Positions 1-42,279 of a stretch of DNA of 42,279 bases are shown here, in pieces. The translations under genes were made by a program, and so were the position numbers. The DNA comes from a virus. Location of the stretch: positions 1-42,279 of the IMG/VR virus record IMGVR_UViG_3300003311_000002; one strand, 5' to 3'. Positions within the stretch are counted from its first letter, which is position 1. The number at the start of each line of letters is the position of its first letter. A model generated the notes under the pieces. It worked only from the letters and a program-made list of their open reading frames with translations. It had not been told where the DNA came from and made no database searches.

Positions 1-1
1 T

Positions 2-76
2 CGGGGTGTAGCGTAGCCCGGTCATCGCGCCTGCTTTGGGAGCAGGAGGTCGCAGGTTCGAATCCTGCCACCCCGA
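2..76 (+). tRNA. tRNA-Pro (anticodon UGG)
   Basis: Cloverleaf read by eye. Acceptor cggggtg/caccccg; anticodon stem cctgc/gcagg with loop tTTGGga (UGG followed by G37); T arm gcagg-ttcgaat-cctgc; discriminator A; no encoded CCA. Confidence 0.9.
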
Positions 77-77
77 C
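63..77. repeat. attL core: 15-bp direct repeat tcctgccaccccgac (3' end of tRNA-Pro)
   Basis: Exact 15-nt match to 42138..42152. It lies at the tRNA 3' end next to the integrase gene, the classic tRNA-integrating element layout. Confidence 0.75.
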
Positions 78-120
78 AATTTTTACTTTGCGTTTGAAAA
101 TCAGTTCTTTAATTTTTGTG

Positions 121-293
121 CAGACAAAAAATATGTCTATCGAGAGGTCGAACAGACAAACCCTAAAATAATACAGTGTTAAATTTGTTTTGATACTATA
201 GGGAGATTTTTTGAAAGCAAAAATTTGTCTGGAATTGGAGTAGACAAACTTGAAGTAGAAATAAAATTTGTCTGGAGAACATCTACAGACAAA
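121..293. promoter_or_regulatory. Cluster of six CAGACAAA/TTTGTCTG motifs (candidate integrase/RDF arm-type sites, attL arm)
   Basis: Copies at 121, 153, 224 (reverse complement), 242 (tagacaaa), 267 (reverse complement) and 286. Two pairs are arranged as inverted repeats. The same motif is clustered at 41938..42094. Confidence 0.55.
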
Positions 294-344
294 ACATGAC
301 TAAGCTTTTGATGTGCATTGGGTGATGCTTTAAAAGATGTAGTC

Positions 345-1556
345 ATGAAAAGAAAAAAACTCATTAGTCTTCCACGCTTGAATGATTGCGATGGAGATAT
401 CAACGGAGATTGGTATGTAACCTATAGTTACAGACATCCAAAAACCGACAAGATGAAGCCTTTCCGGATCTACACCGGATTCAAAGAATTGAATACAAAG
501 AAGGCCAGGTATACTCATGCCGAAAAATTAATCGAAGAATGGACAGACAAATTGAAGCTTGGTTATAATCCTTTTGAGGATGATAGTACTGCCATCTATG
601 CTGATCAGCTTGCATACACGCATATTGCAAAGTTCTTCGGCAACCAAAAGAAATTGAATAAGAGCTTTAATTTTTTCGCATCAGAGTTTTTGGAAAGTAT
701 AAAGAACTCCGTGGATGCTGAAGGAACACTTCCTACCTACCGAAGCAAACTAAGAACTTTTAATGCCTGGTTACAGACAAAAAATTTACATGAAGTTGAT
801 ATTACTGCCATAGACAATAGAGTAATTCTGGATTTCTTTGAATATATGATAGACGATTTGAAGCGATCACAAATTACCATACAAAAGTACTATCAGATTT
901 TGAGTAATGTTTTTGAACCATTGGCCAAGCAGAAAAAGATCCTTGAAAATCCGGTGTATGATATCCCTAAATGTACACGTATAAATGACAACACTCCACG
1001 ACCATTTAGTAAGGAAGATATTGAAATATTCAAACCAGTTCTACAAGAAGATCCTCAGCTTTGGTTATCGATACAATTCGAATATTATTGTGCTTTGCGA
1101 CCAGGAAAAGAAATTCGATTACTTCAAATTAAGGATATTGATTTTGCTCGAGGAACGGTTAATGTGTCGCGATTTAGAGCAAAAACCAACCTGCAGAGGA
1201 TTGTTACTATACCAAGACAGTTATTAAAAGAGCTACGCCATGATTACAAGCTGATGAATTATCCAGGTGAATATTATGTGATAGGGAATAAGCGTGAACC
1301 AGGACCGGATCCATACAGCAAAAATATAATGGCCAATCGATTTAGGGCTGTTCGAAAAAGATTAGGAATGCCTACAGAATACAAGTTCTATGGATTTAAA
1401 CATACCGGAAATGTGCGTGCTTCCGATTCAGGAATACCAATGAGACACATACAAGATCAGAACGGACATACATCCATATCAACCACTGAGACATATTTGA
1501 AAAACAGGGGAGGTAAATTCTCTAAAGAAATCAGTGAAAACTTTCCTGACTTATAA
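345..1556 (+). CDS. int: Tyrosine site-specific recombinase (phage integrase)
   Basis: The C-terminal HTGNVR...GHTSISTTETYL stretch fits the tyrosine recombinase catalytic region. Adjacent to tRNA/attL. ATG at 345 preferred over the TTG at 318 in the ORF track. Confidence 0.85.
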   Translation: MKRKKLISLPRLNDCDGDINGDWYVTYSYRHPKTDKMKPFRIYTGFKELNTKKARYTHAEKLIEEWTDKLKLGYNPFEDDSTAIYADQLAYTHIAKFFGNQKKLNKSFNFFASEFLESIKNSVDAEGTLPTYRSKLRTFNAWLQTKNLHEVDITAIDNRVILDFFEYMIDDLKRSQITIQKYYQILSNVFEPLAKQKKILENPVYDIPKCTRINDNTPRPFSKEDIEIFKPVLQEDPQLWLSIQFEYYCALRPGKEIRLLQIKDIDFARGTVNVSRFRAKTNLQRIVTIPRQLLKELRHDYKLMNYPGEYYVIGNKREPGPDPYSKNIMANRFRAVRKRLGMPTEYKFYGFKHTGNVRASDSGIPMRHIQDQNGHTSISTTETYLKNRGGKFSKEISENFPDL

Positions 1557-1560
1557 AAGC

Positions 1561-1596
1561 AAAAAACGCAAAGCATCACCGGCTTTGCGTTTTTTG
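1561..1596. terminator. Bidirectional intrinsic terminator between convergent int and lysis genes
   Basis: aaaaaacgcaaagc / gctttgcgtttttt stem with an A-run upstream and a T-run downstream. Confidence 0.7.
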
Positions 1597-1624
1597 ATTC
1601 TTTTCCTCCGAATGGTAGGATAGA

Positions 1625-2233
1625 CTATTTCCTAAAATTTCCATCGTTCAACCTGTGCAGGAACTTTGCAGTTCTCCGATCACCAAACCACCAGGTGACA
1701 GTTGTTACAGTTAGGTATATAATAATATCAACCACACGATTGAATAAACCCAAAGCTTCAGCATTGGTTAAAACTTCATCGTAATAGCTAAGTATTGTAT
1801 AAGCTTTGAACGTGATCCACGATGTAAGAATGATCAGGTAGGTTGTTAGTCCCGGACGAACAGCAGATTTCAAAACCTGAATAAATCCCAACAAAGTAAC
1901 CAGGATAACACCGAATGCTGTTGTCCATGGAGAATCAAACAGTTTTGATATTAGATCATCTGAAACAACTTTAGTGCCGGCTTGCTTCACCGTTTCGGCA
2001 AAGATTTCGCTTTCGGCTTTTTGCAATTCGCCTTGTACTTGGGTTTCGGTGATTTTAATATTTGCATTTGTTTCGGCGATCATTGATTTGGTTTCAGCTT
2101 CAATTTTGGCAATCTCATGCTGATTCTTCAGCTTTTGAGTTTTGAAATTTACTACTGAAGTAACAATGGATCCCACTAAGCCGGTTACCACTCCACCAGT
2201 TCCTGCATTAAATAGATCAGATAAAATACTCAT
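1625..2233 (-). CDS. Multi-pass membrane protein, holin-like (lysis cassette)
   Basis: Gly-rich hydrophobic N-terminus, central coiled region and about 3 C-terminal hydrophobic helices. Last gene of the late array; ATGA overlap with the upstream gene. Confidence 0.5.
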   Translation of the reverse strand: MSILSDLFNAGTGGVVTGLVGSIVTSVVNFKTQKLKNQHEIAKIEAETKSMIAETNANIKITETQVQGELQKAESEIFAETVKQAGTKVVSDDLISKLFDSPWTTAFGVILVTLLGFIQVLKSAVRPGLTTYLIILTSWITFKAYTILSYYDEVLTNAEALGLFNRVVDIIIYLTVTTVTWWFGDRRTAKFLHRLNDGNFRK

Positions 2234-2646
2234 GATATAAAAAGTTTAAAAGTTTCCTGATTCATCAGATTAAAGAACTCACGCACTTTGATGCGAGAAT
2301 TTAACACAGCTCTTTGGCCATTGAGATATCCCAATGATTTGCCCAGGAGCAAGCATCCTTGCGAATGGGTTTTATATCCTTTCTTGATATCACCGGCATA
2401 ATTCCCGGAATGAACTAAGATCCACGAACGGCCATCAACATTGGTTATGTGATAGTGCCATTTGTATTTTCGGGACCAACGAATTTGAACTGTGTATTCG
2501 CCTGGAGGAATACATGATAAACTTGGAGTGTTATCACGCCAAGGCAGCTCCATGCAAAAACAGGAATAACCAAACTCCGGACACGCCCAAATCCCAATCG
2601 TACCCTGATCGGTTGACTCGAATCTATTTAGGTAGACTGTTCGCAT
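2230..2646 (-). CDS. Candidate endolysin with a YkuD-like (L,D-transpeptidase-type) H..G...S-x-GC motif
   Basis: LVHSGN...THSQGCLLLG resembles the His/Cys catalytic signature. Position in the lysis cassette. Internal ATG at 2646 chosen, since the upstream part overlaps the neighbouring ORF. Confidence 0.45.
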   Translation of the reverse strand: MRTVYLNRFESTDQGTIGIWACPEFGYSCFCMELPWRDNTPSLSCIPPGEYTVQIRWSRKYKWHYHITNVDGRSWILVHSGNYAGDIKKGYKTHSQGCLLLGKSLGYLNGQRAVLNSRIKVREFFNLMNQETFKLFIS

Positions 2647-2818
2647 TTGCTTTCTTCTTTGCCAATTTTCGTTGAATGCCTGCATAGATAGATTTACCCA
2701 AGCTTGCCATAAATCCACCGATTAAAGCGATTACTGCGGATAAGATTACATTCTCCCATGTTTCCCATGTTGCTATTGAGAGGATTACACCAGTTAGAGG
2801 TTCAAGAGCTTTCTTCAT
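2624..2818 (-). CDS. Small membrane protein (holin/spanin-like)
   Basis: 64 aa from the ATG at 2818, with two hydrophobic segments and a Lys-rich tail. First gene after a late-promoter-like element. Confidence 0.5.
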   Translation of the reverse strand: MKKALEPLTGVILSIATWETWENVILSAVIALIGGFMASLGKSIYAGIQRKLAKKKANANSLPK

Positions 2819-2832
2819 GCTGTTTTTATTTA

Positions 2833-2870
2833 TAAAAATACCCCACCGGTGATGGTGGGGAAAGGACAAT
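2833..2870 (-). promoter_or_regulatory. Late-promoter-like element ATTGTCCTTT-N20-TATTTTTA
   Basis: - strand reads ATTGTCCTTT CCCCACCATCACCGGTGGGG TATTTTTA, 14 nt upstream of the ATG at 2818. The spacer itself forms a ccccacc/ggtgggg hairpin. Confidence 0.5.
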
Positions 2871-2884
2871 AATATCAGGTAGAA

Positions 2885-3211
2885 TTACTTTGCTTCAAAC
2901 AACTGTTCTAAAATTTTATACTTGATAAAATTTGAATAGGGAGAATTTTCCAGGATAAAGGTTTTGAAAACCTCTGCTTCCTGATTTGTGAATGTTACCA
3001 GTGCATTCTTGTGGATAGACTCCGCTTTCGGCATGATGTCGAAATCAGGACTGAACAGGTAAAGCTTGTTGCCTAAATCTTTGTGAAGCGGCTTTTTAAG
3101 CTGTTTCTCAACCTTCTCACGGTAACAATTACCTTCCAGATCCTTCAGCTCTACTTTGGTAATATCAAAAGAAAAAGTTTTTTCTTTCTTGGTAGATTCC
3201 TTTTTTGCCAT
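2885..3211 (-). CDS. Hypothetical protein (108 aa)
   Basis: ATG-initiated ORF in the co-directional array. Its start overlaps the stop of the upstream ORF. Confidence 0.6.
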   Translation of the reverse strand: MAKKESTKKEKTFSFDITKVELKDLEGNCYREKVEKQLKKPLHKDLGNKLYLFSPDFDIMPKAESIHKNALVTFTNQEAEVFKTFILENSPYSNFIKYKILEQLFEAK

Positions 3212-3501
3212 TACGCTTCAGGGTTTAAAGATGAAACAATAGTAACAACAGCAGCTTCGATACCTGTTACCAATGGACCATACTGCTCATTTGGAATATT
3301 GAATGCCTGGATTCTATTCCACTTTGCAGTTTCCACATTGTAAGTGGCCGTAATGGTTTCGGTGTTGTTGTCTTTTATCCTTTGAGAATTCACCTCAATG
3401 GTTTCAGGTTTTTCACCTTCCTTGTGTTCAAAGGTGAATTTCACATCTACTCCGTTAATCGTTTTGATACCTTCGGTTTTAATTAAATTCGTGTATTCCA
3501 T
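3211..3501 (-). CDS. Hypothetical protein (96 aa)
   Basis: ATG-initiated ORF preceded by a late-promoter-like element. Confidence 0.6.
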   Translation of the reverse strand: MEYTNLIKTEGIKTINGVDVKFTFEHKEGEKPETIEVNSQRIKDNNTETITATYNVETAKWNRIQAFNIPNEQYGPLVTGIEAAVVTIVSSLNPEA

Positions 3502-3524
3502 TTTCGAAAATTTTGATTACAGCT

Positions 3525-3562
3525 TAAAACTATCTTATTGCCATATCCGGAGAAAGGACAAT
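3525..3562 (-). promoter_or_regulatory. Late-promoter-like element ATTGTCCTTT-N20-TAGTTTTA
   Basis: - strand reads ATTGTCCTTT CTCCGGATATGGCAATAAGA TAGTTTTA, 23 nt upstream of the ATG at 3501. Confidence 0.55.
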
Positions 3563-3564
3563 TA

Positions 3565-4086
3565 CTAAAGCGGTTCACCACCACTTTCAACCAAGAACGA
3601 AACACTATCCAGTAACACGTTTTTGAACAGGTGCTGAAACTCATAGACACTTGCATCATCATGGAAACCATTAATGAAGATTGTTCCGGTCTTCAGTACA
3701 CTGTAAAAAGCTTCGACAGTTAGATAACTTGAATGGAGTGAAGTCCAACTTCCTCCATTAATGCGATAGCGAACAAGGAATTGTCCATAGTTGTCAACAT
3801 TAACACCAGTAGCTGTGGCCGACCACTCATACATTCCTGTCTCTCCCAATTGGCCCACTGGATTGGTTAGCGTAAGATCTCCATCTTCAACCGTAGATCT
3901 GTAGCTATGATCGTAACCGAAAAATGAATCAGAATCGTATGGAACAACTTTATCAACCTGAACCGGTGATTGTGAATTGTTACAACGCCCGGGCAATTCT
4001 CCCAGATCTTTCTTTCCAGTTACAGTCCAGTTGACTTCCTGAGCTACCTGATCAGTACTTATTTTTCCACTAGTAGGTAATGCCAT
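3565..4086 (-). CDS. Hypothetical tail-fibre-associated protein (173 aa)
   Basis: Overlaps the 3' end of the tail fibre gene by 17 nt. Function assigned by position only. Confidence 0.6.
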   Translation of the reverse strand: MALPTSGKISTDQVAQEVNWTVTGKKDLGELPGRCNNSQSPVQVDKVVPYDSDSFFGYDHSYRSTVEDGDLTLTNPVGQLGETGMYEWSATATGVNVDNYGQFLVRYRINGGSWTSLHSSYLTVEAFYSVLKTGTIFINGFHDDASVYEFQHLFKNVLLDSVSFLVESGGEPL

Positions 4087-7000
4087 GCTTTTTCAGTTTA
4101 GATTTTAAATACTCCACTTCCTTTTTAAGTAGGGTTATCCTGGTATCATTTTGCAGAATACCGGCAGTGTTCTGAGCAATCATTTCAATGGTATTGATTC
4201 TCAATTTGCCATCCTTACGCTTGCTTACAAATTCCGGGAATACTTCTTGAATTTCCTGAGCGATAAAACCTCTATGCAAAATCTGTTCACCTTCCTTGTA
4301 ATAGAATGTCACCGGGCGTGTTTTACGAAGAGCTTTCAATGGATTGCCAATCGTTTTAATCCTTTTCTTCAACCTCTTATCGGAAGGTGTACCCCAGTGA
4401 ATGGCTCCATCTACATCAAGATCACCATAAACCTCTAGATTGACAGGATCAGGCAATGCATCTGTACCTACTCTTACTTTCTTTTGCTTACCCCAACATG
4501 CTAAGAGAGGATATTGAGCTCGGCCATCGTAAACGTAAAAATCTCGATATCGGGTTGTGTCTCCATTGTAACCATACCAATTAACAGATAAAGGCCTACT
4601 ATCGTCATCCCCATCCGTTCGATACAAATGCGCTCCATCGATTACAATATTACCGGCTCCCAATGTTTGTGAGTTACTGATAAACTTTCCGGATAATGTA
4701 ACATTGTTCCCCACTGCATTATCAAAGTTGATTTGTGCAGCAGTTAATTGATCAATGATATTTGCGGCTTTAACTTTTAAGGATTCGGCAATTACTGTTG
4801 TTGTTGCTATAACATTCTGAGAAATGGAAGTAACATTGGTATCAACATCATTTAAAGAGGGAGTCCAAGCTGTTGCTTTGTCTCCAATTTCAATTTTTAC
4901 GTTATTGATTTTAAAACCTTCATCGTTTAGTCCCAATCCAACTTTAGCAAACATGATACTGATATCTTCAGTAACAGGTGATATAAATGAAAAGGCATAC
5001 CTTTTATATTGGGTTGTACTCCCATCAATAAGAACTCCCGGTAGACTAACATTTCCAGAAGACTTCATTATATACATGTAATTTAAAGAAGAAGTACTAT
5101 ACATCGAGGCAGCATCGAAAGACACCATATATTTTACACCTTGCTTTGCCGCAAACCTTGGTGTTATTGCCCCGAAACCATTAGTGTATCCATACTTAAC
5201 TATTCTACGACCTTTATCTGCAGGTTCTGAAATAGTAGGACTACCCCATGTGCCCCATCCAGTAAAACCGTCAGAGAAATTTGAATTATCTAAAAGATTC
5301 TCTCCTCCAACTACGAGAGCATCAACCTTTGCTTGCGCTCCGGAAGTTGTTTCCACATTCTCAGTACCGATTACCTTCTCCCACGAGATCACAGCATTTT
5401 CACCCATTAAAATTTCATCGCCAACTTTCAATCCTAAAGTTGCAATGTATGGAGCTTTGATTTCGCGGTGAGTGATTGTAACGGCATCTGCTTCGGTAAT
5501 CTTCAAATCAGCCAAATTGTAAGCACTATCAGCTTTTGATTGTGCAGTACTGGCCACGGCAGTGGCAGCAGCTTCGGCAGCATCGGCTTTGTCTTGTGCT
5601 CCTGTTTGAGTCTCGGCATTACCACCAGTAACATGAATTTCACCAGATACACGAACATTCTCGAAGTAACCAAAATCTTTCACATACAAGCCTTTTTCCA
5701 TGTCACCAAAAACAGGCGAATGCATGTTCAGATACCCCAACTGAGCAATGATATTATTAAAGGTAGTATTGTGGTCATTCACACCTCCCAGTACTCGAAC
5801 AAAACCATTCAGACCATCAACAAACACAGAGGTTTGTCTGTCTGTATTGGTTTCATTTCCTTTTCTGGCCAACTGCATAAACTTGCGTGGAGATATTCCA
5901 TTTCGGGAATTCACAACAACCTGGTTGTTTTCCAGATCAACGGATACAACATCCAAATAACATGTTTGAAATCCAGTATCATGGTTGAATATCCCAATCA
6001 GTATATCATCCACTTCGAAGCTCACACCATCACCTTCTTCAATTTTCAGCGTTAGTGTGTATGGTCCTGTACCGGAAACATCTTGAATCAGTCCCGGATC
6101 AGTGAACCAAAATTGATTCCCGGCAACTCGCACCTGGTTCTTTATTAATTCCGGTGTGCGCAAAAATTCTCTAAGATCAAGAGATTTCATTTCGCCATGG
6201 CCAGACTGATTGATCTTAGCACCAACGCCACCAATAATACCAGGAGCAAAAGCAGAGGTAACAAAATTACGATGAACAATTGCATCGTACATTGTCCAAG
6301 TCTTTGTGGAAATATCAGAATTGTATTTGTTCCAATAATCGGCTGCGGCTATTCCTCCCAAATGATCAGAGTTGTTTGCCAAGTCTGCAAAACCGGCTTT
6401 TATTTTATCAGCTCCAACTTTCAGATAAAGCGAATCGTTTATCAATTCTTGCTTAGTCCAGTAGTTGACCGCTTCAAGATTGCCCAGGCGGTCAGCATTG
6501 GCCACCCAAACTTCACCATTATTCGACTCCAGATAATTACCATCTAAAGCAAGCGTATCGAGAAAAGCTTTATTGGCATGTTCGTGAAGATCTTCAACCA
6601 AAGCATAAGCAGACAAATCAACATGACTGCCTACTTCATCACCGGAAACAAATCCCATTGCAGCAACTTCGGAAAGAATGTTCGTGCGAATTGCTCCGTA
6701 ATTTGTCACTCCCCATTTCTCAGTAAAAGGAACCTGAACAGGAATCAACAATTGGCTGTTCAGGATTGCACTTGGAAACTCGCTAAGTCTGGGAGCTAAA
6801 AAAAAAAGTTCGGAGTCAGGATCTACGATTTGAACTTCGGTTGGTAACTCGTTTGCCCTGGATAAATTCAGGTATTTGGTTTGCCGAGAAAGAGCAAATT
6901 CAAAGTCATAATTATAGGTAGTGATATCACCCTGTACCGATTTGGCTTTTGGCTTACTAACAGTAATGGATTGATAACCGGTATCAGCGCAATAGTATCT

Positions 7001-7870
7001 TTTCAGAGAGTTGAAAAACTCCTGAGTCCAAACTTTATATCGATCATCAGGAAAGTAACCGGTATTCTTTTTAAAGTACTTCTCAAAATCCACATCGTAA
7101 TCCATGGTATCTTCATCGAACAAGGCCGACTCAATTTCAAAATCATTGATATCTTCCTTTTTCCCGGTGAAGCGGAAAGTGTCCAATCCTCCAAGAGAAT
7201 TATCAACTACGAATAAATCCTCATGTTCGAAATAGTCATTGAACAGCACGAAACGCTGAACAAATGCAAGCTGAGTGCCTACAGTATCCTCATTCCAAAT
7301 ATCGAAATATACAGGCTGCCCGGTAAACTTCCCGGATAGATATCCGAAGTTCATATTTAATGAATAAGTTTTCCCTGCAGGGAGAGAAGCGAGAGTAATT
7401 GTTTCCGGATCTTTATCCTTGAAATAAGCCTTCACCTTTACTACTGCGGTAACAACTGCATGATAGGATAACCATTCAGGATCGTTGAACTTTACGTTCT
7501 TTTGCTGTGGTTGCCAGGTAAGCCAATTGCCTTTCAAAAATACTTCCGGATCTGCATCAGCATCAACACCACCAAAAACCACTTTAGTAGGAACAGCAGT
7601 ACCTTCAACAATAAAATTGTAATTCTTAACAGCGTTGGTTTGCTCAAAAACGTCGGATGTGGGCAATTGCAGGGAAAGCAGCGATGGCAACAAGTCACGC
7701 AACCTGATGGTTATTTTATTATTCGCATCAGGTTGGTAAGTTTCTTCCAGAATGGTACTTCCTCCAACTTCCTGTATTTCGAAATTTATTTCAGTTGAAG
7801 AATCTACAATGATGTCTTTAATATTTCCTGACATTGCAATGCTGCTAGGCTTTGAAATTATTGTTGCCAT
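4070..7870 (-). CDS. Tail fibre / receptor-binding protein with C-terminal S74 intramolecular chaperone domain
   Basis: C-terminal SDKRLKK..I...PVTFYY...HRGFIAQEIQEVFPEFV fits the peptidase S74 auto-processing domain. A CBM-like segment (GENLLDNSNFSDGFTGW...) lies upstream of it. ATG at 7870 (track start 7876 is TTG). Confidence 0.8.
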   Translation of the reverse strand: MATIISKPSSIAMSGNIKDIIVDSSTEINFEIQEVGGSTILEETYQPDANNKITIRLRDLLPSLLSLQLPTSDVFEQTNAVKNYNFIVEGTAVPTKVVFGGVDADADPEVFLKGNWLTWQPQQKNVKFNDPEWLSYHAVVTAVVKVKAYFKDKDPETITLASLPAGKTYSLNMNFGYLSGKFTGQPVYFDIWNEDTVGTQLAFVQRFVLFNDYFEHEDLFVVDNSLGGLDTFRFTGKKEDINDFEIESALFDEDTMDYDVDFEKYFKKNTGYFPDDRYKVWTQEFFNSLKRYYCADTGYQSITVSKPKAKSVQGDITTYNYDFEFALSRQTKYLNLSRANELPTEVQIVDPDSELFFLAPRLSEFPSAILNSQLLIPVQVPFTEKWGVTNYGAIRTNILSEVAAMGFVSGDEVGSHVDLSAYALVEDLHEHANKAFLDTLALDGNYLESNNGEVWVANADRLGNLEAVNYWTKQELINDSLYLKVGADKIKAGFADLANNSDHLGGIAAADYWNKYNSDISTKTWTMYDAIVHRNFVTSAFAPGIIGGVGAKINQSGHGEMKSLDLREFLRTPELIKNQVRVAGNQFWFTDPGLIQDVSGTGPYTLTLKIEEGDGVSFEVDDILIGIFNHDTGFQTCYLDVVSVDLENNQVVVNSRNGISPRKFMQLARKGNETNTDRQTSVFVDGLNGFVRVLGGVNDHNTTFNNIIAQLGYLNMHSPVFGDMEKGLYVKDFGYFENVRVSGEIHVTGGNAETQTGAQDKADAAEAAATAVASTAQSKADSAYNLADLKITEADAVTITHREIKAPYIATLGLKVGDEILMGENAVISWEKVIGTENVETTSGAQAKVDALVVGGENLLDNSNFSDGFTGWGTWGSPTISEPADKGRRIVKYGYTNGFGAITPRFAAKQGVKYMVSFDAASMYSTSSLNYMYIMKSSGNVSLPGVLIDGSTTQYKRYAFSFISPVTEDISIMFAKVGLGLNDEGFKINNVKIEIGDKATAWTPSLNDVDTNVTSISQNVIATTTVIAESLKVKAANIIDQLTAAQINFDNAVGNNVTLSGKFISNSQTLGAGNIVIDGAHLYRTDGDDDSRPLSVNWYGYNGDTTRYRDFYVYDGRAQYPLLACWGKQKKVRVGTDALPDPVNLEVYGDLDVDGAIHWGTPSDKRLKKRIKTIGNPLKALRKTRPVTFYYKEGEQILHRGFIAQEIQEVFPEFVSKRKDGKLRINTIEMIAQNTAGILQNDTRITLLKKEVEYLKSKLKKHGITY

Positions 7871-7887
7871 ACTCAAATTGTTTTATT

Positions 7888-7925
7888 CAAATCTACAGTT
7901 GAAACACAGGTGAAGAAAGGACAAT
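7888..7925 (-). promoter_or_regulatory. Late-promoter-like element ATTGTCCTTT-N20-TAGATTTG
   Basis: - strand reads ATTGTCCTTT CTTCACCTGTGTTTCAACTG TAGATTTG, 17 nt upstream of the tail fibre ATG. Confidence 0.6.
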
Positions 7926-9697
7926 TAAGCCTCTATCAATTCACATTTCACCAAGCCGATACGTCTTTTCTGAAGTGTTCCTTCTACTTTCCGAAGGAAG
8001 AATTTTTTACCTCGGATGTATTTCTTCCTTTGATACTTCATGTTTTTTAAATCCAATTCGCTCAACCTGAAATTTCCCTTCAGTACCATTTTATCTTTCT
8101 CGATGTAGGTCTTGAATTCTTTATGGAACTTTTCAATCAATCCGTTTGGTCCTTCCCATGCAAGAGAGTAGTTTGAGTTTTGCGCTCCGGAAAGATCCTT
8201 ATCGAAAGGTGAAAGGAATGGATAGTGATTTGAGTAAGTACCGGTATTGTCAAGTTTACCATCGGCAGTCTTGATCCATCCACGGTTGAAGCCAATAAAT
8301 GGAGCGACATTGTTTTCATTCCTATCGTTCGTGAAAAATGGCACGTACCATGGTGATTTTGGAATTCCTCCATTGTAGCTATTCTCTGTCCAATACTCAG
8401 CTATCCCCATCGGCATAGGTGCAACGGATGAAACCATGCTGTATGTGTCATCACCTTCGGTATTTCCTCCTAATCCTGACTTCTTCAATTTGTATTCAAA
8501 CTCGTCCGGATCATCTTCATTTTCCTTTGACTTCAATTTTTTCTCATAAACCTCTCCGGTTGATTTGATACGGTAGGTTCCTGCATTGGCAGAAAGTAAA
8601 GCGTTGATGTGATCCAATTCCACACCACTGCCTTCTTCCTCATTAGTTTCTCCATGATCGGAATAGCCATAGGTATAAGTTTGTCCGGATTCATAACTGA
8701 TCACTGGTGTACCTACAAGCTTGTTGCTCCAATCTTCCACCTCAGTACTTTCCAAAATCTCTTTGTTGTGGATGATGTCCCACTTGCCATCGGATCGGGG
8801 CATGAGTGAGAAACAGAATATTTTCAATAGGTCCTTCAGGAAATCATTGAAAGCATACGAATTCAAAAAGGAATTCAAATAAAAATGATTCGGTGATGTT
8901 TGGTAAGTGTTATCCAGGAGAATCCCTTTATACGAACTCATCAGTGAATCTGTGAACAACTTATGGAATGAGGTGGCCATTACCAAGGTTTTCAACTCTG
9001 AATCTGTTTTGAAAGGATTTGCTGCCAAAGAATCACCAAATATGATATCGAGCAAATGATGTACGTATGGTTGCGGAAATATTGCCGTATGAATATTGGT
9101 TGCTCCGCCTTTCATCAGGTAATCACCATCTACCACATTGAAGAAATTGAAGTACATTTTTGTTGCTGCGTAATTACCGAACGATCCCTGGTGTTCAGGA
9201 TATGGCCACTCTTCATCTTCAATACGAATCGGACAACAGGCAAATTTATCATTGGAAGTGGCATTGTTGAAAATGGTTTCTTTGTAGAGCTTTGCCCATC
9301 CCGAATTGAAATCCGGAAAGAAACGAGATCCATCACCAAAATTGAAATGGTCCATTGTGATATCTCTCAATTTTTTTCGAACGGCACCAGGTAACTGATC
9401 ACCCTGAAAATTCAGCTTCAACTTTTTTTCAACTTCCTGAAAATTCAGTTTCCCCATCAGGAAGGTTACAGAATTAAACAGGGCATTGCTTGCAATTTCT
9501 TTCTTAATACCCGTGGAGTTCAATCGCTGCGGATTTCCAAAGGCAGCGTAATTCTCCTTTGTTCCGGGAAGAGTAAAACTCATGGAATATGGTGCCGGTA
9601 TTCGATCCTGAAGTAAGAATGGATTTTCCCAAGTCATATCTACCGATATGTCTTCAGGCAATTGCAAGCGTTTTTTATTGGCATATAATTCAAGCAT
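7925..9697 (-). CDS. Tail tip / baseplate protein (positional call)
   Basis: 590-aa ORF directly after the tape measure gene and before the tail fibre gene. No motif recognised. Confidence 0.5.
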   Translation of the reverse strand: MLELYANKKRLQLPEDISVDMTWENPFLLQDRIPAPYSMSFTLPGTKENYAAFGNPQRLNSTGIKKEIASNALFNSVTFLMGKLNFQEVEKKLKLNFQGDQLPGAVRKKLRDITMDHFNFGDGSRFFPDFNSGWAKLYKETIFNNATSNDKFACCPIRIEDEEWPYPEHQGSFGNYAATKMYFNFFNVVDGDYLMKGGATNIHTAIFPQPYVHHLLDIIFGDSLAANPFKTDSELKTLVMATSFHKLFTDSLMSSYKGILLDNTYQTSPNHFYLNSFLNSYAFNDFLKDLLKIFCFSLMPRSDGKWDIIHNKEILESTEVEDWSNKLVGTPVISYESGQTYTYGYSDHGETNEEEGSGVELDHINALLSANAGTYRIKSTGEVYEKKLKSKENEDDPDEFEYKLKKSGLGGNTEGDDTYSMVSSVAPMPMGIAEYWTENSYNGGIPKSPWYVPFFTNDRNENNVAPFIGFNRGWIKTADGKLDNTGTYSNHYPFLSPFDKDLSGAQNSNYSLAWEGPNGLIEKFHKEFKTYIEKDKMVLKGNFRLSELDLKNMKYQRKKYIRGKKFFLRKVEGTLQKRRIGLVKCELIEA

Positions 9698-9700
9698 AGG

Positions 9701-12700
9701 TTACAAGTTTGCTGCGTTCTTAATCGTTTCGACTTCCTCTTCCATTTCCTCCAGTTCCTTATAAATAAGAACTGCACGGATACCTTTTTTCAATATGGTA
9801 TTCAACTCCTGGGTTGTTGCTGTGGATTGCTGAAGAATGGAAATTATTGAATTGTCATCGGTTGAATCTGATGGTTCTGGAGTTGTTTCTGAAGGTGTAT
9901 AACCTCCCTGTTCTCTTCCTTCAGCTACCATACTACTGGTGACAGCAGGCAAGTTCAAAGTTTCAATTGTACCGGCACGCTGAGCTGCATCGATCACATC
10001 GAGATAAGGCTTAACCGTTGGATTCTTAACTGCTGCACCATTGGCCACAAATTCTGGATCCTTCTCTCCAACGATTACAGTTGGCTTATCAATGAAGCCA
10101 CGGCGTTTGGCTTGAAATCTTGCCCGAAACTCTTTGTTATCCTGGGCACGGCGAACTTTGGTGAAACCACCTTCTTCAAAACCTTGAATAGTTTGAGCTG
10201 CTATTTTTGCAGTTTGCAGTACTGCAGAAGCTGTATTAATACCAACCCAAGGCTGACCTGCAGTTAAAGGCATAGCTGCAACAGCCTTTGCATTCGCTAT
10301 TCCTGTATGAAACCAAACTCGACCAATAGCCATTGCTTGTTCGGCAACAAACAACATCTTACCAAGGGCTGTTTCTTCTCCTACAATAGTGCGAAGTGTA
10401 GCTAAACCATTCATGGCTAAATCTAATTCAGCCTCTTTAATCGCTACTTTTGCTCTTAGCCTATCATTTTCAATCTTTTTAACGTCATCCTCATACTTAC
10501 GCTTGGCCTGTAGTTCTTTTAATCGATTACCATTGGCAGCCTTGAATTCCTGGTCATATCGTTCTTTTGTAAGATTGAATTGCGCCTGCCATTTTGCCTC
10601 GTCGGTTTCAGCTTCAAGAATATCAGCTTCTAACTCCTCAATGGTGGAAGCTTCTTTATAAGCATCTTTAATTGCTTTTTTTGCAAGTTGATATTCCTCT
10701 TCAGATATTAATTCCCGATTGTGATAATCCTCTAATTGTCTTAATGCTTCATTGTACTTCTCACCATCTTTTTCAAGTCCATACTGTTTTCGGATAGCTG
10801 CAAGTTGCTCCTGAGCTTTGAGATAAGCCGCTATTTCTCTATCCATTTGAGCCTCGAATTCCTTATCATCTGATCCATCATCTTTGAATGGCTTGATTTT
10901 GATAGTTCCAAGTTCCTTCAATCTTTTTATTTCATCTTCAATAGTCTTTATATACAAGTTTTTAGACGCAATCTCTTTTTCTGTTGATTCTGGCATCTCC
11001 TTTGCCAGAGCTAGCTGATTCTCTAATTCTTTTATTAGAGATTTAGTTGTAGTAACAACAGGAGGTGGATTTGTTGATGAATTAATAGAGGCTAAATAGT
11101 TCTTAACGATACCATTCATTTTTTCAAGAGAGAGCCCTGTTTTATTACTAATTTCTGCTTCAGTAAGACCTATGTCTTTTAGCTTGAGAAGTGTTTTGGC
11201 CAGTTCAGTATTCTTCTCTTTTATTACGCCCTGTTGATCACGGATGGCCTTTAGGTTGTTATTCTCAATTTTCGATCGCTCCATTCCAGTGTTATTAATA
11301 ACAGTCTGCATTTTAGTTTCGTCGGTGAGAAGTTCATTCCTGGCTTTAATTTGGCCGTTGGCACGTTCAATATCCATCACGTAATCATCAATTCCATCGA
11401 TAAGATTGTCGATGACTTCTTCTTTCATTTCAAGGTTTAATAATCGTTGAGCCTCTCGAGCTTCTTTTATTTTATCCTTGTTAATGCCAATTGCATCACC
11501 ATATTTATTAAACTCTGTTATTGCAGTTGGAACAATATTCCCAATATCACGAATAGCTGAATTCAATTGAATTTGCTCTTCTTTGGTTAAGTTCCCTTTG
11601 GTTTTTAGAGTATCGTAAGTTCCTAATAGACTGGATAGTGTTTTCTTTTCATTTGCAAACTGTTTTTCAATCTTTTGCAAATCATCAACCTGTTTAAGCA
11701 AACGATCACTGGAAGAAGTAATTAGGTAGTTAGCCACATCTTCTTTCAATTGTCTCCACCATAGAGAAATTGATTTTTGTAAGCGAATTAACTGGTTACC
11801 TTTCTTTTGATATGCGGTTTGTGCATCTGCTGACTTTTTATATAATAAATCGAGAGTGGCCAATGCTTGAGCCTGTGCTTTTGTAGCCCCTTCCTCTGCC
11901 ATTTTTTGTTTCACGAGGTTTCGATATTCTTCACTATCCATTTTAATGGCAATACCAAGCTGCTTTAATTGTTCCATTTCACCAAGCATAGCCTTGGTTA
12001 AAATATTACTCACTTCAGAAACTCCTAACTTACCGGCAGTCCATTCATCCAATGCACCTGCAAGACCTTGTACTTGCGAAGCCATATCAGCAGCCTTTTT
12101 TCTCGTAAAATCAAGAGGAACAAGTAAGTCAGCTGTATTGGCAACCATACTCACAAACTCACGATTTGTAACACCCATTTTTTCAGCAAGCCCTTCAGCC
12201 TGACCTTCTACATAGCCTAACTGATCACCCAGTACAGTTGTAGAGCGAATGGCTTCACCCTGTATAGTTTTGGAAAGATTAAATATCTCAACTCCTGCAG
12301 TTTTGATCCAACCAACAAAAGTCGCTATCCCGGCAGCAGGAAGAATATTAACAGCAACACGCTTTAATCCAGTCAAAACGGACATACTGCTCTTTGAACC
12401 ATGCTTAACTTTATCCAATTGCTTTTCTGTTGCAATTAATTGCTTGTTCAGTTTATTCCATTTTTCAGGCTCAAGTTTTTTCGATGTACCACTAAGTGCT
12501 GCACCTAATTCTATTGAGCGTTTACGTAGTTGCCTTTTTGACATCTCCGTAAGCTTCAATTTAGAATTTAGCTCCTCCAATTTTCCTCTTTGGATGGTAA
12601 GCAGCTTATTGTTGATTTTATGCTGATTATTCAATTCCTTCCATGCCGGAGAATTCTTTTTGCCTTGCGCCTCGAGCTTGGCCATCTCGTATTTTAGCCG

Positions 12701-12817
12701 CTTATTGGTAGCAGCCAATTCGGCGATACGTTTATTCACTTTACCTAAATCTGCCTGAACTTTATGAGCACCTGCAGTTCTTACTTCAGCTTCAATGATA
12801 TCTTTCTGAAAACTCAT
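9701..12817 (-). CDS. Tape measure protein
   Basis: 1038 aa. Long coiled-coil, Lys/Glu-rich sequence with a hydrophobic Gly/Ala-rich segment. Position upstream of the baseplate and fibre genes. Confidence 0.8.
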   Translation of the reverse strand: MSFQKDIIEAEVRTAGAHKVQADLGKVNKRIAELAATNKRLKYEMAKLEAQGKKNSPAWKELNNQHKINNKLLTIQRGKLEELNSKLKLTEMSKRQLRKRSIELGAALSGTSKKLEPEKWNKLNKQLIATEKQLDKVKHGSKSSMSVLTGLKRVAVNILPAAGIATFVGWIKTAGVEIFNLSKTIQGEAIRSTTVLGDQLGYVEGQAEGLAEKMGVTNREFVSMVANTADLLVPLDFTRKKAADMASQVQGLAGALDEWTAGKLGVSEVSNILTKAMLGEMEQLKQLGIAIKMDSEEYRNLVKQKMAEEGATKAQAQALATLDLLYKKSADAQTAYQKKGNQLIRLQKSISLWWRQLKEDVANYLITSSSDRLLKQVDDLQKIEKQFANEKKTLSSLLGTYDTLKTKGNLTKEEQIQLNSAIRDIGNIVPTAITEFNKYGDAIGINKDKIKEAREAQRLLNLEMKEEVIDNLIDGIDDYVMDIERANGQIKARNELLTDETKMQTVINNTGMERSKIENNNLKAIRDQQGVIKEKNTELAKTLLKLKDIGLTEAEISNKTGLSLEKMNGIVKNYLASINSSTNPPPVVTTTKSLIKELENQLALAKEMPESTEKEIASKNLYIKTIEDEIKRLKELGTIKIKPFKDDGSDDKEFEAQMDREIAAYLKAQEQLAAIRKQYGLEKDGEKYNEALRQLEDYHNRELISEEEYQLAKKAIKDAYKEASTIEELEADILEAETDEAKWQAQFNLTKERYDQEFKAANGNRLKELQAKRKYEDDVKKIENDRLRAKVAIKEAELDLAMNGLATLRTIVGEETALGKMLFVAEQAMAIGRVWFHTGIANAKAVAAMPLTAGQPWVGINTASAVLQTAKIAAQTIQGFEEGGFTKVRRAQDNKEFRARFQAKRRGFIDKPTVIVGEKDPEFVANGAAVKNPTVKPYLDVIDAAQRAGTIETLNLPAVTSSMVAEGREQGGYTPSETTPEPSDSTDDNSIISILQQSTATTQELNTILKKGIRAVLIYKELEEMEEEVETIKNAANL

Positions 12818-13230
12818 ACCTCAATCGGATTTTTAAATGTTGCTTTTAGAGGTGTAGTAAAGTTGTCTCGTATAGTGGTGTTTAGTCCATATCTCAACTG
12901 TGAATAGACATAGCCATAGATATATCCATAAAGTGGTTTGTTGTAGATAGGATGGTGAACTTTCTTCTTTTTGCCTGTTGTGGTTTTCTTCAGGTCCAAA
13001 AAACGGATGCGTGTTAGGTAATTAATTATTAGCCTGGCACCGACAGCAGTTTTCATCACAGAAAAATTACGTCCGCTTAAATTCGATACCAAAGAACCGG
13101 AGCGACGGTTGTAGTAGGTTTTTGCAATAGCAGCCTGTTCTTTAGTGATACCTTCACCGGCCTCGTAAAAAACCGAAGCGGCATGGTCTGATAATGAATT
13201 GATTTTCTTTTTATACTGCTGTGAGATCAT
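12814..13230 (-). CDS. Hypothetical virion/tail assembly protein (138 aa)
   Basis: ATGA overlap with the tape measure start. Preceded by a late-promoter-like element. Confidence 0.6.
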   Translation of the reverse strand: MISQQYKKKINSLSDHAASVFYEAGEGITKEQAAIAKTYYNRRSGSLVSNLSGRNFSVMKTAVGARLIINYLTRIRFLDLKKTTTGKKKKVHHPIYNKPLYGYIYGYVYSQLRYGLNTTIRDNFTTPLKATFKNPIEV

Positions 13231-13234
13231 ACCA

Positions 13235-13272
13235 TAAATAAAGGCAGACCTTGAGGGAAAGTAAAGGACAAA
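13235..13272 (-). promoter_or_regulatory. Late-promoter-like element TTTGTCCTTT-N20-TTTATTTA (weaker -7 box)
   Basis: - strand reads TTTGTCCTTT ACTTTCCCTCAAGGTCTGCC TTTATTTA, only 4 nt before the ATG at 13230. This implies a leaderless or near-leaderless mRNA. Confidence 0.45.
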
Positions 13273-13273
13273 G

Positions 13274-13299
13274 AAAAAGCCCTGGAGTTATTCCAGGGC
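13274..13299 (-). terminator. Intrinsic terminator after the 100-aa membrane protein gene
   Basis: gccctgga/tccagggc stem (13279..13299) followed on the - strand by UUUUU. The stop codon lies in the loop. Confidence 0.65.
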
Positions 13300-13590
13300 C
13301 TCTTTAAGGTAATTTAATCGTTTATTGATTTCGTTATTTATCCATGCCGGGACAGGATCTTTGAGTTGATTACATATCTCGAGATATTTCTCCAGTACTT
13401 CAGTTCTGAATTCTGAGGATATGAATTCTTTAACCCGAGCCTGATCAGCGTATAGTGGGTGAGGAAAATCTACATTGAAATTTAAATGAGCATCATCGTA
13501 TTTCTCGATTAAACGATTGTCTCGAGCTTTGGATACTTGCCAAATAATTAAGCAGATGATTCCTGTTGTTACTATTATTCCTAGTGTCAT
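13288..13590 (-). CDS. Single-pass membrane-anchored protein (100 aa), accessory
   Basis: N-terminal hydrophobic helix MTLGIIVTTGIICLIIW followed by a soluble domain, then its own terminator. Confidence 0.65.
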   Translation of the reverse strand: MTLGIIVTTGIICLIIWQVSKARDNRLIEKYDDAHLNFNVDFPHPLYADQARVKEFISSEFRTEVLEKYLEICNQLKDPVPAWINNEINKRLNYLKEALE

Positions 13591-13599
13591 AGGCTAAAA

Positions 13600-13875
13600 T
13601 TACAGCTTTTTAATCAACATCCATTTAAATGAAAATTTGAATTTACCCGGCTCTACACTACAGTTAAATCCTTCCTCTTTAAGTAGATCATAGATTTTCG
13701 ATTTATCGAGAGTTACTCCAGGATTTAATTCCTGGAGAGCTTCGAAAATTTCATTCGTACTTAAAAAATCAGTAGCCTGATCGATAGAGTTGGCCGGTTG
13801 ATAGTATTGCCCGAATACCTGTAAGGCTTCGTGCATAAATTGATCTGTATTTTGAGTATTATCTGGTTCGTTCAT
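13600..13875 (-). CDS. Hypothetical protein (91 aa)
   Basis: ATG ORF in the co-directional array. Confidence 0.55.
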   Translation of the reverse strand: MNEPDNTQNTDQFMHEALQVFGQYYQPANSIDQATDFLSTNEIFEALQELNPGVTLDKSKIYDLLKEEGFNCSVEPGKFKFSFKWMLIKKL

Positions 13876-13886
13876 GATTGGTGAAA

Positions 13887-14078
13887 TTAAGCATTTAATT
13901 CAATTGGTGTTTGTCCTTCAGAGGTAAAGTAATTCTTTGCTTTCATGTTTTGAAGCTTCGCCTTAGCACGCAATACACGTTGTCGACTAGCTTCCATTAG
14001 TGAGCGATACTGATTAAATTCCTCACGGTATGCTTCAACTAATTTTTCTTGATTCTCTATTTCCATTGCAGGTATCAT
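13887..14078 (-). CDS. Hypothetical coiled-coil protein (63 aa)
   Basis: ATG ORF. Its start overlaps the stop of the upstream gene by 4 nt. Confidence 0.5.
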   Translation of the reverse strand: MIPAMEIENQEKLVEAYREEFNQYRSLMEASRQRVLRAKAKLQNMKAKNYFTSEGQTPIELNA

Positions 14079-14653
14079 ACTTCACCTCCTTTCTCTAATA
14101 TGCGTTCATCAGCAATTTTAAAAGGGGAAAACTCTAATGCAGCACGTATTGTACATACTTCAACATCAGCAACAATTTTCTTTGCGAATATTCTGTTTTC
14201 AGCATATTCAATAGCCTTATGCATATCAGGAGCGGTAAGGAAGAGAGTGATCAGGTTGGAGTCACACTTAAAATCGAAAACAAAATTATCTCCTGGTAAC
14301 CACACTTCAATTTTAGGTTCGTAGCTGAGCCATTGTATTCCTTCTGGTGTATCCGAATGATAATCCAACTCAACACTCACTTCATACATAGACGAAGTCG
14401 ATGGTTTAGCAAAATTACAGGCTTCAATAAAATTATCTTCTGGAATCCTACCTTTACCAAAACAGTAATGGGCGATTACAGAACTCCACGGAAAAATCAA
14501 TTCTTCAGAAATATGCACTTTGTATATTTCTATTTCTCCTTTGCCTACAACTTCAATATTGTAAACCTCTTGAAGTTTTTCGGATATGGTATCCGATTGC
14601 AGGGCATGATGATAATATCTGCCCTCATTGTGTAAAATCACAAATGATTTCAT
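14075..14653 (-). CDS. Hypothetical protein (192 aa), accessory
   Basis: ATG ORF with no structural-protein features recognised. Confidence 0.6.
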   Translation of the reverse strand: MKSFVILHNEGRYYHHALQSDTISEKLQEVYNIEVVGKGEIEIYKVHISEELIFPWSSVIAHYCFGKGRIPEDNFIEACNFAKPSTSSMYEVSVELDYHSDTPEGIQWLSYEPKIEVWLPGDNFVFDFKCDSNLITLFLTAPDMHKAIEYAENRIFAKKIVADVEVCTIRAALEFSPFKIADERILEKGGEV

Positions 14654-14681
14654 AATTTTATAACGTTTTTAATTAAACATG

Positions 14682-14730
14682 TCCCCTGCGATGGTGTTGG
14701 CGCACCGCTTGAGCAGGGGATTTTTATTTA
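14682..14730. terminator. Hairpin terminator next to the HTH gene stop
   Basis: tcccctgc...gcagggga stem with inner ggtg/cacc pairing. T-run tttttattta on the + side and an A-run on the - side, so probably bidirectional. Confidence 0.5.
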
Positions 14731-14731
14731 C

Positions 14732-14920
14732 TCATCTTTTCGGCTTAAGTTTTTCCCAAACAAATATCATTGCTTTAGCCCAAGCCGGCAGTTCTTTATT
14801 TGGTTGAGTCATGGACTTTACCGAATCTGTTTTCAAGCCAGTGATATCAGCTATTGAAGCATTGGTAAGTCCTAACTCTTTTTTCATTTCTTTATATTTC
14901 TTGTGGTCACTCATAGTCAT
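14732..14920 (-). CDS. Small Xre-type helix-turn-helix protein (62 aa)
   Basis: LGLTNASIADITGLKTDSVKSM looks like an HTH. It has its own canonical promoter and a terminator. Confidence 0.6.
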   Translation of the reverse strand: MTMSDHKKYKEMKKELGLTNASIADITGLKTDSVKSMTQPNKELPAWAKAMIFVWEKLKPKR

Positions 14921-14940
14921 GTTTTATTCTTAGATATCAA

Positions 14941-14971
14941 CAAAGGTAAACTATATTTTACTTTGTGCAAA
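14941..14971 (-). promoter_or_regulatory. Canonical Bacteroidota sigma-A-type promoter TTTG-N19-TACCTTTG
   Basis: - strand reads TTTG CACAAAGTAAAATATAGTT TACCTTTG, about 20 nt upstream of the ATG at 14920. A degenerate duplicate of the unit (TACCTTTT) is at 14974..14981. Confidence 0.55.
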
Positions 14972-15020
14972 TAAAAAGGTAAATTATTTTTTACTTTTAT
15001 TATGAGATAGCAGTAAAAAG

Positions 15021-15048
15021 AAACCCTAACCAATAAGGCTAGGGTTTT
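15021..15048. terminator. Bidirectional hairpin terminator downstream of the lipoprotein gene
   Basis: aaaccctaacc/ggctagggttt stem with one mismatch, flanked by A- and T-runs. Confidence 0.55.
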
Positions 15049-15137
15049 AAAATTTTATTTGAAATTCTGTATTGGTTTAGAGTATTGATTTAAATTTTAA
15101 ACACTTACGTAATTACAGAAAAATTACAAAAGTAATT

Positions 15138-15632
15138 TTACCAATCATCATCAACTCCCTTCATTTTAGAATTTAAATTGGCAATCAACTTTGTTATATC
15201 AGAATCTATAGTATTTAGAATATTCGAAAAGAATTCAGCTTTCTTTTTCTTGGATTTAAACTTCTCATACGCTTGCTCATAATCTTCGTATGGAGTTCTT
15301 ACTCCATCAGTAACAACAGCAATATTGTCAATCGAATATTTATATCGACCATCTTTTACGAACACTTTAATTTGAAATTCATAATCAAACGGTACACTCA
15401 TTAACCCTTTATGATGCCCTGATCCCATACCTTTACCAATCAACTTCCCGGCAATTGGATCATCCATTTGTAAAACATCTTTGGCCGACTTGAAAGATTC
15501 GGCAAACCACTCTCGAGCTGAAGAATATAGTTGATCGGTTGTTTTTCCTTCAACAGTAACAACTTCTGAATACTCTTTTGAATATGCAGTTATACTGCAC
15601 AATAGCATGATTGCTAGTAATAGTTTTTTCAT
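15138..15632 (-). CDS. Secreted lipoprotein, DUF4468-like (moron)
   Basis: Signal peptide and lipobox region MKKLLLAIMLLCSITAYS. The overall sequence resembles Bacteroidota DUF4468 proteins (recalled from memory, not searched). Confidence 0.65.
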   Translation of the reverse strand: MKKLLLAIMLLCSITAYSKEYSEVVTVEGKTTDQLYSSAREWFAESFKSAKDVLQMDDPIAGKLIGKGMGSGHHKGLMSVPFDYEFQIKVFVKDGRYKYSIDNIAVVTDGVRTPYEDYEQAYEKFKSKKKKAEFFSNILNTIDSDITKLIANLNSKMKGVDDDW

Positions 15633-15683
15633 ACTTGGCGACTTTTATTAAAAATGAATTCTAAAATTAAGAAGACTTACCTA

Positions 15684-16232
15684 CTATACAAAATCAAAAC
15701 CTTCTTTACGGAAAGTCATGGTCCAACCAACTGATCCGTTTAGCTCTCGTGCTACAAAAGGGGAGATATCGTGATTATCGGAAAGATCTTTTAACCAAGG
15801 ATGTTGCTTTTGATTATCGATTAGGTTTTTACGAATTCGAAGTAAATAATCAAGAGTGATATCAGATAGGAGTACTTGATCGGCAATGTCATGATTATCT
15901 GAATTAATTGGAATTGCAACCGTAGCTGCAATATACATTCCTGTAGGCCTACGATTATAGCCATCAACTTCACTATTGATGTCTCCATAATCAATAAACA
16001 GATAGTATGAATTGAAATTGCTGATGTATTTTTTTATAATGTCTTCGTTAACTCCAAACAGGAAGTGCTTAATTTCTGGGATTAACGAATGCTCTTGCAA
16101 GTTTTGAATAGTTGTTTTAAAAGGTCCATAACCACTTAATTCCGAAGTTCCTTTATTGAAAGCTGCTTCAACTCCTAGTTTATCCGGGAATTTCGCAAAG
16201 AGCTTGAAAATATCTTGCATTATATTGCTCAT
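15684..16232 (-). CDS. Hypothetical virion protein (182 aa)
   Basis: ATG ORF with a 4-nt overlap with the upstream gene. Confidence 0.6.
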   Translation of the reverse strand: MSNIMQDIFKLFAKFPDKLGVEAAFNKGTSELSGYGPFKTTIQNLQEHSLIPEIKHFLFGVNEDIIKKYISNFNSYYLFIDYGDINSEVDGYNRRPTGMYIAATVAIPINSDNHDIADQVLLSDITLDYLLRIRKNLIDNQKQHPWLKDLSDNHDISPFVARELNGSVGWTMTFRKEGFDFV

Positions 16233-17218
16233 GATAAAATACGTTTTACCTGGTTAATACTTAATCCGGATTTGCTTGAAATTTCAGCAATATCCATATC
16301 GTACTCTTTCATCTTCTTTACAGAGTCGTATAAATCCTTCAGCATGATATCAAAGAATTTGGTTAATGGAAGGCGTTCAATTTTTTCAAAATCTCCAAAA
16401 TTGCGCTCAGTCAAATTATGAAGAGTATCATCAGCTCCAACGCTTAAACCACCTTTTTCGCTTGGTTTTCTTCTCCATAGTAAACCCCATTTGGTCTTTA
16501 ACTTGATGAAAGTAAGAAGAGCCTGAAAATTCAAGAGTACTGCATCCAGGAGAGTATTGTCGATATCCACTAATTCTTCAGCTCGATCGGCAACTACATC
16601 TGCATTGAAACTTTCTTTTTCTGGAGCATAAAGTGCAGCAACAAGCATCCTGAGATAAAGATTGTCTTGATTTGATTCGTACTGTTGCAGTAGCTCCGTA
16701 GCTAAATTGAATTGTGAAGCCACCAATGAAGTGTGAAGCATATTGCCTCGTAGGTTTAATTGATATCCTTTTAAATTGAGTTTTCCAATAGTGATATCAG
16801 GTAAAAGGTTTTTGCACCAACATGCAGCTATTTTATACTGATAGTCAAGTCGTGAAATATATCTAACCTCCGGTGTTTGCTCCAAATCTTCCGGCGGTGT
16901 AGTTTTCAATTTTCTGCGAAGTTCCGGAGAGATGTTATCCAGGGATCCGTCCGGATATTCAATATCAAAAATGAAAGTGAATTCACGTGACATCCGGTAA
17001 ATATTCTCGGAGAACAGATCCTTTTTCTTTCGATGAATCTTCATACCTGTTATTCCGGCAATATCGACCAACCATAAAGCCTTTACATCACTCACAGACA
17101 ACTTTTCCAATGAGTATTGCTGAAGTAATGGTAATAAGGTCATGTATTGATCCGGTGTCAAATCTTCCCACCTGTTTGGGAATTTATATTCGTTATCTCC
17201 AAAGTAAAAGCTGATCAT
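16229..17218 (-). CDS. Hypothetical virion protein (329 aa)
   Basis: ATG ORF, translationally coupled to its neighbours. Confidence 0.65.
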   Translation of the reverse strand: MISFYFGDNEYKFPNRWEDLTPDQYMTLLPLLQQYSLEKLSVSDVKALWLVDIAGITGMKIHRKKKDLFSENIYRMSREFTFIFDIEYPDGSLDNISPELRRKLKTTPPEDLEQTPEVRYISRLDYQYKIAACWCKNLLPDITIGKLNLKGYQLNLRGNMLHTSLVASQFNLATELLQQYESNQDNLYLRMLVAALYAPEKESFNADVVADRAEELVDIDNTLLDAVLLNFQALLTFIKLKTKWGLLWRRKPSEKGGLSVGADDTLHNLTERNFGDFEKIERLPLTKFFDIMLKDLYDSVKKMKEYDMDIAEISSKSGLSINQVKRILS

Positions 17219-18114
17219 GGCATGTAATATGATTTGTCATCCTCATTATTGATATCAGTACTTAAATAGGAAGAGGATCCTGGAGCCGGTTTATTAATCT
17301 CAAAATCCACATCATCCATATACTCTTCAAATTTGGCAAGTAGGGTTTCACTTAATTTTTCAACCGCCTGGCTTTCCGAGTAACCGGTCCTCATAGTTCG
17401 AGCTGTATCGCGATCGTTATTACGGATAGACTTTGGAAGTTCTGTAAAGTCAAGGCGTTTGGCAGCATGTCCCATTGCATAAAACACAACGGCCTTCTTT
17501 ACTGCCTTTTTTAATTTCTCCTTACCAACTTCATCCAGGCCTTCTTTTGATTTGATCTTCGGATATAAGTAATCATCACCGGCTTCTCGAATGATGTAGA
17601 TTATTTTACTGAAGAAATAGTGAGAGCGACCTATTTCGTAATATTTATTGAACTCATCTGCTGATTCGATCAGTAGATCCTTCCGGTCTTTATAGGTGTC
17701 GGTTTCGAGCCATTTTGGGAAAGTTTCGTGATTTGTATTGAAGAGATCCAACAGGCTATCCATATAGGACCACAAGTTTGAAATGTATGCTTCATGCTGA
17801 TTTTGCACTTCGTATCGATAATAATCTTTGCCTTCCTCTTTCTTCTTTTGAATCCAAAATGGATGATATTCAGCCATTGTAAGATTGGCATAAGCTCCCT
17901 GTAGATAACCAACGGCCTCTGTCTTTAGGGCATTATCATCAGATGATTCATGATGAGTCTTCAGGTCATCCCAAAGGTCTTGGATTAAATCTTTCAACTT
18001 CTTTTTTGCCATGCTTGCTGAAGACTGCATTTCATCGAAAGACATGGAAGCTTCAACTCCTGGAGCTAATTTCCTGAACTTTTGAATTCCGTCAAAAAAA
18101 TCAATTGTTACCAT
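17215..18114 (-). CDS. Hypothetical head-associated protein (about 299 aa)
   Basis: ATG at 18114 (track start 18126 is TTG). Overlaps the portal stop. Confidence 0.6.
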   Translation of the reverse strand: MVTIDFFDGIQKFRKLAPGVEASMSFDEMQSSASMAKKKLKDLIQDLWDDLKTHHESSDDNALKTEAVGYLQGAYANLTMAEYHPFWIQKKKEEGKDYYRYEVQNQHEAYISNLWSYMDSLLDLFNTNHETFPKWLETDTYKDRKDLLIESADEFNKYYEIGRSHYFFSKIIYIIREAGDDYLYPKIKSKEGLDEVGKEKLKKAVKKAVVFYAMGHAAKRLDFTELPKSIRNNDRDTARTMRTGYSESQAVEKLSETLLAKFEEYMDDVDFEINKPAPGSSSYLSTDINNEDDKSYYMP

Positions 18115-19657
18115 TCTGAATTTCAATTAAAAGGTTCTCAATTCTTGATAGTTGATTGGCATTGTTATTTACCTGACTCTGTAAACGATCCTCTGGAGGA
18201 GTATCCTCTAATCGTTGTGGAGCATCATTATAGAAACCAAGTCTAAAACCTTGCTTATATAAGTGCGGGAAGTTGATTCTAATTGCCATATTGAAAGGCT
18301 CAGAACAAATTCTCTCCGGGATAGAAAGGTTATGCAGGTATATTAAATAGTTATAATAGAGATCTGATCCGGACTTGGATATGATACCATCTTTACTGAT
18401 TGAAGAAATACTCGAGTCGATACCTTTGGATGTAGTCAGTACTTCATCTGCACGCTTATCGTAGCTGATTAGTGAGTTGATATATTCCTTATACTTCAGA
18501 TCAATTACCTCAATCTTCCAACGCACTTCCTCTTTTTCTCCATTTTGGAAGCTGTTTGAAACAAATATTTTTCCTTGGTTCTTAGTGCCGGATAGATATT
18601 TTGAAAGTTTCTTAACCTCCATATTTGTGTACTGAATCAAGTATTGCTCTTTGTATTCAGTTCCAAGCGTGATAGTTTCTCCAGTAACCTTATCTCTGAT
18701 ATTAACTAGAGGTTCTCCGGCCTCCTGAAGTTTTTCATTGTCCTCACAAAGCCTCTCGAGCATATCACGTTTAAGATCTAACCAGGCAGCCGGTATGATT
18801 ACATGAACATTACTCCCGAATGAATTCTCCAAATAAGAATTGATGTACAAAGGTGTTTTATTGGTTCCTTTTAGCCAGGGCTTCGTTCCTTCGAAAAATT
18901 TATTTAATCCATAATGATGACCTACGGCCTCATTGCGATGATGAGACACAGCAACTTTGTGTGAATATGGATTCTTCATATTAAGCATATCGTAACGCTT
19001 AAAACGATAATCAACACCGGCATTCCAATTACCTACGAATACAGATTTAAAATCACGGTATTCAAGATCTTCATGCAGTGGATCCACTTGTCGCCTGGTT
19101 GCTAACCTCGCACGTTTGTTATCGATCAATTCCATTCCGGCAACTGGCTTGGAACCAATTCGTCTTGATCTGTTGAACCTCCACTTGACAAAGAAGTCTT
19201 CGAAGAAGTAGTACCTACGTATTAATGATTCTGCAAATTGTTGATGTGAATCCATACCATTATCCACCCAACTATCCAACCAATCGGTTAGTTCATTACA
19301 CTCCTGCCATTCACGAACTAACTTTTTCTTTTCGAATTTAGGGATATACGGCATCAAGCCCTTACCGTTTAGGATATTGATTTGTTTATCCAATAGACCA
19401 GGAAGGATCCTGTTGGTATGAATCATCTGTTCGATCTCATTGGGTAAACGGTTATCAGTTCCTCGTGCAAGGATCCTGTATCCATTCATTTGAAGCATTA
19501 AAGGAGAGTCTCCAATTAGAGGAGTCGTTCCCCAGTCTTCATCATCACTGGTACCAGACTTTCTCTCGTGCCATGGAGTACCATCACCAAGTTGAAAGGA
19601 TATAACATTCTGTTCTCCTACATATACACCAAGGTTACCATAGTTCTGTACACTCAT
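18101..19657 (-). CDS. Putative portal protein
   Basis: 518 aa. Call rests on size and position downstream of the large terminase; no motif verified. Confidence 0.5.
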   Translation of the reverse strand: MSVQNYGNLGVYVGEQNVISFQLGDGTPWHERKSGTSDDEDWGTTPLIGDSPLMLQMNGYRILARGTDNRLPNEIEQMIHTNRILPGLLDKQINILNGKGLMPYIPKFEKKKLVREWQECNELTDWLDSWVDNGMDSHQQFAESLIRRYYFFEDFFVKWRFNRSRRIGSKPVAGMELIDNKRARLATRRQVDPLHEDLEYRDFKSVFVGNWNAGVDYRFKRYDMLNMKNPYSHKVAVSHHRNEAVGHHYGLNKFFEGTKPWLKGTNKTPLYINSYLENSFGSNVHVIIPAAWLDLKRDMLERLCEDNEKLQEAGEPLVNIRDKVTGETITLGTEYKEQYLIQYTNMEVKKLSKYLSGTKNQGKIFVSNSFQNGEKEEVRWKIEVIDLKYKEYINSLISYDKRADEVLTTSKGIDSSISSISKDGIISKSGSDLYYNYLIYLHNLSIPERICSEPFNMAIRINFPHLYKQGFRLGFYNDAPQRLEDTPPEDRLQSQVNNNANQLSRIENLLIEIQNGNN

Positions 19658-19661
19658 AATA

Positions 19662-19973
19662 TTAGTCGTTTAGCCATTCAATCTTTCTCATTATGAACTC
19701 CGGAGGGAATGCAACGAATCTCCATAGTATTCGGTAGCATGTCTTCGGGTTCCCGTCCGGATCCTGGAAACAGAAGTAGTTGTCACTGCCTACAGCGAAT
19801 ACTTCTTGTGGTAACTGTGATCTGGTTTTACATCCTTCACGCACCTCGAGGCTATCTGAAGCTTTCCCCTTGGTCCGGTTGTAAGGATAAAAGGCAACAG
19901 TAAAGCATCCATCCGGAACCTTTGATACTTCCTGTGCCAGTCTTATTGCATCTAATCCATTGATTGTTTCCAT
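19662..19973 (-). CDS. Hypothetical protein (103 aa)
   Basis: ATG ORF immediately after a late-promoter-like element. Confidence 0.6.
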   Translation of the reverse strand: METINGLDAIRLAQEVSKVPDGCFTVAFYPYNRTKGKASDSLEVREGCKTRSQLPQEVFAVGSDNYFCFQDPDGNPKTCYRILWRFVAFPPEFIMRKIEWLND

Positions 19974-19977
19974 ATAT

Positions 19978-20015
19978 CAAACCTACTTTATTGACCTACC
20001 CGAACAAAGGACAGG
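19978..20015 (-). promoter_or_regulatory. Late-promoter-like element CCTGTCCTTT-N20-TAGGTTTG
   Basis: - strand reads CCTGTCCTTT GTTCGGGTAGGTCAATAAAG TAGGTTTG, 4 nt before the ATG at 19973. Confidence 0.6.
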
Positions 20016-20332
20016 AGGTAATGCAATGCACACACCACATGTAGATGTTTTCTTTCATTATTAATATTCCTCTCTGCATTTCAAATTTCATTTGCGAATA
20101 TCCTGAAACGCCCGTGTTTACTGGGCTTCCTCATATTTCCAGTAATTTATGATTAATTGCAGTGCATTTTGGAAATTTAGCGTGGCGTGCCCTAAATCGT
20201 CGTTCGTTCAGAAAATTGAATGAATTTTGATAAATTGAACATTGAAAATCAATGTTTTATATGTCGTTTCGTTATCAAATCGCTCAATTATTATCCTTTT
20301 TGCACCATTTTTTCACCTTTTTACAGCACTTT

Positions 20333-22087
20333 TTAAGTGATTGAGTTTTCTAATAATTGCGGCTTTTTGCTTAGCTCTTTTGGTAAGATCTTATTGAATT
20401 TTGAAAAGATTAAATACATCAAAGCCGAGGGGATTTGAGTTGATAAACCGGCCTGAAATCTCCAATCTAATTTTACCTCACTCGATTTATCCAGGTCTAT
20501 TTTGCCATCAACCTTGAGGAGAGGAGAGAGGAAAATTGCAGATATCAAGTTTGGACACTCATTTTCGCAGATTTTCAAGCGAATAACGTGACGAAGATTT
20601 TCGGCCAGTATCATTCCAATGAGTTTGTAATGCTCATATAAAAAGATGGTCCTTTGTTTTTCGTTTTTGAGTTTTACCTTGAATCCGTATGATTCCAATT
20701 CACGTTTTAGAATCCTGGCATCGGTTGTGATCTTGTCTTCTTCAACCTTTTTCTTATTCCCGGCACGGTCGTAATACAGATTGATTTTCTTGTTTTTGAA
20801 ATGAGCTCCAAAGAACTCAAAAAACTCTTTGGCCAGATCACCTTGGTTTTTAGGTTCCCAACAATAAAACTCTTTTAAAACTCTGTACTCGTTGTTTTTA
20901 CGGTTTTCCTGACCGACAACAAAAGACTGGAAGTTTCCAGGATCGTATCCGATATCAAGTGGTTTGTTTGGATCGAAGTACTTTAAATATTGAGCATCAA
21001 GCTTGAACGTATCTTTTAAATCGAAGCTTAGAATTGAATCGTAGATGTAACTGTCAGAAAAGCAATGCTGTGTTTTATTAAAGCCGGCAAAAAACATATT
21101 AGCCACTTTCTTTCTACGGATGGCACAAATGGCAACTAGAAATTCCTCCATTGTCATTGTGTTGAGCATGGTGGTGAAAAATTTCTGGCCAAGAAAATCT
21201 TTGTTCACGAAACTGGAGGCACGAAGATAGTATGAAGCACCTTGTCGCATGTGGCGAAGGATTGGGTTCCAAATGTCCAAAACATGTTTATGCTTCTTTA
21301 TTTCTTCAGCAATTTTGAGACGTACATAAACATCTTTCTCTTTCTTCAGCTGAGCTTCACGTTTAATTAGTTTGTAGTTGTTGTCGTTCACGTGTTTGGC
21401 AACGGTGAATATTTCCGATATCAGTTTTTTATCCATGTTATCTTCATATTCCTCGAACCAGTTGTCTTCGCCCAGGTCGACTCGAGCTGTATCTGAAACA
21501 CCGGTGATTCCTTGATAGTATGGACTCTGACGAGTTTTACCTTTAGCTCCACGCAAAGCAGGGAATAGTCTGGATTTCAGCTTTTCACCTTTGTTGTGTT
21601 TCATTTCCTCGACAAAGGCATGAACACCTGAAGAACCGGCAACGGAATCGGGTTGATCTGAACTTACTAACTGGAGGTGGTGTCCGGATCGGAGCAACAA
21701 ACTGTGCTTTGGATATGATATTGGTCGAATTGGTTTATTGAAATGCTTTGGAATTTTTGAGGCTCCAATGATATAATCCTCACCTTCTTTCATGAATGGT
21801 TCATCATTCGGACCCATAGGTTTGTTGAAGAACGCACGAAGGTTAGGAATAATGTTTGTCATTAATGCCACATAGGTTTTGTGGGTAAGGAATGACAATT
21901 CGCCAGGCATGTCGAATCCGACCTTTACAATACGAGGTCCGAATATCCCTTCGGTTTTACCACCGGCACGAGCCATTTCTGCAATGAGAACATTGGGATC
22001 AATATAAGCAGCTTTGATCTGAGCTTTGTTCATGTAATAGTCTGTCATTGCAGCAGCACTATTATCATCTTTTAAAATATTACTCAT
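20333..22087 (-). CDS. terL: Terminase large subunit
   Basis: Walker A-like MARAGGKTEG and Walker B-like HAFVEEM. About 584 aa. ATG at 22087 overlaps the upstream gene. Confidence 0.7.
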   Translation of the reverse strand: MSNILKDDNSAAAMTDYYMNKAQIKAAYIDPNVLIAEMARAGGKTEGIFGPRIVKVGFDMPGELSFLTHKTYVALMTNIIPNLRAFFNKPMGPNDEPFMKEGEDYIIGASKIPKHFNKPIRPISYPKHSLLLRSGHHLQLVSSDQPDSVAGSSGVHAFVEEMKHNKGEKLKSRLFPALRGAKGKTRQSPYYQGITGVSDTARVDLGEDNWFEEYEDNMDKKLISEIFTVAKHVNDNNYKLIKREAQLKKEKDVYVRLKIAEEIKKHKHVLDIWNPILRHMRQGASYYLRASSFVNKDFLGQKFFTTMLNTMTMEEFLVAICAIRRKKVANMFFAGFNKTQHCFSDSYIYDSILSFDLKDTFKLDAQYLKYFDPNKPLDIGYDPGNFQSFVVGQENRKNNEYRVLKEFYCWEPKNQGDLAKEFFEFFGAHFKNKKINLYYDRAGNKKKVEEDKITTDARILKRELESYGFKVKLKNEKQRTIFLYEHYKLIGMILAENLRHVIRLKICENECPNLISAIFLSPLLKVDGKIDLDKSSEVKLDWRFQAGLSTQIPSALMYLIFSKFNKILPKELSKKPQLLENSIT

Positions 22088-22724
22088 TTTCAATTTCCTC
22101 AAATTTCACATCCTGGATATCTGCATCACGACGTAAGCGTTCTTTATCTTCCTTATCAACTGGCAAGTTGTTGATGAGATTGAGGTAAAAACCTTGATTG
22201 TATTTGTTGGCGATTTTCTTCAGGTTCTCTTTTTCGAATCCCATATCATCATGAGTTAATGTGTTGGAGATAATGAACACCGGTCCTTTCTGATCACGTG
22301 CTTCAGCTTCCTCATTTGCTCGTTTTTTCAGCTCATTTGCATCCATATAACAATTGCGAGCTTCACGAATATTGTTTGTGGCCACAGCCAATTTTGCAAG
22401 GTCCTCGAGCTTATTTGCCGTGTCACGATCCCAAACATGTTGAGCAATCTGTTCATCGACATCGAAGTACTGGAGAGCATCTCCGATTCTTTTTTTTGCA
22501 GTTGCAATGGAGATGCGAATTTTCTGTGTAAACATTACTCGTTCCTTCAGCATTTTGGCCGCACGATTCATGTTTCTTTCATTTTCCCAAACTTCCATTG
22601 CCCACTGCATTTGCATGATGAACAATTGCATTTCTTCAGGGATGGCCAATGATTGACCTGTATCGAGAAAATCGTTTACTATATCCGGATGGAGAGAGCT
22701 TAATTTTTCAATCTGTGTTGTCAT
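22080..22724 (-). CDS. Putative terminase small subunit (positional)
   Basis: 214-aa acidic/helical protein directly upstream of terL and overlapping it. Confidence 0.4.
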   Translation of the reverse strand: MTTQIEKLSSLHPDIVNDFLDTGQSLAIPEEMQLFIMQMQWAMEVWENERNMNRAAKMLKERVMFTQKIRISIATAKKRIGDALQYFDVDEQIAQHVWDRDTANKLEDLAKLAVATNNIREARNCYMDANELKKRANEEAEARDQKGPVFIISNTLTHDDMGFEKENLKKIANKYNQGFYLNLINNLPVDKEDKERLRRDADIQDVKFEEIENE

Positions 22725-23029
22725 ATTCCAAAGAGTTTCTTTTTCAGGTCATCAATTCGTCGGTTTCCTTGTCTCTCATTCAATTGAATGATTGACATGA
22801 TATCACCTGTTTCGGCTTTCTTTGCCAACTCAGCATCGATGTTGTATTCTCCAATTTCCCAACCTTGATGATAGTATGTGTATATCTGAGATTGAGGATT
22901 GTTTATCTCCAGTAAGAACTCTGTTTTCTCATCCCCAGTGAGAGCCAGGAGAGTGACAATTTTTTCCGGAGCATATTTCAATGCCCCGAAGTTTCGAATT
23001 TTGCTAAGTGTTTGAAGGTCTACTTTCAT
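22721..23029 (-). CDS. Hypothetical protein (102 aa)
   Basis: ATG ORF with 4-nt overlaps on both sides. Confidence 0.6.
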   Translation of the reverse strand: MKVDLQTLSKIRNFGALKYAPEKIVTLLALTGDEKTEFLLEINNPQSQIYTYYHQGWEIGEYNIDAELAKKAETGDIMSIIQLNERQGNRRIDDLKKKLFGI

Positions 23030-24315
23030 AACAGTTGATCTTTGATTTCTTCGAATGGGATCCTTTCTCCATTTCGAATCAGTGTTATTTCTATATCAGG
23101 GAAAGCAGCATGAAAGCGACGTACTTCAACATCGGCATAGCGTTGGTCTTTTTCCATGCCGTAACAAATGCGATTGGTTTGCTGACATGCCATAAGAGTT
23201 GCTCCGGATCCCAGGAACAAATCCACAACTAAATCCTGTTCTCGACTGCTGTTTTGAATTGGATATGCCATTAAAGCAACCGGCTTCATGGTTGGGTGCA
23301 GATCGTTACGAATTGGTCGATCGAAGTTCCATACAGTTGATTGCTTTCTATCACCATGCCAGTAATGTGGACCTGTAGGTTTCCATCCGTACAATACCGG
23401 CTCATGTTGCCAGTGGTAATCCTGACGTCCCATGATGAAAGCTTGCTTCACCCAAATACAGCACTGAGCTAATTTGAACTGAGCATCAACCATTGCCTTT
23501 CGGAAGTTTGCACCTTCATTGTCGGAATGGAAAATATAAATGCCGGCACCATCTTCCAGGATTCGATATGAATTGCAATAGAAGTGATAAAGGAACTGGT
23601 AAAAGCTGTTATTGTCCATACTATCATTTTGTATGGTAAGTTTGTCTTTTGTCTTTCCTTCGTATGCAACATTGTATGGAGGATCGGTTACCATGAGTTT
23701 GGCCTTTTTCCCTTCCATGAGAGCGACAATATCTTTAGGCTCTATACTATCTCCACACATGATGCGATGTGGCTCTAAAAGCCAAATGTCACCGGTTTGA
23801 GTAAATGTTTCTTTTCTTACTTCAGGAGCATCATCCTCAATGATTTCAAATTCTTCTTTCATTAAGGTTTCCCGGTCCCGATCGTAATCCAGGGTAACCG
23901 GTTCGAATCCCATATTGAAACGTTCGAGCATATCGGTTCCAATGTTGTATTTCTTGAATAGGATGGTGTCCGGATTCTTTTCGGCAAACTCAGAATTATA
24001 AGCTGCAATTTCTTCAACGGCCTCCTGTTTTGTTTTGGCGTGGATTGGTTCGTAAGGAATATCAGGAACAATGAATCCGGATTTGATTAAAGCCTTCAAT
24101 GCCTTTTTGCGTTGGTGAGCATCGATTATCCATAATTTGCCGTCCGGATCTCTCCAGGCTTTGAATGCATACTTGAATCCTCTGGTGAGAATTAGCATTT
24201 GCAGTTTCATGTTTTTATCCGGATCAGAGATCTTAAAGTCTTCCTGCAGCTCATGAAAAGAATTGATTGGAGCTGTGGGTAAATTTCCAAGGTTGTAAAC
24301 TGTTATTTCTTGCAT
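23026..24315 (-). CDS. ParB-like N-terminal domain fused to an N6/N4 DNA methyltransferase
   Basis: IIDAHQRKKAL (ParB DGHHR-like motif). Motif IV VTDPPYN followed by motif I FLGSGAT, the beta-class order. Confidence 0.8.
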   Translation of the reverse strand: MQEITVYNLGNLPTAPINSFHELQEDFKISDPDKNMKLQMLILTRGFKYAFKAWRDPDGKLWIIDAHQRKKALKALIKSGFIVPDIPYEPIHAKTKQEAVEEIAAYNSEFAEKNPDTILFKKYNIGTDMLERFNMGFEPVTLDYDRDRETLMKEEFEIIEDDAPEVRKETFTQTGDIWLLEPHRIMCGDSIEPKDIVALMEGKKAKLMVTDPPYNVAYEGKTKDKLTIQNDSMDNNSFYQFLYHFYCNSYRILEDGAGIYIFHSDNEGANFRKAMVDAQFKLAQCCIWVKQAFIMGRQDYHWQHEPVLYGWKPTGPHYWHGDRKQSTVWNFDRPIRNDLHPTMKPVALMAYPIQNSSREQDLVVDLFLGSGATLMACQQTNRICYGMEKDQRYADVEVRRFHAAFPDIEITLIRNGERIPFEEIKDQLL

Positions 24316-24719
24316 GAGAGTACTTCTTTAAAAACGGTTGCACGTTCCTGGTGTTTATTCAGGTTTTCACGGTCTTTTTTCTTTTGGTTGACTGTTCGCT
24401 TGTTGCTGTTGAGATAACTATTGTATCGCTTGATATTATCTCTGCAGTTGGCATATTCATCCATAAACTCATCAGGCTTATCTTGTAGCATTTGCTCCAA
24501 TTGACGACGTAGTGAATGATGGATGATTAACGGATGCTTGAAAAGGAATTTGCCATTATCATTTAAAGACTTGAGTTCATCGAATGCCTGTAAATTACGA
24601 ATGCGGAGTTCGGCCAACTTTGTCACCTTTGCTTTTGTGGGTGAGTTGTCGATCTCCGCATCGAGAGCTTTCATATCACGATAGCAGTTAATTCTATCGT
24701 TATAAAGAATGGTAGCCAT
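24303..24719 (-). CDS. Hypothetical protein (about 138 aa)
   Basis: ATG at 24719 (track start 24734 is TTG). Confidence 0.55.
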   Translation of the reverse strand: MATILYNDRINCYRDMKALDAEIDNSPTKAKVTKLAELRIRNLQAFDELKSLNDNGKFLFKHPLIIHHSLRRQLEQMLQDKPDEFMDEYANCRDNIKRYNSYLNSNKRTVNQKKKDRENLNKHQERATVFKEVLSCKK

Positions 24720-24784
24720 TTGCACATCCGGCAATTCAAGGCGATTCCATTTGATGTTAGGATATTCCTCTTCTTTTTGGTGAT

Positions 24785-25786
24785 TTAGCTTTTTTTTTGC
24801 CCACCTGCAGCAGCCAACAACTCATCCTGCTTTTTCTTCAGTACTGGAGTAATTGTATCGGCTTTTTTATCTGGTAAACCTTCATCAAGGTTAAGAGCAA
24901 AGAGAATACTTACTTTCTCGTTGTAACCAAGCTTAGAGAGATCAGCTTTCATCAGGTCGTTTTCAGCCTGCAGCTTTTCTTTTTCCTCTTCGGTTTCCTC
25001 GAGCTTTTCTTCAAGTTCCTCCTTCTCCGATTCAGACTCACCAAGCTGATCCTCTAAATCGGATACTTCACCTTCTTTTTGCTCGATGTTTTCAGCTTGT
25101 TCCTGGATAGTTTTCTCCTTCGCTTCCAGTTCCTCTTTTTGCTCCTGGATTAAATCAGCAGCTTCGGTGTTTTTGTCCGGAGCAGGGGTTGCATTATCCA
25201 TCTTTTCACAAATAGATTTAGGCAGCTTCAGCATGGTTTTCTGCATTTCTTCAGGAAAATCCTTAACCATTTCAGTAATTTCATCCATGATTACTTTTCT
25301 AGCTTCAGGCGTAGGAGTTTTGTGGAGTAATGCTGCTTTTTTTGCGGATTGACGAACGATGTGTTTCCCCTTCCATTTTTTGATCAATTCAAATCTGAAT
25401 TCCTCAATTTCTCCAGGTAAATATTTTTGAATATCATCAGGTATAGTAGGAAGTAATCCGGAAATAGCTGCTGCAGCTTTTTCTCTTGCTGCATCATCAC
25501 CATCAACTCCAAATGCGGAGAAGTGTTCTTTAATACGATTTACTGTAATACCAAATTCTTCGAGAGGATTGCGTGAGATTGCTCGACGATTATCGACAAT
25601 TTCTTTTTCAGAATCAACATGATCAATTAAGGCACGAAGTACTTCGTTAGCAAAACGATCACCTTTTGAAGTGGATTTTAGAACAGAATGTTCCGGAGCT
25701 TTTTTCTTGAGAAGATCGATATCCTTCTCGACGTGTTGTGGAGCCTTCAAATTATTGTAGGCCGCCAATTTCTGCTTTAGATTCAT
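24785..25786 (-). CDS. Acidic coiled-coil protein (333 aa), possibly scaffold-like
   Basis: Very Glu-rich heptad-like region (EELEAKEKTIQEQAENIEQKEGE...). Preceded by a late-promoter-like element. Confidence 0.6.
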   Translation of the reverse strand: MNLKQKLAAYNNLKAPQHVEKDIDLLKKKAPEHSVLKSTSKGDRFANEVLRALIDHVDSEKEIVDNRRAISRNPLEEFGITVNRIKEHFSAFGVDGDDAAREKAAAAISGLLPTIPDDIQKYLPGEIEEFRFELIKKWKGKHIVRQSAKKAALLHKTPTPEARKVIMDEITEMVKDFPEEMQKTMLKLPKSICEKMDNATPAPDKNTEAADLIQEQKEELEAKEKTIQEQAENIEQKEGEVSDLEDQLGESESEKEELEEKLEETEEEKEKLQAENDLMKADLSKLGYNEKVSILFALNLDEGLPDKKADTITPVLKKKQDELLAAAGGQKKS

Positions 25787-25815
25787 TCGATGTAATTTTT
25801 TGATTATTACTTAAT

Positions 25816-25853
25816 CAAATGTATTTGCAATGCAGAATCTTATAAAGGACATA
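25816..25853 (-). promoter_or_regulatory. Late-promoter-like element TATGTCCTTT-N20-TACATTTG
   Basis: - strand reads TATGTCCTTT ATAAGATTCTGCATTGCAAA TACATTTG, 29 nt upstream of the ATG at 25786 and directly after a terminator hairpin. Confidence 0.6.
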
Positions 25854-25862
25854 GAATGTAAA

Positions 25863-25892
25863 AGAGGATGCTCAAACCACTAAGCATCCTCT
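25863..25892 (-). terminator. Intrinsic terminator after the 334-aa gene
   Basis: agaggatgct/agcatcctct 10-bp stem followed on the - strand by UUUUAC. Confidence 0.65.
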
Positions 25893-25927
25893 CCACTTTA
25901 CTAACCTAAAATTTAACCACTACTACA

Positions 25928-26932
25928 TCAGGTTTGTACTCTATCAATTTCTACAAGTGTGCCTGAGTCTTGAATTCGGAATGTAATCCGTGATCCGGCA
26001 TTACCTGTCCAGGTAGCACCATCGACAAGAACATAGGCTGCGTTATCGGCAATGGTGTGTGCATTAGCTCCACCGGTACCATATACAGTAATATATCGGC
26101 CATAATCAGCAGGGGCAATACTACTAACAGTCGCCAAAGCTTTTGGTGCAGTATTGTCATTCGGTAACTCGTAACGATCATTTGCAGTAATTGCTAAGTC
26201 GGTAGCATCGGTTGCAACAGCAACAGGATCCTGTCTAACAATTGCGCCTATGTACTTTTTAGGCTGCTGAATCGTTTTGTTTTCGAACGTATAAGTAACT
26301 GCAGTTGCTTCTTTATCTTTCTTACGATCGTAAGCTTTCAGTACCATAGGTCTTCCATAGGTTCCCTGGATAAAGTATTCGCCACTATCAACCTCTTGAT
26401 AAATCACCACAAACTTACCACCGGCTTTTTGTTCGATGAAATCGAGTAATTTATCACGGTTACCACCCATTACAATTACAAATGTGTTGGTTGCATCAAT
26501 AGTGATATCACCTTTTTCTCCAGTACTGTTATCGGTTGGCACATCGTGAGCTTCGAAGTAGTACATATACCTACCGGCTTTCATCGGCACATCAGATACT
26601 TGTCTGGCTGCATTTGGTTGAGGAAATGGAACTGTGTCATCGATATCGCAGGTTTCAACAAGCCATACTTTACAAGCAATTTTATTAGCTGCAGTTTCTT
26701 TGTCGGAAACATCATCTACATTTCCAATGGAAGCCATTGAAAACAGAATAATTGGTCCTGCCATCATTTTGCCTGTAAATTCGATACTGGCAGGTTCTTG
26801 AATCATGAATCCAAGTGAAGGAATGGCAATTGCTACAAGCATTACCATTAAGAACATGCTTAAATATTTAAGCTTAGCATTAGCCACTTTTTGTTGTGAC
26901 CAGGCTATTTGTTTTTTATGTAATTTCTTCAT
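25928..26932 (-). CDS. Virion structural protein candidate (334 aa); start uncertain
   Basis: Follows the major capsid gene. The N-terminal 65 aa are hydrophobic and may not be translated (internal Met codons exist). The C-terminal about 75 aa resemble the capsid protein C-terminus. Confidence 0.55.
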   Translation of the reverse strand: MKKLHKKQIAWSQQKVANAKLKYLSMFLMVMLVAIAIPSLGFMIQEPASIEFTGKMMAGPIILFSMASIGNVDDVSDKETAANKIACKVWLVETCDIDDTVPFPQPNAARQVSDVPMKAGRYMYYFEAHDVPTDNSTGEKGDITIDATNTFVIVMGGNRDKLLDFIEQKAGGKFVVIYQEVDSGEYFIQGTYGRPMVLKAYDRKKDKEATAVTYTFENKTIQQPKKYIGAIVRQDPVAVATDATDLAITANDRYELPNDNTAPKALATVSSIAPADYGRYITVYGTGGANAHTIADNAAYVLVDGATWTGNAGSRITFRIQDSGTLVEIDRVQT

Positions 26933-26974
26933 TTCTGGAATTGTAAGAAGTTAACTTATGAGTTAATTATTAAA

Positions 26975-26996
26975 GAGCCGATCCGAAGACCGGCTC
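26975..26996 (-). terminator. Hairpin terminator/attenuator after the major capsid gene
   Basis: gagccgatc-cgaa-gaccggctc stem with one mismatch, followed on the - strand by UUUAAUAAUU. Confidence 0.55.
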
Positions 26997-27016
26997 ATGA
27001 ATGAATCAAAGAAATT

Positions 27017-29062
27017 TTAATTTCTCGACTCCGGAAGAGTTGGTTGAAGAGTTTTATTTACAGTGCGAACACCATTAACTTTTCTTTCCAATTCAAGGAA
27101 AGCATCGCCGGCATCGTTCAAGATGACCATGATGTAATCTCCCACTGCAGTAGGAGCGTAAGCTCCAGTAATTGAAGCAAACTTGTTGGCCTTGTCAATT
27201 CCTTGAGGATTGGCAACATCTCCACACTCAATGATGTAAGCAACACCTTTTTTCGCTCCGGTAATGTCTGTGATCTTCTGATCAGCAGTTGTATTTGCCT
27301 GAGTGATGAATAAGAAGTTCTTAGTAGCATCGGCAGTTGTAGCATCATCGGCCAATTTGGTTACTGGCTTATTCATGAAGATCTGCTGACACTCATAGTT
27401 GTTAGCCTCCAATTCAGCTCTAGTGTTGAACTTTTTACCAACGAAAGCAGCAACAGTACCTTCTTTAAATCTTGAACGTGCCAAAACATTTTCAAAATCT
27501 TCCTGTAGTTTCATTGCCATCATTTCACCAGGTAAATTTTCCAAACACTGAATATTACCAGGCTTGGTTAAAATCATGAATTTGTGAGTGACAACAGGCA
27601 ACCAATAAATAGGAATGTCACGATCAGGCACTTTATCAGAGTAAACTCCAACAAAATCAGAATCCTTACCATACTTTGCACGAAGACTCTTAATCCACCA
27701 TGAACGATGCTTCTTAGGTAGAACTAATGTAAACTGATCGATATCTTCATCTCCCAAGTCTGTATCAACATCTTCCAGGAAGGTATCGACAGCATCCAGC
27801 ATTACTGTTCCGGTGTTGTCGTAATCTGCATATGCAGTAGAATCATGAACCAACAACTTATTTTGGAATTGATAACGAAGCAAAGTGTAGATGATACCAG
27901 TTGAAGCATTGATTGCTAAACCTGCGACATCTTTTGTTGGTGTTCTGTAGATTCCTAAAATCTTGCGTTTGTTTTGTTCAGCAACTGCTTTCTCAAATAC
28001 ACCAACAAGTGTCCATTCTATCATATCCCATTTGATATCGCCAGATCCTTCAGTATTCTTGTAACCAAGATAGTTTCTTTCAATATCAGTTAATGGTTCA
28101 AATTCCAACTTGATGGAAACATCATCAACATGACCTGTTTCCGGATCTATATCAACAGAACCTTTAAAGATTCTACCTTTTTGCCATCCTTGAGATACTT
28201 CCCCAAATAGAGCGTTGAAGATCACCTCCATATCCTGAATGCCATAGCGACGAGGGAAGAAGTCGTACACAGTAGGAATCTTAAGAATGTGTGCAATAAT
28301 CGCATCCATTCTACGCACCATGAAACCATCAGGAATTCCGTTACCTGAAGAAGGTAAACCAACAGTTGTTCCTGCACTTAACTTGTCAGGGTTCAACATG
28401 TTGTTTTCACTTAAATAAGCAAAACGTTTTGATAATTTCTTACCAAAATCCTTAACAGCCGCTTGAAACTTTGGTGCATCCTCTTCTTCATCAGCAGGAT
28501 TGTTATTTGCATAGTTAGAATCTACTACGATTCTATTCCAACGGTGCTTTGTTGAATAATGATCATGCTTAACACCAAACGCATACTCTTTTGTATGCCC
28601 TAATCCATTTATATCCATAGTTGAAGCGTTAACAGGTTCGGGTTCGTCACCCTCTATTTTCTCACCAAGCTTTTTAATTTTGGCGTCTTTATCTTTATTC
28701 TCCTGAGCTAACTTTTTGTTTTTCTCAGTTAAGTTTTGAACCTGAGTGGTAAGATCGGCAGGAGTTGCAGTACCATTTTCTGAAGCTCCGGCACCATCAC
28801 CGTCTCCATCACCTTCACCATCACCTTCGCCTTCTCCATCAGATGAAGAATTGTCGGCCAAAAGATTCATGGCTTTGTCGTGAGCAGCAGCTTTTTCAGC
28901 TTGCTGTGAGTTTTCTTCCACATCGGCATAGAAATCATTGCCGGTTTCTTCTTTATAAGATTCTGCAATATTCTTCCAATCTTCAGAACTCAACTCTTTT
29001 TTTTGAGCCTTTTCTGTTAGATTCAGTTTATTCAGAACCTTTTCGAACATTTTTTTAAACAT
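27017..29062 (-). CDS. Major capsid protein with an N-terminal scaffold-like (delta-type) domain
   Basis: 681 aa directly downstream of the prohead protease gene. The N-terminal about 150 aa are acidic and coiled-coil, with a GEGEGDGEGDGDGDG tract. Confidence 0.6.
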   Translation of the reverse strand: MFKKMFEKVLNKLNLTEKAQKKELSSEDWKNIAESYKEETGNDFYADVEENSQQAEKAAAHDKAMNLLADNSSSDGEGEGDGEGDGDGDGAGASENGTATPADLTTQVQNLTEKNKKLAQENKDKDAKIKKLGEKIEGDEPEPVNASTMDINGLGHTKEYAFGVKHDHYSTKHRWNRIVVDSNYANNNPADEEEDAPKFQAAVKDFGKKLSKRFAYLSENNMLNPDKLSAGTTVGLPSSGNGIPDGFMVRRMDAIIAHILKIPTVYDFFPRRYGIQDMEVIFNALFGEVSQGWQKGRIFKGSVDIDPETGHVDDVSIKLEFEPLTDIERNYLGYKNTEGSGDIKWDMIEWTLVGVFEKAVAEQNKRKILGIYRTPTKDVAGLAINASTGIIYTLLRYQFQNKLLVHDSTAYADYDNTGTVMLDAVDTFLEDVDTDLGDEDIDQFTLVLPKKHRSWWIKSLRAKYGKDSDFVGVYSDKVPDRDIPIYWLPVVTHKFMILTKPGNIQCLENLPGEMMAMKLQEDFENVLARSRFKEGTVAAFVGKKFNTRAELEANNYECQQIFMNKPVTKLADDATTADATKNFLFITQANTTADQKITDITGAKKGVAYIIECGDVANPQGIDKANKFASITGAYAPTAVGDYIMVILNDAGDAFLELERKVNGVRTVNKTLQPTLPESRN

Positions 29063-29073
29063 ATGACTGAAAT

Positions 29074-30015
29074 TTAAATAAGACTTAATGCTTGATTTTG
29101 CTTAGATACTTTACTTAGGTGTTCTACTCCCAGGCGGTGAGCTTCGTTTACTGCTTCCTCGAATGAAACAATACCGTCAATCAACCCAACTTCAATGGCA
29201 TTCTTCCCATCGAAGGTTTCACCCTCGACGACCGGATGATCTTCGGGGAGTTTTCCAATGGATTCTCTTGATGTCCTAACGGCAGTCTCGAATTGTTCTT
29301 GGAGCGGATCAAGTTCTTCTTTGATGTATTGTTCAGGTTTTCCTTTGCGTAAGTCATTGTATTTTTTGTTTTTACGTTTCGATTTTGTTGCGTATTCTTC
29401 GATTCGCTTGAATCCCATTTTTTCAAATGCAGGAATGATATCCCAAAAAGAAACCATGGTTCCCAGTGAACCAATTGTGTCATTTTGAGTTAAAGCAAAA
29501 CACAAATCCCCATCGCAACCAAGGTAAAGGGCAGCTGAGCACCCCATCTTTTCATACAAGACTACCTTTGGTTTTTTCAAGTTTCTGGTTGCTTCCCAGG
29601 CTTGATCCAGATACCAGGCTTCACCTCCACCCGAATTGATATGGATAAAGTGTGACATGATTTGAGGATTCTCATCAGCAGCTTGCAATTCTCGAACGTA
29701 TTGCTTCGATGAGAAATACCAATACCAATCTTCATCAGCTAAAATTGGTCCCCATATTCTATGGTATGCTATGGATTGCTCCGGAATATCTGTTTCAGTA
29801 AAATTCCTGGTAAGATTTGCCTCCAGGTTAACGGATAGTTTTGTTAGAGCTTCCTCAGTTTCTTCTTTGTAGGAAGGAATGTGATCAGAAAAGAATGCTT
29901 CCTTTTCAACCAAAGAAAGATCAGCAATTAAGGAAAGCTGAGCTTCATCGGTCATGAACCATTTGCTCTCGAAAAGCAAACGGGATATTTTGGGAATGGA
30001 TAAAAGTTTTTGCAT
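29074..30015 (-). CDS. Prohead serine protease (ClpP/SppA-type, S14/S49)
   Basis: HINSGGGEAWY (ClpP INSPGG-like) and MGCSAALYLG (nucleophile-region-like). Confidence 0.7.
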   Translation of the reverse strand: MQKLLSIPKISRLLFESKWFMTDEAQLSLIADLSLVEKEAFFSDHIPSYKEETEEALTKLSVNLEANLTRNFTETDIPEQSIAYHRIWGPILADEDWYWYFSSKQYVRELQAADENPQIMSHFIHINSGGGEAWYLDQAWEATRNLKKPKVVLYEKMGCSAALYLGCDGDLCFALTQNDTIGSLGTMVSFWDIIPAFEKMGFKRIEEYATKSKRKNKKYNDLRKGKPEQYIKEELDPLQEQFETAVRTSRESIGKLPEDHPVVEGETFDGKNAIEVGLIDGIVSFEEAVNEAHRLGVEHLSKVSKQNQALSLI

Positions 30016-30070
30016 GATATATCAATTATATCATGCAAGTAACGATAGAAGCCTAAGTATATAAAGGACT

Positions 30071-30448
30071 TTACAGGAGCGGAGATAAAGCGGTCCGGGT
30101 AATTTCGAGGGAGTCGGAATTGATGTTTGGACTTAATTTTATTATGCATGGGATGTTGAGATCTCCCCAAATCAACTCACCATTATCATCGTGCAACCTG
30201 ACAATGGCTTTCATGCCTGGAGGAAGTTTTGCCTTGTCGGCATCAGATAGTTTCTCAATTGGCACACTTAATTTTTGTTGATATGATCTTCCGGCAGATT
30301 TTGTTTTTGCCTTATCGGTTGGCAGAACTTCGGAATTGGCATCAGCTTTTATCCAGGAAGCACCTGCTTTTAATATTACAGTTTGGGCTACTGCAACATC
30401 AACTTCATTGATTGGGGCAATCTCAATTTGATTGTGAAATTCTCTCAT
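30071..30448 (-). CDS. Hypothetical protein (125 aa)
   Basis: ATG ORF, first gene upstream of the protease gene. Confidence 0.6.
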   Translation of the reverse strand: MREFHNQIEIAPINEVDVAVAQTVILKAGASWIKADANSEVLPTDKAKTKSAGRSYQQKLSVPIEKLSDADKAKLPPGMKAIVRLHDDNGELIWGDLNIPCIIKLSPNINSDSLEITRTALSPLL

Positions 30449-30561
30449 AATTTATACTCTTAAATTTTCGGAGTTTTGCTCCGTTTTATTACTGATTTAG
30501 TGAAGCTTTCGGAGTAAAACGTGTCTGTTTTGTCTGAAAGTGTGAAAAGTTTTTTAACTGT

Positions 30562-31080
30562 TTAAAACATAGATGTTTGAAACTCTAAGAAGCGAGAAAC
30601 CTTAATTTTCTCACGTCGACGAAAGTCAATTTTCTTCACAGCCTCGAAATTGAGTGAATTATTTTGGATGTTGAAGCCTTTAATTATCGACTCGGTAATC
30701 TCTTTTTGGGAGTACCTCTTTTGGTATCCATACTCAAACATATTTCGAACCTCTCTCCGGAACTCCGTTTCGATGTAATCCTGGATTCTTTCTTCAGCCC
30801 ATTTGCTCACATAGCAAAAATTGTGAGTTAATGCATAGTGGTTGTTTTTGGTGATTGGCAAAATAAAGGTTGTAGGTTTCACAAGTAAAGGTCGTTTAAC
30901 AGGAGTCTCACTTATTGATACCAATGCAGAGATCCGTTTGCCGAAATCATGATTTCGTTTCAGAACGATTGCACCATCCTCGGTGTAGTCAAATAAGAAC
31001 CTGCAGTAATCAGCCAAATGTGGATCAAGATCGATAGTTACGGTTGGAAGATTTGCCGCGATAGTAGTTACTTTTCCCAT
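30562..31080 (-). CDS. Hypothetical protein (172 aa); candidate late-gene regulator by position
   Basis: First ORF after the 860-bp non-coding region and ahead of the capsid operon. ATG at 31080 preferred, since the track start at 31188 is TTG and lies inside a -7 box. Confidence 0.6.
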   Translation of the reverse strand: MGKVTTIAANLPTVTIDLDPHLADYCRFLFDYTEDGAIVLKRNHDFGKRISALVSISETPVKRPLLVKPTTFILPITKNNHYALTHNFCYVSKWAEERIQDYIETEFRREVRNMFEYGYQKRYSQKEITESIIKGFNIQNNSLNFEAVKKIDFRRREKIKVSRFLEFQTSMF

Positions 31081-31185
31081 ATGCTCTTTTATTCTAAGAT
31101 ATAGTAGTGGTTTACAAATAAAAAAGACTTGGCGGCCAGTACTCCAAAGATAATAATTTATGCCTTCCCCGTGTTTAATTTTCCT

Positions 31186-31193
31186 CAAAACTA
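31186..31193 (-). promoter_or_regulatory. Perfect TAnnTTTG -7 box (TAGTTTTG) upstream of the 172-aa ORF
   Basis: - strand TAGTTTTG about 105 nt upstream of the ATG at 31080. No clear -33 TTTG found. Confidence 0.3.
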
Positions 31194-31266
31194 TTGACTA
31201 TAATTGAATTTCCTCGATACAGTTCAAAAGGGTAGTACCCCCAAAACTCAGCACTTTTTTTGAATT

Positions 31267-31535
31267 TTTTGTAATTGCCCTTGTAAGTGTTTGATATATA
31301 AGTCCTTTGCAATTACAAAAGGCTTTCTTTGATTTTGTATATGTTTGATAATCAGCAATTACATTTTTGTAATTGGAGATGGTTTTTTGTAATTGCTTGA
31401 ATTATTTCGATTTGGTTTTAGATTAAATTAAAATAAAGATTGAAAAATTACATTTCAATTTTGAAAATGTAATTCTTTTGTAATTGAGTAAGTTTTTAAA
31501 TTCGAGAACTTTATATATTAAAATTACAAATTACA
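31267..31535. repeat. Array of TTTTGTAATTG(C) repeats in both orientations (candidate origin or operator array)
   Basis: Full copies at 31267..31278, 31309..31320 (reverse complement), 31365..31375, 31385..31396 and 31476..31486. Partial copies at 31355..31363, 31444..31452, 31468..31474 and 31522..31530. Confidence 0.7.
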
Positions 31536-31828
31536 TTTTTTTTAATAAAGGGGTTAGAGGGGGAAGGGGCAGAAAAGCCGACGAGGGCGAACTATGTATT
31601 TAGTTAGTGTTTTTGTATGGGGTTGGTGCTAGGCAAAAGCTGCGCAGAGTTTTAAATATGGCGTGCCGGTCCTGGTGCGATTGTTTAGAGCTTTAAAAAT
31701 GCGGTGGTGTTCGAGAGTTCGATATCTTCTGAAAGTGCGGTGATATCTGCTTGACAGGTGCTGTTAATGGGTTTGTGAAGTTGTTGTGGACAATGCAACA
31801 AATAAAGGCTGACCGGCACATAATAAAA

Positions 31829-31846
31829 ATGCCCCTGGAGGGGCAT
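31829..31846 (-). terminator. Intrinsic terminator for - strand (early operon) transcripts
   Basis: atgcccc-tgga-ggggcat stem followed on the - strand by UUUUAUUAU. Confidence 0.55.
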
Positions 31847-31931
31847 GGCATTACCGGCAGCATGACCGGGAAAGAATAGTAAATGTTACTGCAGAAAAAA
31901 ACCGAACGGTGAGGTTCAAAGGTTGAATTAT

Positions 31932-31960
31932 GGGAGGATTTCAAAAGCTCCTCCCTTTAC
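31932..31960 (+). terminator. Terminator-like hairpin for + strand transcripts
   Basis: gggagga/tcctccc 7-bp stem with a 10-nt loop, followed by tttactt. Confidence 0.4.
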
Positions 31961-32053
31961 TTGATATTTATTAATGTAGATTATTAGATATTTAATTCTT
32001 CTTAGCTGGAGGTTGCTGCACCTCCCACTTGTCAAGATCCTCCTGATTTGTAA

Positions 32054-32755
32054 TTACTCATATCCTAATCTTTGTATAACCCATGATGCAAAATCATTCA
32101 TGTCCTCGAAATCATCTGAAAGCATTAATTCTGCAGACTTCTCATCTATCTCATCACAAATAGCTGCTCTTAATTTTAATTTATCCAAACAATGAGAGCA
32201 GAGCGTGTGATCAGCGTCTACCCAGTGACAATTTTCTTTCTCCGGATGAGTGCAAGCATTGTCATCGGTGCAACCACACACTTGACAAATGCCATAACCC
32301 TTCTGTAGGGATTTAGGATTAGCCATATGTCTTGCCAACTGTACAGGATCGCAATTTTCAAAAGAACGAAGTGTTTTGGTTAGCATTTGAATTCTCTCAT
32401 AAGCTTTTGGACTGTGCTCTTTCCAGTATTCATTTGTTACACTTTCAATTTCATCACATTTTTCCTGAATGAATTCTGTTTTCCAAAGCTTCTCCGGCAA
32501 TTTCATCTGGACTGAGCAATTGTTGATTGAACGATGCATATCGAACATCATACCTCCATTGTACAGCTTATGCAATCCGGATCCATCCTCATTGTCGATA
32601 AAAAACTCTTCGCCTGGTGTGATTACTTTTACAGCCTGACGAACCTGACCAACAAATGGTTTAGTCCATGGCATTTCAAAATCAGTACATTCATTAATAA
32701 ATACATCGCAAACCTCGTAAGTCACTGGTTCACCATTCCAAAATCCTTGTTTCAT
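32054..32755 (-). CDS. Hypothetical protein with a C-terminal Cys-rich (zinc-binding-like) motif
   Basis: CQVCGCTDDNACTHPEKENCHWVDADHTLCSHC near the C-terminus. Last gene of the early array. Confidence 0.65.
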   Translation of the reverse strand: MKQGFWNGEPVTYEVCDVFINECTDFEMPWTKPFVGQVRQAVKVITPGEEFFIDNEDGSGLHKLYNGGMMFDMHRSINNCSVQMKLPEKLWKTEFIQEKCDEIESVTNEYWKEHSPKAYERIQMLTKTLRSFENCDPVQLARHMANPKSLQKGYGICQVCGCTDDNACTHPEKENCHWVDADHTLCSHCLDKLKLRAAICDEIDEKSAELMLSDDFEDMNDFASWVIQRLGYE

Positions 32756-32772
32756 TGGTTTTATTTTTAAGG

Positions 32773-32955
32773 TTAGTCAACTACTATAAATTGATCATCT
32801 TCATTTGGATGAAATGTCACTATGTTATTTTTGCATTGAACTCCGTGATCTTCTTCATTGATAGTTTCAACTTCGAACTGCATTAATCCGGCTCCAGGAA
32901 TATCCATTAGTATTTTGTCGCCTGGCTCTATGTCGTAAAAATCTTTTGCTCTCAT
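32773..32955 (-). CDS. Small acidic hypothetical protein (60 aa)
   Basis: ATG at 32955 (track start 32976 is TTG). Confidence 0.5.
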   Translation of the reverse strand: MRAKDFYDIEPGDKILMDIPGAGLMQFEVETINEEDHGVQCKNNIVTFHPNEDDQFIVVD

Positions 32956-32959
32956 TGAT

Positions 32960-33343
32960 TTATCGCTTGAATTCAACTGAAAAGATTCCGGTATCTATAC
33001 TACTCTTGCCGATCTGGGGAAACTGATTTTTAGTTTCTTCTTTTATAACCTCGAAAATCGACATGATATTTTTTGCTTTGTTTTCAAATCCATCTGTAAT
33101 CTCAACTGTTAGGATCTTGCCGGACCATGAGATATCGAGCTTCTCAATTTTTCCATATTTCAGTATTTTGGACTTTATATTCTTAAGAATTTGGTATTCT
33201 TCACCCAGTGTTCTTTGAGTCTCGATAATTTCAGTAATAGAAACCTCAATGCCATGTTCATTGAGTAAATACTTTTGAATCTTGTTTGGCATAAATTCAT
33301 CACAATTAGCAATGGCCATCTTAACATGTTCTGATAATTTCAT
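32960..33343 (-). CDS. Hypothetical protein (127 aa)
   Basis: ATG ORF in the early array. Confidence 0.6.
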   Translation of the reverse strand: MKLSEHVKMAIANCDEFMPNKIQKYLLNEHGIEVSITEIIETQRTLGEEYQILKNIKSKILKYGKIEKLDISWSGKILTVEITDGFENKAKNIMSIFEVIKEETKNQFPQIGKSSIDTGIFSVEFKR

Positions 33344-33364
33344 TGATTTAATTTTAAAGGTTAG

Positions 33365-33760
33365 TTATTCTATTGATTTCTTCTCTAATGCATAGCCAAT
33401 AGGCTCGTATTGCGAAGTATTTACAAATGGTTTTTCTTCGCATTCTACTTTGGTAAATACCGGATATGATATTCTGAATGGATGAAAGTGTAGGTCTTTC
33501 TTTTTCAGCTTCAGATCTCCATATCCGTAGTCTTCCATTGCATTCATTACAGCAAAGCCAAGTGAAAGAATGTCATTGATACTGGCTCCAAGGCTGTTTG
33601 AGTAAGATGGATCATCATCATACACGTGTCCTGGATTGTTCTTTGCCATTTCGTAGTATGACTCCAGGTTCTCGAACTTTGTGAAACCATCTAATTCGCA
33701 GAGCTTTTTAAGCTGCTGTTCTGATAGATGTATCTGTATGTTGAAAATTGTCTTTTTCAT
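33365..33760 (-). CDS. Hypothetical protein (131 aa)
   Basis: ATG ORF in the early array. Confidence 0.6.
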   Translation of the reverse strand: MKKTIFNIQIHLSEQQLKKLCELDGFTKFENLESYYEMAKNNPGHVYDDDPSYSNSLGASINDILSLGFAVMNAMEDYGYGDLKLKKKDLHFHPFRISYPVFTKVECEEKPFVNTSQYEPIGYALEKKSIE

Positions 33761-33939
33761 GATTTATTTCTTTTCTAGTGTTGCATTTTTATTGAATAGT
33801 ATTTCACTTACACAAAACAATTGGACATAGTTTTCAAAACTGTTGTATCCCTCCTTGATTGAGTTTGATACATCCACACACCATCCCATGACTGTTTCTT
33901 CACTGCAATAACATTCTCCATCATACCAAATGTATTTAC

Positions 33940-34155
33940 CTACATCTTCCTGTTCACAGTATCCATCGTAACTCTTTTAAAATCTTCGTATTCCTCTTGA
34001 GTTAAAATGAATACATTTTCTATTTCTCCAGTAATTCTCTCAACCCAATGGTCAAGTGAGCTTACACTATCCTTATCAATCCAGGCATTTACATTAGAGT
34101 AGGATAATGCTCTTTTGTAATGAACCTCGGTTATTTCTTTGATGTTTAATTCCAT
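33940..34155 (-). CDS. Hypothetical protein (71 aa)
   Basis: ATG ORF downstream of the primase-helicase gene. See the finding on the adjacent out-of-frame coding-like stretch. Confidence 0.55.
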   Translation of the reverse strand: MELNIKEITEVHYKRALSYSNVNAWIDKDSVSSLDHWVERITGEIENVFILTQEEYEDFKRVTMDTVNRKM

Positions 34156-34165
34156 AATCTCAATC

Positions 34166-37150
34166 TTAAAATGGTAAATCTTGTTGTTCTTCTTCAGTCA
34201 ACTTTTCATCTTCCGGTATTTCCTGGACATGATTGGTTGAGATATAGAAGTACTCTGAAGTTTCGCCGTTAACTGTTTTGGTTATGCGACGATTCTGCTT
34301 GTCGTTACAGGCTGACAATGGATTAAACTCGAAGTCGTGGTAATCGCAGAATCCTTTAACAGCCTTCTTAAAGTGAGTTTTCTTGTATTCGTCCTGCTGC
34401 TTTTTGCTAAGGCCGGCCACAAACTTATTATATGCTGTTTCCTTGTTGATAAAGGTGTTGTAATATCCTTTTTCGGCAGGAGAAATGTCTGGTTTTGTTT
34501 TGCCGTCTGGAACAAGTTGAAAGTATGTACTGGCCCAATAGAAGAATTCCTCTTCTTTGGATTTCAAACCTTCAGTCATCTTACGGCGAAGCTGACGTTT
34601 CTCCAGGTTCCCCATCGGAGGATTGATCTTGTGGAATCGCATCTGCAGTTGAATGGCATAGGCTATTATATTGTCGAATATTACCCATTCCTCGTCGGTG
34701 AAATCATCGAATAACAAACGGCCATACTTAATTGATGGATTCCTGGTTTCCTTGTAATCGTTTTGCTTGGTGCTCTCGTGATAGTAATCAGACACCCCAC
34801 AAAAAAGCATACGTGCCATGGTTGAGTTATCGGTATTTCTCATTTCGAAGTTGGAAGAAATGATCATCTTTCCGGAGTCGCGATACTCCAATACTTCAGG
34901 AGAAAGATGTTTGTTGTTGATCTCTCTTTTACCGGTGATTTGTGTATAGAAGAAATCCATCTCAGCGTATTCGTGAAGATCATCAACCTCAATAATCTGA
35001 TGGAACTTGGTGAAACCATCATATATAAATTGATTCTCTGTAAGCTTGCGGTTACGGCCACCGATGTAATAACTCGGGCGTATTTTTGCCATTGCCAGGG
35101 AAAGAACTGTTTTACCGGAACGTCCGGAGGATTTTCCAACCTCTGAGATCTTAAGGTCCTGAAGGAATACCATCCATGGTTTTGATGGGTTTTTGTACTG
35201 AGAGCACATGTAACCAATCACAAAAAGCAAGTTGGCCAGAAGGAGATCCTGTTCTTTCTTTTCCTGTTCAGTCAGATCCTTTTTGTATTCCAACTCTTTG
35301 CGCCAGTGAATATGTGCCAAGTCCTTCAGGAACCGTACAAAGAAGTTATTCTCATCGTTAATGGTTACTTTGTATCGATCAATCTCTTCTACCTGAGCTA
35401 TCTTCACATTTAGCTCTTCTCGCTTGGTTTGATCGGTGGTTTTCGCCAACTCCTCAAGGAGCTTCTTGTATTTGCCGGTTGCTTCAACTTCGATAGGTAG
35501 TTGCTTCAACACTCGAATGCTGCGATCGTGAATGTGGGAAATGTCCTTTTTGTTTACTGTAAGCTTTGAGAGGATGTAGTTTGGAAGCTCGTCGTGTCGG
35601 ATCAGCTTGATTTCATCCTTGGTGATTTTTAAAGCTCCATTGCTGTAACAAATTGTATCGTAAGTTTTCCCGAAGTTTTCGAAGTTAGGTTGTATCTCGG
35701 CCAACTCCTGCAGGTTGTTTTCTGAGATTTGATTACTCGAGTTGATTTTATTCAGGATGGCCGTTTCATCCATAAGGAAGCGTGATCGGATCCAGTCCTT
35801 AGTGAATCGCTTTGCAATTTTCTTGATGTCGTCCGGGTGGATCAGCTCGATCTTTTTGCCTTTTACCCTGGCATAACAGTAACCGGCTTTTTTGTGATAC
35901 TGAGAATCCATCACATAAAATCCATTCGCCTGGAGGAAGAAGTAATAATACTCGAGGTTGATATTGTAGGTGTCGTTTCCGTTCTTGTCTTTCGACTTTG
36001 TCCAGAATCTCATAGGCTTTGCATTGGCCTTTAACACCGTAAAGTTTCGGGTTGTTTCATCCTGTTTATTACCTGATACGGAAATAAAATCTTTTACATC
36101 CTTGCAGGGATTTCCTCTCCAGTCTTTCTTTGTCGTGAGCCATGCCGGTAACTCGAGTGTAAAAATATTAATGTGCTTCAGTCCCATTTTTATGGCTTGA
36201 GCTCTACCGGTGGAATCAAGATCCATGATTTGATAATGATTCTCGCACATATTATCAAGCAACTTGTATTGGCCATCGCCATAGTTGGCAGACTCGGAAT
36301 TCAACCAGTAAACATGGAACCCAAGTGAAGCGACGTTTAAGGCATCACTTTCTCCGGAGCATCGGAACAAATCTTTGATATGAGGCTTTTTATACTCTTT
36401 ACCTGGACCGGTGTATTCATACTCATTCTCCTCGTTCAAGAACTCGTTTTTCGCATCCTCCAGTTGTTTAAGACCATAGATGAAGTCCTGTTTTTTCGTC
36501 GCGATATACAGGAAGCGGTGTTTCTTTTCCACCTCCTTTGGTCGATACAGCTTTTTAAATTCACCGTAATCGAAAAGGAACATAGGGTAATCATCGGTTG
36601 ATTCAAACTGATGGACCACATCTCGCTTTAGCTTTTTGGAATGGCTACAATATTCGTAGCTCTTAACTACTCGGCAGTGGAATTTCTTTAATAAATCAGG
36701 AGTAACGTATCGGCCAAAGTATTTGCAATCGGCATCGGTTACTTCTGATTGTTCTTTGTAGTTGAAATTGTACTTGCCTTTTTCATCCTCCGGATTCATT
36801 TCCCGGAAAGAGTAATTGGCTTTGTATTGTGGTTTTTTGAAATCTCCACTCGAGAGATCCTTACGCACAATAACCTGTTCGATAAATTTTAAGGCATCGA
36901 TGTACTGGAGAGCTTCTCTGCGCATTACGTATGAAATGGCATTCATGCTATTGACTTCGTCCTGGTTGCCGAAATCTGTAATGCGCCACTGACCTTTGTA
37001 AAAGGCTACTCGCGCCGAAGCTGTTTTTTCGTCGCGATCTTTAACCCGGTGTTGTCTGTCGGAGAAATCGACTTCCGGGAAGTAATATGAAAATATGTCA
37101 TAACCGTTACTTGTTTCTTTATAAATGATGTCTTGATCGATATAGCTCAT
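34166..37150 (-). CDS. DNA primase-helicase (Toprim domain plus P-loop SF3-like NTPase)
   Basis: Toprim-like CSGESDALN and MDLDSTG. Walker A GKSSGRSGKT and Walker B IIEVDDL. Confidence 0.75.
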   Translation of the reverse strand: MSYIDQDIIYKETSNGYDIFSYYFPEVDFSDRQHRVKDRDEKTASARVAFYKGQWRITDFGNQDEVNSMNAISYVMRREALQYIDALKFIEQVIVRKDLSSGDFKKPQYKANYSFREMNPEDEKGKYNFNYKEQSEVTDADCKYFGRYVTPDLLKKFHCRVVKSYEYCSHSKKLKRDVVHQFESTDDYPMFLFDYGEFKKLYRPKEVEKKHRFLYIATKKQDFIYGLKQLEDAKNEFLNEENEYEYTGPGKEYKKPHIKDLFRCSGESDALNVASLGFHVYWLNSESANYGDGQYKLLDNMCENHYQIMDLDSTGRAQAIKMGLKHINIFTLELPAWLTTKKDWRGNPCKDVKDFISVSGNKQDETTRNFTVLKANAKPMRFWTKSKDKNGNDTYNINLEYYYFFLQANGFYVMDSQYHKKAGYCYARVKGKKIELIHPDDIKKIAKRFTKDWIRSRFLMDETAILNKINSSNQISENNLQELAEIQPNFENFGKTYDTICYSNGALKITKDEIKLIRHDELPNYILSKLTVNKKDISHIHDRSIRVLKQLPIEVEATGKYKKLLEELAKTTDQTKREELNVKIAQVEEIDRYKVTINDENNFFVRFLKDLAHIHWRKELEYKKDLTEQEKKEQDLLLANLLFVIGYMCSQYKNPSKPWMVFLQDLKISEVGKSSGRSGKTVLSLAMAKIRPSYYIGGRNRKLTENQFIYDGFTKFHQIIEVDDLHEYAEMDFFYTQITGKREINNKHLSPEVLEYRDSGKMIISSNFEMRNTDNSTMARMLFCGVSDYYHESTKQNDYKETRNPSIKYGRLLFDDFTDEEWVIFDNIIAYAIQLQMRFHKINPPMGNLEKRQLRRKMTEGLKSKEEEFFYWASTYFQLVPDGKTKPDISPAEKGYYNTFINKETAYNKFVAGLSKKQQDEYKKTHFKKAVKGFCDYHDFEFNPLSACNDKQNRRITKTVNGETSEYFYISTNHVQEIPEDEKLTEEEQQDLPF

Positions 37151-37497
37151 AGCTCTTTAAGTAATAGAAATTCAACTTCAGGGTTAGCAGGATTTAACTG
37201 ATTCTTGTAACGTTCTTTTAGGATGTGCATTAGTTTTTTTATGGATAAACCATAAGCCAATAAAGCAAAGGTGTTGTAACCAAGTATTTCAGGATCATCA
37301 AGAGATACTCTGTACAGATCGATTAATTCTGCTTTAATTTTCACATCCGGATTCTTTGGATCAGTCAACTCGTAAACTTCCGGGACGAAATCGGGGCGAT
37401 CGTCCCAATTAACTCTTTCACCATAAGGCCTACTACTGGAGGGCTGACAAATAGTGAAATAGCCGTGTTTTGGTTTAGCGTGTTTAATCTGTATCAT
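37147..37497 (-). CDS. Hypothetical protein (116 aa)
   Basis: ATG ORF with a 4-nt overlap with the primase-helicase start. Confidence 0.6.
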   Translation of the reverse strand: MIQIKHAKPKHGYFTICQPSSSRPYGERVNWDDRPDFVPEVYELTDPKNPDVKIKAELIDLYRVSLDDPEILGYNTFALLAYGLSIKKLMHILKERYKNQLNPANPEVEFLLLKEL

Positions 37498-37586
37498 TAG
37501 TTAGTTCTTTGTGTTGGTACATTACCGGTACAATTTGTTCCTGGTATCGTGCAGAAGAGAGTAGGAGAGTGAGCTCATACAGTTCT

Positions 37587-38498
37587 TCAGGTGAGCAAGC
37601 ATTCAGAAACTTCTCCGGTGTAATATCGATTGTGTTGTGTTGAGTTATTTTGGGCATAGTTCAGTTTTAATTCAATTTGCTTAATCAATTTCTTTAGTCT
37701 GGCCAGTTCCTTTTGAGCTGTTTTTTGTTCCTCCCGGGTTGTTGTTGCAGCAAGATTCTGAAACTGTTTTTCCAGGCGAACATTTAATAACTGGAGAGCT
37801 CTTTTTCTATCTTCTCGATTCACTCCTTTTTTATTTCGGAGCTCAAGATTTTCGGGATCATCATTAAGAGGATCGAGATCTATATGAAATACATTCATTC
37901 CTGCAGGAACAGGAGAGATAAAATTGTGATAGAACCATCTGGAGTAAGGAGTAAATTTCCCGTCTACTTTAATGACTCTGATTAGTTTGCCATCCTGACG
38001 TTTCCAGATTTTGATATCACCATCTTTTGATTTTTGTCTAACACCACGAGACCAATAGTTGTCTGAAGAAGTAATCACCGGTGTTAATCCAATTTCAATA
38101 TTTCTTTTCTTGATGGCTGATACTTCTTCCGGAGTTCTCTTCAGCTTGAGGAGCTTTAATTTTTTCTCTACATGCTTTTTATTGAATTGCCGGTAAACTC
38201 TTTTCCCATCAATTACACGAAAGGTTTTTTTTCGTTTTGTAAGGAGTATGGCCAATTCAACATTACCTTTTTTTCTGAAGTGTTTTTTCAAATAATTGAC
38301 ATCTTCCTGACTCCACCTTATTTGAATCTGACGAAGGATTCCCATTCTAATGAATTGATGTCTCATAGCTGAATATCCAACAGGTTTAGAACGTTTGGCA
38401 TTGATCGCATCCAGTAGTTGCTGATTGGTCAGCTTATTGATGTTTTCCTTCAGAAATAGTAATTCATCAGGATACCAATTAACCTTTTCTCTATCCAT
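37587..38498 (-). CDS. HNH endonuclease-like protein with repeated N-terminal DNA-binding modules
   Basis: FHIDLDPLNDDPENLELR fits an HNH_3-type motif. N-terminal repeats W..DEL.FLK / WSQEDVNYLKKH. Confidence 0.6.
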   Translation of the reverse strand: MDREKVNWYPDELLFLKENINKLTNQQLLDAINAKRSKPVGYSAMRHQFIRMGILRQIQIRWSQEDVNYLKKHFRKKGNVELAILLTKRKKTFRVIDGKRVYRQFNKKHVEKKLKLLKLKRTPEEVSAIKKRNIEIGLTPVITSSDNYWSRGVRQKSKDGDIKIWKRQDGKLIRVIKVDGKFTPYSRWFYHNFISPVPAGMNVFHIDLDPLNDDPENLELRNKKGVNREDRKRALQLLNVRLEKQFQNLAATTTREEQKTAQKELARLKKLIKQIELKLNYAQNNSTQHNRYYTGEVSECLLT

Positions 38499-38727
38499 TG
38501 TTACCTCCTTTTATGAATTCCTTCATTTGATTTACAACAGCTTCCTGTTCTGAGTTTTGCTCTGCTTTTATTTCATTGGCAACATTTACAGCTTGCTTAA
38601 CCATTGAATGGAGATCTGGAGACTGCAACATGGATGTTACCAACATATCGATGATCCGAAAACGCAAACCTTCCACTTCACCTTCTACTTTTCCATTGCT
38701 GTATTGTGTTATTTGTATCTTTGCCAT
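38491..38727 (-). CDS. Hypothetical protein (78 aa)
   Basis: ATG ORF overlapping the HNH gene start by 8 nt. Confidence 0.55.
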   Translation of the reverse strand: MAKIQITQYSNGKVEGEVEGLRFRIIDMLVTSMLQSPDLHSMVKQAVNVANEIKAEQNSEQEAVVNQMKEFIKGGNNG

Positions 38728-38754
38728 GACTACATTTTTTAATAGTTAAAAATT

Positions 38755-38802
38755 AGAGAGCTGTCCTAGCCGCCAAGCATTATGGACAGCTCTCTTTTTT
38801 TG
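38755..38802. terminator. 12-bp perfect hairpin (loop carries TAGCCGCCAAGC) with flanking A7/T7 runs; bidirectional terminator-like
   Basis: agagagctgtcc (38755..38766) pairs with ggacagctctct (38784..38795). T7 follows on the + strand; AAUUUUUAA follows on the - strand. Confidence 0.6.
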
Positions 38803-38835
38803 ATTCACTTTTACACTAAATCTCAATTTCTTTTT

Positions 38836-38886
38836 AAACACTCCCGGCCTTCTGTAGCCGCCAAGCTCAAAGGCAGGGGAGTGTTT
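38836..38886. other. Second strong hairpin with the same 12-nt loop sequence TAGCCGCCAAGC
   Basis: aaacactccc (38836..38845) pairs with gggagtgttt (38877..38886), plus inner gcc/ggc. The loop 12-mer at 38855..38866 is identical to 38767..38778. Confidence 0.6.
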
Positions 38887-39004
38887 GGTTTCTGATCAGA
38901 AATATTAATGAGTTTTCCCTGGTTGCGTTTCCCGGCTTTAATATGATGTTGTATGTAGTAATGAAGTTAGCTCTTCGGTTTTTCGGATCCGCCAGGGAAA
39001 TATT

Positions 39005-39277
39005 TTATAGTCTACACGAACACGGTTTCTCTACTCCAACAATACCTTCGGTGTGTCCGCGATATTCTTCGCTGATGATCACTCCGGTATCTTTGCACTT
39101 AATGCATTTGTATTTTGGCTGAAGAGTAAGCATGGATTTAATTTTCTCGGCATGCCCTTTTATTGATGCTTTACCGTGAGCCACATTGCCTGAAGAAAGC
39201 CTTTCGGCCTCGCTTATGATTACGTTCAGATACATCTCGGTAAGCTGAAGGTTCTCTTTAGTTATTTCAAAGTTCAT
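39005..39277 (-). CDS. Hypothetical protein with a C-terminal Cys motif (about 90 aa)
   Basis: CIKCKDTG...CSC, zinc-ribbon-like. ATG at 39277 (track start is TTG). Confidence 0.55.
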   Translation of the reverse strand: MNFEITKENLQLTEMYLNVIISEAERLSSGNVAHGKASIKGHAEKIKSMLTLQPKYKCIKCKDTGVIISEEYRGHTEGIVGVEKPCSCRL

Positions 39278-39455
39278 TTTCAATTTCGTTTTTAATTAAT
39301 ACCACTCTAGCTTTCAATTCTTTTCTATTCTCTAATCTTGAGTTGCCTATTTCATTACCATACATTATTAAGGCTTCGTAGATTAACTCGAGGTCGATAT
39401 TCTCGAGCTGATGAATAGAAAATTCATTGTCGGATTTGTCAACATACGGTTTCAT
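39267..39455 (-). CDS. Hypothetical protein (62 aa)
   Basis: ATG at 39455 (track start is TTG). Confidence 0.45.
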   Translation of the reverse strand: MKPYVDKSDNEFSIHQLENIDLELIYEALIMYGNEIGNSRLENRKELKARVVLIKNEIENEL

Positions 39456-39729
39456 AGGCTTTGTCAATTACCAGGTCAAACTCCTTAACTCGTTCTTTCG
39501 AAACATATGCAGCTCCAACTGCATCCCAAATAACAGAGATTCGTTTACCTTCTTTTTCAACCCATCCCTTTACCGATTTGATTTGATACCTCAAATTGAA
39601 TCTCATCTGTAGAAATCCATGAGGATACTTGCCTACTGTTTTAGCTAATTCCAATAGAGCCAAAGCATTGTTTTGTGCAGCGAATTGCCTTAGTCTCTCG
39701 TTTTTTAATTCTTCATTTTTATTTGTCAT
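39439..39729 (-). CDS. Hypothetical protein (96 aa)
   Basis: ATG ORF in the early array. Confidence 0.55.
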   Translation of the reverse strand: MTNKNEELKNERLRQFAAQNNALALLELAKTVGKYPHGFLQMRFNLRYQIKSVKGWVEKEGKRISVIWDAVGAAYVSKERVKEFDLVIDKAYETVC

Positions 39730-39765
39730 TGTACAATTGATTGGTGCATTGGGTGATGCGAGTGT

Positions 39766-40311
39766 TTATACTATTCCTTTTTTTTGTGCCCAAAAGGCGA
39801 TTTCAATTCTGTTGTTAACACAAAGTTTCTCGCGGATTTTACACAAGTAAGTGCGAACAGTAGTTAGTTCAATACTCATTTCGTGAGCTATTTCTTTGTC
39901 TTGCTTTCCTTTGTGGACTAAACAAACTACTTGAAACTCTTTTCGTGAGAGGGTGCCATTTGGTCCAGGAGGGACTTTGCAAACTTTGTTGAATCCCGGG
40001 CAAGTGGTGAACAAATTGCAAGTAGGCGCATCGGCCTTCACTTCTTTACCTTGCAGATCAGGTGTTGAATCAAGGTTTCCAAAACGGCATGAAACGAATT
40101 TTTCCTCCATCTTGTCAGGTTCAACAATCTTCATTTCATTAATCAAGCAATCAAGAGCTTCTTTGTCGGATAAAAGTTCAGCCTGGAATGGCTCTCTTAA
40201 TTGTTCCGGTAGCTCCAAATATTCACAAGTACTTCCATTGTGGAGAGCTTTCACTTTGTCTTCAACACAATAAATTTCAATTGCATTGTTTTCTAATCCT
40301 GCAGGTATCAT
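39766..40311 (-). CDS. LuxR/GerE-type (sigma region-4-like) HTH transcription regulator
   Basis: C-terminal LSRKEFQVVCLVHKGKQDKEIAHEMSIELTTVRTYLCKIREKL fits the LuxR-type HTH. N-terminal Cys-containing domain unassigned. Confidence 0.7.
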   Translation of the reverse strand: MIPAGLENNAIEIYCVEDKVKALHNGSTCEYLELPEQLREPFQAELLSDKEALDCLINEMKIVEPDKMEEKFVSCRFGNLDSTPDLQGKEVKADAPTCNLFTTCPGFNKVCKVPPGPNGTLSRKEFQVVCLVHKGKQDKEIAHEMSIELTTVRTYLCKIREKLCVNNRIEIAFWAQKKGIV

Positions 40312-40661
40312 TGCTTACTAATTTGGTGAGTTACTACTAAGTCGATATCATTCATGGACCAACCTCTATCTAATTCATTGGTAAGTCCCCTTACCTTCTT
40401 TGGATTGCCATTATTAAATTCTTGGGCTTCTTTGATTTTACCCTGTAAGATCTCGATCTCTTCATTGGTGTGAGGAAGGGCAATAGAGCCACTGCCATCA
40501 TCATACCATTTGGCTTTGAGCCATTCATCATTAATTTTTACTTCTCCATCGATGTGCAATACTTCACCCTTAATGTTGCTAGTGATGGAGTCAATACGAT
40601 ATTCTTGTACTCTTTTACAAATGCACTTGGCTTTTCTTAGTTGTGTGATTGTATTTTTCAT
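40308..40661 (-). CDS. Hypothetical protein (117 aa)
   Basis: ATG ORF, second gene of the early operon. Confidence 0.6.
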   Translation of the reverse strand: MKNTITQLRKAKCICKRVQEYRIDSITSNIKGEVLHIDGEVKINDEWLKAKWYDDGSGSIALPHTNEEIEILQGKIKEAQEFNNGNPKKVRGLTNELDRGWSMNDIDLVVTHQISKQ

Positions 40662-40670
40662 GATGCTGTT

Positions 40671-40886
40671 TTATAATGAATCAATTTGGTCTGTTAGATC
40701 ATCCTGTTTGTCTTGTGATTCCTTTGCTAGCTGTATAGCTGCTTCAATAATAAGAGGAGAGTTGATTTTTCCAGTAAGTGCCTGATATACTGAGGAGGTA
40801 GTTTTTCCTGTACGTTTTGCGAGCTCCTCTCCATATCCACGAGGCAGCTTGCTTCTGAGTTTCTTGAGTGCTTCCGACTTCATCAT
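40671..40886 (-). CDS. Cro-like small HTH regulator
   Basis: 71 aa. ELAKRTGKTTSSVYQALTGK looks like an HTH. Divergent from the CI-like repressor gene. Confidence 0.65.
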   Translation of the reverse strand: MMKSEALKKLRSKLPRGYGEELAKRTGKTTSSVYQALTGKINSPLIIEAAIQLAKESQDKQDDLTDQIDSL

Positions 40887-40900
40887 TATTACGTATTGTT

Positions 40901-40944
40901 TTACTGTTGTATTACTATTATATTACTGTTGTTTTACTGTTGTA
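40901..40944. promoter_or_regulatory. Four tandem 11-bp repeats (TTACTGTTGTA-type) in the switch region, candidate operators
   Basis: ttactgttgta / ttactattata / ttactgttgtt / ttactgttgta in exact 11-bp register. A perfect -7 box TAAATTTG (40955..40962, +) and the palindrome tttgga-aaaa-tccaaa (40959..40974) follow. Confidence 0.6.
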
Positions 40945-41007
40945 AAGGTGCATGTAAATTTGGAAAAATCCAAAAGAACATGTAATAAATATTTATTGAT
41001 ATTGCGT

Positions 41008-41451
41008 ATGTTTTTGAGTGACAGAATGAAAAAAGTGCAAGAGTACTACGATAAAAATCCAAGCAAGTTTGCTATTAGGATCGGACATGATCGATCTGAA
41101 ACAATTAGAAATGTAATTTCCGGTAAGACGTCGGATCCAAAAGCATCGTTAATTAATGATGTTCTGCGTGCCTGTCCGGAAGTTAATGCTCATTGGTTGA
41201 TTACAGGAGTAGGATCAATGCTGAAGGAAAAGAAATCCTCTCCAGTGATTGTTGAAGAAGCAAAAGGTGAGTATGGCTTTTGTATGTCGTGTATGAAGAA
41301 AGATGTTAAAATACAGGTGCTTACTGATCAGTTGAAGGAGCAGGAAAAAAAGAATGATAACTTATTAAAAGAAGTTGGAGGTTTGAAAAACGAGTTAGAT
41401 AATCTTGGTGGTTCAAACGGGAATGGTGGCACCATACCAGCCACCGGTTAA
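41008..41451 (+). CDS. CI-like phage repressor (HTH of the Phage_CI_repr type) with a C-terminal coiled coil
   Basis: ...ACPEVNAHWLITGVGSM matches the WLLTG.G.M signature of CI-type HTH domains. No S24 peptidase domain. Start at 41008 or 41026; the track's 40849 start reads through the operator repeats. Confidence 0.7.
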   Translation: MFLSDRMKKVQEYYDKNPSKFAIRIGHDRSETIRNVISGKTSDPKASLINDVLRACPEVNAHWLITGVGSMLKEKKSSPVIVEEAKGEYGFCMSCMKKDVKIQVLTDQLKEQEKKNDNLLKEVGGLKNELDNLGGSNGNGGTIPATG

Positions 41452-41565
41452 AAGTGGTATGGAACAAAGGCGAATAAAGTGGTACCATTCTAGCCACAGT
41501 ATAAATGTAGAGTGGATCTAAGAATTAACCTGAGTTAAAAATCAATAATTAAAAAAACAACTAAT

Positions 41566-41931
41566 ATGCTTTTAGAGAAAGATGTTTACTGGTCTCCAGT
41601 TGGAAGTGGCACAGCTAATAAAGTAAAAGCTGTTGAATTTGAGTCAATAGTTAGCACAGGATCTACCTGGTGGATTAAAGATACTGAAGTAGATGAAGGT
41701 CCTTATCAGGTAATTGCTATAAAATGCTATAAGGTTGTGGCCACTAATGATATCACTTGCTTTGTGAGTATCGCCCAATATAGAAACGAACATGGCCACA
41801 TCGAGCAGTATATTGTGGATAGTGAAAGAGAGGAATTGCACTTTGAAGATTTGTTATGGGGTACACTCATGAATGAATCAGAGAAGAATGAATACCTGGA
41901 GAAGTTCGGAGAAAAGTTACTTGAAGACTAA
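41566..41931 (+). CDS. Hypothetical protein (121 aa) downstream of the repressor gene, next to attR
   Basis: ATG ORF on the same strand as the repressor and integrase genes. No motif recognised. Confidence 0.65.
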   Translation: MLLEKDVYWSPVGSGTANKVKAVEFESIVSTGSTWWIKDTEVDEGPYQVIAIKCYKVVATNDITCFVSIAQYRNEHGHIEQYIVDSEREELHFEDLLWGTLMNESEKNEYLEKFGEKLLED

Positions 41932-41937
41932 TAAGAA

Positions 41938-42094
41938 TTGTCTGGAGCAGACAAAATTAACCCTAACAATTTATGTCTGAATATATCTCCAGACAAAATG
42001 TAAATAGGCTTCCATATAATAATTATCAAATAAAGATCTGAGTGTCTGACAGACGCCAAAAAGTCACAATAGACACACAGATAAAATAGACAAA
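41938..42094. promoter_or_regulatory. Cluster of CAGACAAA/TTTGTCTG motifs (candidate arm-type sites, attR arm)
   Basis: ttgtctg-gag-cagacaa inverted repeat at 41938..41954. Further copies at 41990, 42044..42054 (gtctgacagac) and 42087. Confidence 0.55.
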
Positions 42095-42137
42095 TTACAA
42101 ATTCAAGTATATCAAAAGCTTAGGGGGGTGGGGGGAC

Positions 42138-42152
42138 TCCTGCCACCCCGAC
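42138..42152. repeat. attR core: 15-bp direct repeat tcctgccaccccgac
   Basis: Exact copy of 63..77. Preceded by the G-rich tract ggggggtgggggg. Confidence 0.7.
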
Positions 42153-42204
42153 CGAGAATTTTGGAGAGTATTAAACTTTTTGAAAATCGAAAAGTAAGTT
42201 TTTT

Positions 42205-42279
42205 CGGGGTGTAGCGTAGCCCGGTCATCGCGCCTGCTTTGGGAGCAGGAGGTCGCAGGTTCGAATCCTGCCACCCCGA
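42205..42279 (+). tRNA. tRNA-Pro (anticodon UGG), second identical copy
   Basis: Sequence identical to 2..76. The window ends at the discriminator base. Confidence 0.9.

Follow-up and report, generated by a model that had tools for sequence, protein, structure and literature searches.

In the middle promoters of phage T4, a phage-specific, asymmetric box of about 8–9 bp (the MotA box) takes the place of the host upstream element, its distance to a host-type downstream element is fixed, and it is used by the host primary-sigma holoenzyme together with phage proteins made earlier (MotA/AsiA). In phages Mu (Mor/C) and P2/P4 (Ogr/Delta), several late promoters with poor upstream elements respond to one small phage activator, whose gene is located just before or among the late genes. 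These activators belong to known HTH or zinc-finger families; their sites are dyad-symmetric and centred further upstream than the box reported below, at about −30 to −55 for C/Mor and at about −55 for Ogr. In Bacteroidota, the canonical sigma-ABfr promoter carries TTTG at −33 and TAnnTTTG at −7, the latter element spanning positions −12 to −5 (PMC6847099). We found no published description of the late promoter class reported below; the P. gingivalis phage description that we consulted makes no mention of promoters.

We analysed a 42,279-nucleotide stretch of DNA (IMG/VR record IMGVR_UViG_3300003311_000002; hereafter the window), which is a complete prophage with a duplicated tRNA-Pro on either flank. 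Genome architecture and homologues of a 172-aa protein link it to the Nixviridae (Dewhirstvirus 017a) and Helgolandviridae (Leef_1), and its large terminase and capsid protein are 54% and 39% identical, respectively, to those of P. gingivalis phage 017a. However, the window phage has no close relative among deposited phages, as megablast gave no hit.

The octamer TGTCCTTT occurs seven times in the window, compared with 2.4 expected copies, and none of 100 shuffled sequences contained seven or more. Six copies are on the − strand (5' base at 2868, 3560, 7923, 13270, 20013 and 25851), all of them intergenic. Exactly 20 nt separate each copy from a −7-like box downstream, which is a perfect TAnnTTTG at three sites, TAnnTTTA at two and TTTATTTA at one, and the next ATG lies 4–29 nt past this box. 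The original prediction had described these six elements with the same spacing and the same distances to the ATG, and the enrichment bears it out. Its count of six was too low: of two additional copies that it had called weak, the one at about 30070 on the − strand (AGTCCTTT-N20-TTACTTGC) is retained in relatives before the head protease gene. The other, at 31302 on the + strand, has a spacing of 21 nt, is located in a field of iterons and is not kept in the close relative L006, and for these reasons is probably a chance occurrence. The seventh TGTCCTTT copy (35542, + strand) is found within the 994-aa primase ORF in antisense orientation and is probably also due to chance. A search for the composite pattern with at most two mismatches gave seven matches in the window versus 0.93 expected, a number reached in 0 of 100 shuffles; one match (40927, + strand) lacks TGTCCTTT. 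Judged from its sequence, the prophage thus has seven genuine predicted late sites on the coding (−) strand, the six TGTCCTTT copies and AGTCCTTT at 30070. Their consensus is (T/A)GTCCTTT; a Bacteroidota −7 box follows after exactly 20 nt, and all seven are intergenic. These sites and their neighbouring elements are as follows.

30063..30070, − strand: late box L1, AGTCCTTT, the predicted first late promoter, before the head protease, capsid and 334-aa block
30035..30042, − strand: −7-like box of L1, TTACTTGC, 20 nt past the late box
30010..30038, − strand: perfect 12-bp inverted repeat, TTGCATGATATA-N5-TATATCATGCAA, covering both the −7 box of L1 and the ATG of the protease gene (z = −3.1)
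25860..25894, − strand: terminator-like hairpin and T-run, immediately 5' of L2
25844..25851, − strand: late box L2, TGTCCTTT, with −7 box TACATTTG at 25816..25823
20006..20013, − strand: late box L3, TGTCCTTT, with −7 box TAGGTTTG at 19978..19985, heading the portal block
14941..14971, − strand: canonical host-type promoter, TTTG-N19-TACCTTTG, predicted to drive an accessory block between the head and tail modules
13274..13304, − strand: terminator-like hairpin and T-run, abutting L4
13263..13270, − strand: late box L4, TGTCCTTT, with −7-like box TTTATTTA at 13235..13242
7916..7923, − strand: late box L5, TGTCCTTT, with −7 box TAGATTTG at 7888..7895
3553..3560, − strand: late box L6, TGTCCTTT, with −7 box TAGTTTTA at 3525..3532, heading 96-aa and 108-aa ORFs
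2861..2868, − strand: late box L7, TGTCCTTT, with −7 box TATTTTTA at 2833..2840

L1 is found in all relatives at the same place, after ORF2 and before the protease gene, and its −7-like box is identical in the relative L005/L006, the spacer having diverged. At the position matching the inverted repeat, relatives have an inverted repeat of other sequence; a leader hairpin and an operator are both candidate roles for it. L2 heads the block that runs from an acidic 333-aa ORF through a methyltransferase to the large terminase, and is kept in L003 and L005. L3 retains its octamer, spacing and box unchanged in L001–L005 with a variable spacer. L4 heads a 138-aa ORF and the tape-measure block, and L5 the 1268-aa tail fibre gene (ATG at 7870). 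For L3 and L4 the predicted +1 coincides with the A of the start codon (ATG at 19973 and 13230, respectively), so that leaderless mRNAs are predicted. L7 heads the terminal block (a 64-aa ORF, one with DUF5675 and a 202-aa ORF), which the original prediction had labelled a lysis cassette; only DUF5675 and PHROGs of unknown function were matched there, and no lysis function was identified. The canonical promoter, already recognized in the original prediction, was confirmed; a terminator (15047..15021) lies upstream of it, and it served as our comparison for late-box geometry.

Terminator-like hairpins directly precede the sites at 13270 and 25851, and the spacer of L7 (2841..2860) is itself a GC hairpin followed by a T-run. 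Terminators 5' of, or inside, several sites could indicate that a Q-like antiterminator loads at the box, or that the box acts in RNA as a processing or antitermination signal; lambdoid Q proteins, too, engage RNA polymerase at a DNA site within the late promoter. However, the prophage contains seven separate promoter-like units and not a single promoter followed by a terminator, and the seven sites show no common RNA structure (z from −3.1 to +1.4) and unconserved spacers. Moreover, since the box is upstream of the predicted start, it would not be part of its own promoter's transcript, which argues against an RNA signal. We consider this explanation very unlikely.

To define the element across genomes, a logo was built from 38 non-redundant sites in 13 genomes, the sole criterion of selection being GTCCTTT in an intergenic region on the coding strand. 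With N20 exactly, it reads T31 A32 n n T33 T38 T23 G20/A12, the spacer holds no information content, and position 1 is T, A or C and never G. The spacing is rigid: TA..TT was found at N20 in 25 of 48 sites and at most twice at any other spacing from 10 to 30, one clade having N19 instead of N20 at its first site. The predicted +1 is an A in 29 of the 38 sites. In 11 of them the ATG begins exactly 4 nt past the box, which would make +1 the A of the AUG of a leaderless mRNA and is expected only if the box positions the transcription start.

With the −7 box placed at −12 to −5, GTCCTTT falls at −39 to −33 (the octamer at about −40 to −33), in place of the host TTTG. The late sites resemble the canonical sigma-ABfr promoter in three respects: they carry its downstream box, this box is placed as in host promoters with respect to the ATG and the predicted +1, and 19 nt separate TTT(N) from the −7 box. 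They differ in that the G of TTTG is not conserved (A14 C7 G5 T12), in an invariant GTCC directly upstream, and in being confined to late-gene intergenic regions of one phage lineage. Because only the TTT of the host −33 element is kept and the −7 boxes are often imperfect, host holoenzyme alone is expected to perform poorly at these promoters. Nevertheless, the host −33 element of F. johnsoniae promoters is reportedly weak, so that at some sites a good −7 box might suffice without an activator.

The perfect host −7 boxes at several sites, together with a host polymerase that does not strictly require a −33 element, would also suit an operator, at which a repressor silences otherwise constitutive late promoters in the lysogen. 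We regard this as very unlikely. The box is short, asymmetric and single-copy and occupies the very position expected for binding of sigma region 4, degenerate −7 boxes are common among the late sites, no gene in the lysogeny orientation co-varies with the box, and the region of the cI-like gene has different repeats (CAACAGTAA).

Conservation was followed in IMG/VR contigs, about 30 Bacteroidales prophages, three P. gingivalis Nixviridae genera and the Polaribacter phage Leef_1. Every relative examined carries GTCCTTT-N19/20-TAnnTT(T/C)G at equivalent positions, and the range of the module includes Bacteroidales prophages of the gut and mouth as well as a marine phage of Flavobacteriia. In Nixviridae and Helgolandviridae the same late boxes precede the protease, portal, neck/tape-measure and tail blocks. 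In a phylogenetic footprint of relatives about 80% identical in amino-acid sequence, spacers and flanks differ, but the octamer, the box and the 20-nt distance between them do not. Conservation in related prophages, proposed as a check in the original prediction, was thus observed, and it strongly supports the claim that the late genes employ an upstream element other than that of the host, with constant spacing to a host-type −7 box. Such an arrangement implies a phage-directed change of promoter specificity. Sites are almost all on the coding strand, past the early genes, and 45 of 48 coding-strand GTCCTTT copies are intergenic. In protein-anchored scans, 21 IMG/VR clusters had 19 sites downstream on the same strand versus none downstream on the opposite strand and one upstream; the 30 genome prophages had 35 downstream on the same strand versus 3, 3 and 2. 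In P. gingivalis Alisviridae and Ludisviridae phages, used as same-host controls, we found neither the 172-aa family nor GTCCTTT followed by a −7 box.

Three phage ORFs were considered in connection with the factor that reads the box.

39766..40311, − strand: LuxR/GerE-type early regulator, not universal among motif-bearing phages
30562..31080, − strand: 172-aa ORF (A2 family), a basic protein (pI 9.3) and the proposed late-promoter activator
30071..30448, − strand: ORF2, 125 aa, weakly conserved and found in synteny with the 172-aa gene, with a stop codon that abuts L1

The original prediction had named both the LuxR-type and the 172-aa ORFs as candidates, and our results point to the second. 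Binding of the box by the LuxR-type protein is suggested by its early gene and by an HTH related to sigma region 4 (GerE, E = 1e-11; Sigma70_r4_2, E = 0.005), and homologues are present in L007, L009, L010, L013 and Leef_1. However, no homologue was found in three complete Nixviridae genomes by blastp, Pfam or maximum-sensitivity profile searches of stop-to-stop ORFs, and these genomes have four perfect sites each. In the alignment, the HTH part is missing from the L010 copy, yet L010 keeps its sites. GerE regulators usually bind dyad-symmetric sites, unlike the asymmetric box. This candidate is therefore very unlikely.

The A2 gene, in contrast, was found in all genomes that carry the motif, where it invariably lies two genes upstream of the first site in a fixed order: primase, gap, A2, ORF2, first box, protease. 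In motif-scan stretches that also encode A2, the ORF is on the motif strand in nine of nine. Of the proteins that the window shares with the distant relative L007, A2 is the best conserved (46% identity, versus 23–33% for the others), and A2 and ORF2 are the only pre-late proteins common to the window and phage 017a. The family (291 clusters) has no known members outside Bacteroidota and their phages, and all its genome matches with a named organism are Bacteroidota. The predicted structure (pLDDT 88.5) consists of an N-terminal alpha/beta domain and three long C-terminal helices. As this fold has no recognizable DNA-binding domain and the family has no relative in PDB (nor in Pfam or PHROG), it is synteny and co-occurrence that point to A2, and the co-occurrence is confounded by common descent of the entire phage backbone. 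ORF2 may be a co-factor, and the real factor could be the weakly conserved ORF2 or an undetected small protein.

A sigma-like identity, put forward in the original prediction, received no support for the 172-aa protein, which resembles sigma factors neither in sequence nor in predicted fold. The −7 box is that of the host primary sigma, and an activator or a sigma-appropriation-type mechanism fits better. Taken as a whole, the earlier interpretation is partly supported.

The late promoters could also be real and read by a host factor (an alternative sigma, an activator or RNA polymerase itself), the 172-aa protein having another function. A conserved host reader would explain why GTCCTTT stays invariant while A2 proteins diverge to below 20–30% identity in hosts of two Bacteroidota classes, and the A2 fold, without a known DNA-binding module, is consistent with it. 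However, the two control families of P. gingivalis phages share the host species and lack such promoters, the −7 box is of neither ECF nor sigma-54 type, a prophage relying on host factors alone would need another silencing route, and the motif tracks A2 in at least 50 independent loci. A host reader thus appears unlikely.

We read the seven elements as a new, activator-dependent class of late promoter, and consider it fairly likely that this is so with the 172-aa protein, possibly together with ORF2, as the best candidate activator. Such a promoter would often begin with a T-rich stretch or terminator tail, followed by (T/A)GTCCTTT, an unconserved 20-nt spacer and the −7 box, and transcription would start at an A, so that the mRNA would be leaderless or have a short, A-rich leader. 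Most likely, GTCC(TTT) at −33 would be read by a phage protein produced ahead of the late genes, which would recruit or re-tool the sigma-A holoenzyme in a class II or sigma-appropriation-like mode. Terminators just 5' of several boxes would divide the late region into separately started units, which could tolerate insertions of accessory genes with their own canonical promoters.

By analogy with MotA/AsiA, two adjacent small genes precede the regulon. Unlike in T4, the 172-aa protein has no sequence or fold similarity to MotA or AsiA, the Bacteroidota host uses −33/−7 promoters and a sigma without region 1.1, and the box retains the TTT of the host −33 element; the proposed regulon comprises late (morphogenesis) genes of temperate siphophages and not middle genes of a lytic myophage. 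Compared with the Mu and P2/P4 systems, the box is a 7–8 bp asymmetric element at −33, and the 172-aa protein has no known domain. Collectively, the box appears to form the upstream half of a dedicated late promoter common to a large, little-studied group of Bacteroidota phages. If this is true, late-gene control in gut, oral and marine Bacteroidota phages becomes testable.

The 42,279-nt window contains seven copies of the octamer TGTCCTTT, compared with 2.4 expected, and none of 100 shuffles reached seven. Six copies lie on the - strand, all intergenic (at 2868, 3560, 7923, 13270, 20013 and 25851), and a Bacteroidota -7-like box follows exactly 20 nt after each of them, as first noted. The + strand copy at 35542, antisense within the 994-aa primase ORF, is probably there by chance; chance is excluded as the source of the late-box pattern. 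Two further copies had been put forward as weak. The one at 30070 is a real seventh site (AGTCCTTT-N20-TTACTTGC), whereas the + strand copy at 31302, which lies inside the iteron field with a 21-nt spacing and is not kept in the related contig L006, is not a site. The late sites (box GTCCTTT) and the genes that they precede, in transcription order, are as follows.

Late sites of the window
L1, box 30070, - strand: protease, capsid
L2, box 25851, - strand: acidic ORF, methyltransferase, large terminase
L3, box 20013, - strand: portal block
L4, box 13270, - strand: tape-measure block
L5, box 7923, - strand: tail fibre
L6, box 3560, - strand: two small ORFs
L7, box 2868, - strand: terminal block, putatively for lysis (64-aa ORF, DUF5675 ORF, 202-aa ORF)

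A terminator-like hairpin lies directly against L2 and another against L4. A second short motif, TGCATTGCA, stands beside two of the boxes, at about 20020..20030 (upstream of L3) and at 25826..25834 (in the L2 spacer), and is conserved in the close relatives L001-L005.

The window has identical copies of tRNA-Pro(TGG) at both ends (2..77 and 42204..42279) and is therefore a complete prophage with tRNA-Pro as its integration site. All genes except the integrase are on the - strand, with transcription setting out at about 40.9 kb, in a divergent control region, and passing through the early genes (LuxR/GerE-type ORF, HNH ORF, 994-aa primase-like ORF) and a 450-nt iteron-rich gap to the 172-aa ORF, the 125-aa ORF (ORF2) and the morphogenetic genes. 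A megablast search with 25 kb of the window against deposited phages gave no match.

Other features of the prophage
318..1556: integrase
13288..15137: accessory, moron-like block between the head and tail modules
15047..15021: the accessory block's own terminator
14941..14971: the accessory block's canonical promoter, TTTG-N19-TACCTTTG
31190..31640, - strand: AT-rich gap without coding sequence that separates the primase block from the 172-aa gene and is dense in CAATTACAAAA and TGTAATT repeats, both direct and inverted
40890..40960, - strand: early control region between divergent cI-like and cro-like genes, with three ACAACAGTAA(A/T)A repeats

The gap is probably a replication origin, with the repeats as iterons; relatives have a non-coding gap at the same place, where the Porphyromonas gingivalis phages carry TGTTGGAC three times. 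The region equivalent to the accessory block holds HicAB, an amidoligase and anti-CRISPR candidates in the P. gingivalis phages. The repeats of the early control region are candidate operators.

To describe the promoter, a logo was built from 38 non-redundant sites, taken on the sole criterion of GTCCTTT in intergenic DNA of the coding strand. Position 1 is T in 25, A in nine and C in four sites and never G; the spacer carries no information, and at exactly N20 a -7 box emerges (T31 A32 n n T33 T38 T23 G20/A12), followed by an A-rich stretch. Of 48 sites, 25 have TA..TT at N20, and no other spacing between 10 and 30 accounts for more than two; the Bacteroides/Mediterranea clade has N19 at its first site. 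Because the Bacteroidota -7 element spans -12..-5 (PMC6847099), the box would lie at about -40..-33, which also sets the predicted +1. This position is A in 29 of the 38 sites, and in 11, L3 and L4 among them, an ATG sits exactly on it, a constraint with no easy explanation other than that the box positions a transcription start. Both counts are consistent with a predicted start about 5 nt past the -7 box, and the 11 sites would give rise to leaderless mRNAs.

The TTT of the box aligns with that of the host -33 TTTG, with a 19-nt spacing to the -7 box. The fourth position of the host element is not conserved in the late boxes (A14 C7 G5 T12), while the upstream GTCC is invariant. The late genes appear to use an upstream element other than the host TTTG, as had been proposed; the canonical TTTG-N19 arrangement is seen in the window at 14941..14971. 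Of a Bacteroidota primary-sigma promoter, the late sites possess the -7 element TAnnTTTG at -12..-5 and lack the -33 TTTG about 19 nt before it, TTT alone being present within GTCCTTT. Our best reading is that these sites form a class of late promoters that depend on an activator and have GTCCTTT where a primary-sigma promoter has its -33 element. A rival reading takes the box as a repressor operator.

Conservation of motif and spacing in homologous phages, on which the original prediction had staked itself, was found in the relatives examined, at N20 or, in one clade, N19. In five IMG/VR relatives (portal about 80% identical), octamer, 20-nt spacing and box are kept at orthologous positions while spacers and upstream DNA diverge. 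Using the 172-aa ORF as an anchor, we fetched the contexts of increasingly distant relatives. All share the order primase, non-coding gap, 172-aa homologue, ~140-aa ORF and S49/ClpP protease, and in all of them nGTCCTTT-N20-TAnnTTnn stands directly ahead of the protease gene and recurs at other late intergenic positions. Weak tblastn matches led to the Nixviridae of P. gingivalis, of which three genera were examined. Phages 017a, 032a and 025a each encode a member of A2, the family of the 172-aa ORF (hmmsearch E 2e-11 to 3e-7), and in each of them the boxes number exactly four, one apiece ahead of the protease and of the portal, neck/tape-measure and tail blocks. Polaribacter phage Leef_1 shows the same synteny and has six TGTCCTTT copies, all on the coding strand, intergenic and ahead of late blocks. 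In Leef_1, a near-identical terminator hairpin (AAAACCACTCT..AGAGTGGTTTTTTTA) at 2440..2476, 30600..30639 and 34555..34591 is joined to TGTCCTTT at each of three late junctions, so that terminator and promoter recur together as a cassette.

In 13 genomes (379 kb), the coding strand has 48 copies of GTCCTTT, of which 45 are intergenic, compared with 20 scattered copies on the opposite strand. An exact scan of IMG/VR for TGTCCTTT-N20-TAnnTTTG returned at least 120 matches, with two or more on the same strand in at least 22 stretches; at least nine stretches also encode an A2 member, always on the motif strand among the matches listed. One contig, IMGVR_UViG_3300017772_000165, carries GTCCTTT 35 times on a single strand over 9.7 kb, probably a tandem repeat without relation to the promoter. 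In a protein-anchored test, most sites lay downstream on the same strand.

Sites in the protein-anchored test
21 IMG/VR clusters: downstream, same strand 19; downstream, opposite strand 0; upstream, same strand 1; upstream, opposite strand 0
30 genome prophages: downstream, same strand 35; downstream, opposite strand 3; upstream, same strand 3; upstream, opposite strand 2

For most of the IMG/VR clusters and genome loci that appeared to be without a site, the first site proved to have a TAAnnTTG box or N19 spacing. Every named hit among the 34 genome loci is from Bacteroidota, including Odoribacter, Butyricimonas, Bacteroides, Mediterranea, Prolixibacteraceae, Marinifilaceae and Draconibacterium. 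A portal-based scan of GTDB genomes found nothing.

The first late promoter, ahead of the protease, is the only one with an inverted repeat across the -7 box or leader, often including the ATG (30010..30038 in the window). It recurs at equivalent positions in the related contigs L007, L011, L012, L015, L017, L018 and L150-L175 and is kept in every relative with a different sequence each time; its role may be that of an operator or of a translational hairpin. We rejected the L1 palindrome as a cI operator, as the window holds no further copy and the repeats of the early control region differ. The Bacteroides/Mediterranea clade has a conserved AATAGGTATTA in the first-promoter leader.

A word-indexed search recovered 80 clusters of the A2 family and exhaustive HMMER 291 representative clusters; of the family alignments A1-A3, A3 was too divergent for a locus scan. 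Members are stand-alone proteins of ~155-190 aa in which a C-terminal KKxDYR motif is conserved; their genes lie in Bacteroidota siphophages, between the replication module and the head protease gene. A2 is present in every motif-bearing genome examined. Between the window and L007, A2 is 46% identical, compared with 23-33% for other shared proteins, and A2 and ORF2 are the sole pre-late proteins common to the window and phage 017a. A homologue search with ORF2 returned three close relatives only. The 172-aa protein is basic (pI 9.3), and its gene lies upstream of the first late box, not under its control. Searches of Pfam, PHROGs and PDB sequences found no relative, and Foldseek against the PDB no neighbour (best E-value 1.2), using a model with pLDDT 88.5; a first AlphaFold model from nine sequences (pLDDT 54) was discarded. 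Structurally, the predicted fold has one neighbour only, a protein of Leef_1 that is itself uncharacterised. Since the protein has neither a sequence relative nor a structural neighbour in the PDB, its DNA- or polymerase-binding role is inferred. A near-match to the site, AGTCTTTT-N20-TATCTTAG, precedes the ATG of the 172-aa gene; autoregulation was rejected as a general feature because this sequence is kept in the closest relative only.

The invariance of the box would also fit a conserved host component as its reader, a plausible alternative against which the same-host controls speak. The Alisviridae and Ludisviridae phages of P. gingivalis have neither A2 nor any GTCCTTT followed by a -7 box, and the joint absence of protein and motif in phages of the same host supports a lineage-specific, phage-encoded reader. 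Two such factors had been named at the outset. Of these, the 172-aa ORF is the better candidate, being universal with the motif. The LuxR-type ORF, a rival reader of the box, is disfavored by its phyletic pattern: the three complete Nixviridae genomes, with four sites each, contain no homologue, and hence a GerE-type regulator is not found wherever the site occurs. Several relatives do encode homologues.

LuxR-type homologues
L007, 1155..1721
L009, 5433..5966
L013, 3751..4326
L021 (Leef_1), 19714..20301

This early protein, which belongs to PHROG 10300 and is also present in Cellulophaga and Microcystis phages, fuses a conserved cysteine-rich N-terminal domain (C..FG.LD..PD, CPG.G..C) to a GerE HTH; the copy in the related contig L010 is without the HTH part.

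We also compared the late sites with known systems. A phage sigma-like factor, as first suggested, is not supported: sigma region 2 was found in none of the window ORFs scanned, the LuxR-type ORF gave a sub-threshold region-4 match alone (E = 0.005), and the downstream element is the primary-sigma -7 box. The sites do not fit promoters of an alternative or ECF sigma encoded by the phage. Nor do they resemble the Mu Mor/C or P2 Ogr type, whose activators have dyad-symmetric sites upstream of -30, as the late box is asymmetric and its flanks show no conserved dyad in the logo; Mor/C (HTH) or Ogr (zinc-finger) Pfam domains were absent from the early and middle proteins scanned. In lambda Q-type control, one late promoter with a terminator behind it gives one antiterminated transcript of the whole late region. 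Here there are separate promoter-like units, seven in the window and four to six in relatives, several directly preceded by terminators. These multiple units argue against the rival of Q-like antitermination or an RNA signal, as do the position of the box upstream of +1 and the lack of a fold common to the seven window sites in RNA structure comparison. An Rfam scan of the window matched the flanking tRNAs only.

The design resembles that of T4 MotA/AsiA, where the upstream element gives way to a phage-specific box set at a fixed distance from a host-type downstream element; in the late promoter, GTCCTTT, at a predicted -39..-33, keeps a rigid N20 to the host -7 box (N19 in one clade). MotA-family proteins combine an N-terminal sigma-binding domain with a double-wing DNA-binding domain and have AsiA as co-activator. 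The A2 family, ORF2 and the eight other early ORFs scanned gave no Pfam match to a MotA or AsiA family, and the likeness to T4 MotA-box middle promoters and to class II activation is one of design only. The late-promoter class belongs to none of the families compared. We give roughly even chances to the A2 family being a new transcription activator, with a fold not in solved structures, that reprograms the unusual Bacteroidota primary-sigma holoenzyme through an invariant GTCCTTT replacing -33 recognition.

Phage-specific late promoters with a phage activator are a classical concept, and transcription initiation in Bacteroidota is atypical. To our knowledge, almost nothing is known of late-gene timing in temperate Bacteroidota phages. 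A literature search on the motif and on Bacteroidota phage late promoters returned primer coincidences only, promoters go unmentioned in the P. gingivalis phage paper, and we came across no account of either the motif or the A2 family. Novelty appears to lie in the element and its conservation across the phylum, in the leaderless architecture and in the candidate factor.

Altogether, the analysis provides a precise conserved cis-element, predicted starts, many of them leaderless, and one named candidate protein family, for which Leef_1, P. gingivalis lysogens and B. heparinolyticus DSM 23917 offer cultured test systems. For annotation, the motif is a strong marker of late operon boundaries and of prophages of this lineage that look active. 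If the proposed role of A2 is true, box and activator could give a tight, ready-made orthogonal expression switch for Bacteroides engineering, and the sites would constitute a phylum-wide phage late-gene regulon, extending from gut Bacteroides and oral Porphyromonas to marine Flavobacteriia.

Follow-up and report, generated by a model that had tools for sequence, protein, structure and literature searches.

A conserved non-coding junction of the early and late operons in a Bacteroidota prophage that integrates at tRNA-Pro

Introduction

What is the function of a gene-free stretch of DNA that separates the early from the late operon of a phage? The question is raised by positions 31541-32053 of a viral sequence of 42,279 nucleotides (IMG/VR record IMGVR_UViG_3300003311_000002), the whole of which is here called the window. 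A preliminary description, made from the letters alone, had presented this island as GC-rich, ORF-free and hairpin-dense, and had proposed that it is either a functional structured RNA, flanked by convergent terminators, or a replication or packaging element. To our knowledge, the tRNA-Pro-integrating Bacteroidota phages, including the proposed Nixviridae, have no characterised member, and neither their early-to-late switch nor their start of replication has been described. The P. gingivalis prophages that insert at tRNA-Pro have been grouped as the candidate family Nixviridae in a paper that is silent on the gap considered here, on the packaging ends and on transcripts (PMC10367356).

Results

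The phage and its relatives

The phage is a tRNA-Pro-integrating Bacteroidota prophage. It lies between copies of tRNA-Pro, the two tRNA-Pro genes being the only Rfam matches that pass the gathering score, and its major capsid protein is about 40% identical to the capsid proteins of P. gingivalis phage records in GenBank. Nearly all of its genes are on the minus strand. A gene-free gap of 440-1040 bp was found at the same position in every relative recovered, with a constant order of terminator, run-of-C box, phage-specific iterons and late gene. In the window the gap is bordered by two genes:

32054-32755, minus strand: last gene of the early (replication) operon, 233 aa; the relatives have another gene here
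30562-31080, minus strand: first late gene, 172 aa, starting at the ATG at 31080 and not at the TTG at 31188 of the mechanically called ORF

The only relatives with the island segment are L002 and L006; about ten more distant relatives were also compared. Seven further contigs of the L002 phage have a gap that is 100% identical. No match was obtained by blastn of 31200-32100 against GenBank phages, by searching the GTDB genomes for an exact 21-mer or with a protein pattern, or by tblastn of the 172-aa protein against phages. A pattern that combined the terminator T2 with the adjoining stem arm (both described below) matched the L002 contig alone in IMG/VR, and a 16-mer pattern for the C box gave 33 matches, all of which except L002 were due to chance and had no iterons nearby. 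A profile search led to 80 proteins, and the closest new loci, L056 and L057, lack the stem segment.

The tRNA-Pro prophages of P. gingivalis (GenBank BK068097-BK068113, candidate Nixviridae) resemble the phage in their gene order, from the primase through the gap to a small late gene, a second small gene, the prohead protease and a capsid protein of 670-680 aa, and their gap has the same inner order of terminator, short direct repeats, run-of-C box, C>G spacer and iterons. Unlike the island, this gap shows no nucleotide similarity to it and lacks both the GTGCCGGTC stem and the 139-nt insert, and in the records it is either unannotated or carries a small "hypothetical" CDS.

Composition and coding status

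The compositional outlier of the island is its strand asymmetry, not its GC content. The GC content is raised, as the preliminary description held, but only modestly, since it amounts to 0.42-0.48 in 150-nt windows compared with a phage mean of 0.386 (sd 0.044); these values correspond to the 76th-99th percentile, and several coding windows are richer. The impression of a visibly GC-rich island stems mainly from the contrast with the neighbouring segment at 31401-31550, which at a GC of 0.153 is richer in AT than any other 150 nt of the phage. The excess of G over C on the plus strand, which had also been reported, is strongly borne out: 31530-31829 has the largest minus-strand C−G excess of any 300-nt window (0.183 versus a mean of −0.017 with sd 0.048, z about 4). 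A C>G stretch is present in L002, L006, L010 and L047 as well, and is slight or missing in L011, L058 and L007.

The island is non-coding. As noted before, it contains no ATG ORF of at least 60 aa and a sole TTG ORF at 31693-31944. A core of about 326 nt has at least one stop in every frame in the window, L002 and L006, and the substitutions in the island show no 3-nt periodicity. Homologues with an intact coding gene at this place, which had been named as a sign of gene decay, were not seen, both relatives having stops in all frames of the core. We thus rejected a protein-coding or decayed gene on the basis of the frames, the stops, the absence of substitution periodicity and the lack of a shared open frame. 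The earlier view of the region as ORF-free and under functional constraint is supported.

Terminators at the end of the early operon

Four features follow the early operon before the stem is reached:

31932-31955, both strands: GC-rich 7-bp hairpin GGGAGGA/TCCTCCC, folding at −11.8 and −13.0 kcal/mol
31895-31924, minus strand: degenerate first terminator (T1), a weak stem with U7, −4.5 kcal/mol in the window
31875-31892, minus strand: conserved motif GCAGTAACATTTACTATT directly after T1, unique in the window
31820-31846, minus strand: intrinsic terminator T2 (stem-loop at 31829-31846), with the stem AUGCCCC/GGGGCAU and a 4-nt loop, then UUUUUAUUA

T2 is the intrinsic terminator of the early operon. 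It has the features expected of one, namely a 7-bp stem with five G-C pairs, a U-tract directly 3' of it and a folding energy of −12 kcal/mol, and the stem is invariant in L002 and L006, with a variable loop. At the T1 site, L002, L006 and L007 have a visibly stronger stem plus U-tract, as judged by reading the sequence. The GCAGTAACATTTACTATT motif is common to these three phages, in which related ..GCTGT..ACTATTA units are repeated two to three times.

The proposed arrangement of convergent terminators survives on one side only. The minus-strand terminator at 31829-31846 is real and conserved, but the picture fails because the plus-strand terminator-like hairpin lacks conservation in the relatives. 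No counterpart of the 31932-31955 hairpin was found at the same position in L002 and L006, which makes it specific to the window, and on the plus strand (31932-31960) its stem is followed by the tail UUUACUUGAU, so that it does not qualify as an intrinsic terminator. T2 has no U-tract when read in the plus direction.

A conserved stem after the terminator

Immediately downstream of T2, the minus strand contains a long-range stem:

31811-31820, minus strand: 5' arm of the conserved stem (UGUGCCGGUC), directly after the T2 tail UUUUUAUUA and 8 nt past the T2 stem
31672-31810, minus strand: interior of the stem, 139 nt, C-rich and G-poor, constant in length and 46-62% identical among three phages
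31662-31671, minus strand: 3' arm of the conserved stem (GACCGGCACG); next to it is the flank CCAUAU, also conserved

The arms of a 9-bp helix had already been recognised here and are present as described, with GTGCCGGTC at 31663-31671 and GACCGGCAC at 31811-31819. Taken alone, this helix is insignificant because a perfect inverted repeat of at least 9 bp occurs in 35% of the dinucleotide shuffles of 31541-32053, and it is rescued solely by the comparative data. The tetranucleotide CCGG is 2.9-fold over-represented genome-wide, and it is to this excess that we attribute five extra copies of ACCGGCAC elsewhere in the window, including a second inverted pair at 9592/9970, which were considered and rejected as a family of sites.

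In both available homologues, L002 and L006, the stem is conserved over 10 bp, the arm-to-arm span is fixed at 157-159 nt, and there is one compensatory double substitution (G-C to A-U in L006). Across the three distinct sequences that make up the whole comparison of the stem segment (window, L002 and L006), 30 of 30 stem cells are paired on the minus strand and 28 of 30 on the plus strand. G·U-type changes occurred independently three times (window, L002 and L010) and pair on the minus strand only. A check for covariation, as suggested earlier, yielded one compensatory pair, but a set of three sequences is statistically uninformative, and 160 of 500 shuffles score as well; the covariation term of RNAalifold is −0.77 kcal/mol on the plus strand and +0.12 kcal/mol on the minus strand.

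More distant relatives have a simpler element at this place. In L010 and L008, a plain hairpin is located 9 nt after the terminator U-tract, at the position of the stem, with a loop of 4-5 nt in place of the 139-nt interior. In L010, the base of the hairpin (UGUG/CACA) and its 3' flank, CC(N)UAUAU, are those of the stem, and the loop, GGAA, is a GNRA tetraloop; the L008 hairpin has an entirely different stem sequence at an unchanged position. By sequence reading, no stem was found directly after the terminator in L007 and L056. As judged from the alignments, the 10-bp stem is conserved and its loop carries a 139-nt insert in this lineage. Within the interior, three short islands, GGTGGT, TTAATGGG and GTTG..TGG, are conserved on the plus strand.

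Search for a structured RNA gene

The smaller pairing elements listed in the preliminary description are present, namely CCGGCA at 31854-31859, GACCGG at 31864-31869, GATATC at 31721-31726 and 31742-31747, TTGTTG/CAACAA at 31781-31786 and 31796-31801, and a partial duplication near 31644 and 31686. As functional pairings, neither the local stems (GATATC and TTGTTG/CAACAA) nor the alternative partners proposed for the long-range helix could be upheld, being not conserved in the relatives. The supposed density of hairpins is no higher than expected by chance, and the interior folds no better than shuffles without its closing helix. For the region as a whole, the fold z is −3.3 on the plus strand (0 of 100 shuffles as good) and −2.3 on the minus strand (2 of 100); for the 139 nt inside the long-range helix it is −0.9 and +0.2, respectively, and for the 112-nt segment from the helix to the G box it ranges from −1.5 to +2.6 across the three phages. 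The minus-strand interior of L002, with a z of −2.9, is an exception to the unstructured interior and tail. The excess stability of the island is thus gone once the closing stem is removed, and stability beyond that due to composition was not found throughout the molecule.

A search of both strands with Rfam 15 identified no family at E-values up to 10, the only match within 31100-32300 being to a eukaryotic lncRNA model without base pairs (21.8 bits compared with a gathering score of 80), and ARAGORN found no tRNA in the island. On neither strand is a Bacteroidota-type promoter (TAnnTTTG) directed toward the island. The combination of an own promoter and terminator that would delimit a discrete RNA is missing, and on the minus strand the island sits downstream of a terminator. 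Given the lack of an Rfam family and of a promoter, the unconserved stems, the unstructured interior and the uninformative covariation, the data do not show a compact structured RNA gene, and what is left of the functional structured RNA proposed earlier is at most one functional sense-strand stem. The GC contrast and the many small palindromes are mostly no evidence for an RNA gene. We conclude that the island is a non-coding boundary between the early and late operons and that nothing shows a free-standing structured RNA gene.

The C-rich stretch and the iteron array

Beyond the stem, the island continues into a C-rich spacer and a repeat array:

31570-31661, minus strand: C-rich, G-poor unstructured spacer from the stem to the C box, with 28-40% C and 9-12% G in 80-nt windows
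31550-31569: G box on the plus strand (GGGGTTAGAGGGGGAAGGGG), C box on the minus strand, unique in the window
31536-31549: linker from the G box to the first iterons, T8 plus AATAAA; most relatives have a TAATAA-like linker
31265-31535: iteron array with about 11 copies of TGTAATT/AATTACA, pointing either way, located where the phage DNA is richest in AT
31237-31242, minus strand: GGGGGT box that borders the array on its late side and is oriented oppositely to the ACCCC of the C box

Read on the minus strand, the C-rich, untranslated stretch beyond the stem is about 250 nt long and ends in the C box; over about 280 nt, C amounts to 28-40% and G to 9-16%. Its composition is that of a rut-type site (C-rich, G-poor RNA over some 80 nt or more) and shows the largest C−G excess of the phage; the low structure and the stops in all frames also fit such a site, save for the minus-strand interior of L002. 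We regard the stretch as a candidate rut site, or Rho-dependent terminator.

The G box has an identical counterpart in L002 and a near-identical one in L006. L007, L008, L010, L056 and the P. gingivalis phages have a degenerate run-of-C box in the corresponding position, and the C/G box invariably borders the iteron array on its early side. The (A)GGGGT box on the other side is conserved in L002, L006, L007, L008, L010 and L056. Exact copies of TTGTAATT number 11 in the window, compared with 4.0 expected, and six of them fall within 31269-31529. The array contains the lowest-GC window, and the 150 nt that follow reach the 98th GC percentile; the features of an iteron origin, namely short repeats in multiple copies, an AT-rich region for unwinding and a flank rich in GC, are all present.

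Arrays of different repeats occupy the same place in the relatives. L002, the primase of which is 79% identical to that of the window, has the same iterons, and L007, with a late protein that is 67% identical and a primase that is 27% identical, has different ones; the repeats change with the primase-helicase module in L007, L008 and L011. The iterons thus appear to travel with the replication module, although an early-encoded regulator would give the same pattern. The array is probably a replication origin, or possibly a regulator-binding array. No conserved DnaA box was found, the best match, TTGTCCACA, being present by sequence reading in the window only. Pfam gave no match for the 994-aa primase-helicase of the window, encoded at 34166-37150; matches to Zn_ribbon_DnaG, DUF3854 or FtsK_gamma were obtained for the primases of the relatives only. 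The replication or packaging element suggested earlier as an alternative agrees well with the adjacent iteron and AT-rich array.

The late side

Two conserved elements precede the first late gene:

31145-31152, minus strand: −7 promoter box of the Bacteroidota type (TAnnTTTG), TATCTTTG, also conserved in L002, L006 and L007
31120-31137, minus strand: conserved late-leader motif GGCCGCCAAGTCTTTTTT

No TTTG was found at −33 of the promoter box, which is probably an activator-dependent late promoter. The 172-aa product of the first late gene has no match in Pfam and PHROGs, its AlphaFold model is too poor for a fold search (pLDDT 53.7), and its sequence does not track the iteron type. Synteny with the annotated P. 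gingivalis phages rules out that it is the small terminase.

Discussion

We tentatively favor the hypothesis that the island is a cis-acting terminator and insulator joined to the flank of a replication origin, to which we assign a probability of roughly 0.45. T2 would halt early transcription, and the RNA that reads through it would be a naked, C-rich, rut-type substrate for Rho, terminated before the array and the late promoter. With read-through RNA stopped before the late promoter, the junction module would act as an insulator that keeps early transcription out of the late genes. The G/C box, for its part, would form the GC-rich margin of an element made up of iterons and AT-rich DNA, most likely the origin used by the 994-aa primase-helicase. 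These rut and origin assignments draw on composition, layout and analogy. In lambda nutR/tR1, a Rho-dependent terminator located downstream of an early gene has the boxB hairpin between its rutA and rutB, and in the island, too, a hairpin opens a C-rich untranslated sense-strand stretch between the early unit and later genes; unlike boxB, the stem of the island comes after a strong intrinsic terminator and has a 139-nt insert in its loop, no boxA-like element or N-like protein was found here, and the role of Rho is a predicted one. Iteron-type origins such as RK2 oriV, RSF1010 oriV with its ssiA/ssiB hairpins, and P4 ori/crr, which is bound by the alpha primase-helicase, resemble the array in having repeats in both directions in AT-rich DNA beside a GC-rich block and an inverted repeat, and in the co-variation of the repeats with a large primase-helicase gene. 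They differ in that the GC-rich block of the island is strongly strand-asymmetric and its arms are just 10 bp long and 139 bp apart, next to an origin that is putative.

The insulator and origin-flank hypothesis admittedly leaves several observations aside. A rut site or a spacer alone leaves unexplained why the interior is constant in length (157-159 nt from arm to arm at about 50% identity) and why the islands and the stem are conserved, and L011, L058 and L007 have little or no C-rich stretch. Furthermore, the tight linkage of the C box to the iteron array is easier to reconcile with a role at the DNA level than with one at the RNA level, and the two halves of the explanation may therefore be independent.

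A purely DNA-level accessory of the origin is a rather unlikely alternative, in which the G box would be the GC-rich origin flank and the inverted 10-mers would be single-strand hairpins or loading sites for the primase or helicase, as in RSF1010 oriV, or paired protein sites about 15 helical turns apart. It would account for the co-variation of the iterons with the primase-helicase module, for the junction of the most AT-rich DNA of the phage with DNA at the 98th GC percentile, for a C box that always abuts the array, for an arm spacing of 157-159 bp at about 50% identity with conserved islands at fixed positions, and for the fact that L002 has the primase (79% identity) as well as the arms in common with the window. 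On the other hand, the end pairs of the stem change G·U-compatibly on one strand, which is unexpected for protein sites in duplex DNA, strong strand asymmetry is not required by an origin, no DnaA box is conserved, and the stem is always located 8-9 nt after the terminator, which points to a link with transcription. A further hypothesis, in our judgment an unlikely one, is that the stem, with or without its 139-nt insert, is a sense-strand cis-regulatory RNA element contained in read-through early transcripts only, where it would be a binding or processing site like lambda boxB or sib and decide on transcription or mRNA survival toward the late region. In the retroregulation of lambda tI/sib, the sequence past the terminator matters only in read-through transcripts, in which sib extends the terminator stem into an RNase III site; the island would be similar in that sequence just past the terminator matters solely in read-through RNA, and different in that its second stem is separate from the terminator and not an extension of it. 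The hypothesis agrees with a stem that is conserved with one compensatory change and with G·U-type changes that pair on the minus strand only, that recurs in L008 with a wholly different sequence at the same position, that has a GNRA tetraloop (GGAA) in L010, that opens a C-rich stretch, as boxB does between rutA and rutB, and that tolerates an insert of 139 nt in its loop, which a DNA cruciform would not. Yet little RNA would contain the stem downstream of a strong terminator, the covariation is insignificant with three sequences (160/500 shuffles), the interior is unstructured, L007 and L056 have no matching stem after the terminator, and no N-, Q- or RNase III-related partner was found. It is quite unlikely that the stem is the core of an undescribed RNA switch on the sense strand at the early/late boundary, formed by a hairpin in L010 and L008 and by the insert-bearing stem in the window, L002 and L006, which would tune read-through to the origin and the late promoter in the manner of nut or sib. 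If so, the G-run box might cooperate, and its three to four template-strand G-runs could form a G-quadruplex roadblock.

The remaining explanations carry much less weight. The original proposal of a free-standing, structured, G-rich RNA on the plus strand, extending from about 31545 to the hairpin at 31932-31960 and antisense to the 3' end of the early operon, now seems very unlikely. The plus strand does fold better than shuffles (z −3.3), RNAalifold draws 83 pairs on it, 22 of them with double changes, and a sigma-70-like hexamer pair is located at 31495-31524, but many of the pairs are broken and the covariation energy is just −0.77 kcal/mol, the excess stability is lost without the closing stem, and this stem loses 2 of its 30 cells on the plus strand. 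Moreover, there is no TAnnTTTG promoter for a host that belongs to the Bacteroidota, the plus-strand terminator-like hairpin is unconserved, T2 has no U-tract in this direction, and Rfam gave no match. A packaging (cos) site, in which the G box would serve as a G-rich cohesive end and the repeats would bind the terminase, is suggested by the uniqueness of the box in the genome and by the layout in lambda, where G-rich cohesive ends lie beside repeated binding sites upstream of the first late gene. This is extremely unlikely, since the terminase genes (214 aa and 589 aa; 20333-22724, by synteny with the P. gingivalis phages) are about 9 kb off, the repeats follow the replication module and not the late module, the first late 172-aa gene is not the small terminase, and no contig of a relative ends at the box. 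A decayed gene or a functionless neutral spacer would be consistent with an interior that is just 46-62% identical and gives no structure signal, but is little short of untenable for a segment of conserved length that retains neither coding periodicity nor a shared frame, and in which the G box, both arms and T2 are 90-100% identical even though the flanking genes have been swapped. Least probable of all, and scarcely credible, is an invertible DNA switch in which the inverted 10-mers are recombination sites that flip the 139-bp segment. Segments of about 140 bp between inverted repeats are typical of Bacteroides invertons, and the island has short inverted repeats around a segment of this size in an intergenic control region of a Bacteroidota element; the identical changes in both arms of L006 would also be expected if the arms recombine. 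Unlike these invertons, the island has no promoter box within its interior, no flipped copies, the orientation being the same in all three assemblies, and no adjacent recombinase gene, and L010 and L008 carry a plain hairpin here.

Our comparisons define a conserved layout of the junction, which runs from a terminator, followed in some phages by a stem, through a run-of-C box and iterons peculiar to each phage to an (A)GGGGT box and, last, a late promoter of the TAnnTTTG type and its conserved leader. The layout provides concrete sites for mutagenesis and exposes spurious small CDSs annotated within the gap in public records. A 40-nt block, ACCGGYACATAANNAAAATGCCCCTGNNGGGGCATG, is usable as a query for homologues.

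Prophage Identity and Gene Layout

Two identical and complete tRNA-Pro(TGG) genes (2-76 and 42205-42279) bound the window, which is a prophage with tRNA-Pro copies at both ends, and since the entire gene is repeated next to the tyrosine integrase (318-1556), the att repeat spans a whole tRNA. Almost all genes other than the integrase are carried by the − strand. At about 40% identity, the 681-aa protein (27017-29062) matches annotated major capsid proteins in GenBank records of Porphyromonas gingivalis phages; its relationship to proteins of Flavobacterium phages is more distant. Named homologs of the first late protein come from Butyricimonas and Marinifilaceae. Together these place the host in the Bacteroidota. 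The tRNA-Pro insertion site is common to the window and to the P. gingivalis prophages proposed as Nixviridae, a candidate family of which no member has been characterized (PMC10367356). Synteny with annotated P. gingivalis phages identifies a 589-aa ORF within 20333-22724 (− strand) as the large terminase and the 214-aa ORF preceding it as the likely small terminase. Both are placed midway through the late operon, behind the capsid genes, an unusual arrangement.

The mechanically called ORF of the first late gene begins at TTG 31188; every homolog begins at the equivalent of ATG 31080, and with this start the gene-free gap covers 31081-32053, about 970 bp rather than 865 bp. The island proposed as a structured RNA (31541-32053) is the early-side half of this gap. 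The features of the junction are:

32054, − strand: end of the early replication operon, which includes a 994-aa primase-helicase homolog
31955-31932, − strand: window-specific hairpin in the 3' UTR
31924-31895, − strand: first terminator, a weak stem (only −4.5 kcal/mol) plus U7
31892-31875, − strand: conserved motif GCAGTAACATTTACTATT, directly after the first terminator
31846-31829 plus UUUUUAUUA, − strand: terminator T2, stem invariant and loop variable
31820-31811 paired with 31671-31662, − strand: stem, UGUGCCGGUC with GACCGGCACG
31569-31550, − strand: C box (G box on the + strand), CCCCTTCCCCCTCTAACCCC, unique in the window
31265-31535: array of about 11 iterons, TGTAATT/AATTACA, direct and inverted, lying where the AT content of the phage is highest
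31152-31145, − strand: conserved Bacteroidota-type −7 promoter box, TATCTTTG (TAnnTTTG)
31120-31137, − strand: conserved late leader, GGCCGCCAAGTCTTTTTT
30562-31080, − strand: first late gene, 172 aa, starting at ATG 31080

Read on the − strand, the C box is followed directly by A8 and then by the iterons, past which the order is GGGGGT box, −7 box, leader, first late gene. A TTTG at −33 is missing from the late promoter, which thus probably needs an activator; the box at 31145-31152 and the leader are likely an activator-dependent late promoter. An early-operon protein of 181 aa (39766-40311, − strand) with a GerE/LuxR-type helix-turn-helix and a weak match to sigma-70 region 4 is a candidate for the late-gene activator or for an array-binding protein.

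Conservation of the Junction

The gap DNA had no match in GenBank phages or GTDB genomes, and relatives were recovered via the 172-aa late protein. Only two other distinct sequences, L002 and L006, have the helix segment; the former was fetched as nine loci, and the seven compared with L002 were 100% identical to it across the gap. Each of the more distant relatives (L007, L008/9, L010, L011/12/14/58, L056 and L057) and of the P. gingivalis phages (L047, L052-L055) shows a terminator and an array of its own repeats, with a degenerate run-of-C box where the array meets the early side. In the P. gingivalis phages the gene order is maintained and there is again a gap, 440-1040 bp long, at this place. 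Their public records annotate a number of small "hypothetical protein" CDS within it (8473-9095 in L047, BK068102.1), partly in reverse orientation, and these are probably spurious. In the gap of L056, at about 215-250, a CUUGGGG/CCCCAAG hairpin carries the run-of-C box in its loop.

At the position of the first terminator, the stem and U-tract are visibly stronger in L002, L006 and L007. The motif GCAGTAACATTTACTATT, which is unlike the consensus of Bacteroidota promoters, is kept even in L007 despite its different replication module, and a related AGCTGT..ACTATTA unit is present in two to three copies in L002, L006 and L007.

The repeats at the array site are GCACTATTT in L007, GTACnTAC in L008, TTGACGG in L011/14/58, TGTAACC in L056, and TTGTTGGAC or TTGTAGGAC in the P. 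gingivalis phages. L002, with a primase 79% identical to that of the window, has the same repeats, whereas L007, with a late protein of 67% identity and a primase of only 27%, has different ones, which indicates that the repeats travel with the replication module. The phage-specific repeats, the extreme AT content, the GC-rich flank and the linkage to the primase-helicase make the array a probable iteron-type origin. In physical terms, the G/C box is part of the array. On the + strand, the template for − strand transcription, the region 31550-31600 has three to four runs of at least three G, as noted also for L006, L010 and L054, and L010 contains a canonical G-quadruplex motif (GGG-N5-GGG-N2-GGG-N3-GGG).

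Composition and Folding of the Island

The motifs and coordinates of the preliminary description were all correct on re-checking. Its claim of a GC-rich island holds as a modest rise, 0.42-0.48 per 150-nt window (76th-99th percentile) against a mean of 0.386 (sd 0.044), but several coding windows are richer, and the island looks striking because it adjoins 31401-31550, where AT content reaches its maximum for any 150 nt of the phage (GC 0.153). The reported excess of G over C on the + strand was borne out: 31530-31829 has the highest C-over-G excess on the − strand among 300-nt windows (0.183 versus −0.017 ± 0.048). The true outlier is strand asymmetry rather than GC content.

The region as a whole folds somewhat better than shuffled sequences (z −3.3 on the + strand, −2.3 on the −). 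The 139 nt enclosed by the helix (z −0.9 on the +, +0.2 on the −) and the stretch from there to the G box fold no better than shuffled sequences; across the interior and the following 92 nt, C makes up 28-40% and G 9-16%. When the region is dinucleotide-shuffled, 35% of the shuffled versions contain a perfect inverted repeat of 9 bp or more, and with the genome-wide 2.9-fold excess of CCGG the long-range helix alone means nothing. Another perfect inverted pair with the same core (GTGCCGGTA at 9592-9600, TACCGGCAC at 9970-9978) straddles the point where the tape-measure gene meets the gene that follows, and we would put it down to the CCGG excess.

The Conserved Stem

The stem starts directly after the UUUUUAUUA tail, 8 nt past the T2 stem. 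In the three sequences that share it, 30/30 stem cells are paired on the − strand versus 28/30 on the + strand: L006 has a double change from G-C to A-U, and the window and L002 have one change each, kept as a U·G pair on the − strand only. The arm-to-arm span is 157, 158 and 159 nt, with an interior identity of only 46-62%. The 139-nt interior keeps a constant length and contains short stretches of conserved sequence. L010 and L008 have a plain hairpin of 10-11 bp, 9 nt past the U-tract of their terminator. That of L010, UGUGGCUACCC-GGAA-GGGUGCCCACA, shares its UGUG/CACA base and 3' flank CC(N)UAUAU with the window and also has a U·G pair that works on the − strand only. The long-range helix would thus most simply be the same stem carrying a 139-nt insert in its loop. 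Sequence reading found no matching stem directly past the terminators of L007 and L056. The covariation score was reached by 160/500 shuffles, three sequences giving no statistical power.

Interpretation of the Junction

The rut regions on which Rho loads are, in the textbook case, C-rich, G-poor, unstructured and untranslated RNA. Taken together, the early terminator, the stem and the long stretch of this kind add up to a boundary module, which may act as a fail-safe that keeps early transcription out of the array and the late promoter. We tentatively favor, with a probability of about 0.45, a composite cis-acting junction in which this module adjoins the array as an iteron-type origin. The components all belong to types already known; the layout is a new description for this uncharacterized phage group.

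A purely DNA-level accessory to the origin, consistent with the box at the array edge, is doubtful, as the pattern of conservation in the single remaining stem favors the sense strand. A regulatory RNA on that strand, comparable to nut or sib, would agree with the pattern and is slightly more doubtful still; the insert is unstructured. The + strand non-coding RNA with convergent terminators originally proposed is improbable, for all that the whole-region fold is better on that strand: the island has no Rfam match, no promoter box faces it, the local stems, alternative partners and + strand terminator are not conserved in relatives, the interior is unstructured and the RNAalifold covariation term is negligible (−0.77 kcal/mol on the +, +0.12 on the −). 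This is evidence against any compact structured RNA.

A cos site at the G/C box is more improbable again, since the terminase genes are 9 kb distant by synteny and no contig ends at the box. There is very little to be said for a decayed gene or neutral spacer, and a protein-coding or decayed gene was rejected on stops in all frames, frames that shift between relatives and substitutions with no 3-nt periodicity. An inverton built on the inverted arms is hardly credible.

Other Features of the Phage

Second only to the array region in AT content is a patch of the late region at 14876-15225 (GC 0.22-0.24), which may be another promoter or regulatory gap. Besides the over-representation of CCGG, the tetranucleotides CTAG (0.14x), CGCG (0.20x), GCGC (0.31x) and TATA (0.38x) are depleted across the window, a pattern of bias that points to avoidance of restriction or to codon effects. 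A 429-aa DNA methyltransferase (23026-24315) is also among the proteins of the phage.

Follow-up and report, generated by a model that had tools for sequence, protein, structure and literature searches.

Phages P1 and P7, which are related, differ by matching changes in a regulator and its target and so have private specificities. IS10 RNA-OUT is a cis-encoded antisense RNA that is fully complementary to RNA-IN. In phage P4, the CI RNA, a processed species of 79 nt, pairs with seqA and seqC, which leads to premature termination. Late control of the lambda type depends on Q, which lets transcription pass a leader terminator, tR', located after the late promoter. The c4 antisense RNA is encoded in the immI region of P1 and P7 (Citron and Schuster 1990, cited in PMC8201110). 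As that citing paper presents it, c4 is an RNA of a phage operon whose short loop sequences complement a site elsewhere in the mRNA of the phage itself. T4-type phages carry PeSLs (promoter-early stem-loops), which by definition combine a strong sigma-70 early promoter with an adjacent stem-loop (PMC2839356, PMC4122927).

The element described here lies in a viral DNA of 42,279 nt, the whole stretch that was analysed (the window). It occupies a 277-nt spacer that would be a conserved, structured part of an early polycistronic minus-strand RNA of a temperate Marinilabiliales phage. The element resembles c4 in its logic, with loops of a phage-operon RNA complementary to another site in the same phage, but it is dissimilar in sequence and structure and has no Rfam match. 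It also differs from c4 in that the host phylum is Bacteroidota, the loops are carried by one to four hairpins between early genes, and the element is known from sequence alone. Its target is about 7.7 kb away at the apparent 5' end of a late mRNA, whereas c4 is directed against the icd/ant ribosome-binding site on the same transcript. As with RNA-OUT and RNA-IN, a hairpin loop would contact the extreme 5' end of a target mRNA, but the partners here are encoded in trans and have just 12-14 nt in common. The developmental switch of P4 offers another parallel, in that pairing here, too, may end transcription prematurely; in P4, however, termination occurs at sites in the same leader, whereas here a U-tract directly follows the target and there is no cis hairpin.

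The 277-nt region is strongly structured (Table 1). Its folding energy gave z = -5.46 on the minus strand and z = -4.38 on the plus strand, and 0 of 200 shuffles folded as well. Hairpin 1, with the perfect 12-bp stem described in an earlier sequence-only reading, lies 28 nt upstream of the ATG (38727) of the 78-aa ORF. Hairpin 2 was found at the position and with the 10-bp stem given in that reading, but its inner stem is 5 bp long, not 3. The apical region of hairpin 2 bears AGCUUGGCGGCUA, for which a 4-bp apical helix is possible. The reading was also right that both loops contain the same 12-mer, TAGCCGCCAAGC, at 38767-38778 and 38855-38866, spaced 88 nt apart. The 14-nt palindrome that it had listed is present and unique in the window; the core, TTCTGATCAGAA, is kept in the window and in three related phages (L155, L154 and L169), and the palindrome could be either a small RNA hairpin or a DNA operator. 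The 9-bp long-range stem that it had described (38914-38922 with 38992-39000) likewise exists, and the domain closed by this stem holds a small hairpin, GAAG-AGCUAA-CUUC (38963-38976), and an invariant block, AAAGCCGGGAAAC (38927-38939).

Table 1. Positions of the spacer elements, the late leader and the adjoining genes in the window.
Feature	Position	Strand	Description
Target block UGGCCGCCAAGUC	31126..31138	-	Within the 172-aa ORF leader; 46-58 nt before the ATG
U6 tract	31120..31125	-	Directly 3' of the target block
-7 box TATCTTTG	31145..31152	-	Perfect match to Bacteroidetes TAnnTTTG; 6 nt upstream of the target block
172-aa ORF	30562..31080	-	First gene ahead of the 125-aa ORF, the S49 peptidase and the structural genes
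78-aa ORF	38491..38727	-	Directly downstream of hairpin 1
Hairpin 1	38755..38795	-	Perfect 12-bp stem, 17-nt loop AUAAUGCUUGGCGGCUA; from sequence and fold, -24.5 kcal/mol
Hairpin 1 loop motif UGCUUGGCGGCUA	38767..38779	-	Complements leader block 31126-31138
Hairpin 2	38836..38886	-	10-bp outer and 5-bp inner stem (GCCUU/AAGGC); -27.1 kcal/mol
Hairpin 2 loop motif AGCUUGGCGGCUA	38855..38867	-	Complements leader block; -23.1 kcal/mol
Perfect 14-nt palindrome TTTCTGATCAGAAA	38889..38902	.	Includes GATC; single occurrence in the window
Upstream structured domain	38914..39000	-	Closed by long-range stem UUUCCCUGG/CCAGGGAAA

The hairpins are located in an early-operon setting, with a Cro-like gene, a GerE/LuxR-type gene and several small genes upstream of them. 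The 78-aa ORF sits where L155 has a 72-aa gene and L154 a 71-aa gene. It is an orphan, with no sequence relatives in a large protein database, and no relatives of the HNH gene were found in IMG/VR. The flanking small proteins had no Pfam or PHROG matches, and no separate sRNA promoter was found upstream of the region. We scanned the whole window against Rfam 15, which includes the described phage antisense and antitermination RNA families, and only two tRNA-Pro copies reached the gathering score. A permissive Rfam scan of positions 38300-39400 returned chance-level matches only (E of at least 0.95).

The complementary site is located in the leader of the 172-aa ORF. As the sequence-only reading had pointed out, an inverted 9-mer, GCCGCCAAG, is present at 31128-31136, 48 nt upstream of the ATG (31080). 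The 9-mer belongs to a target block that lies inside a 22-nt stretch identical in L155, and the block has variants in four further relatives: UGACCGCCAAGUC (L169), UAACCGUCAAGUC (L166), UGACCCGCCAAGUC (L203) and UAGCCGCCACAAGUC (L154). The order of the leader is the same in every lineage, with TATCTTTG, a spacer of 6-7 nt and variable sequence, the block and then U5-6. The upstream element was conserved in the window, L155, L169, L166 and L154. The consensus of the Bacteroidetes -7 promoter box is TAnnTTTG (PMC7366714), and no -33 TTTG element was present in the sequence ahead of TATCTTTG. In every relative that has the block, U5-6 follows it directly, and in the window and L155 the U6 tract is predicted to pair with an A-rich region just 5' of the start codon. 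We rejected two other candidates in this region. The inverted 9-mers could be recombinase sites of an invertible 7.6-kb segment, but the similarity is too short and the segment contains the whole replication module. In L155, a 14-nt complementarity between the -7 box and spacer and codons 3-7 of ORF L155:13774 is absent from the window and was taken as chance.

The first-gene position of the 172-aa ORF is all that remains of the label 'late regulator' given to its product in the sequence-only reading. The protein has no Pfam or PHROG match, and its structure model is poor (mean pLDDT 54). In distant homologues of the gene, the corresponding place in the leader holds a complete hairpin and U-tract (L175:9938-9957, some 50 nt ahead of the ATG). 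In L175, this hairpin and U-tract are placed between an upstream non-coding region and the 172-aa homologue, which is the layout of a late-leader terminator such as lambda tR'. The clade of the window differs from lambda in that its leader has the 3' half only, and the complement is found in the early-operon loops. No Q-like protein was identified.

We analyzed how far the match between loops and leader exceeds chance. The hairpin 1 loop motif and the leader block form 10 Watson-Crick and 2 G·U pairs. In duplex predictions, the leader site was the best sense-strand partner for both loops (-22.0 and -23.1 kcal/mol), but it led the runner-up by just 0.1 kcal/mol and its duplex energy was no outlier in the window. 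The 9-mer had been called unexpected, and its count is indeed high, with 3 occurrences against 0.11 expected (1/100 shuffles). The match itself, however, is within chance, as 171 of 300 shuffled leaders likewise had a complement of 9 nt or more within the 11 kb upstream. The loop-leader match is thus statistically unexceptional within the window alone, and its significance comes from related phages.

Only four lineages were informative, two of them with the same motif; L166 comes from the same metagenome as the window, L154 is a Marinifilum breve prophage, and the contigs of L203 and P0011 do not span both the loop and the target partners. Across five lineages, we identified 10 motif-bearing hairpins with at least three different stem types, and the motif was always in the loop. 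In L155/L149, the motif is present in four loops, and the inverted block occurs at the same leader position with the target unchanged. This block was the top duplex partner for both loop types, well ahead of the runner-up in each case (-21.4 vs. -17.7 and -25.2 vs. -23.2).

In L169 and L166, loop and target have changed together. The L169 target is UGACCGCCAAGUC (GGCC to GACC), and two of its loops are GACUUGGCGGUUU and AACUUGGCGGUUA (GGC to GGU). The G-to-A change in the target is therefore answered by C-to-U in the loop, giving 11 and 10 contiguous Watson-Crick pairs, and the hairpin 2 loop is among those that follow the target. The L166 loop, AGACUUGACGGUUA, stands opposite the leader UAACCGUCAAGUCU with Watson-Crick pairs at 14 of 14 positions, and comparison with the window reveals two double compensatory changes (G-C to A-U and C-G to U-A). 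This leader match is the only complement of at least 12 nt in 9.9 kb and was equalled by 1 of 300 shuffles. The loops also discriminated between targets. With their own target, the window loops reached -22 to -23 kcal/mol, against -14 kcal/mol with the L166 target, whereas the L166 loop reached -22.7 kcal/mol on its own target and about -17 kcal/mol on others, a cognate/non-cognate gap of about 5-8 kcal/mol between the window and L166. In L154, complementarity was lost (-12.2 kcal/mol, rank 329), and in both L154 and L169 the hairpin 1 loop is a GGAGG variant in which the helix is broken. The pairing idea of the sequence-only reading, which had suggested looking for co-variation of loop and target in related phages, is in part supported by co-conservation in L155/L149 and by compensatory changes in L169 and L166, but not by L154 or by the chance-level match in the window.

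More distant phages (L150-L153, L167/168, L172-L179 and L200-L202) had neither the loop motif nor the leader block. No DNA similarity to deposited phage genomes was found, and the exact two-loop pattern had no match in IMG/VR. A 16-base loop-plus-stem pattern gave 25 matches in IMG/VR and more than 120 in representative genomes, which, bar a known relative, were chance matches in GC-rich DNA. The leader pattern TATCTTTG...CAAGTCTTTTT was real in three known lineages only in IMG/VR. Used as a literature search string, the motif retrieved primer sequences only.

The differences between the loops and the reverse complement of the target indicate which strand pairs. All internal differences are G·U-compatible and mismatches occur only at helix ends, which favours RNA pairing on the gene-sense strand. 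The same observation bears on the idea that the motif is a duplex DNA operator bound by a phage regulator such as the GerE/LuxR-type protein, whose gene lies just upstream, with co-variation arising from differing protein specificity. We consider this very unlikely. The idea does predict co-variation, since two inverted copies would also co-vary if one DNA-binding protein read both. Furthermore, the leader copy and the inferred transcription start overlap at a promoter that has no -33 element, and in L166 and L169 a motif hairpin lies directly downstream of the GerE gene. A duplex site, however, leaves unexplained why the early copies are in the loop of an inverted repeat in 10 of 10 hairpins from five lineages. 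Moreover, the leader copy is always inverted, the motif is non-palindromic, and the stems stay paired through compensatory and G·U changes. A separate candidate, the loop as a Bacteroidetes -7 box (TATGCTTG in L155), was rejected because neither the window nor hairpin 2 conserves the TA and there is no -33 element.

Compensatory changes are also seen in the stems. Homologues of hairpin 1 were identified in L155 (three copies), L154, L169 and L166; two of its stem pairs have compensatory changes, and 97.6% of cells are paired. The U·G pairs of hairpin 1 copies a and b in L155 can form on the gene-sense strand but not on the other. In the inner stem of hairpin 2, one pair is compensatory (G-C to A-U in L155), and the small hairpin of the upstream domain changes from GAAG/CUUC to GAGG/CCUC in L154, L169 and L166. 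By reading of the sequence, the closing stem in L154 is UGUGUG/CGCACG, including G·U pairs; RNAalifold on a MAFFT alignment scored several of these closing-stem pairs as broken. The DNA of the region is at least as conserved as the flanking genes are at the protein level, with a mean column identity of 72% compared to 37-66% amino-acid identity for the neighbouring genes.

In another account, which takes up the second idea of the sequence-only reading, the loops would be RNA sites for a phage or host protein, either nut/put-like antitermination sites or translational operators, recognised through an apical helix (GCU/GGC) and a UGRC tetraloop. Folding predicts for every copy, the GGAGG variants included, an apical helix of 3-4 bp capped by UGGC, UGGA or UGAC. 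An operon contains several copies, and their early-operon position recalls nutR/tR1 of lambdoid phages. We nevertheless regard protein recognition as decidedly unlikely. The joint change of leader block and loop is left unexplained by it, and the apical helix has just 3 bp, including a U·G pair, and does not vary among the six aligned hairpin 1 copies, which leaves it without covariation support of its own. An N-like or other RNA-binding protein was not found, and the element matched no Rfam family.

The element is repeated in L155. Here, the unit of hairpin 1 and leader is present in three near-identical copies, before ORFs of 141, 90 and 72 aa. Since the hairpin-plus-leader unit has been copied before three successive small genes, it appears to travel as a gene-expression cassette. 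From hairpin 2 to the 115/116-aa gene, the set of genes differs among the window, L155, L154 and L169. The element is like a PeSL in that a conserved stem-loop unit is repeated, three times in L155, ahead of small genes of low conservation in a variable region, and in that the unit reaches the downstream start codon and could mediate gain or loss of cassettes. It is unlike a PeSL in that the hairpin is followed by a 25-30 nt A/U-rich leader, with no sigma-70 match and no TAnnTTTG box in or after the element; moreover, no complementary partner of PeSL loops elsewhere in the genome has been reported.

This likeness leads to an account in which the hairpins are ordinary terminators, attenuators or mRNA-stabilising stem-loops in a PeSL-like cassette spread by recombination. 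The loop would be kept since the copies are recent, and the leader match would be incidental. We judge this account unlikely, although several observations fit it. The L155 copies each lie about 25 nt before a small-gene ATG in a region of variable gene content, and the 9-nt match is within chance in the window alone. An A-run and a U-rich tail flank the hairpins, and in hairpin hpA of L169 and in that of L166 U-rich tracts follow directly. Against it, the motif is kept in two unrelated stem contexts (hairpins 1 and 2) in the window, L155 and L169, in L169 and L166 the loop and the leader block have changed together, and no PeSL promoter was found in the 25-30 nt stretch from hairpin to ATG.

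The hairpins were further compared with intrinsic terminators. The stems are stable (Table 1). On the sense strand, the tail in the window reads AAUUUUUAAC; L155 has a poor tail, and those of L169 hpA and L166 are good. A terminator scan left the hairpins uncalled because their loops are 17-19 nt long. Loops of 17-22 nt are atypical of terminators; in the clear terminator of this phage (31846-31829), the loop measures 4 nt. Read on the opposite strand, all copies are followed by a good U-tract, which would suit terminators of plus-strand (antisense) transcripts, but the G·U pairs favour the sense strand and become A·C mismatches on the other, and we rejected antisense terminators for this reason. 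A role of the hairpin in attenuating transcription may coexist with a role of its loop in pairing, so that the cassette account and trans pairing are compatible.

We favour a reading in which the element is, probably, a trans-acting antisense element presented in loops of the early mRNA and acting on the 5' end of the late-operon mRNA; this points to an RNA-RNA switch between early and late genes. The predicted duplexes have 12-14 bp and energies of -20 to -25 kcal/mol, and both partners are on the gene-sense strand. Both main hairpins would present CUUGGCGGC(U) in their loops, a sequence that would form 12-14 bp in trans with the initial bases of the late mRNA. That mRNA would be made from the -7-box promoter before the 172-aa gene, at the head of the late structural block, with transcription of the late operon probably starting just upstream of the target block, which would then be the 5' end of the RNA. 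A helix of 12-14 bp within a loop of 17-22 nt would be strained unless the apical helix and part of the stem open. Bacteroides lack Hfq and ProQ (PMC7366714), so GC-rich seeds presented in loops would be a sensible design. We discarded a two-part pairing that included the A-run 5' of hairpin 1 and the U-tract. The target segments are contiguous, whereas the regulator segments are separated by a 12-bp stem, so the A-run/U-tract and loop/target pairings could not form simultaneously.

Trans pairing of loops and leader would presumably be regulatory and most likely negative, although activation, or an effect of the late RNA on the early genes, would also be compatible with the data. A loop-target duplex ending at U5-6 would mimic an intrinsic terminator; alternatively, the duplex may target both RNAs for degradation or prevent translation. 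As long as late transcripts do not exceed the loops, abundant early RNA would restrain late expression. The different loop/target versions of co-occurring phages may represent private specificities, as in P1 versus P7. A more specific proposal, which we consider improbable, is a split intrinsic terminator whose 3' half (the GC-rich 13-mer and U5-6) resides in the late RNA and whose 5' half is supplied in trans by the early-mRNA loops. How often late transcripts end prematurely, at about +20, would then depend directly on the abundance of early RNA, and the loop/target pair would be private to each phage lineage. The cis hairpin and U-tract of the distant relatives would, under a split terminator, reflect a natural conversion from a cis to a trans terminator.

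To our knowledge, a trans-completed (split) terminator has so far been demonstrated only in vitro with added oligonucleotides, and we know of no RNA-RNA circuit in Bacteroidota phages. Little is known of base-pairing RNA regulators in Bacteroidota, a phylum without Hfq and ProQ, and its first trans-acting sRNA with identified targets was described only in 2020 (PMC7366714). If trans pairing of early loops with the late leader is true, it would provide widespread Marinilabiliales/Bacteroidales prophages with a compact timing device for the transition from early to late expression. It would also be the second natural case, after P1/P7, of lineage-specific RNA specificities in phage development, and the short orthogonal loop/target pairs could be reused as parts in Bacteroidota. 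If the split-terminator reading were true as well, these phages would offer a natural instance of a mechanism that is otherwise only oligonucleotide-based in vitro.

The window is an integrated temperate phage with an identical, complete 76-nt tRNA-Pro(TGG) at both ends and nearly all genes other than the integrase on the - strand. Its ends suggest a prophage delimited by attL and attR, for which the entire tRNA serves as the repeat, or else a circular assembly that was closed on this repeat (contig ENA ERZ23496695, MEYE16-1 scaffold_218). A Marinifilum breve protein is the nearest named relative of the phage's 994-aa primase-helicase, and others occur in Labilibacter, Breznakibacter and Bacteroidales MAGs, which places the host clade in the Marinilabiliales/Bacteroidales. 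The hairpin spacer lies within the early operon. The terminator of this operon, within non-coding DNA ~200 nt beyond the last ORF of the early block, is kept in the M. breve prophage L154, and its loop has 4 nt, versus 17-19 nt in hairpins 1 and 2. Non-coding DNA of ~700 nt, rich in AATTACA repeats, separates it from the 172-aa gene, after which come a 125-aa ORF, an S49 peptidase and the structural genes. The sequence-only reading had called the 172-aa gene a candidate late regulator; the protein has no Pfam or PHROG match and its structure model has a mean pLDDT of 54, which leaves the label a positional guess.

Part of this non-coding stretch holds at least 10 of the 23 window-wide copies of AATTACA/TGTAATT, in both orientations, together with a box that reads TTTTAGGGGTGCTAC in the related phages L155, L154 and L169. 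Even relatives with only 56% primase identity have versions of the repeats and box ahead of the homologous gene, and the stretch is a candidate replication origin or regulator-binding array. From between the divergent 200-aa ORF and the Cro-like 71-aa gene, probably the site of the immunity switch, an 11/12 match to the sigma-70 consensus (TTTACA-18-TATAAT) faces the early operon. A sigma-70-type promoter this close to consensus would not be expected in a phage of Bacteroidota.

Features of the window and their positions
Feature	Position	Strand	Details
tRNA-Pro(TGG)	1-76 and 42204-42279		
Tyrosine integrase	318-1556	+	adjoins left tRNA-Pro copy
172-aa ORF	30562-31080	-	
Target block	31126-31138	-	UGGCCGCCAAGUC; 46-58 nt upstream of the 172-aa ORF ATG
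Leader copy of 9-mer	31128-31136	-	
Repeat-rich non-coding stretch	31190-31560		box TTTTGGGGGTACTAC
Canonical terminator, end of early block	31846-31829	-	AUGCCCCUCCAGGGGCAU then UUUUUAUU
Last early-block ORF	32054-32755		
HNH_3 endonuclease gene	37587-38498	-	303 aa
Early operon, from spacer on		-	277-nt spacer (38728-39004), 78-aa orphan ORF, HNH endonuclease, 116-aa gene, primase-helicase
Hairpin 1	38755-38795	-	gene-sense RNA loop UGCUUGGCGGCUA
Hairpin 2	38836-38886	-	gene-sense RNA loop AGCUUGGCGGCUA
Palindrome	38889-38902		TTTCTGATCAGAAA; contains GATC; conserved core TTCTGATCAGAA
Invariant block	38927-38939		AAAGCCGGGAAAC; in spacer; related form in L166, AAAGCCUGAAAAC
Small 5' hairpin	38963-38976		GAAG-AGCUAA-CUUC; in spacer; GAGG/CCUC in relatives
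Early operon, before spacer		-	Cro-like 71-aa gene, 117-aa gene, GerE/LuxR-type 181-aa gene, genes of 96, 66 and 92 aa
Cro-like 71-aa gene	40671-40886	-	
200-aa ORF	40849-41451	+	
Sigma-70 consensus match	40917-40946	-	

All of the structures that the sequence-only reading had described in the spacer were found in place, except that the inner stem of hairpin 2 has 5 bp rather than 3 bp. Compared with shuffled sequence, both strands of the region fold far more stably (z = -5.46 for the - strand, -4.38 for the + strand). Its invariant block resembles the 3' arm of hairpin 2 (AAGGCCGGGA), situated 88 nt further downstream along the sense strand. For the 9-mer GCCGCCAAG, 0.11 occurrences were expected and three are present: twice on the + strand, in the loops, and once on the - strand, in the leader. 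Pairing extends beyond these nine nucleotides, with 10 Watson-Crick and 2 G·U pairs between the hairpin 1 loop and the leader. Among sense-strand partners, the leader site ranks first for both loops, by a margin of only 0.1 kcal/mol. Within the window alone, the 9-nt match comes close to chance expectation, and for 171 of 300 shuffled leaders the 11 kb upstream contained a complement of 9 nt or longer.

Relatives gathered by protein-guided searches gave five lineages with a recognisable version of the system; only four are informative for co-variation of loop and target, plus one further in which pairing is lost. In the L155/L149/L003 lineage (primase 80% identical), the loops, given like all those below and their targets as gene-sense RNA, are UGCUUGGCGGCUC in three copies of hairpin 1 and GGCUUGGCGGUCG in hairpin 2, and the target is that of the window, inside a 22-nt block of perfect identity with differing flanks; it is the top duplex partner by a clear margin. 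In L169 (Logan SRR24204447, primase 80%), the target is UGACCGCCAAGUC and the loops are GACUUGGCGGUUU, in a hairpin directly after the GerE gene, and AACUUGGCGGUUA, in hairpin 2: a target G-to-A is answered by a loop C-to-U, with 11 and 10 contiguous Watson-Crick pairs. Hairpin 1 of L169 is a GGAGG variant that pairs poorly with the target. L166/L171, from the metagenome of the window, have a different primase, a 172-aa homologue at 67% identity and one hairpin only, after the GerE gene, with a stem (GAGACUGUUC/GGACAGUUCUC) clearly related to hairpin 1. The L166 loop AGACUUGACGGUUA and leader UAACCGUCAAGUCU pair at 14/14 positions, all of them Watson-Crick. Measured against the window, both partners differ at two pairs (A-U in place of G-C, and U-A in place of C-G), and at three positions a wobble or mismatch has given way to Watson-Crick pairing. 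The 9.9 kb upstream contain no other complement of at least 12 nt to the L166 leader, and 1 of 300 shuffles was as good. Moreover, a cognate/non-cognate matrix gave -22 to -23 kcal/mol for the window loops on their own target versus -14 on that of L166, and -22.7 kcal/mol for the L166 loop on its own target versus about -17 on others, which shows that specificity between the two pairs is real.

Co-variation among related phages, which the sequence-only reading had put forward as a check, is thus seen in L169 and L166. The exception is L154 (hairpin 1 loop GCUUGGAGGCUA, hairpin 2 replaced, target UAGCCGCCACAAGUC), where pairing is lost (-12.2 kcal/mol, rank 329) and the downstream gene, a very divergent allele, was not detected by tblastn. 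A further target variant, UGACCCGCCAAGUC, is on L203, a contig too short to include the loops. Comparison of these sequences shows that hairpins on the early-operon strand present sequence complementary to the leader block, and that the two evolve together. L166 also carries a palindrome (CTTGACGGTCAAG, 216-228) where the ORF that precedes its GerE gene ends; it holds both the loop-type and the target-type sequence of this phage, and may be chance or a further site.

The target block is preceded in 5/5 lineages by TATCTTTG, a perfect match to the Bacteroidetes -7 box, TAnnTTTG (PMC7366714). Box and block are separated by 6-7 nt of variable sequence, and U5-6 lies directly 3' of the block. A -33 TTTG is lacking upstream of the -7 box, pointing to a promoter that depends on an activator. 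With a start site at the usual distance, late-operon RNA would have the block as its first 13-14 nt. Predicted partners of the U-tract are an A-rich stretch immediately ahead of the start codon in the window and L155, and codons 2-4 in L166. In 172-aa homologues at 43-46% identity (L175-L177 and L179), a complete hairpin with a long U-tract has the same distance to the ATG as block plus U-tract. In L175 this is UGGAGAA-AUGAUA-UUCUCCA (9938-9957) and then CGUUUUACUUUUUAUUUU, together 9938-9975 and ~50 nt before the start; in L179 it lies about 90 to 60 nt upstream of an estimated start at 5123. L155 also has a 14-nt perfect complement to leader -70 to -57, in the -7 box and spacer (13774-13787, codons 3-7 of an ORF ~1.4 kb upstream of the late leader; 2/300 shuffles), which was taken as chance because it is missing from the window.

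A duplex-DNA operator read by one protein would likewise yield co-varying copies. It accounts, however, for none of the following points, and RNA on the gene-sense strand is favoured. The hairpin 1 stem has two pairs changed on both sides, with 97.6% of cells paired, the hairpin 2 inner stem has a G-C to A-U change, and the small hairpin keeps its pairing through the change from GAAG/CUUC to GAGG/CCUC. The long-range stem of L154 appears by inspection to be replaced (UGUGUG/CGCACG), whereas RNAalifold on the MAFFT alignment scores several of its pairs as broken. On the opposite strand, A·C mismatches would replace the G·U pairs of L155 copies a and b, of the L154 closing stem as read by inspection and of the apical U·G. 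In the loop-target helices, internal differences from the reverse complement of the target always leave G·U, and true mismatches occur at helix ends only. Furthermore, the motif sits in the hairpin loop in 10/10 motif-bearing hairpins, on at least three stem types, and its leader copy is inverted in every case.

The stretch L155:7337-8330 (= L003:6492-7447) holds three near-identical copies of hairpin 1 with its A/U-rich leader, each ~25 nt ahead of the start codon of its own small gene (141, 90 and 72 aa), an arrangement that shows hairpin plus leader to be a portable expression unit too, in a variable region. This cassette-like layout recalls the PeSLs of T4-type phages (PMC2839356, PMC4122927), but the unit has no promoter within it and is therefore not a PeSL. 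Gene content from hairpin 2 to the 115/116-aa gene differs in every lineage, making the region a variable hot spot. The free-standing HNH_3 endonuclease gene just downstream of the hairpins has a counterpart at L169:3141-3806 and is absent from L155 and L154.

Overall, we consider it fairly probable that the loops are an antisense element in the early mRNA, pairing in trans with late-operon mRNA at its 5' end. Negative control would be the most likely outcome, because a loop-target helix that ends at the U-tract resembles an intrinsic terminator in its geometry, and a real terminator occupies this position in relatives; alternatively, the duplex would lock the leader or set off decay of the two RNAs. 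Since a GerE-type regulator is another product of the early operon, the circuit would amount to an incoherent feed-forward loop, in which early RNA would both prepare and restrain late transcription. This restraint would end once the loops are titrated by late transcripts, which would increase with genome copy number. Less probably, late RNA acts on the early genes 3' of each hairpin, or pairing activates translation by opening up the start region.

Antisense pairing of this kind has precedents. In IS10 RNA-OUT/RNA-IN a loop likewise pairs with a 5' end, the P4 CI RNA offers a likeness in antisense-driven termination, and the c4 systems of P1 and P7 differ between these related phages by matched changes. 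By its logic, c4 antisense RNA is closest, as its loop sequences find their pairing partners in mRNA of the phage itself (Citron and Schuster 1990, as cited in PMC8201110). By sequence and structure, the window element is none of the three, and no Rfam family matches the hairpin region. The element would thus be a variant of known RNA-pairing logic, in a phylum, the Bacteroidota, that lacks Hfq and ProQ and whose RNA-RNA regulation has received little study (PMC7366714).
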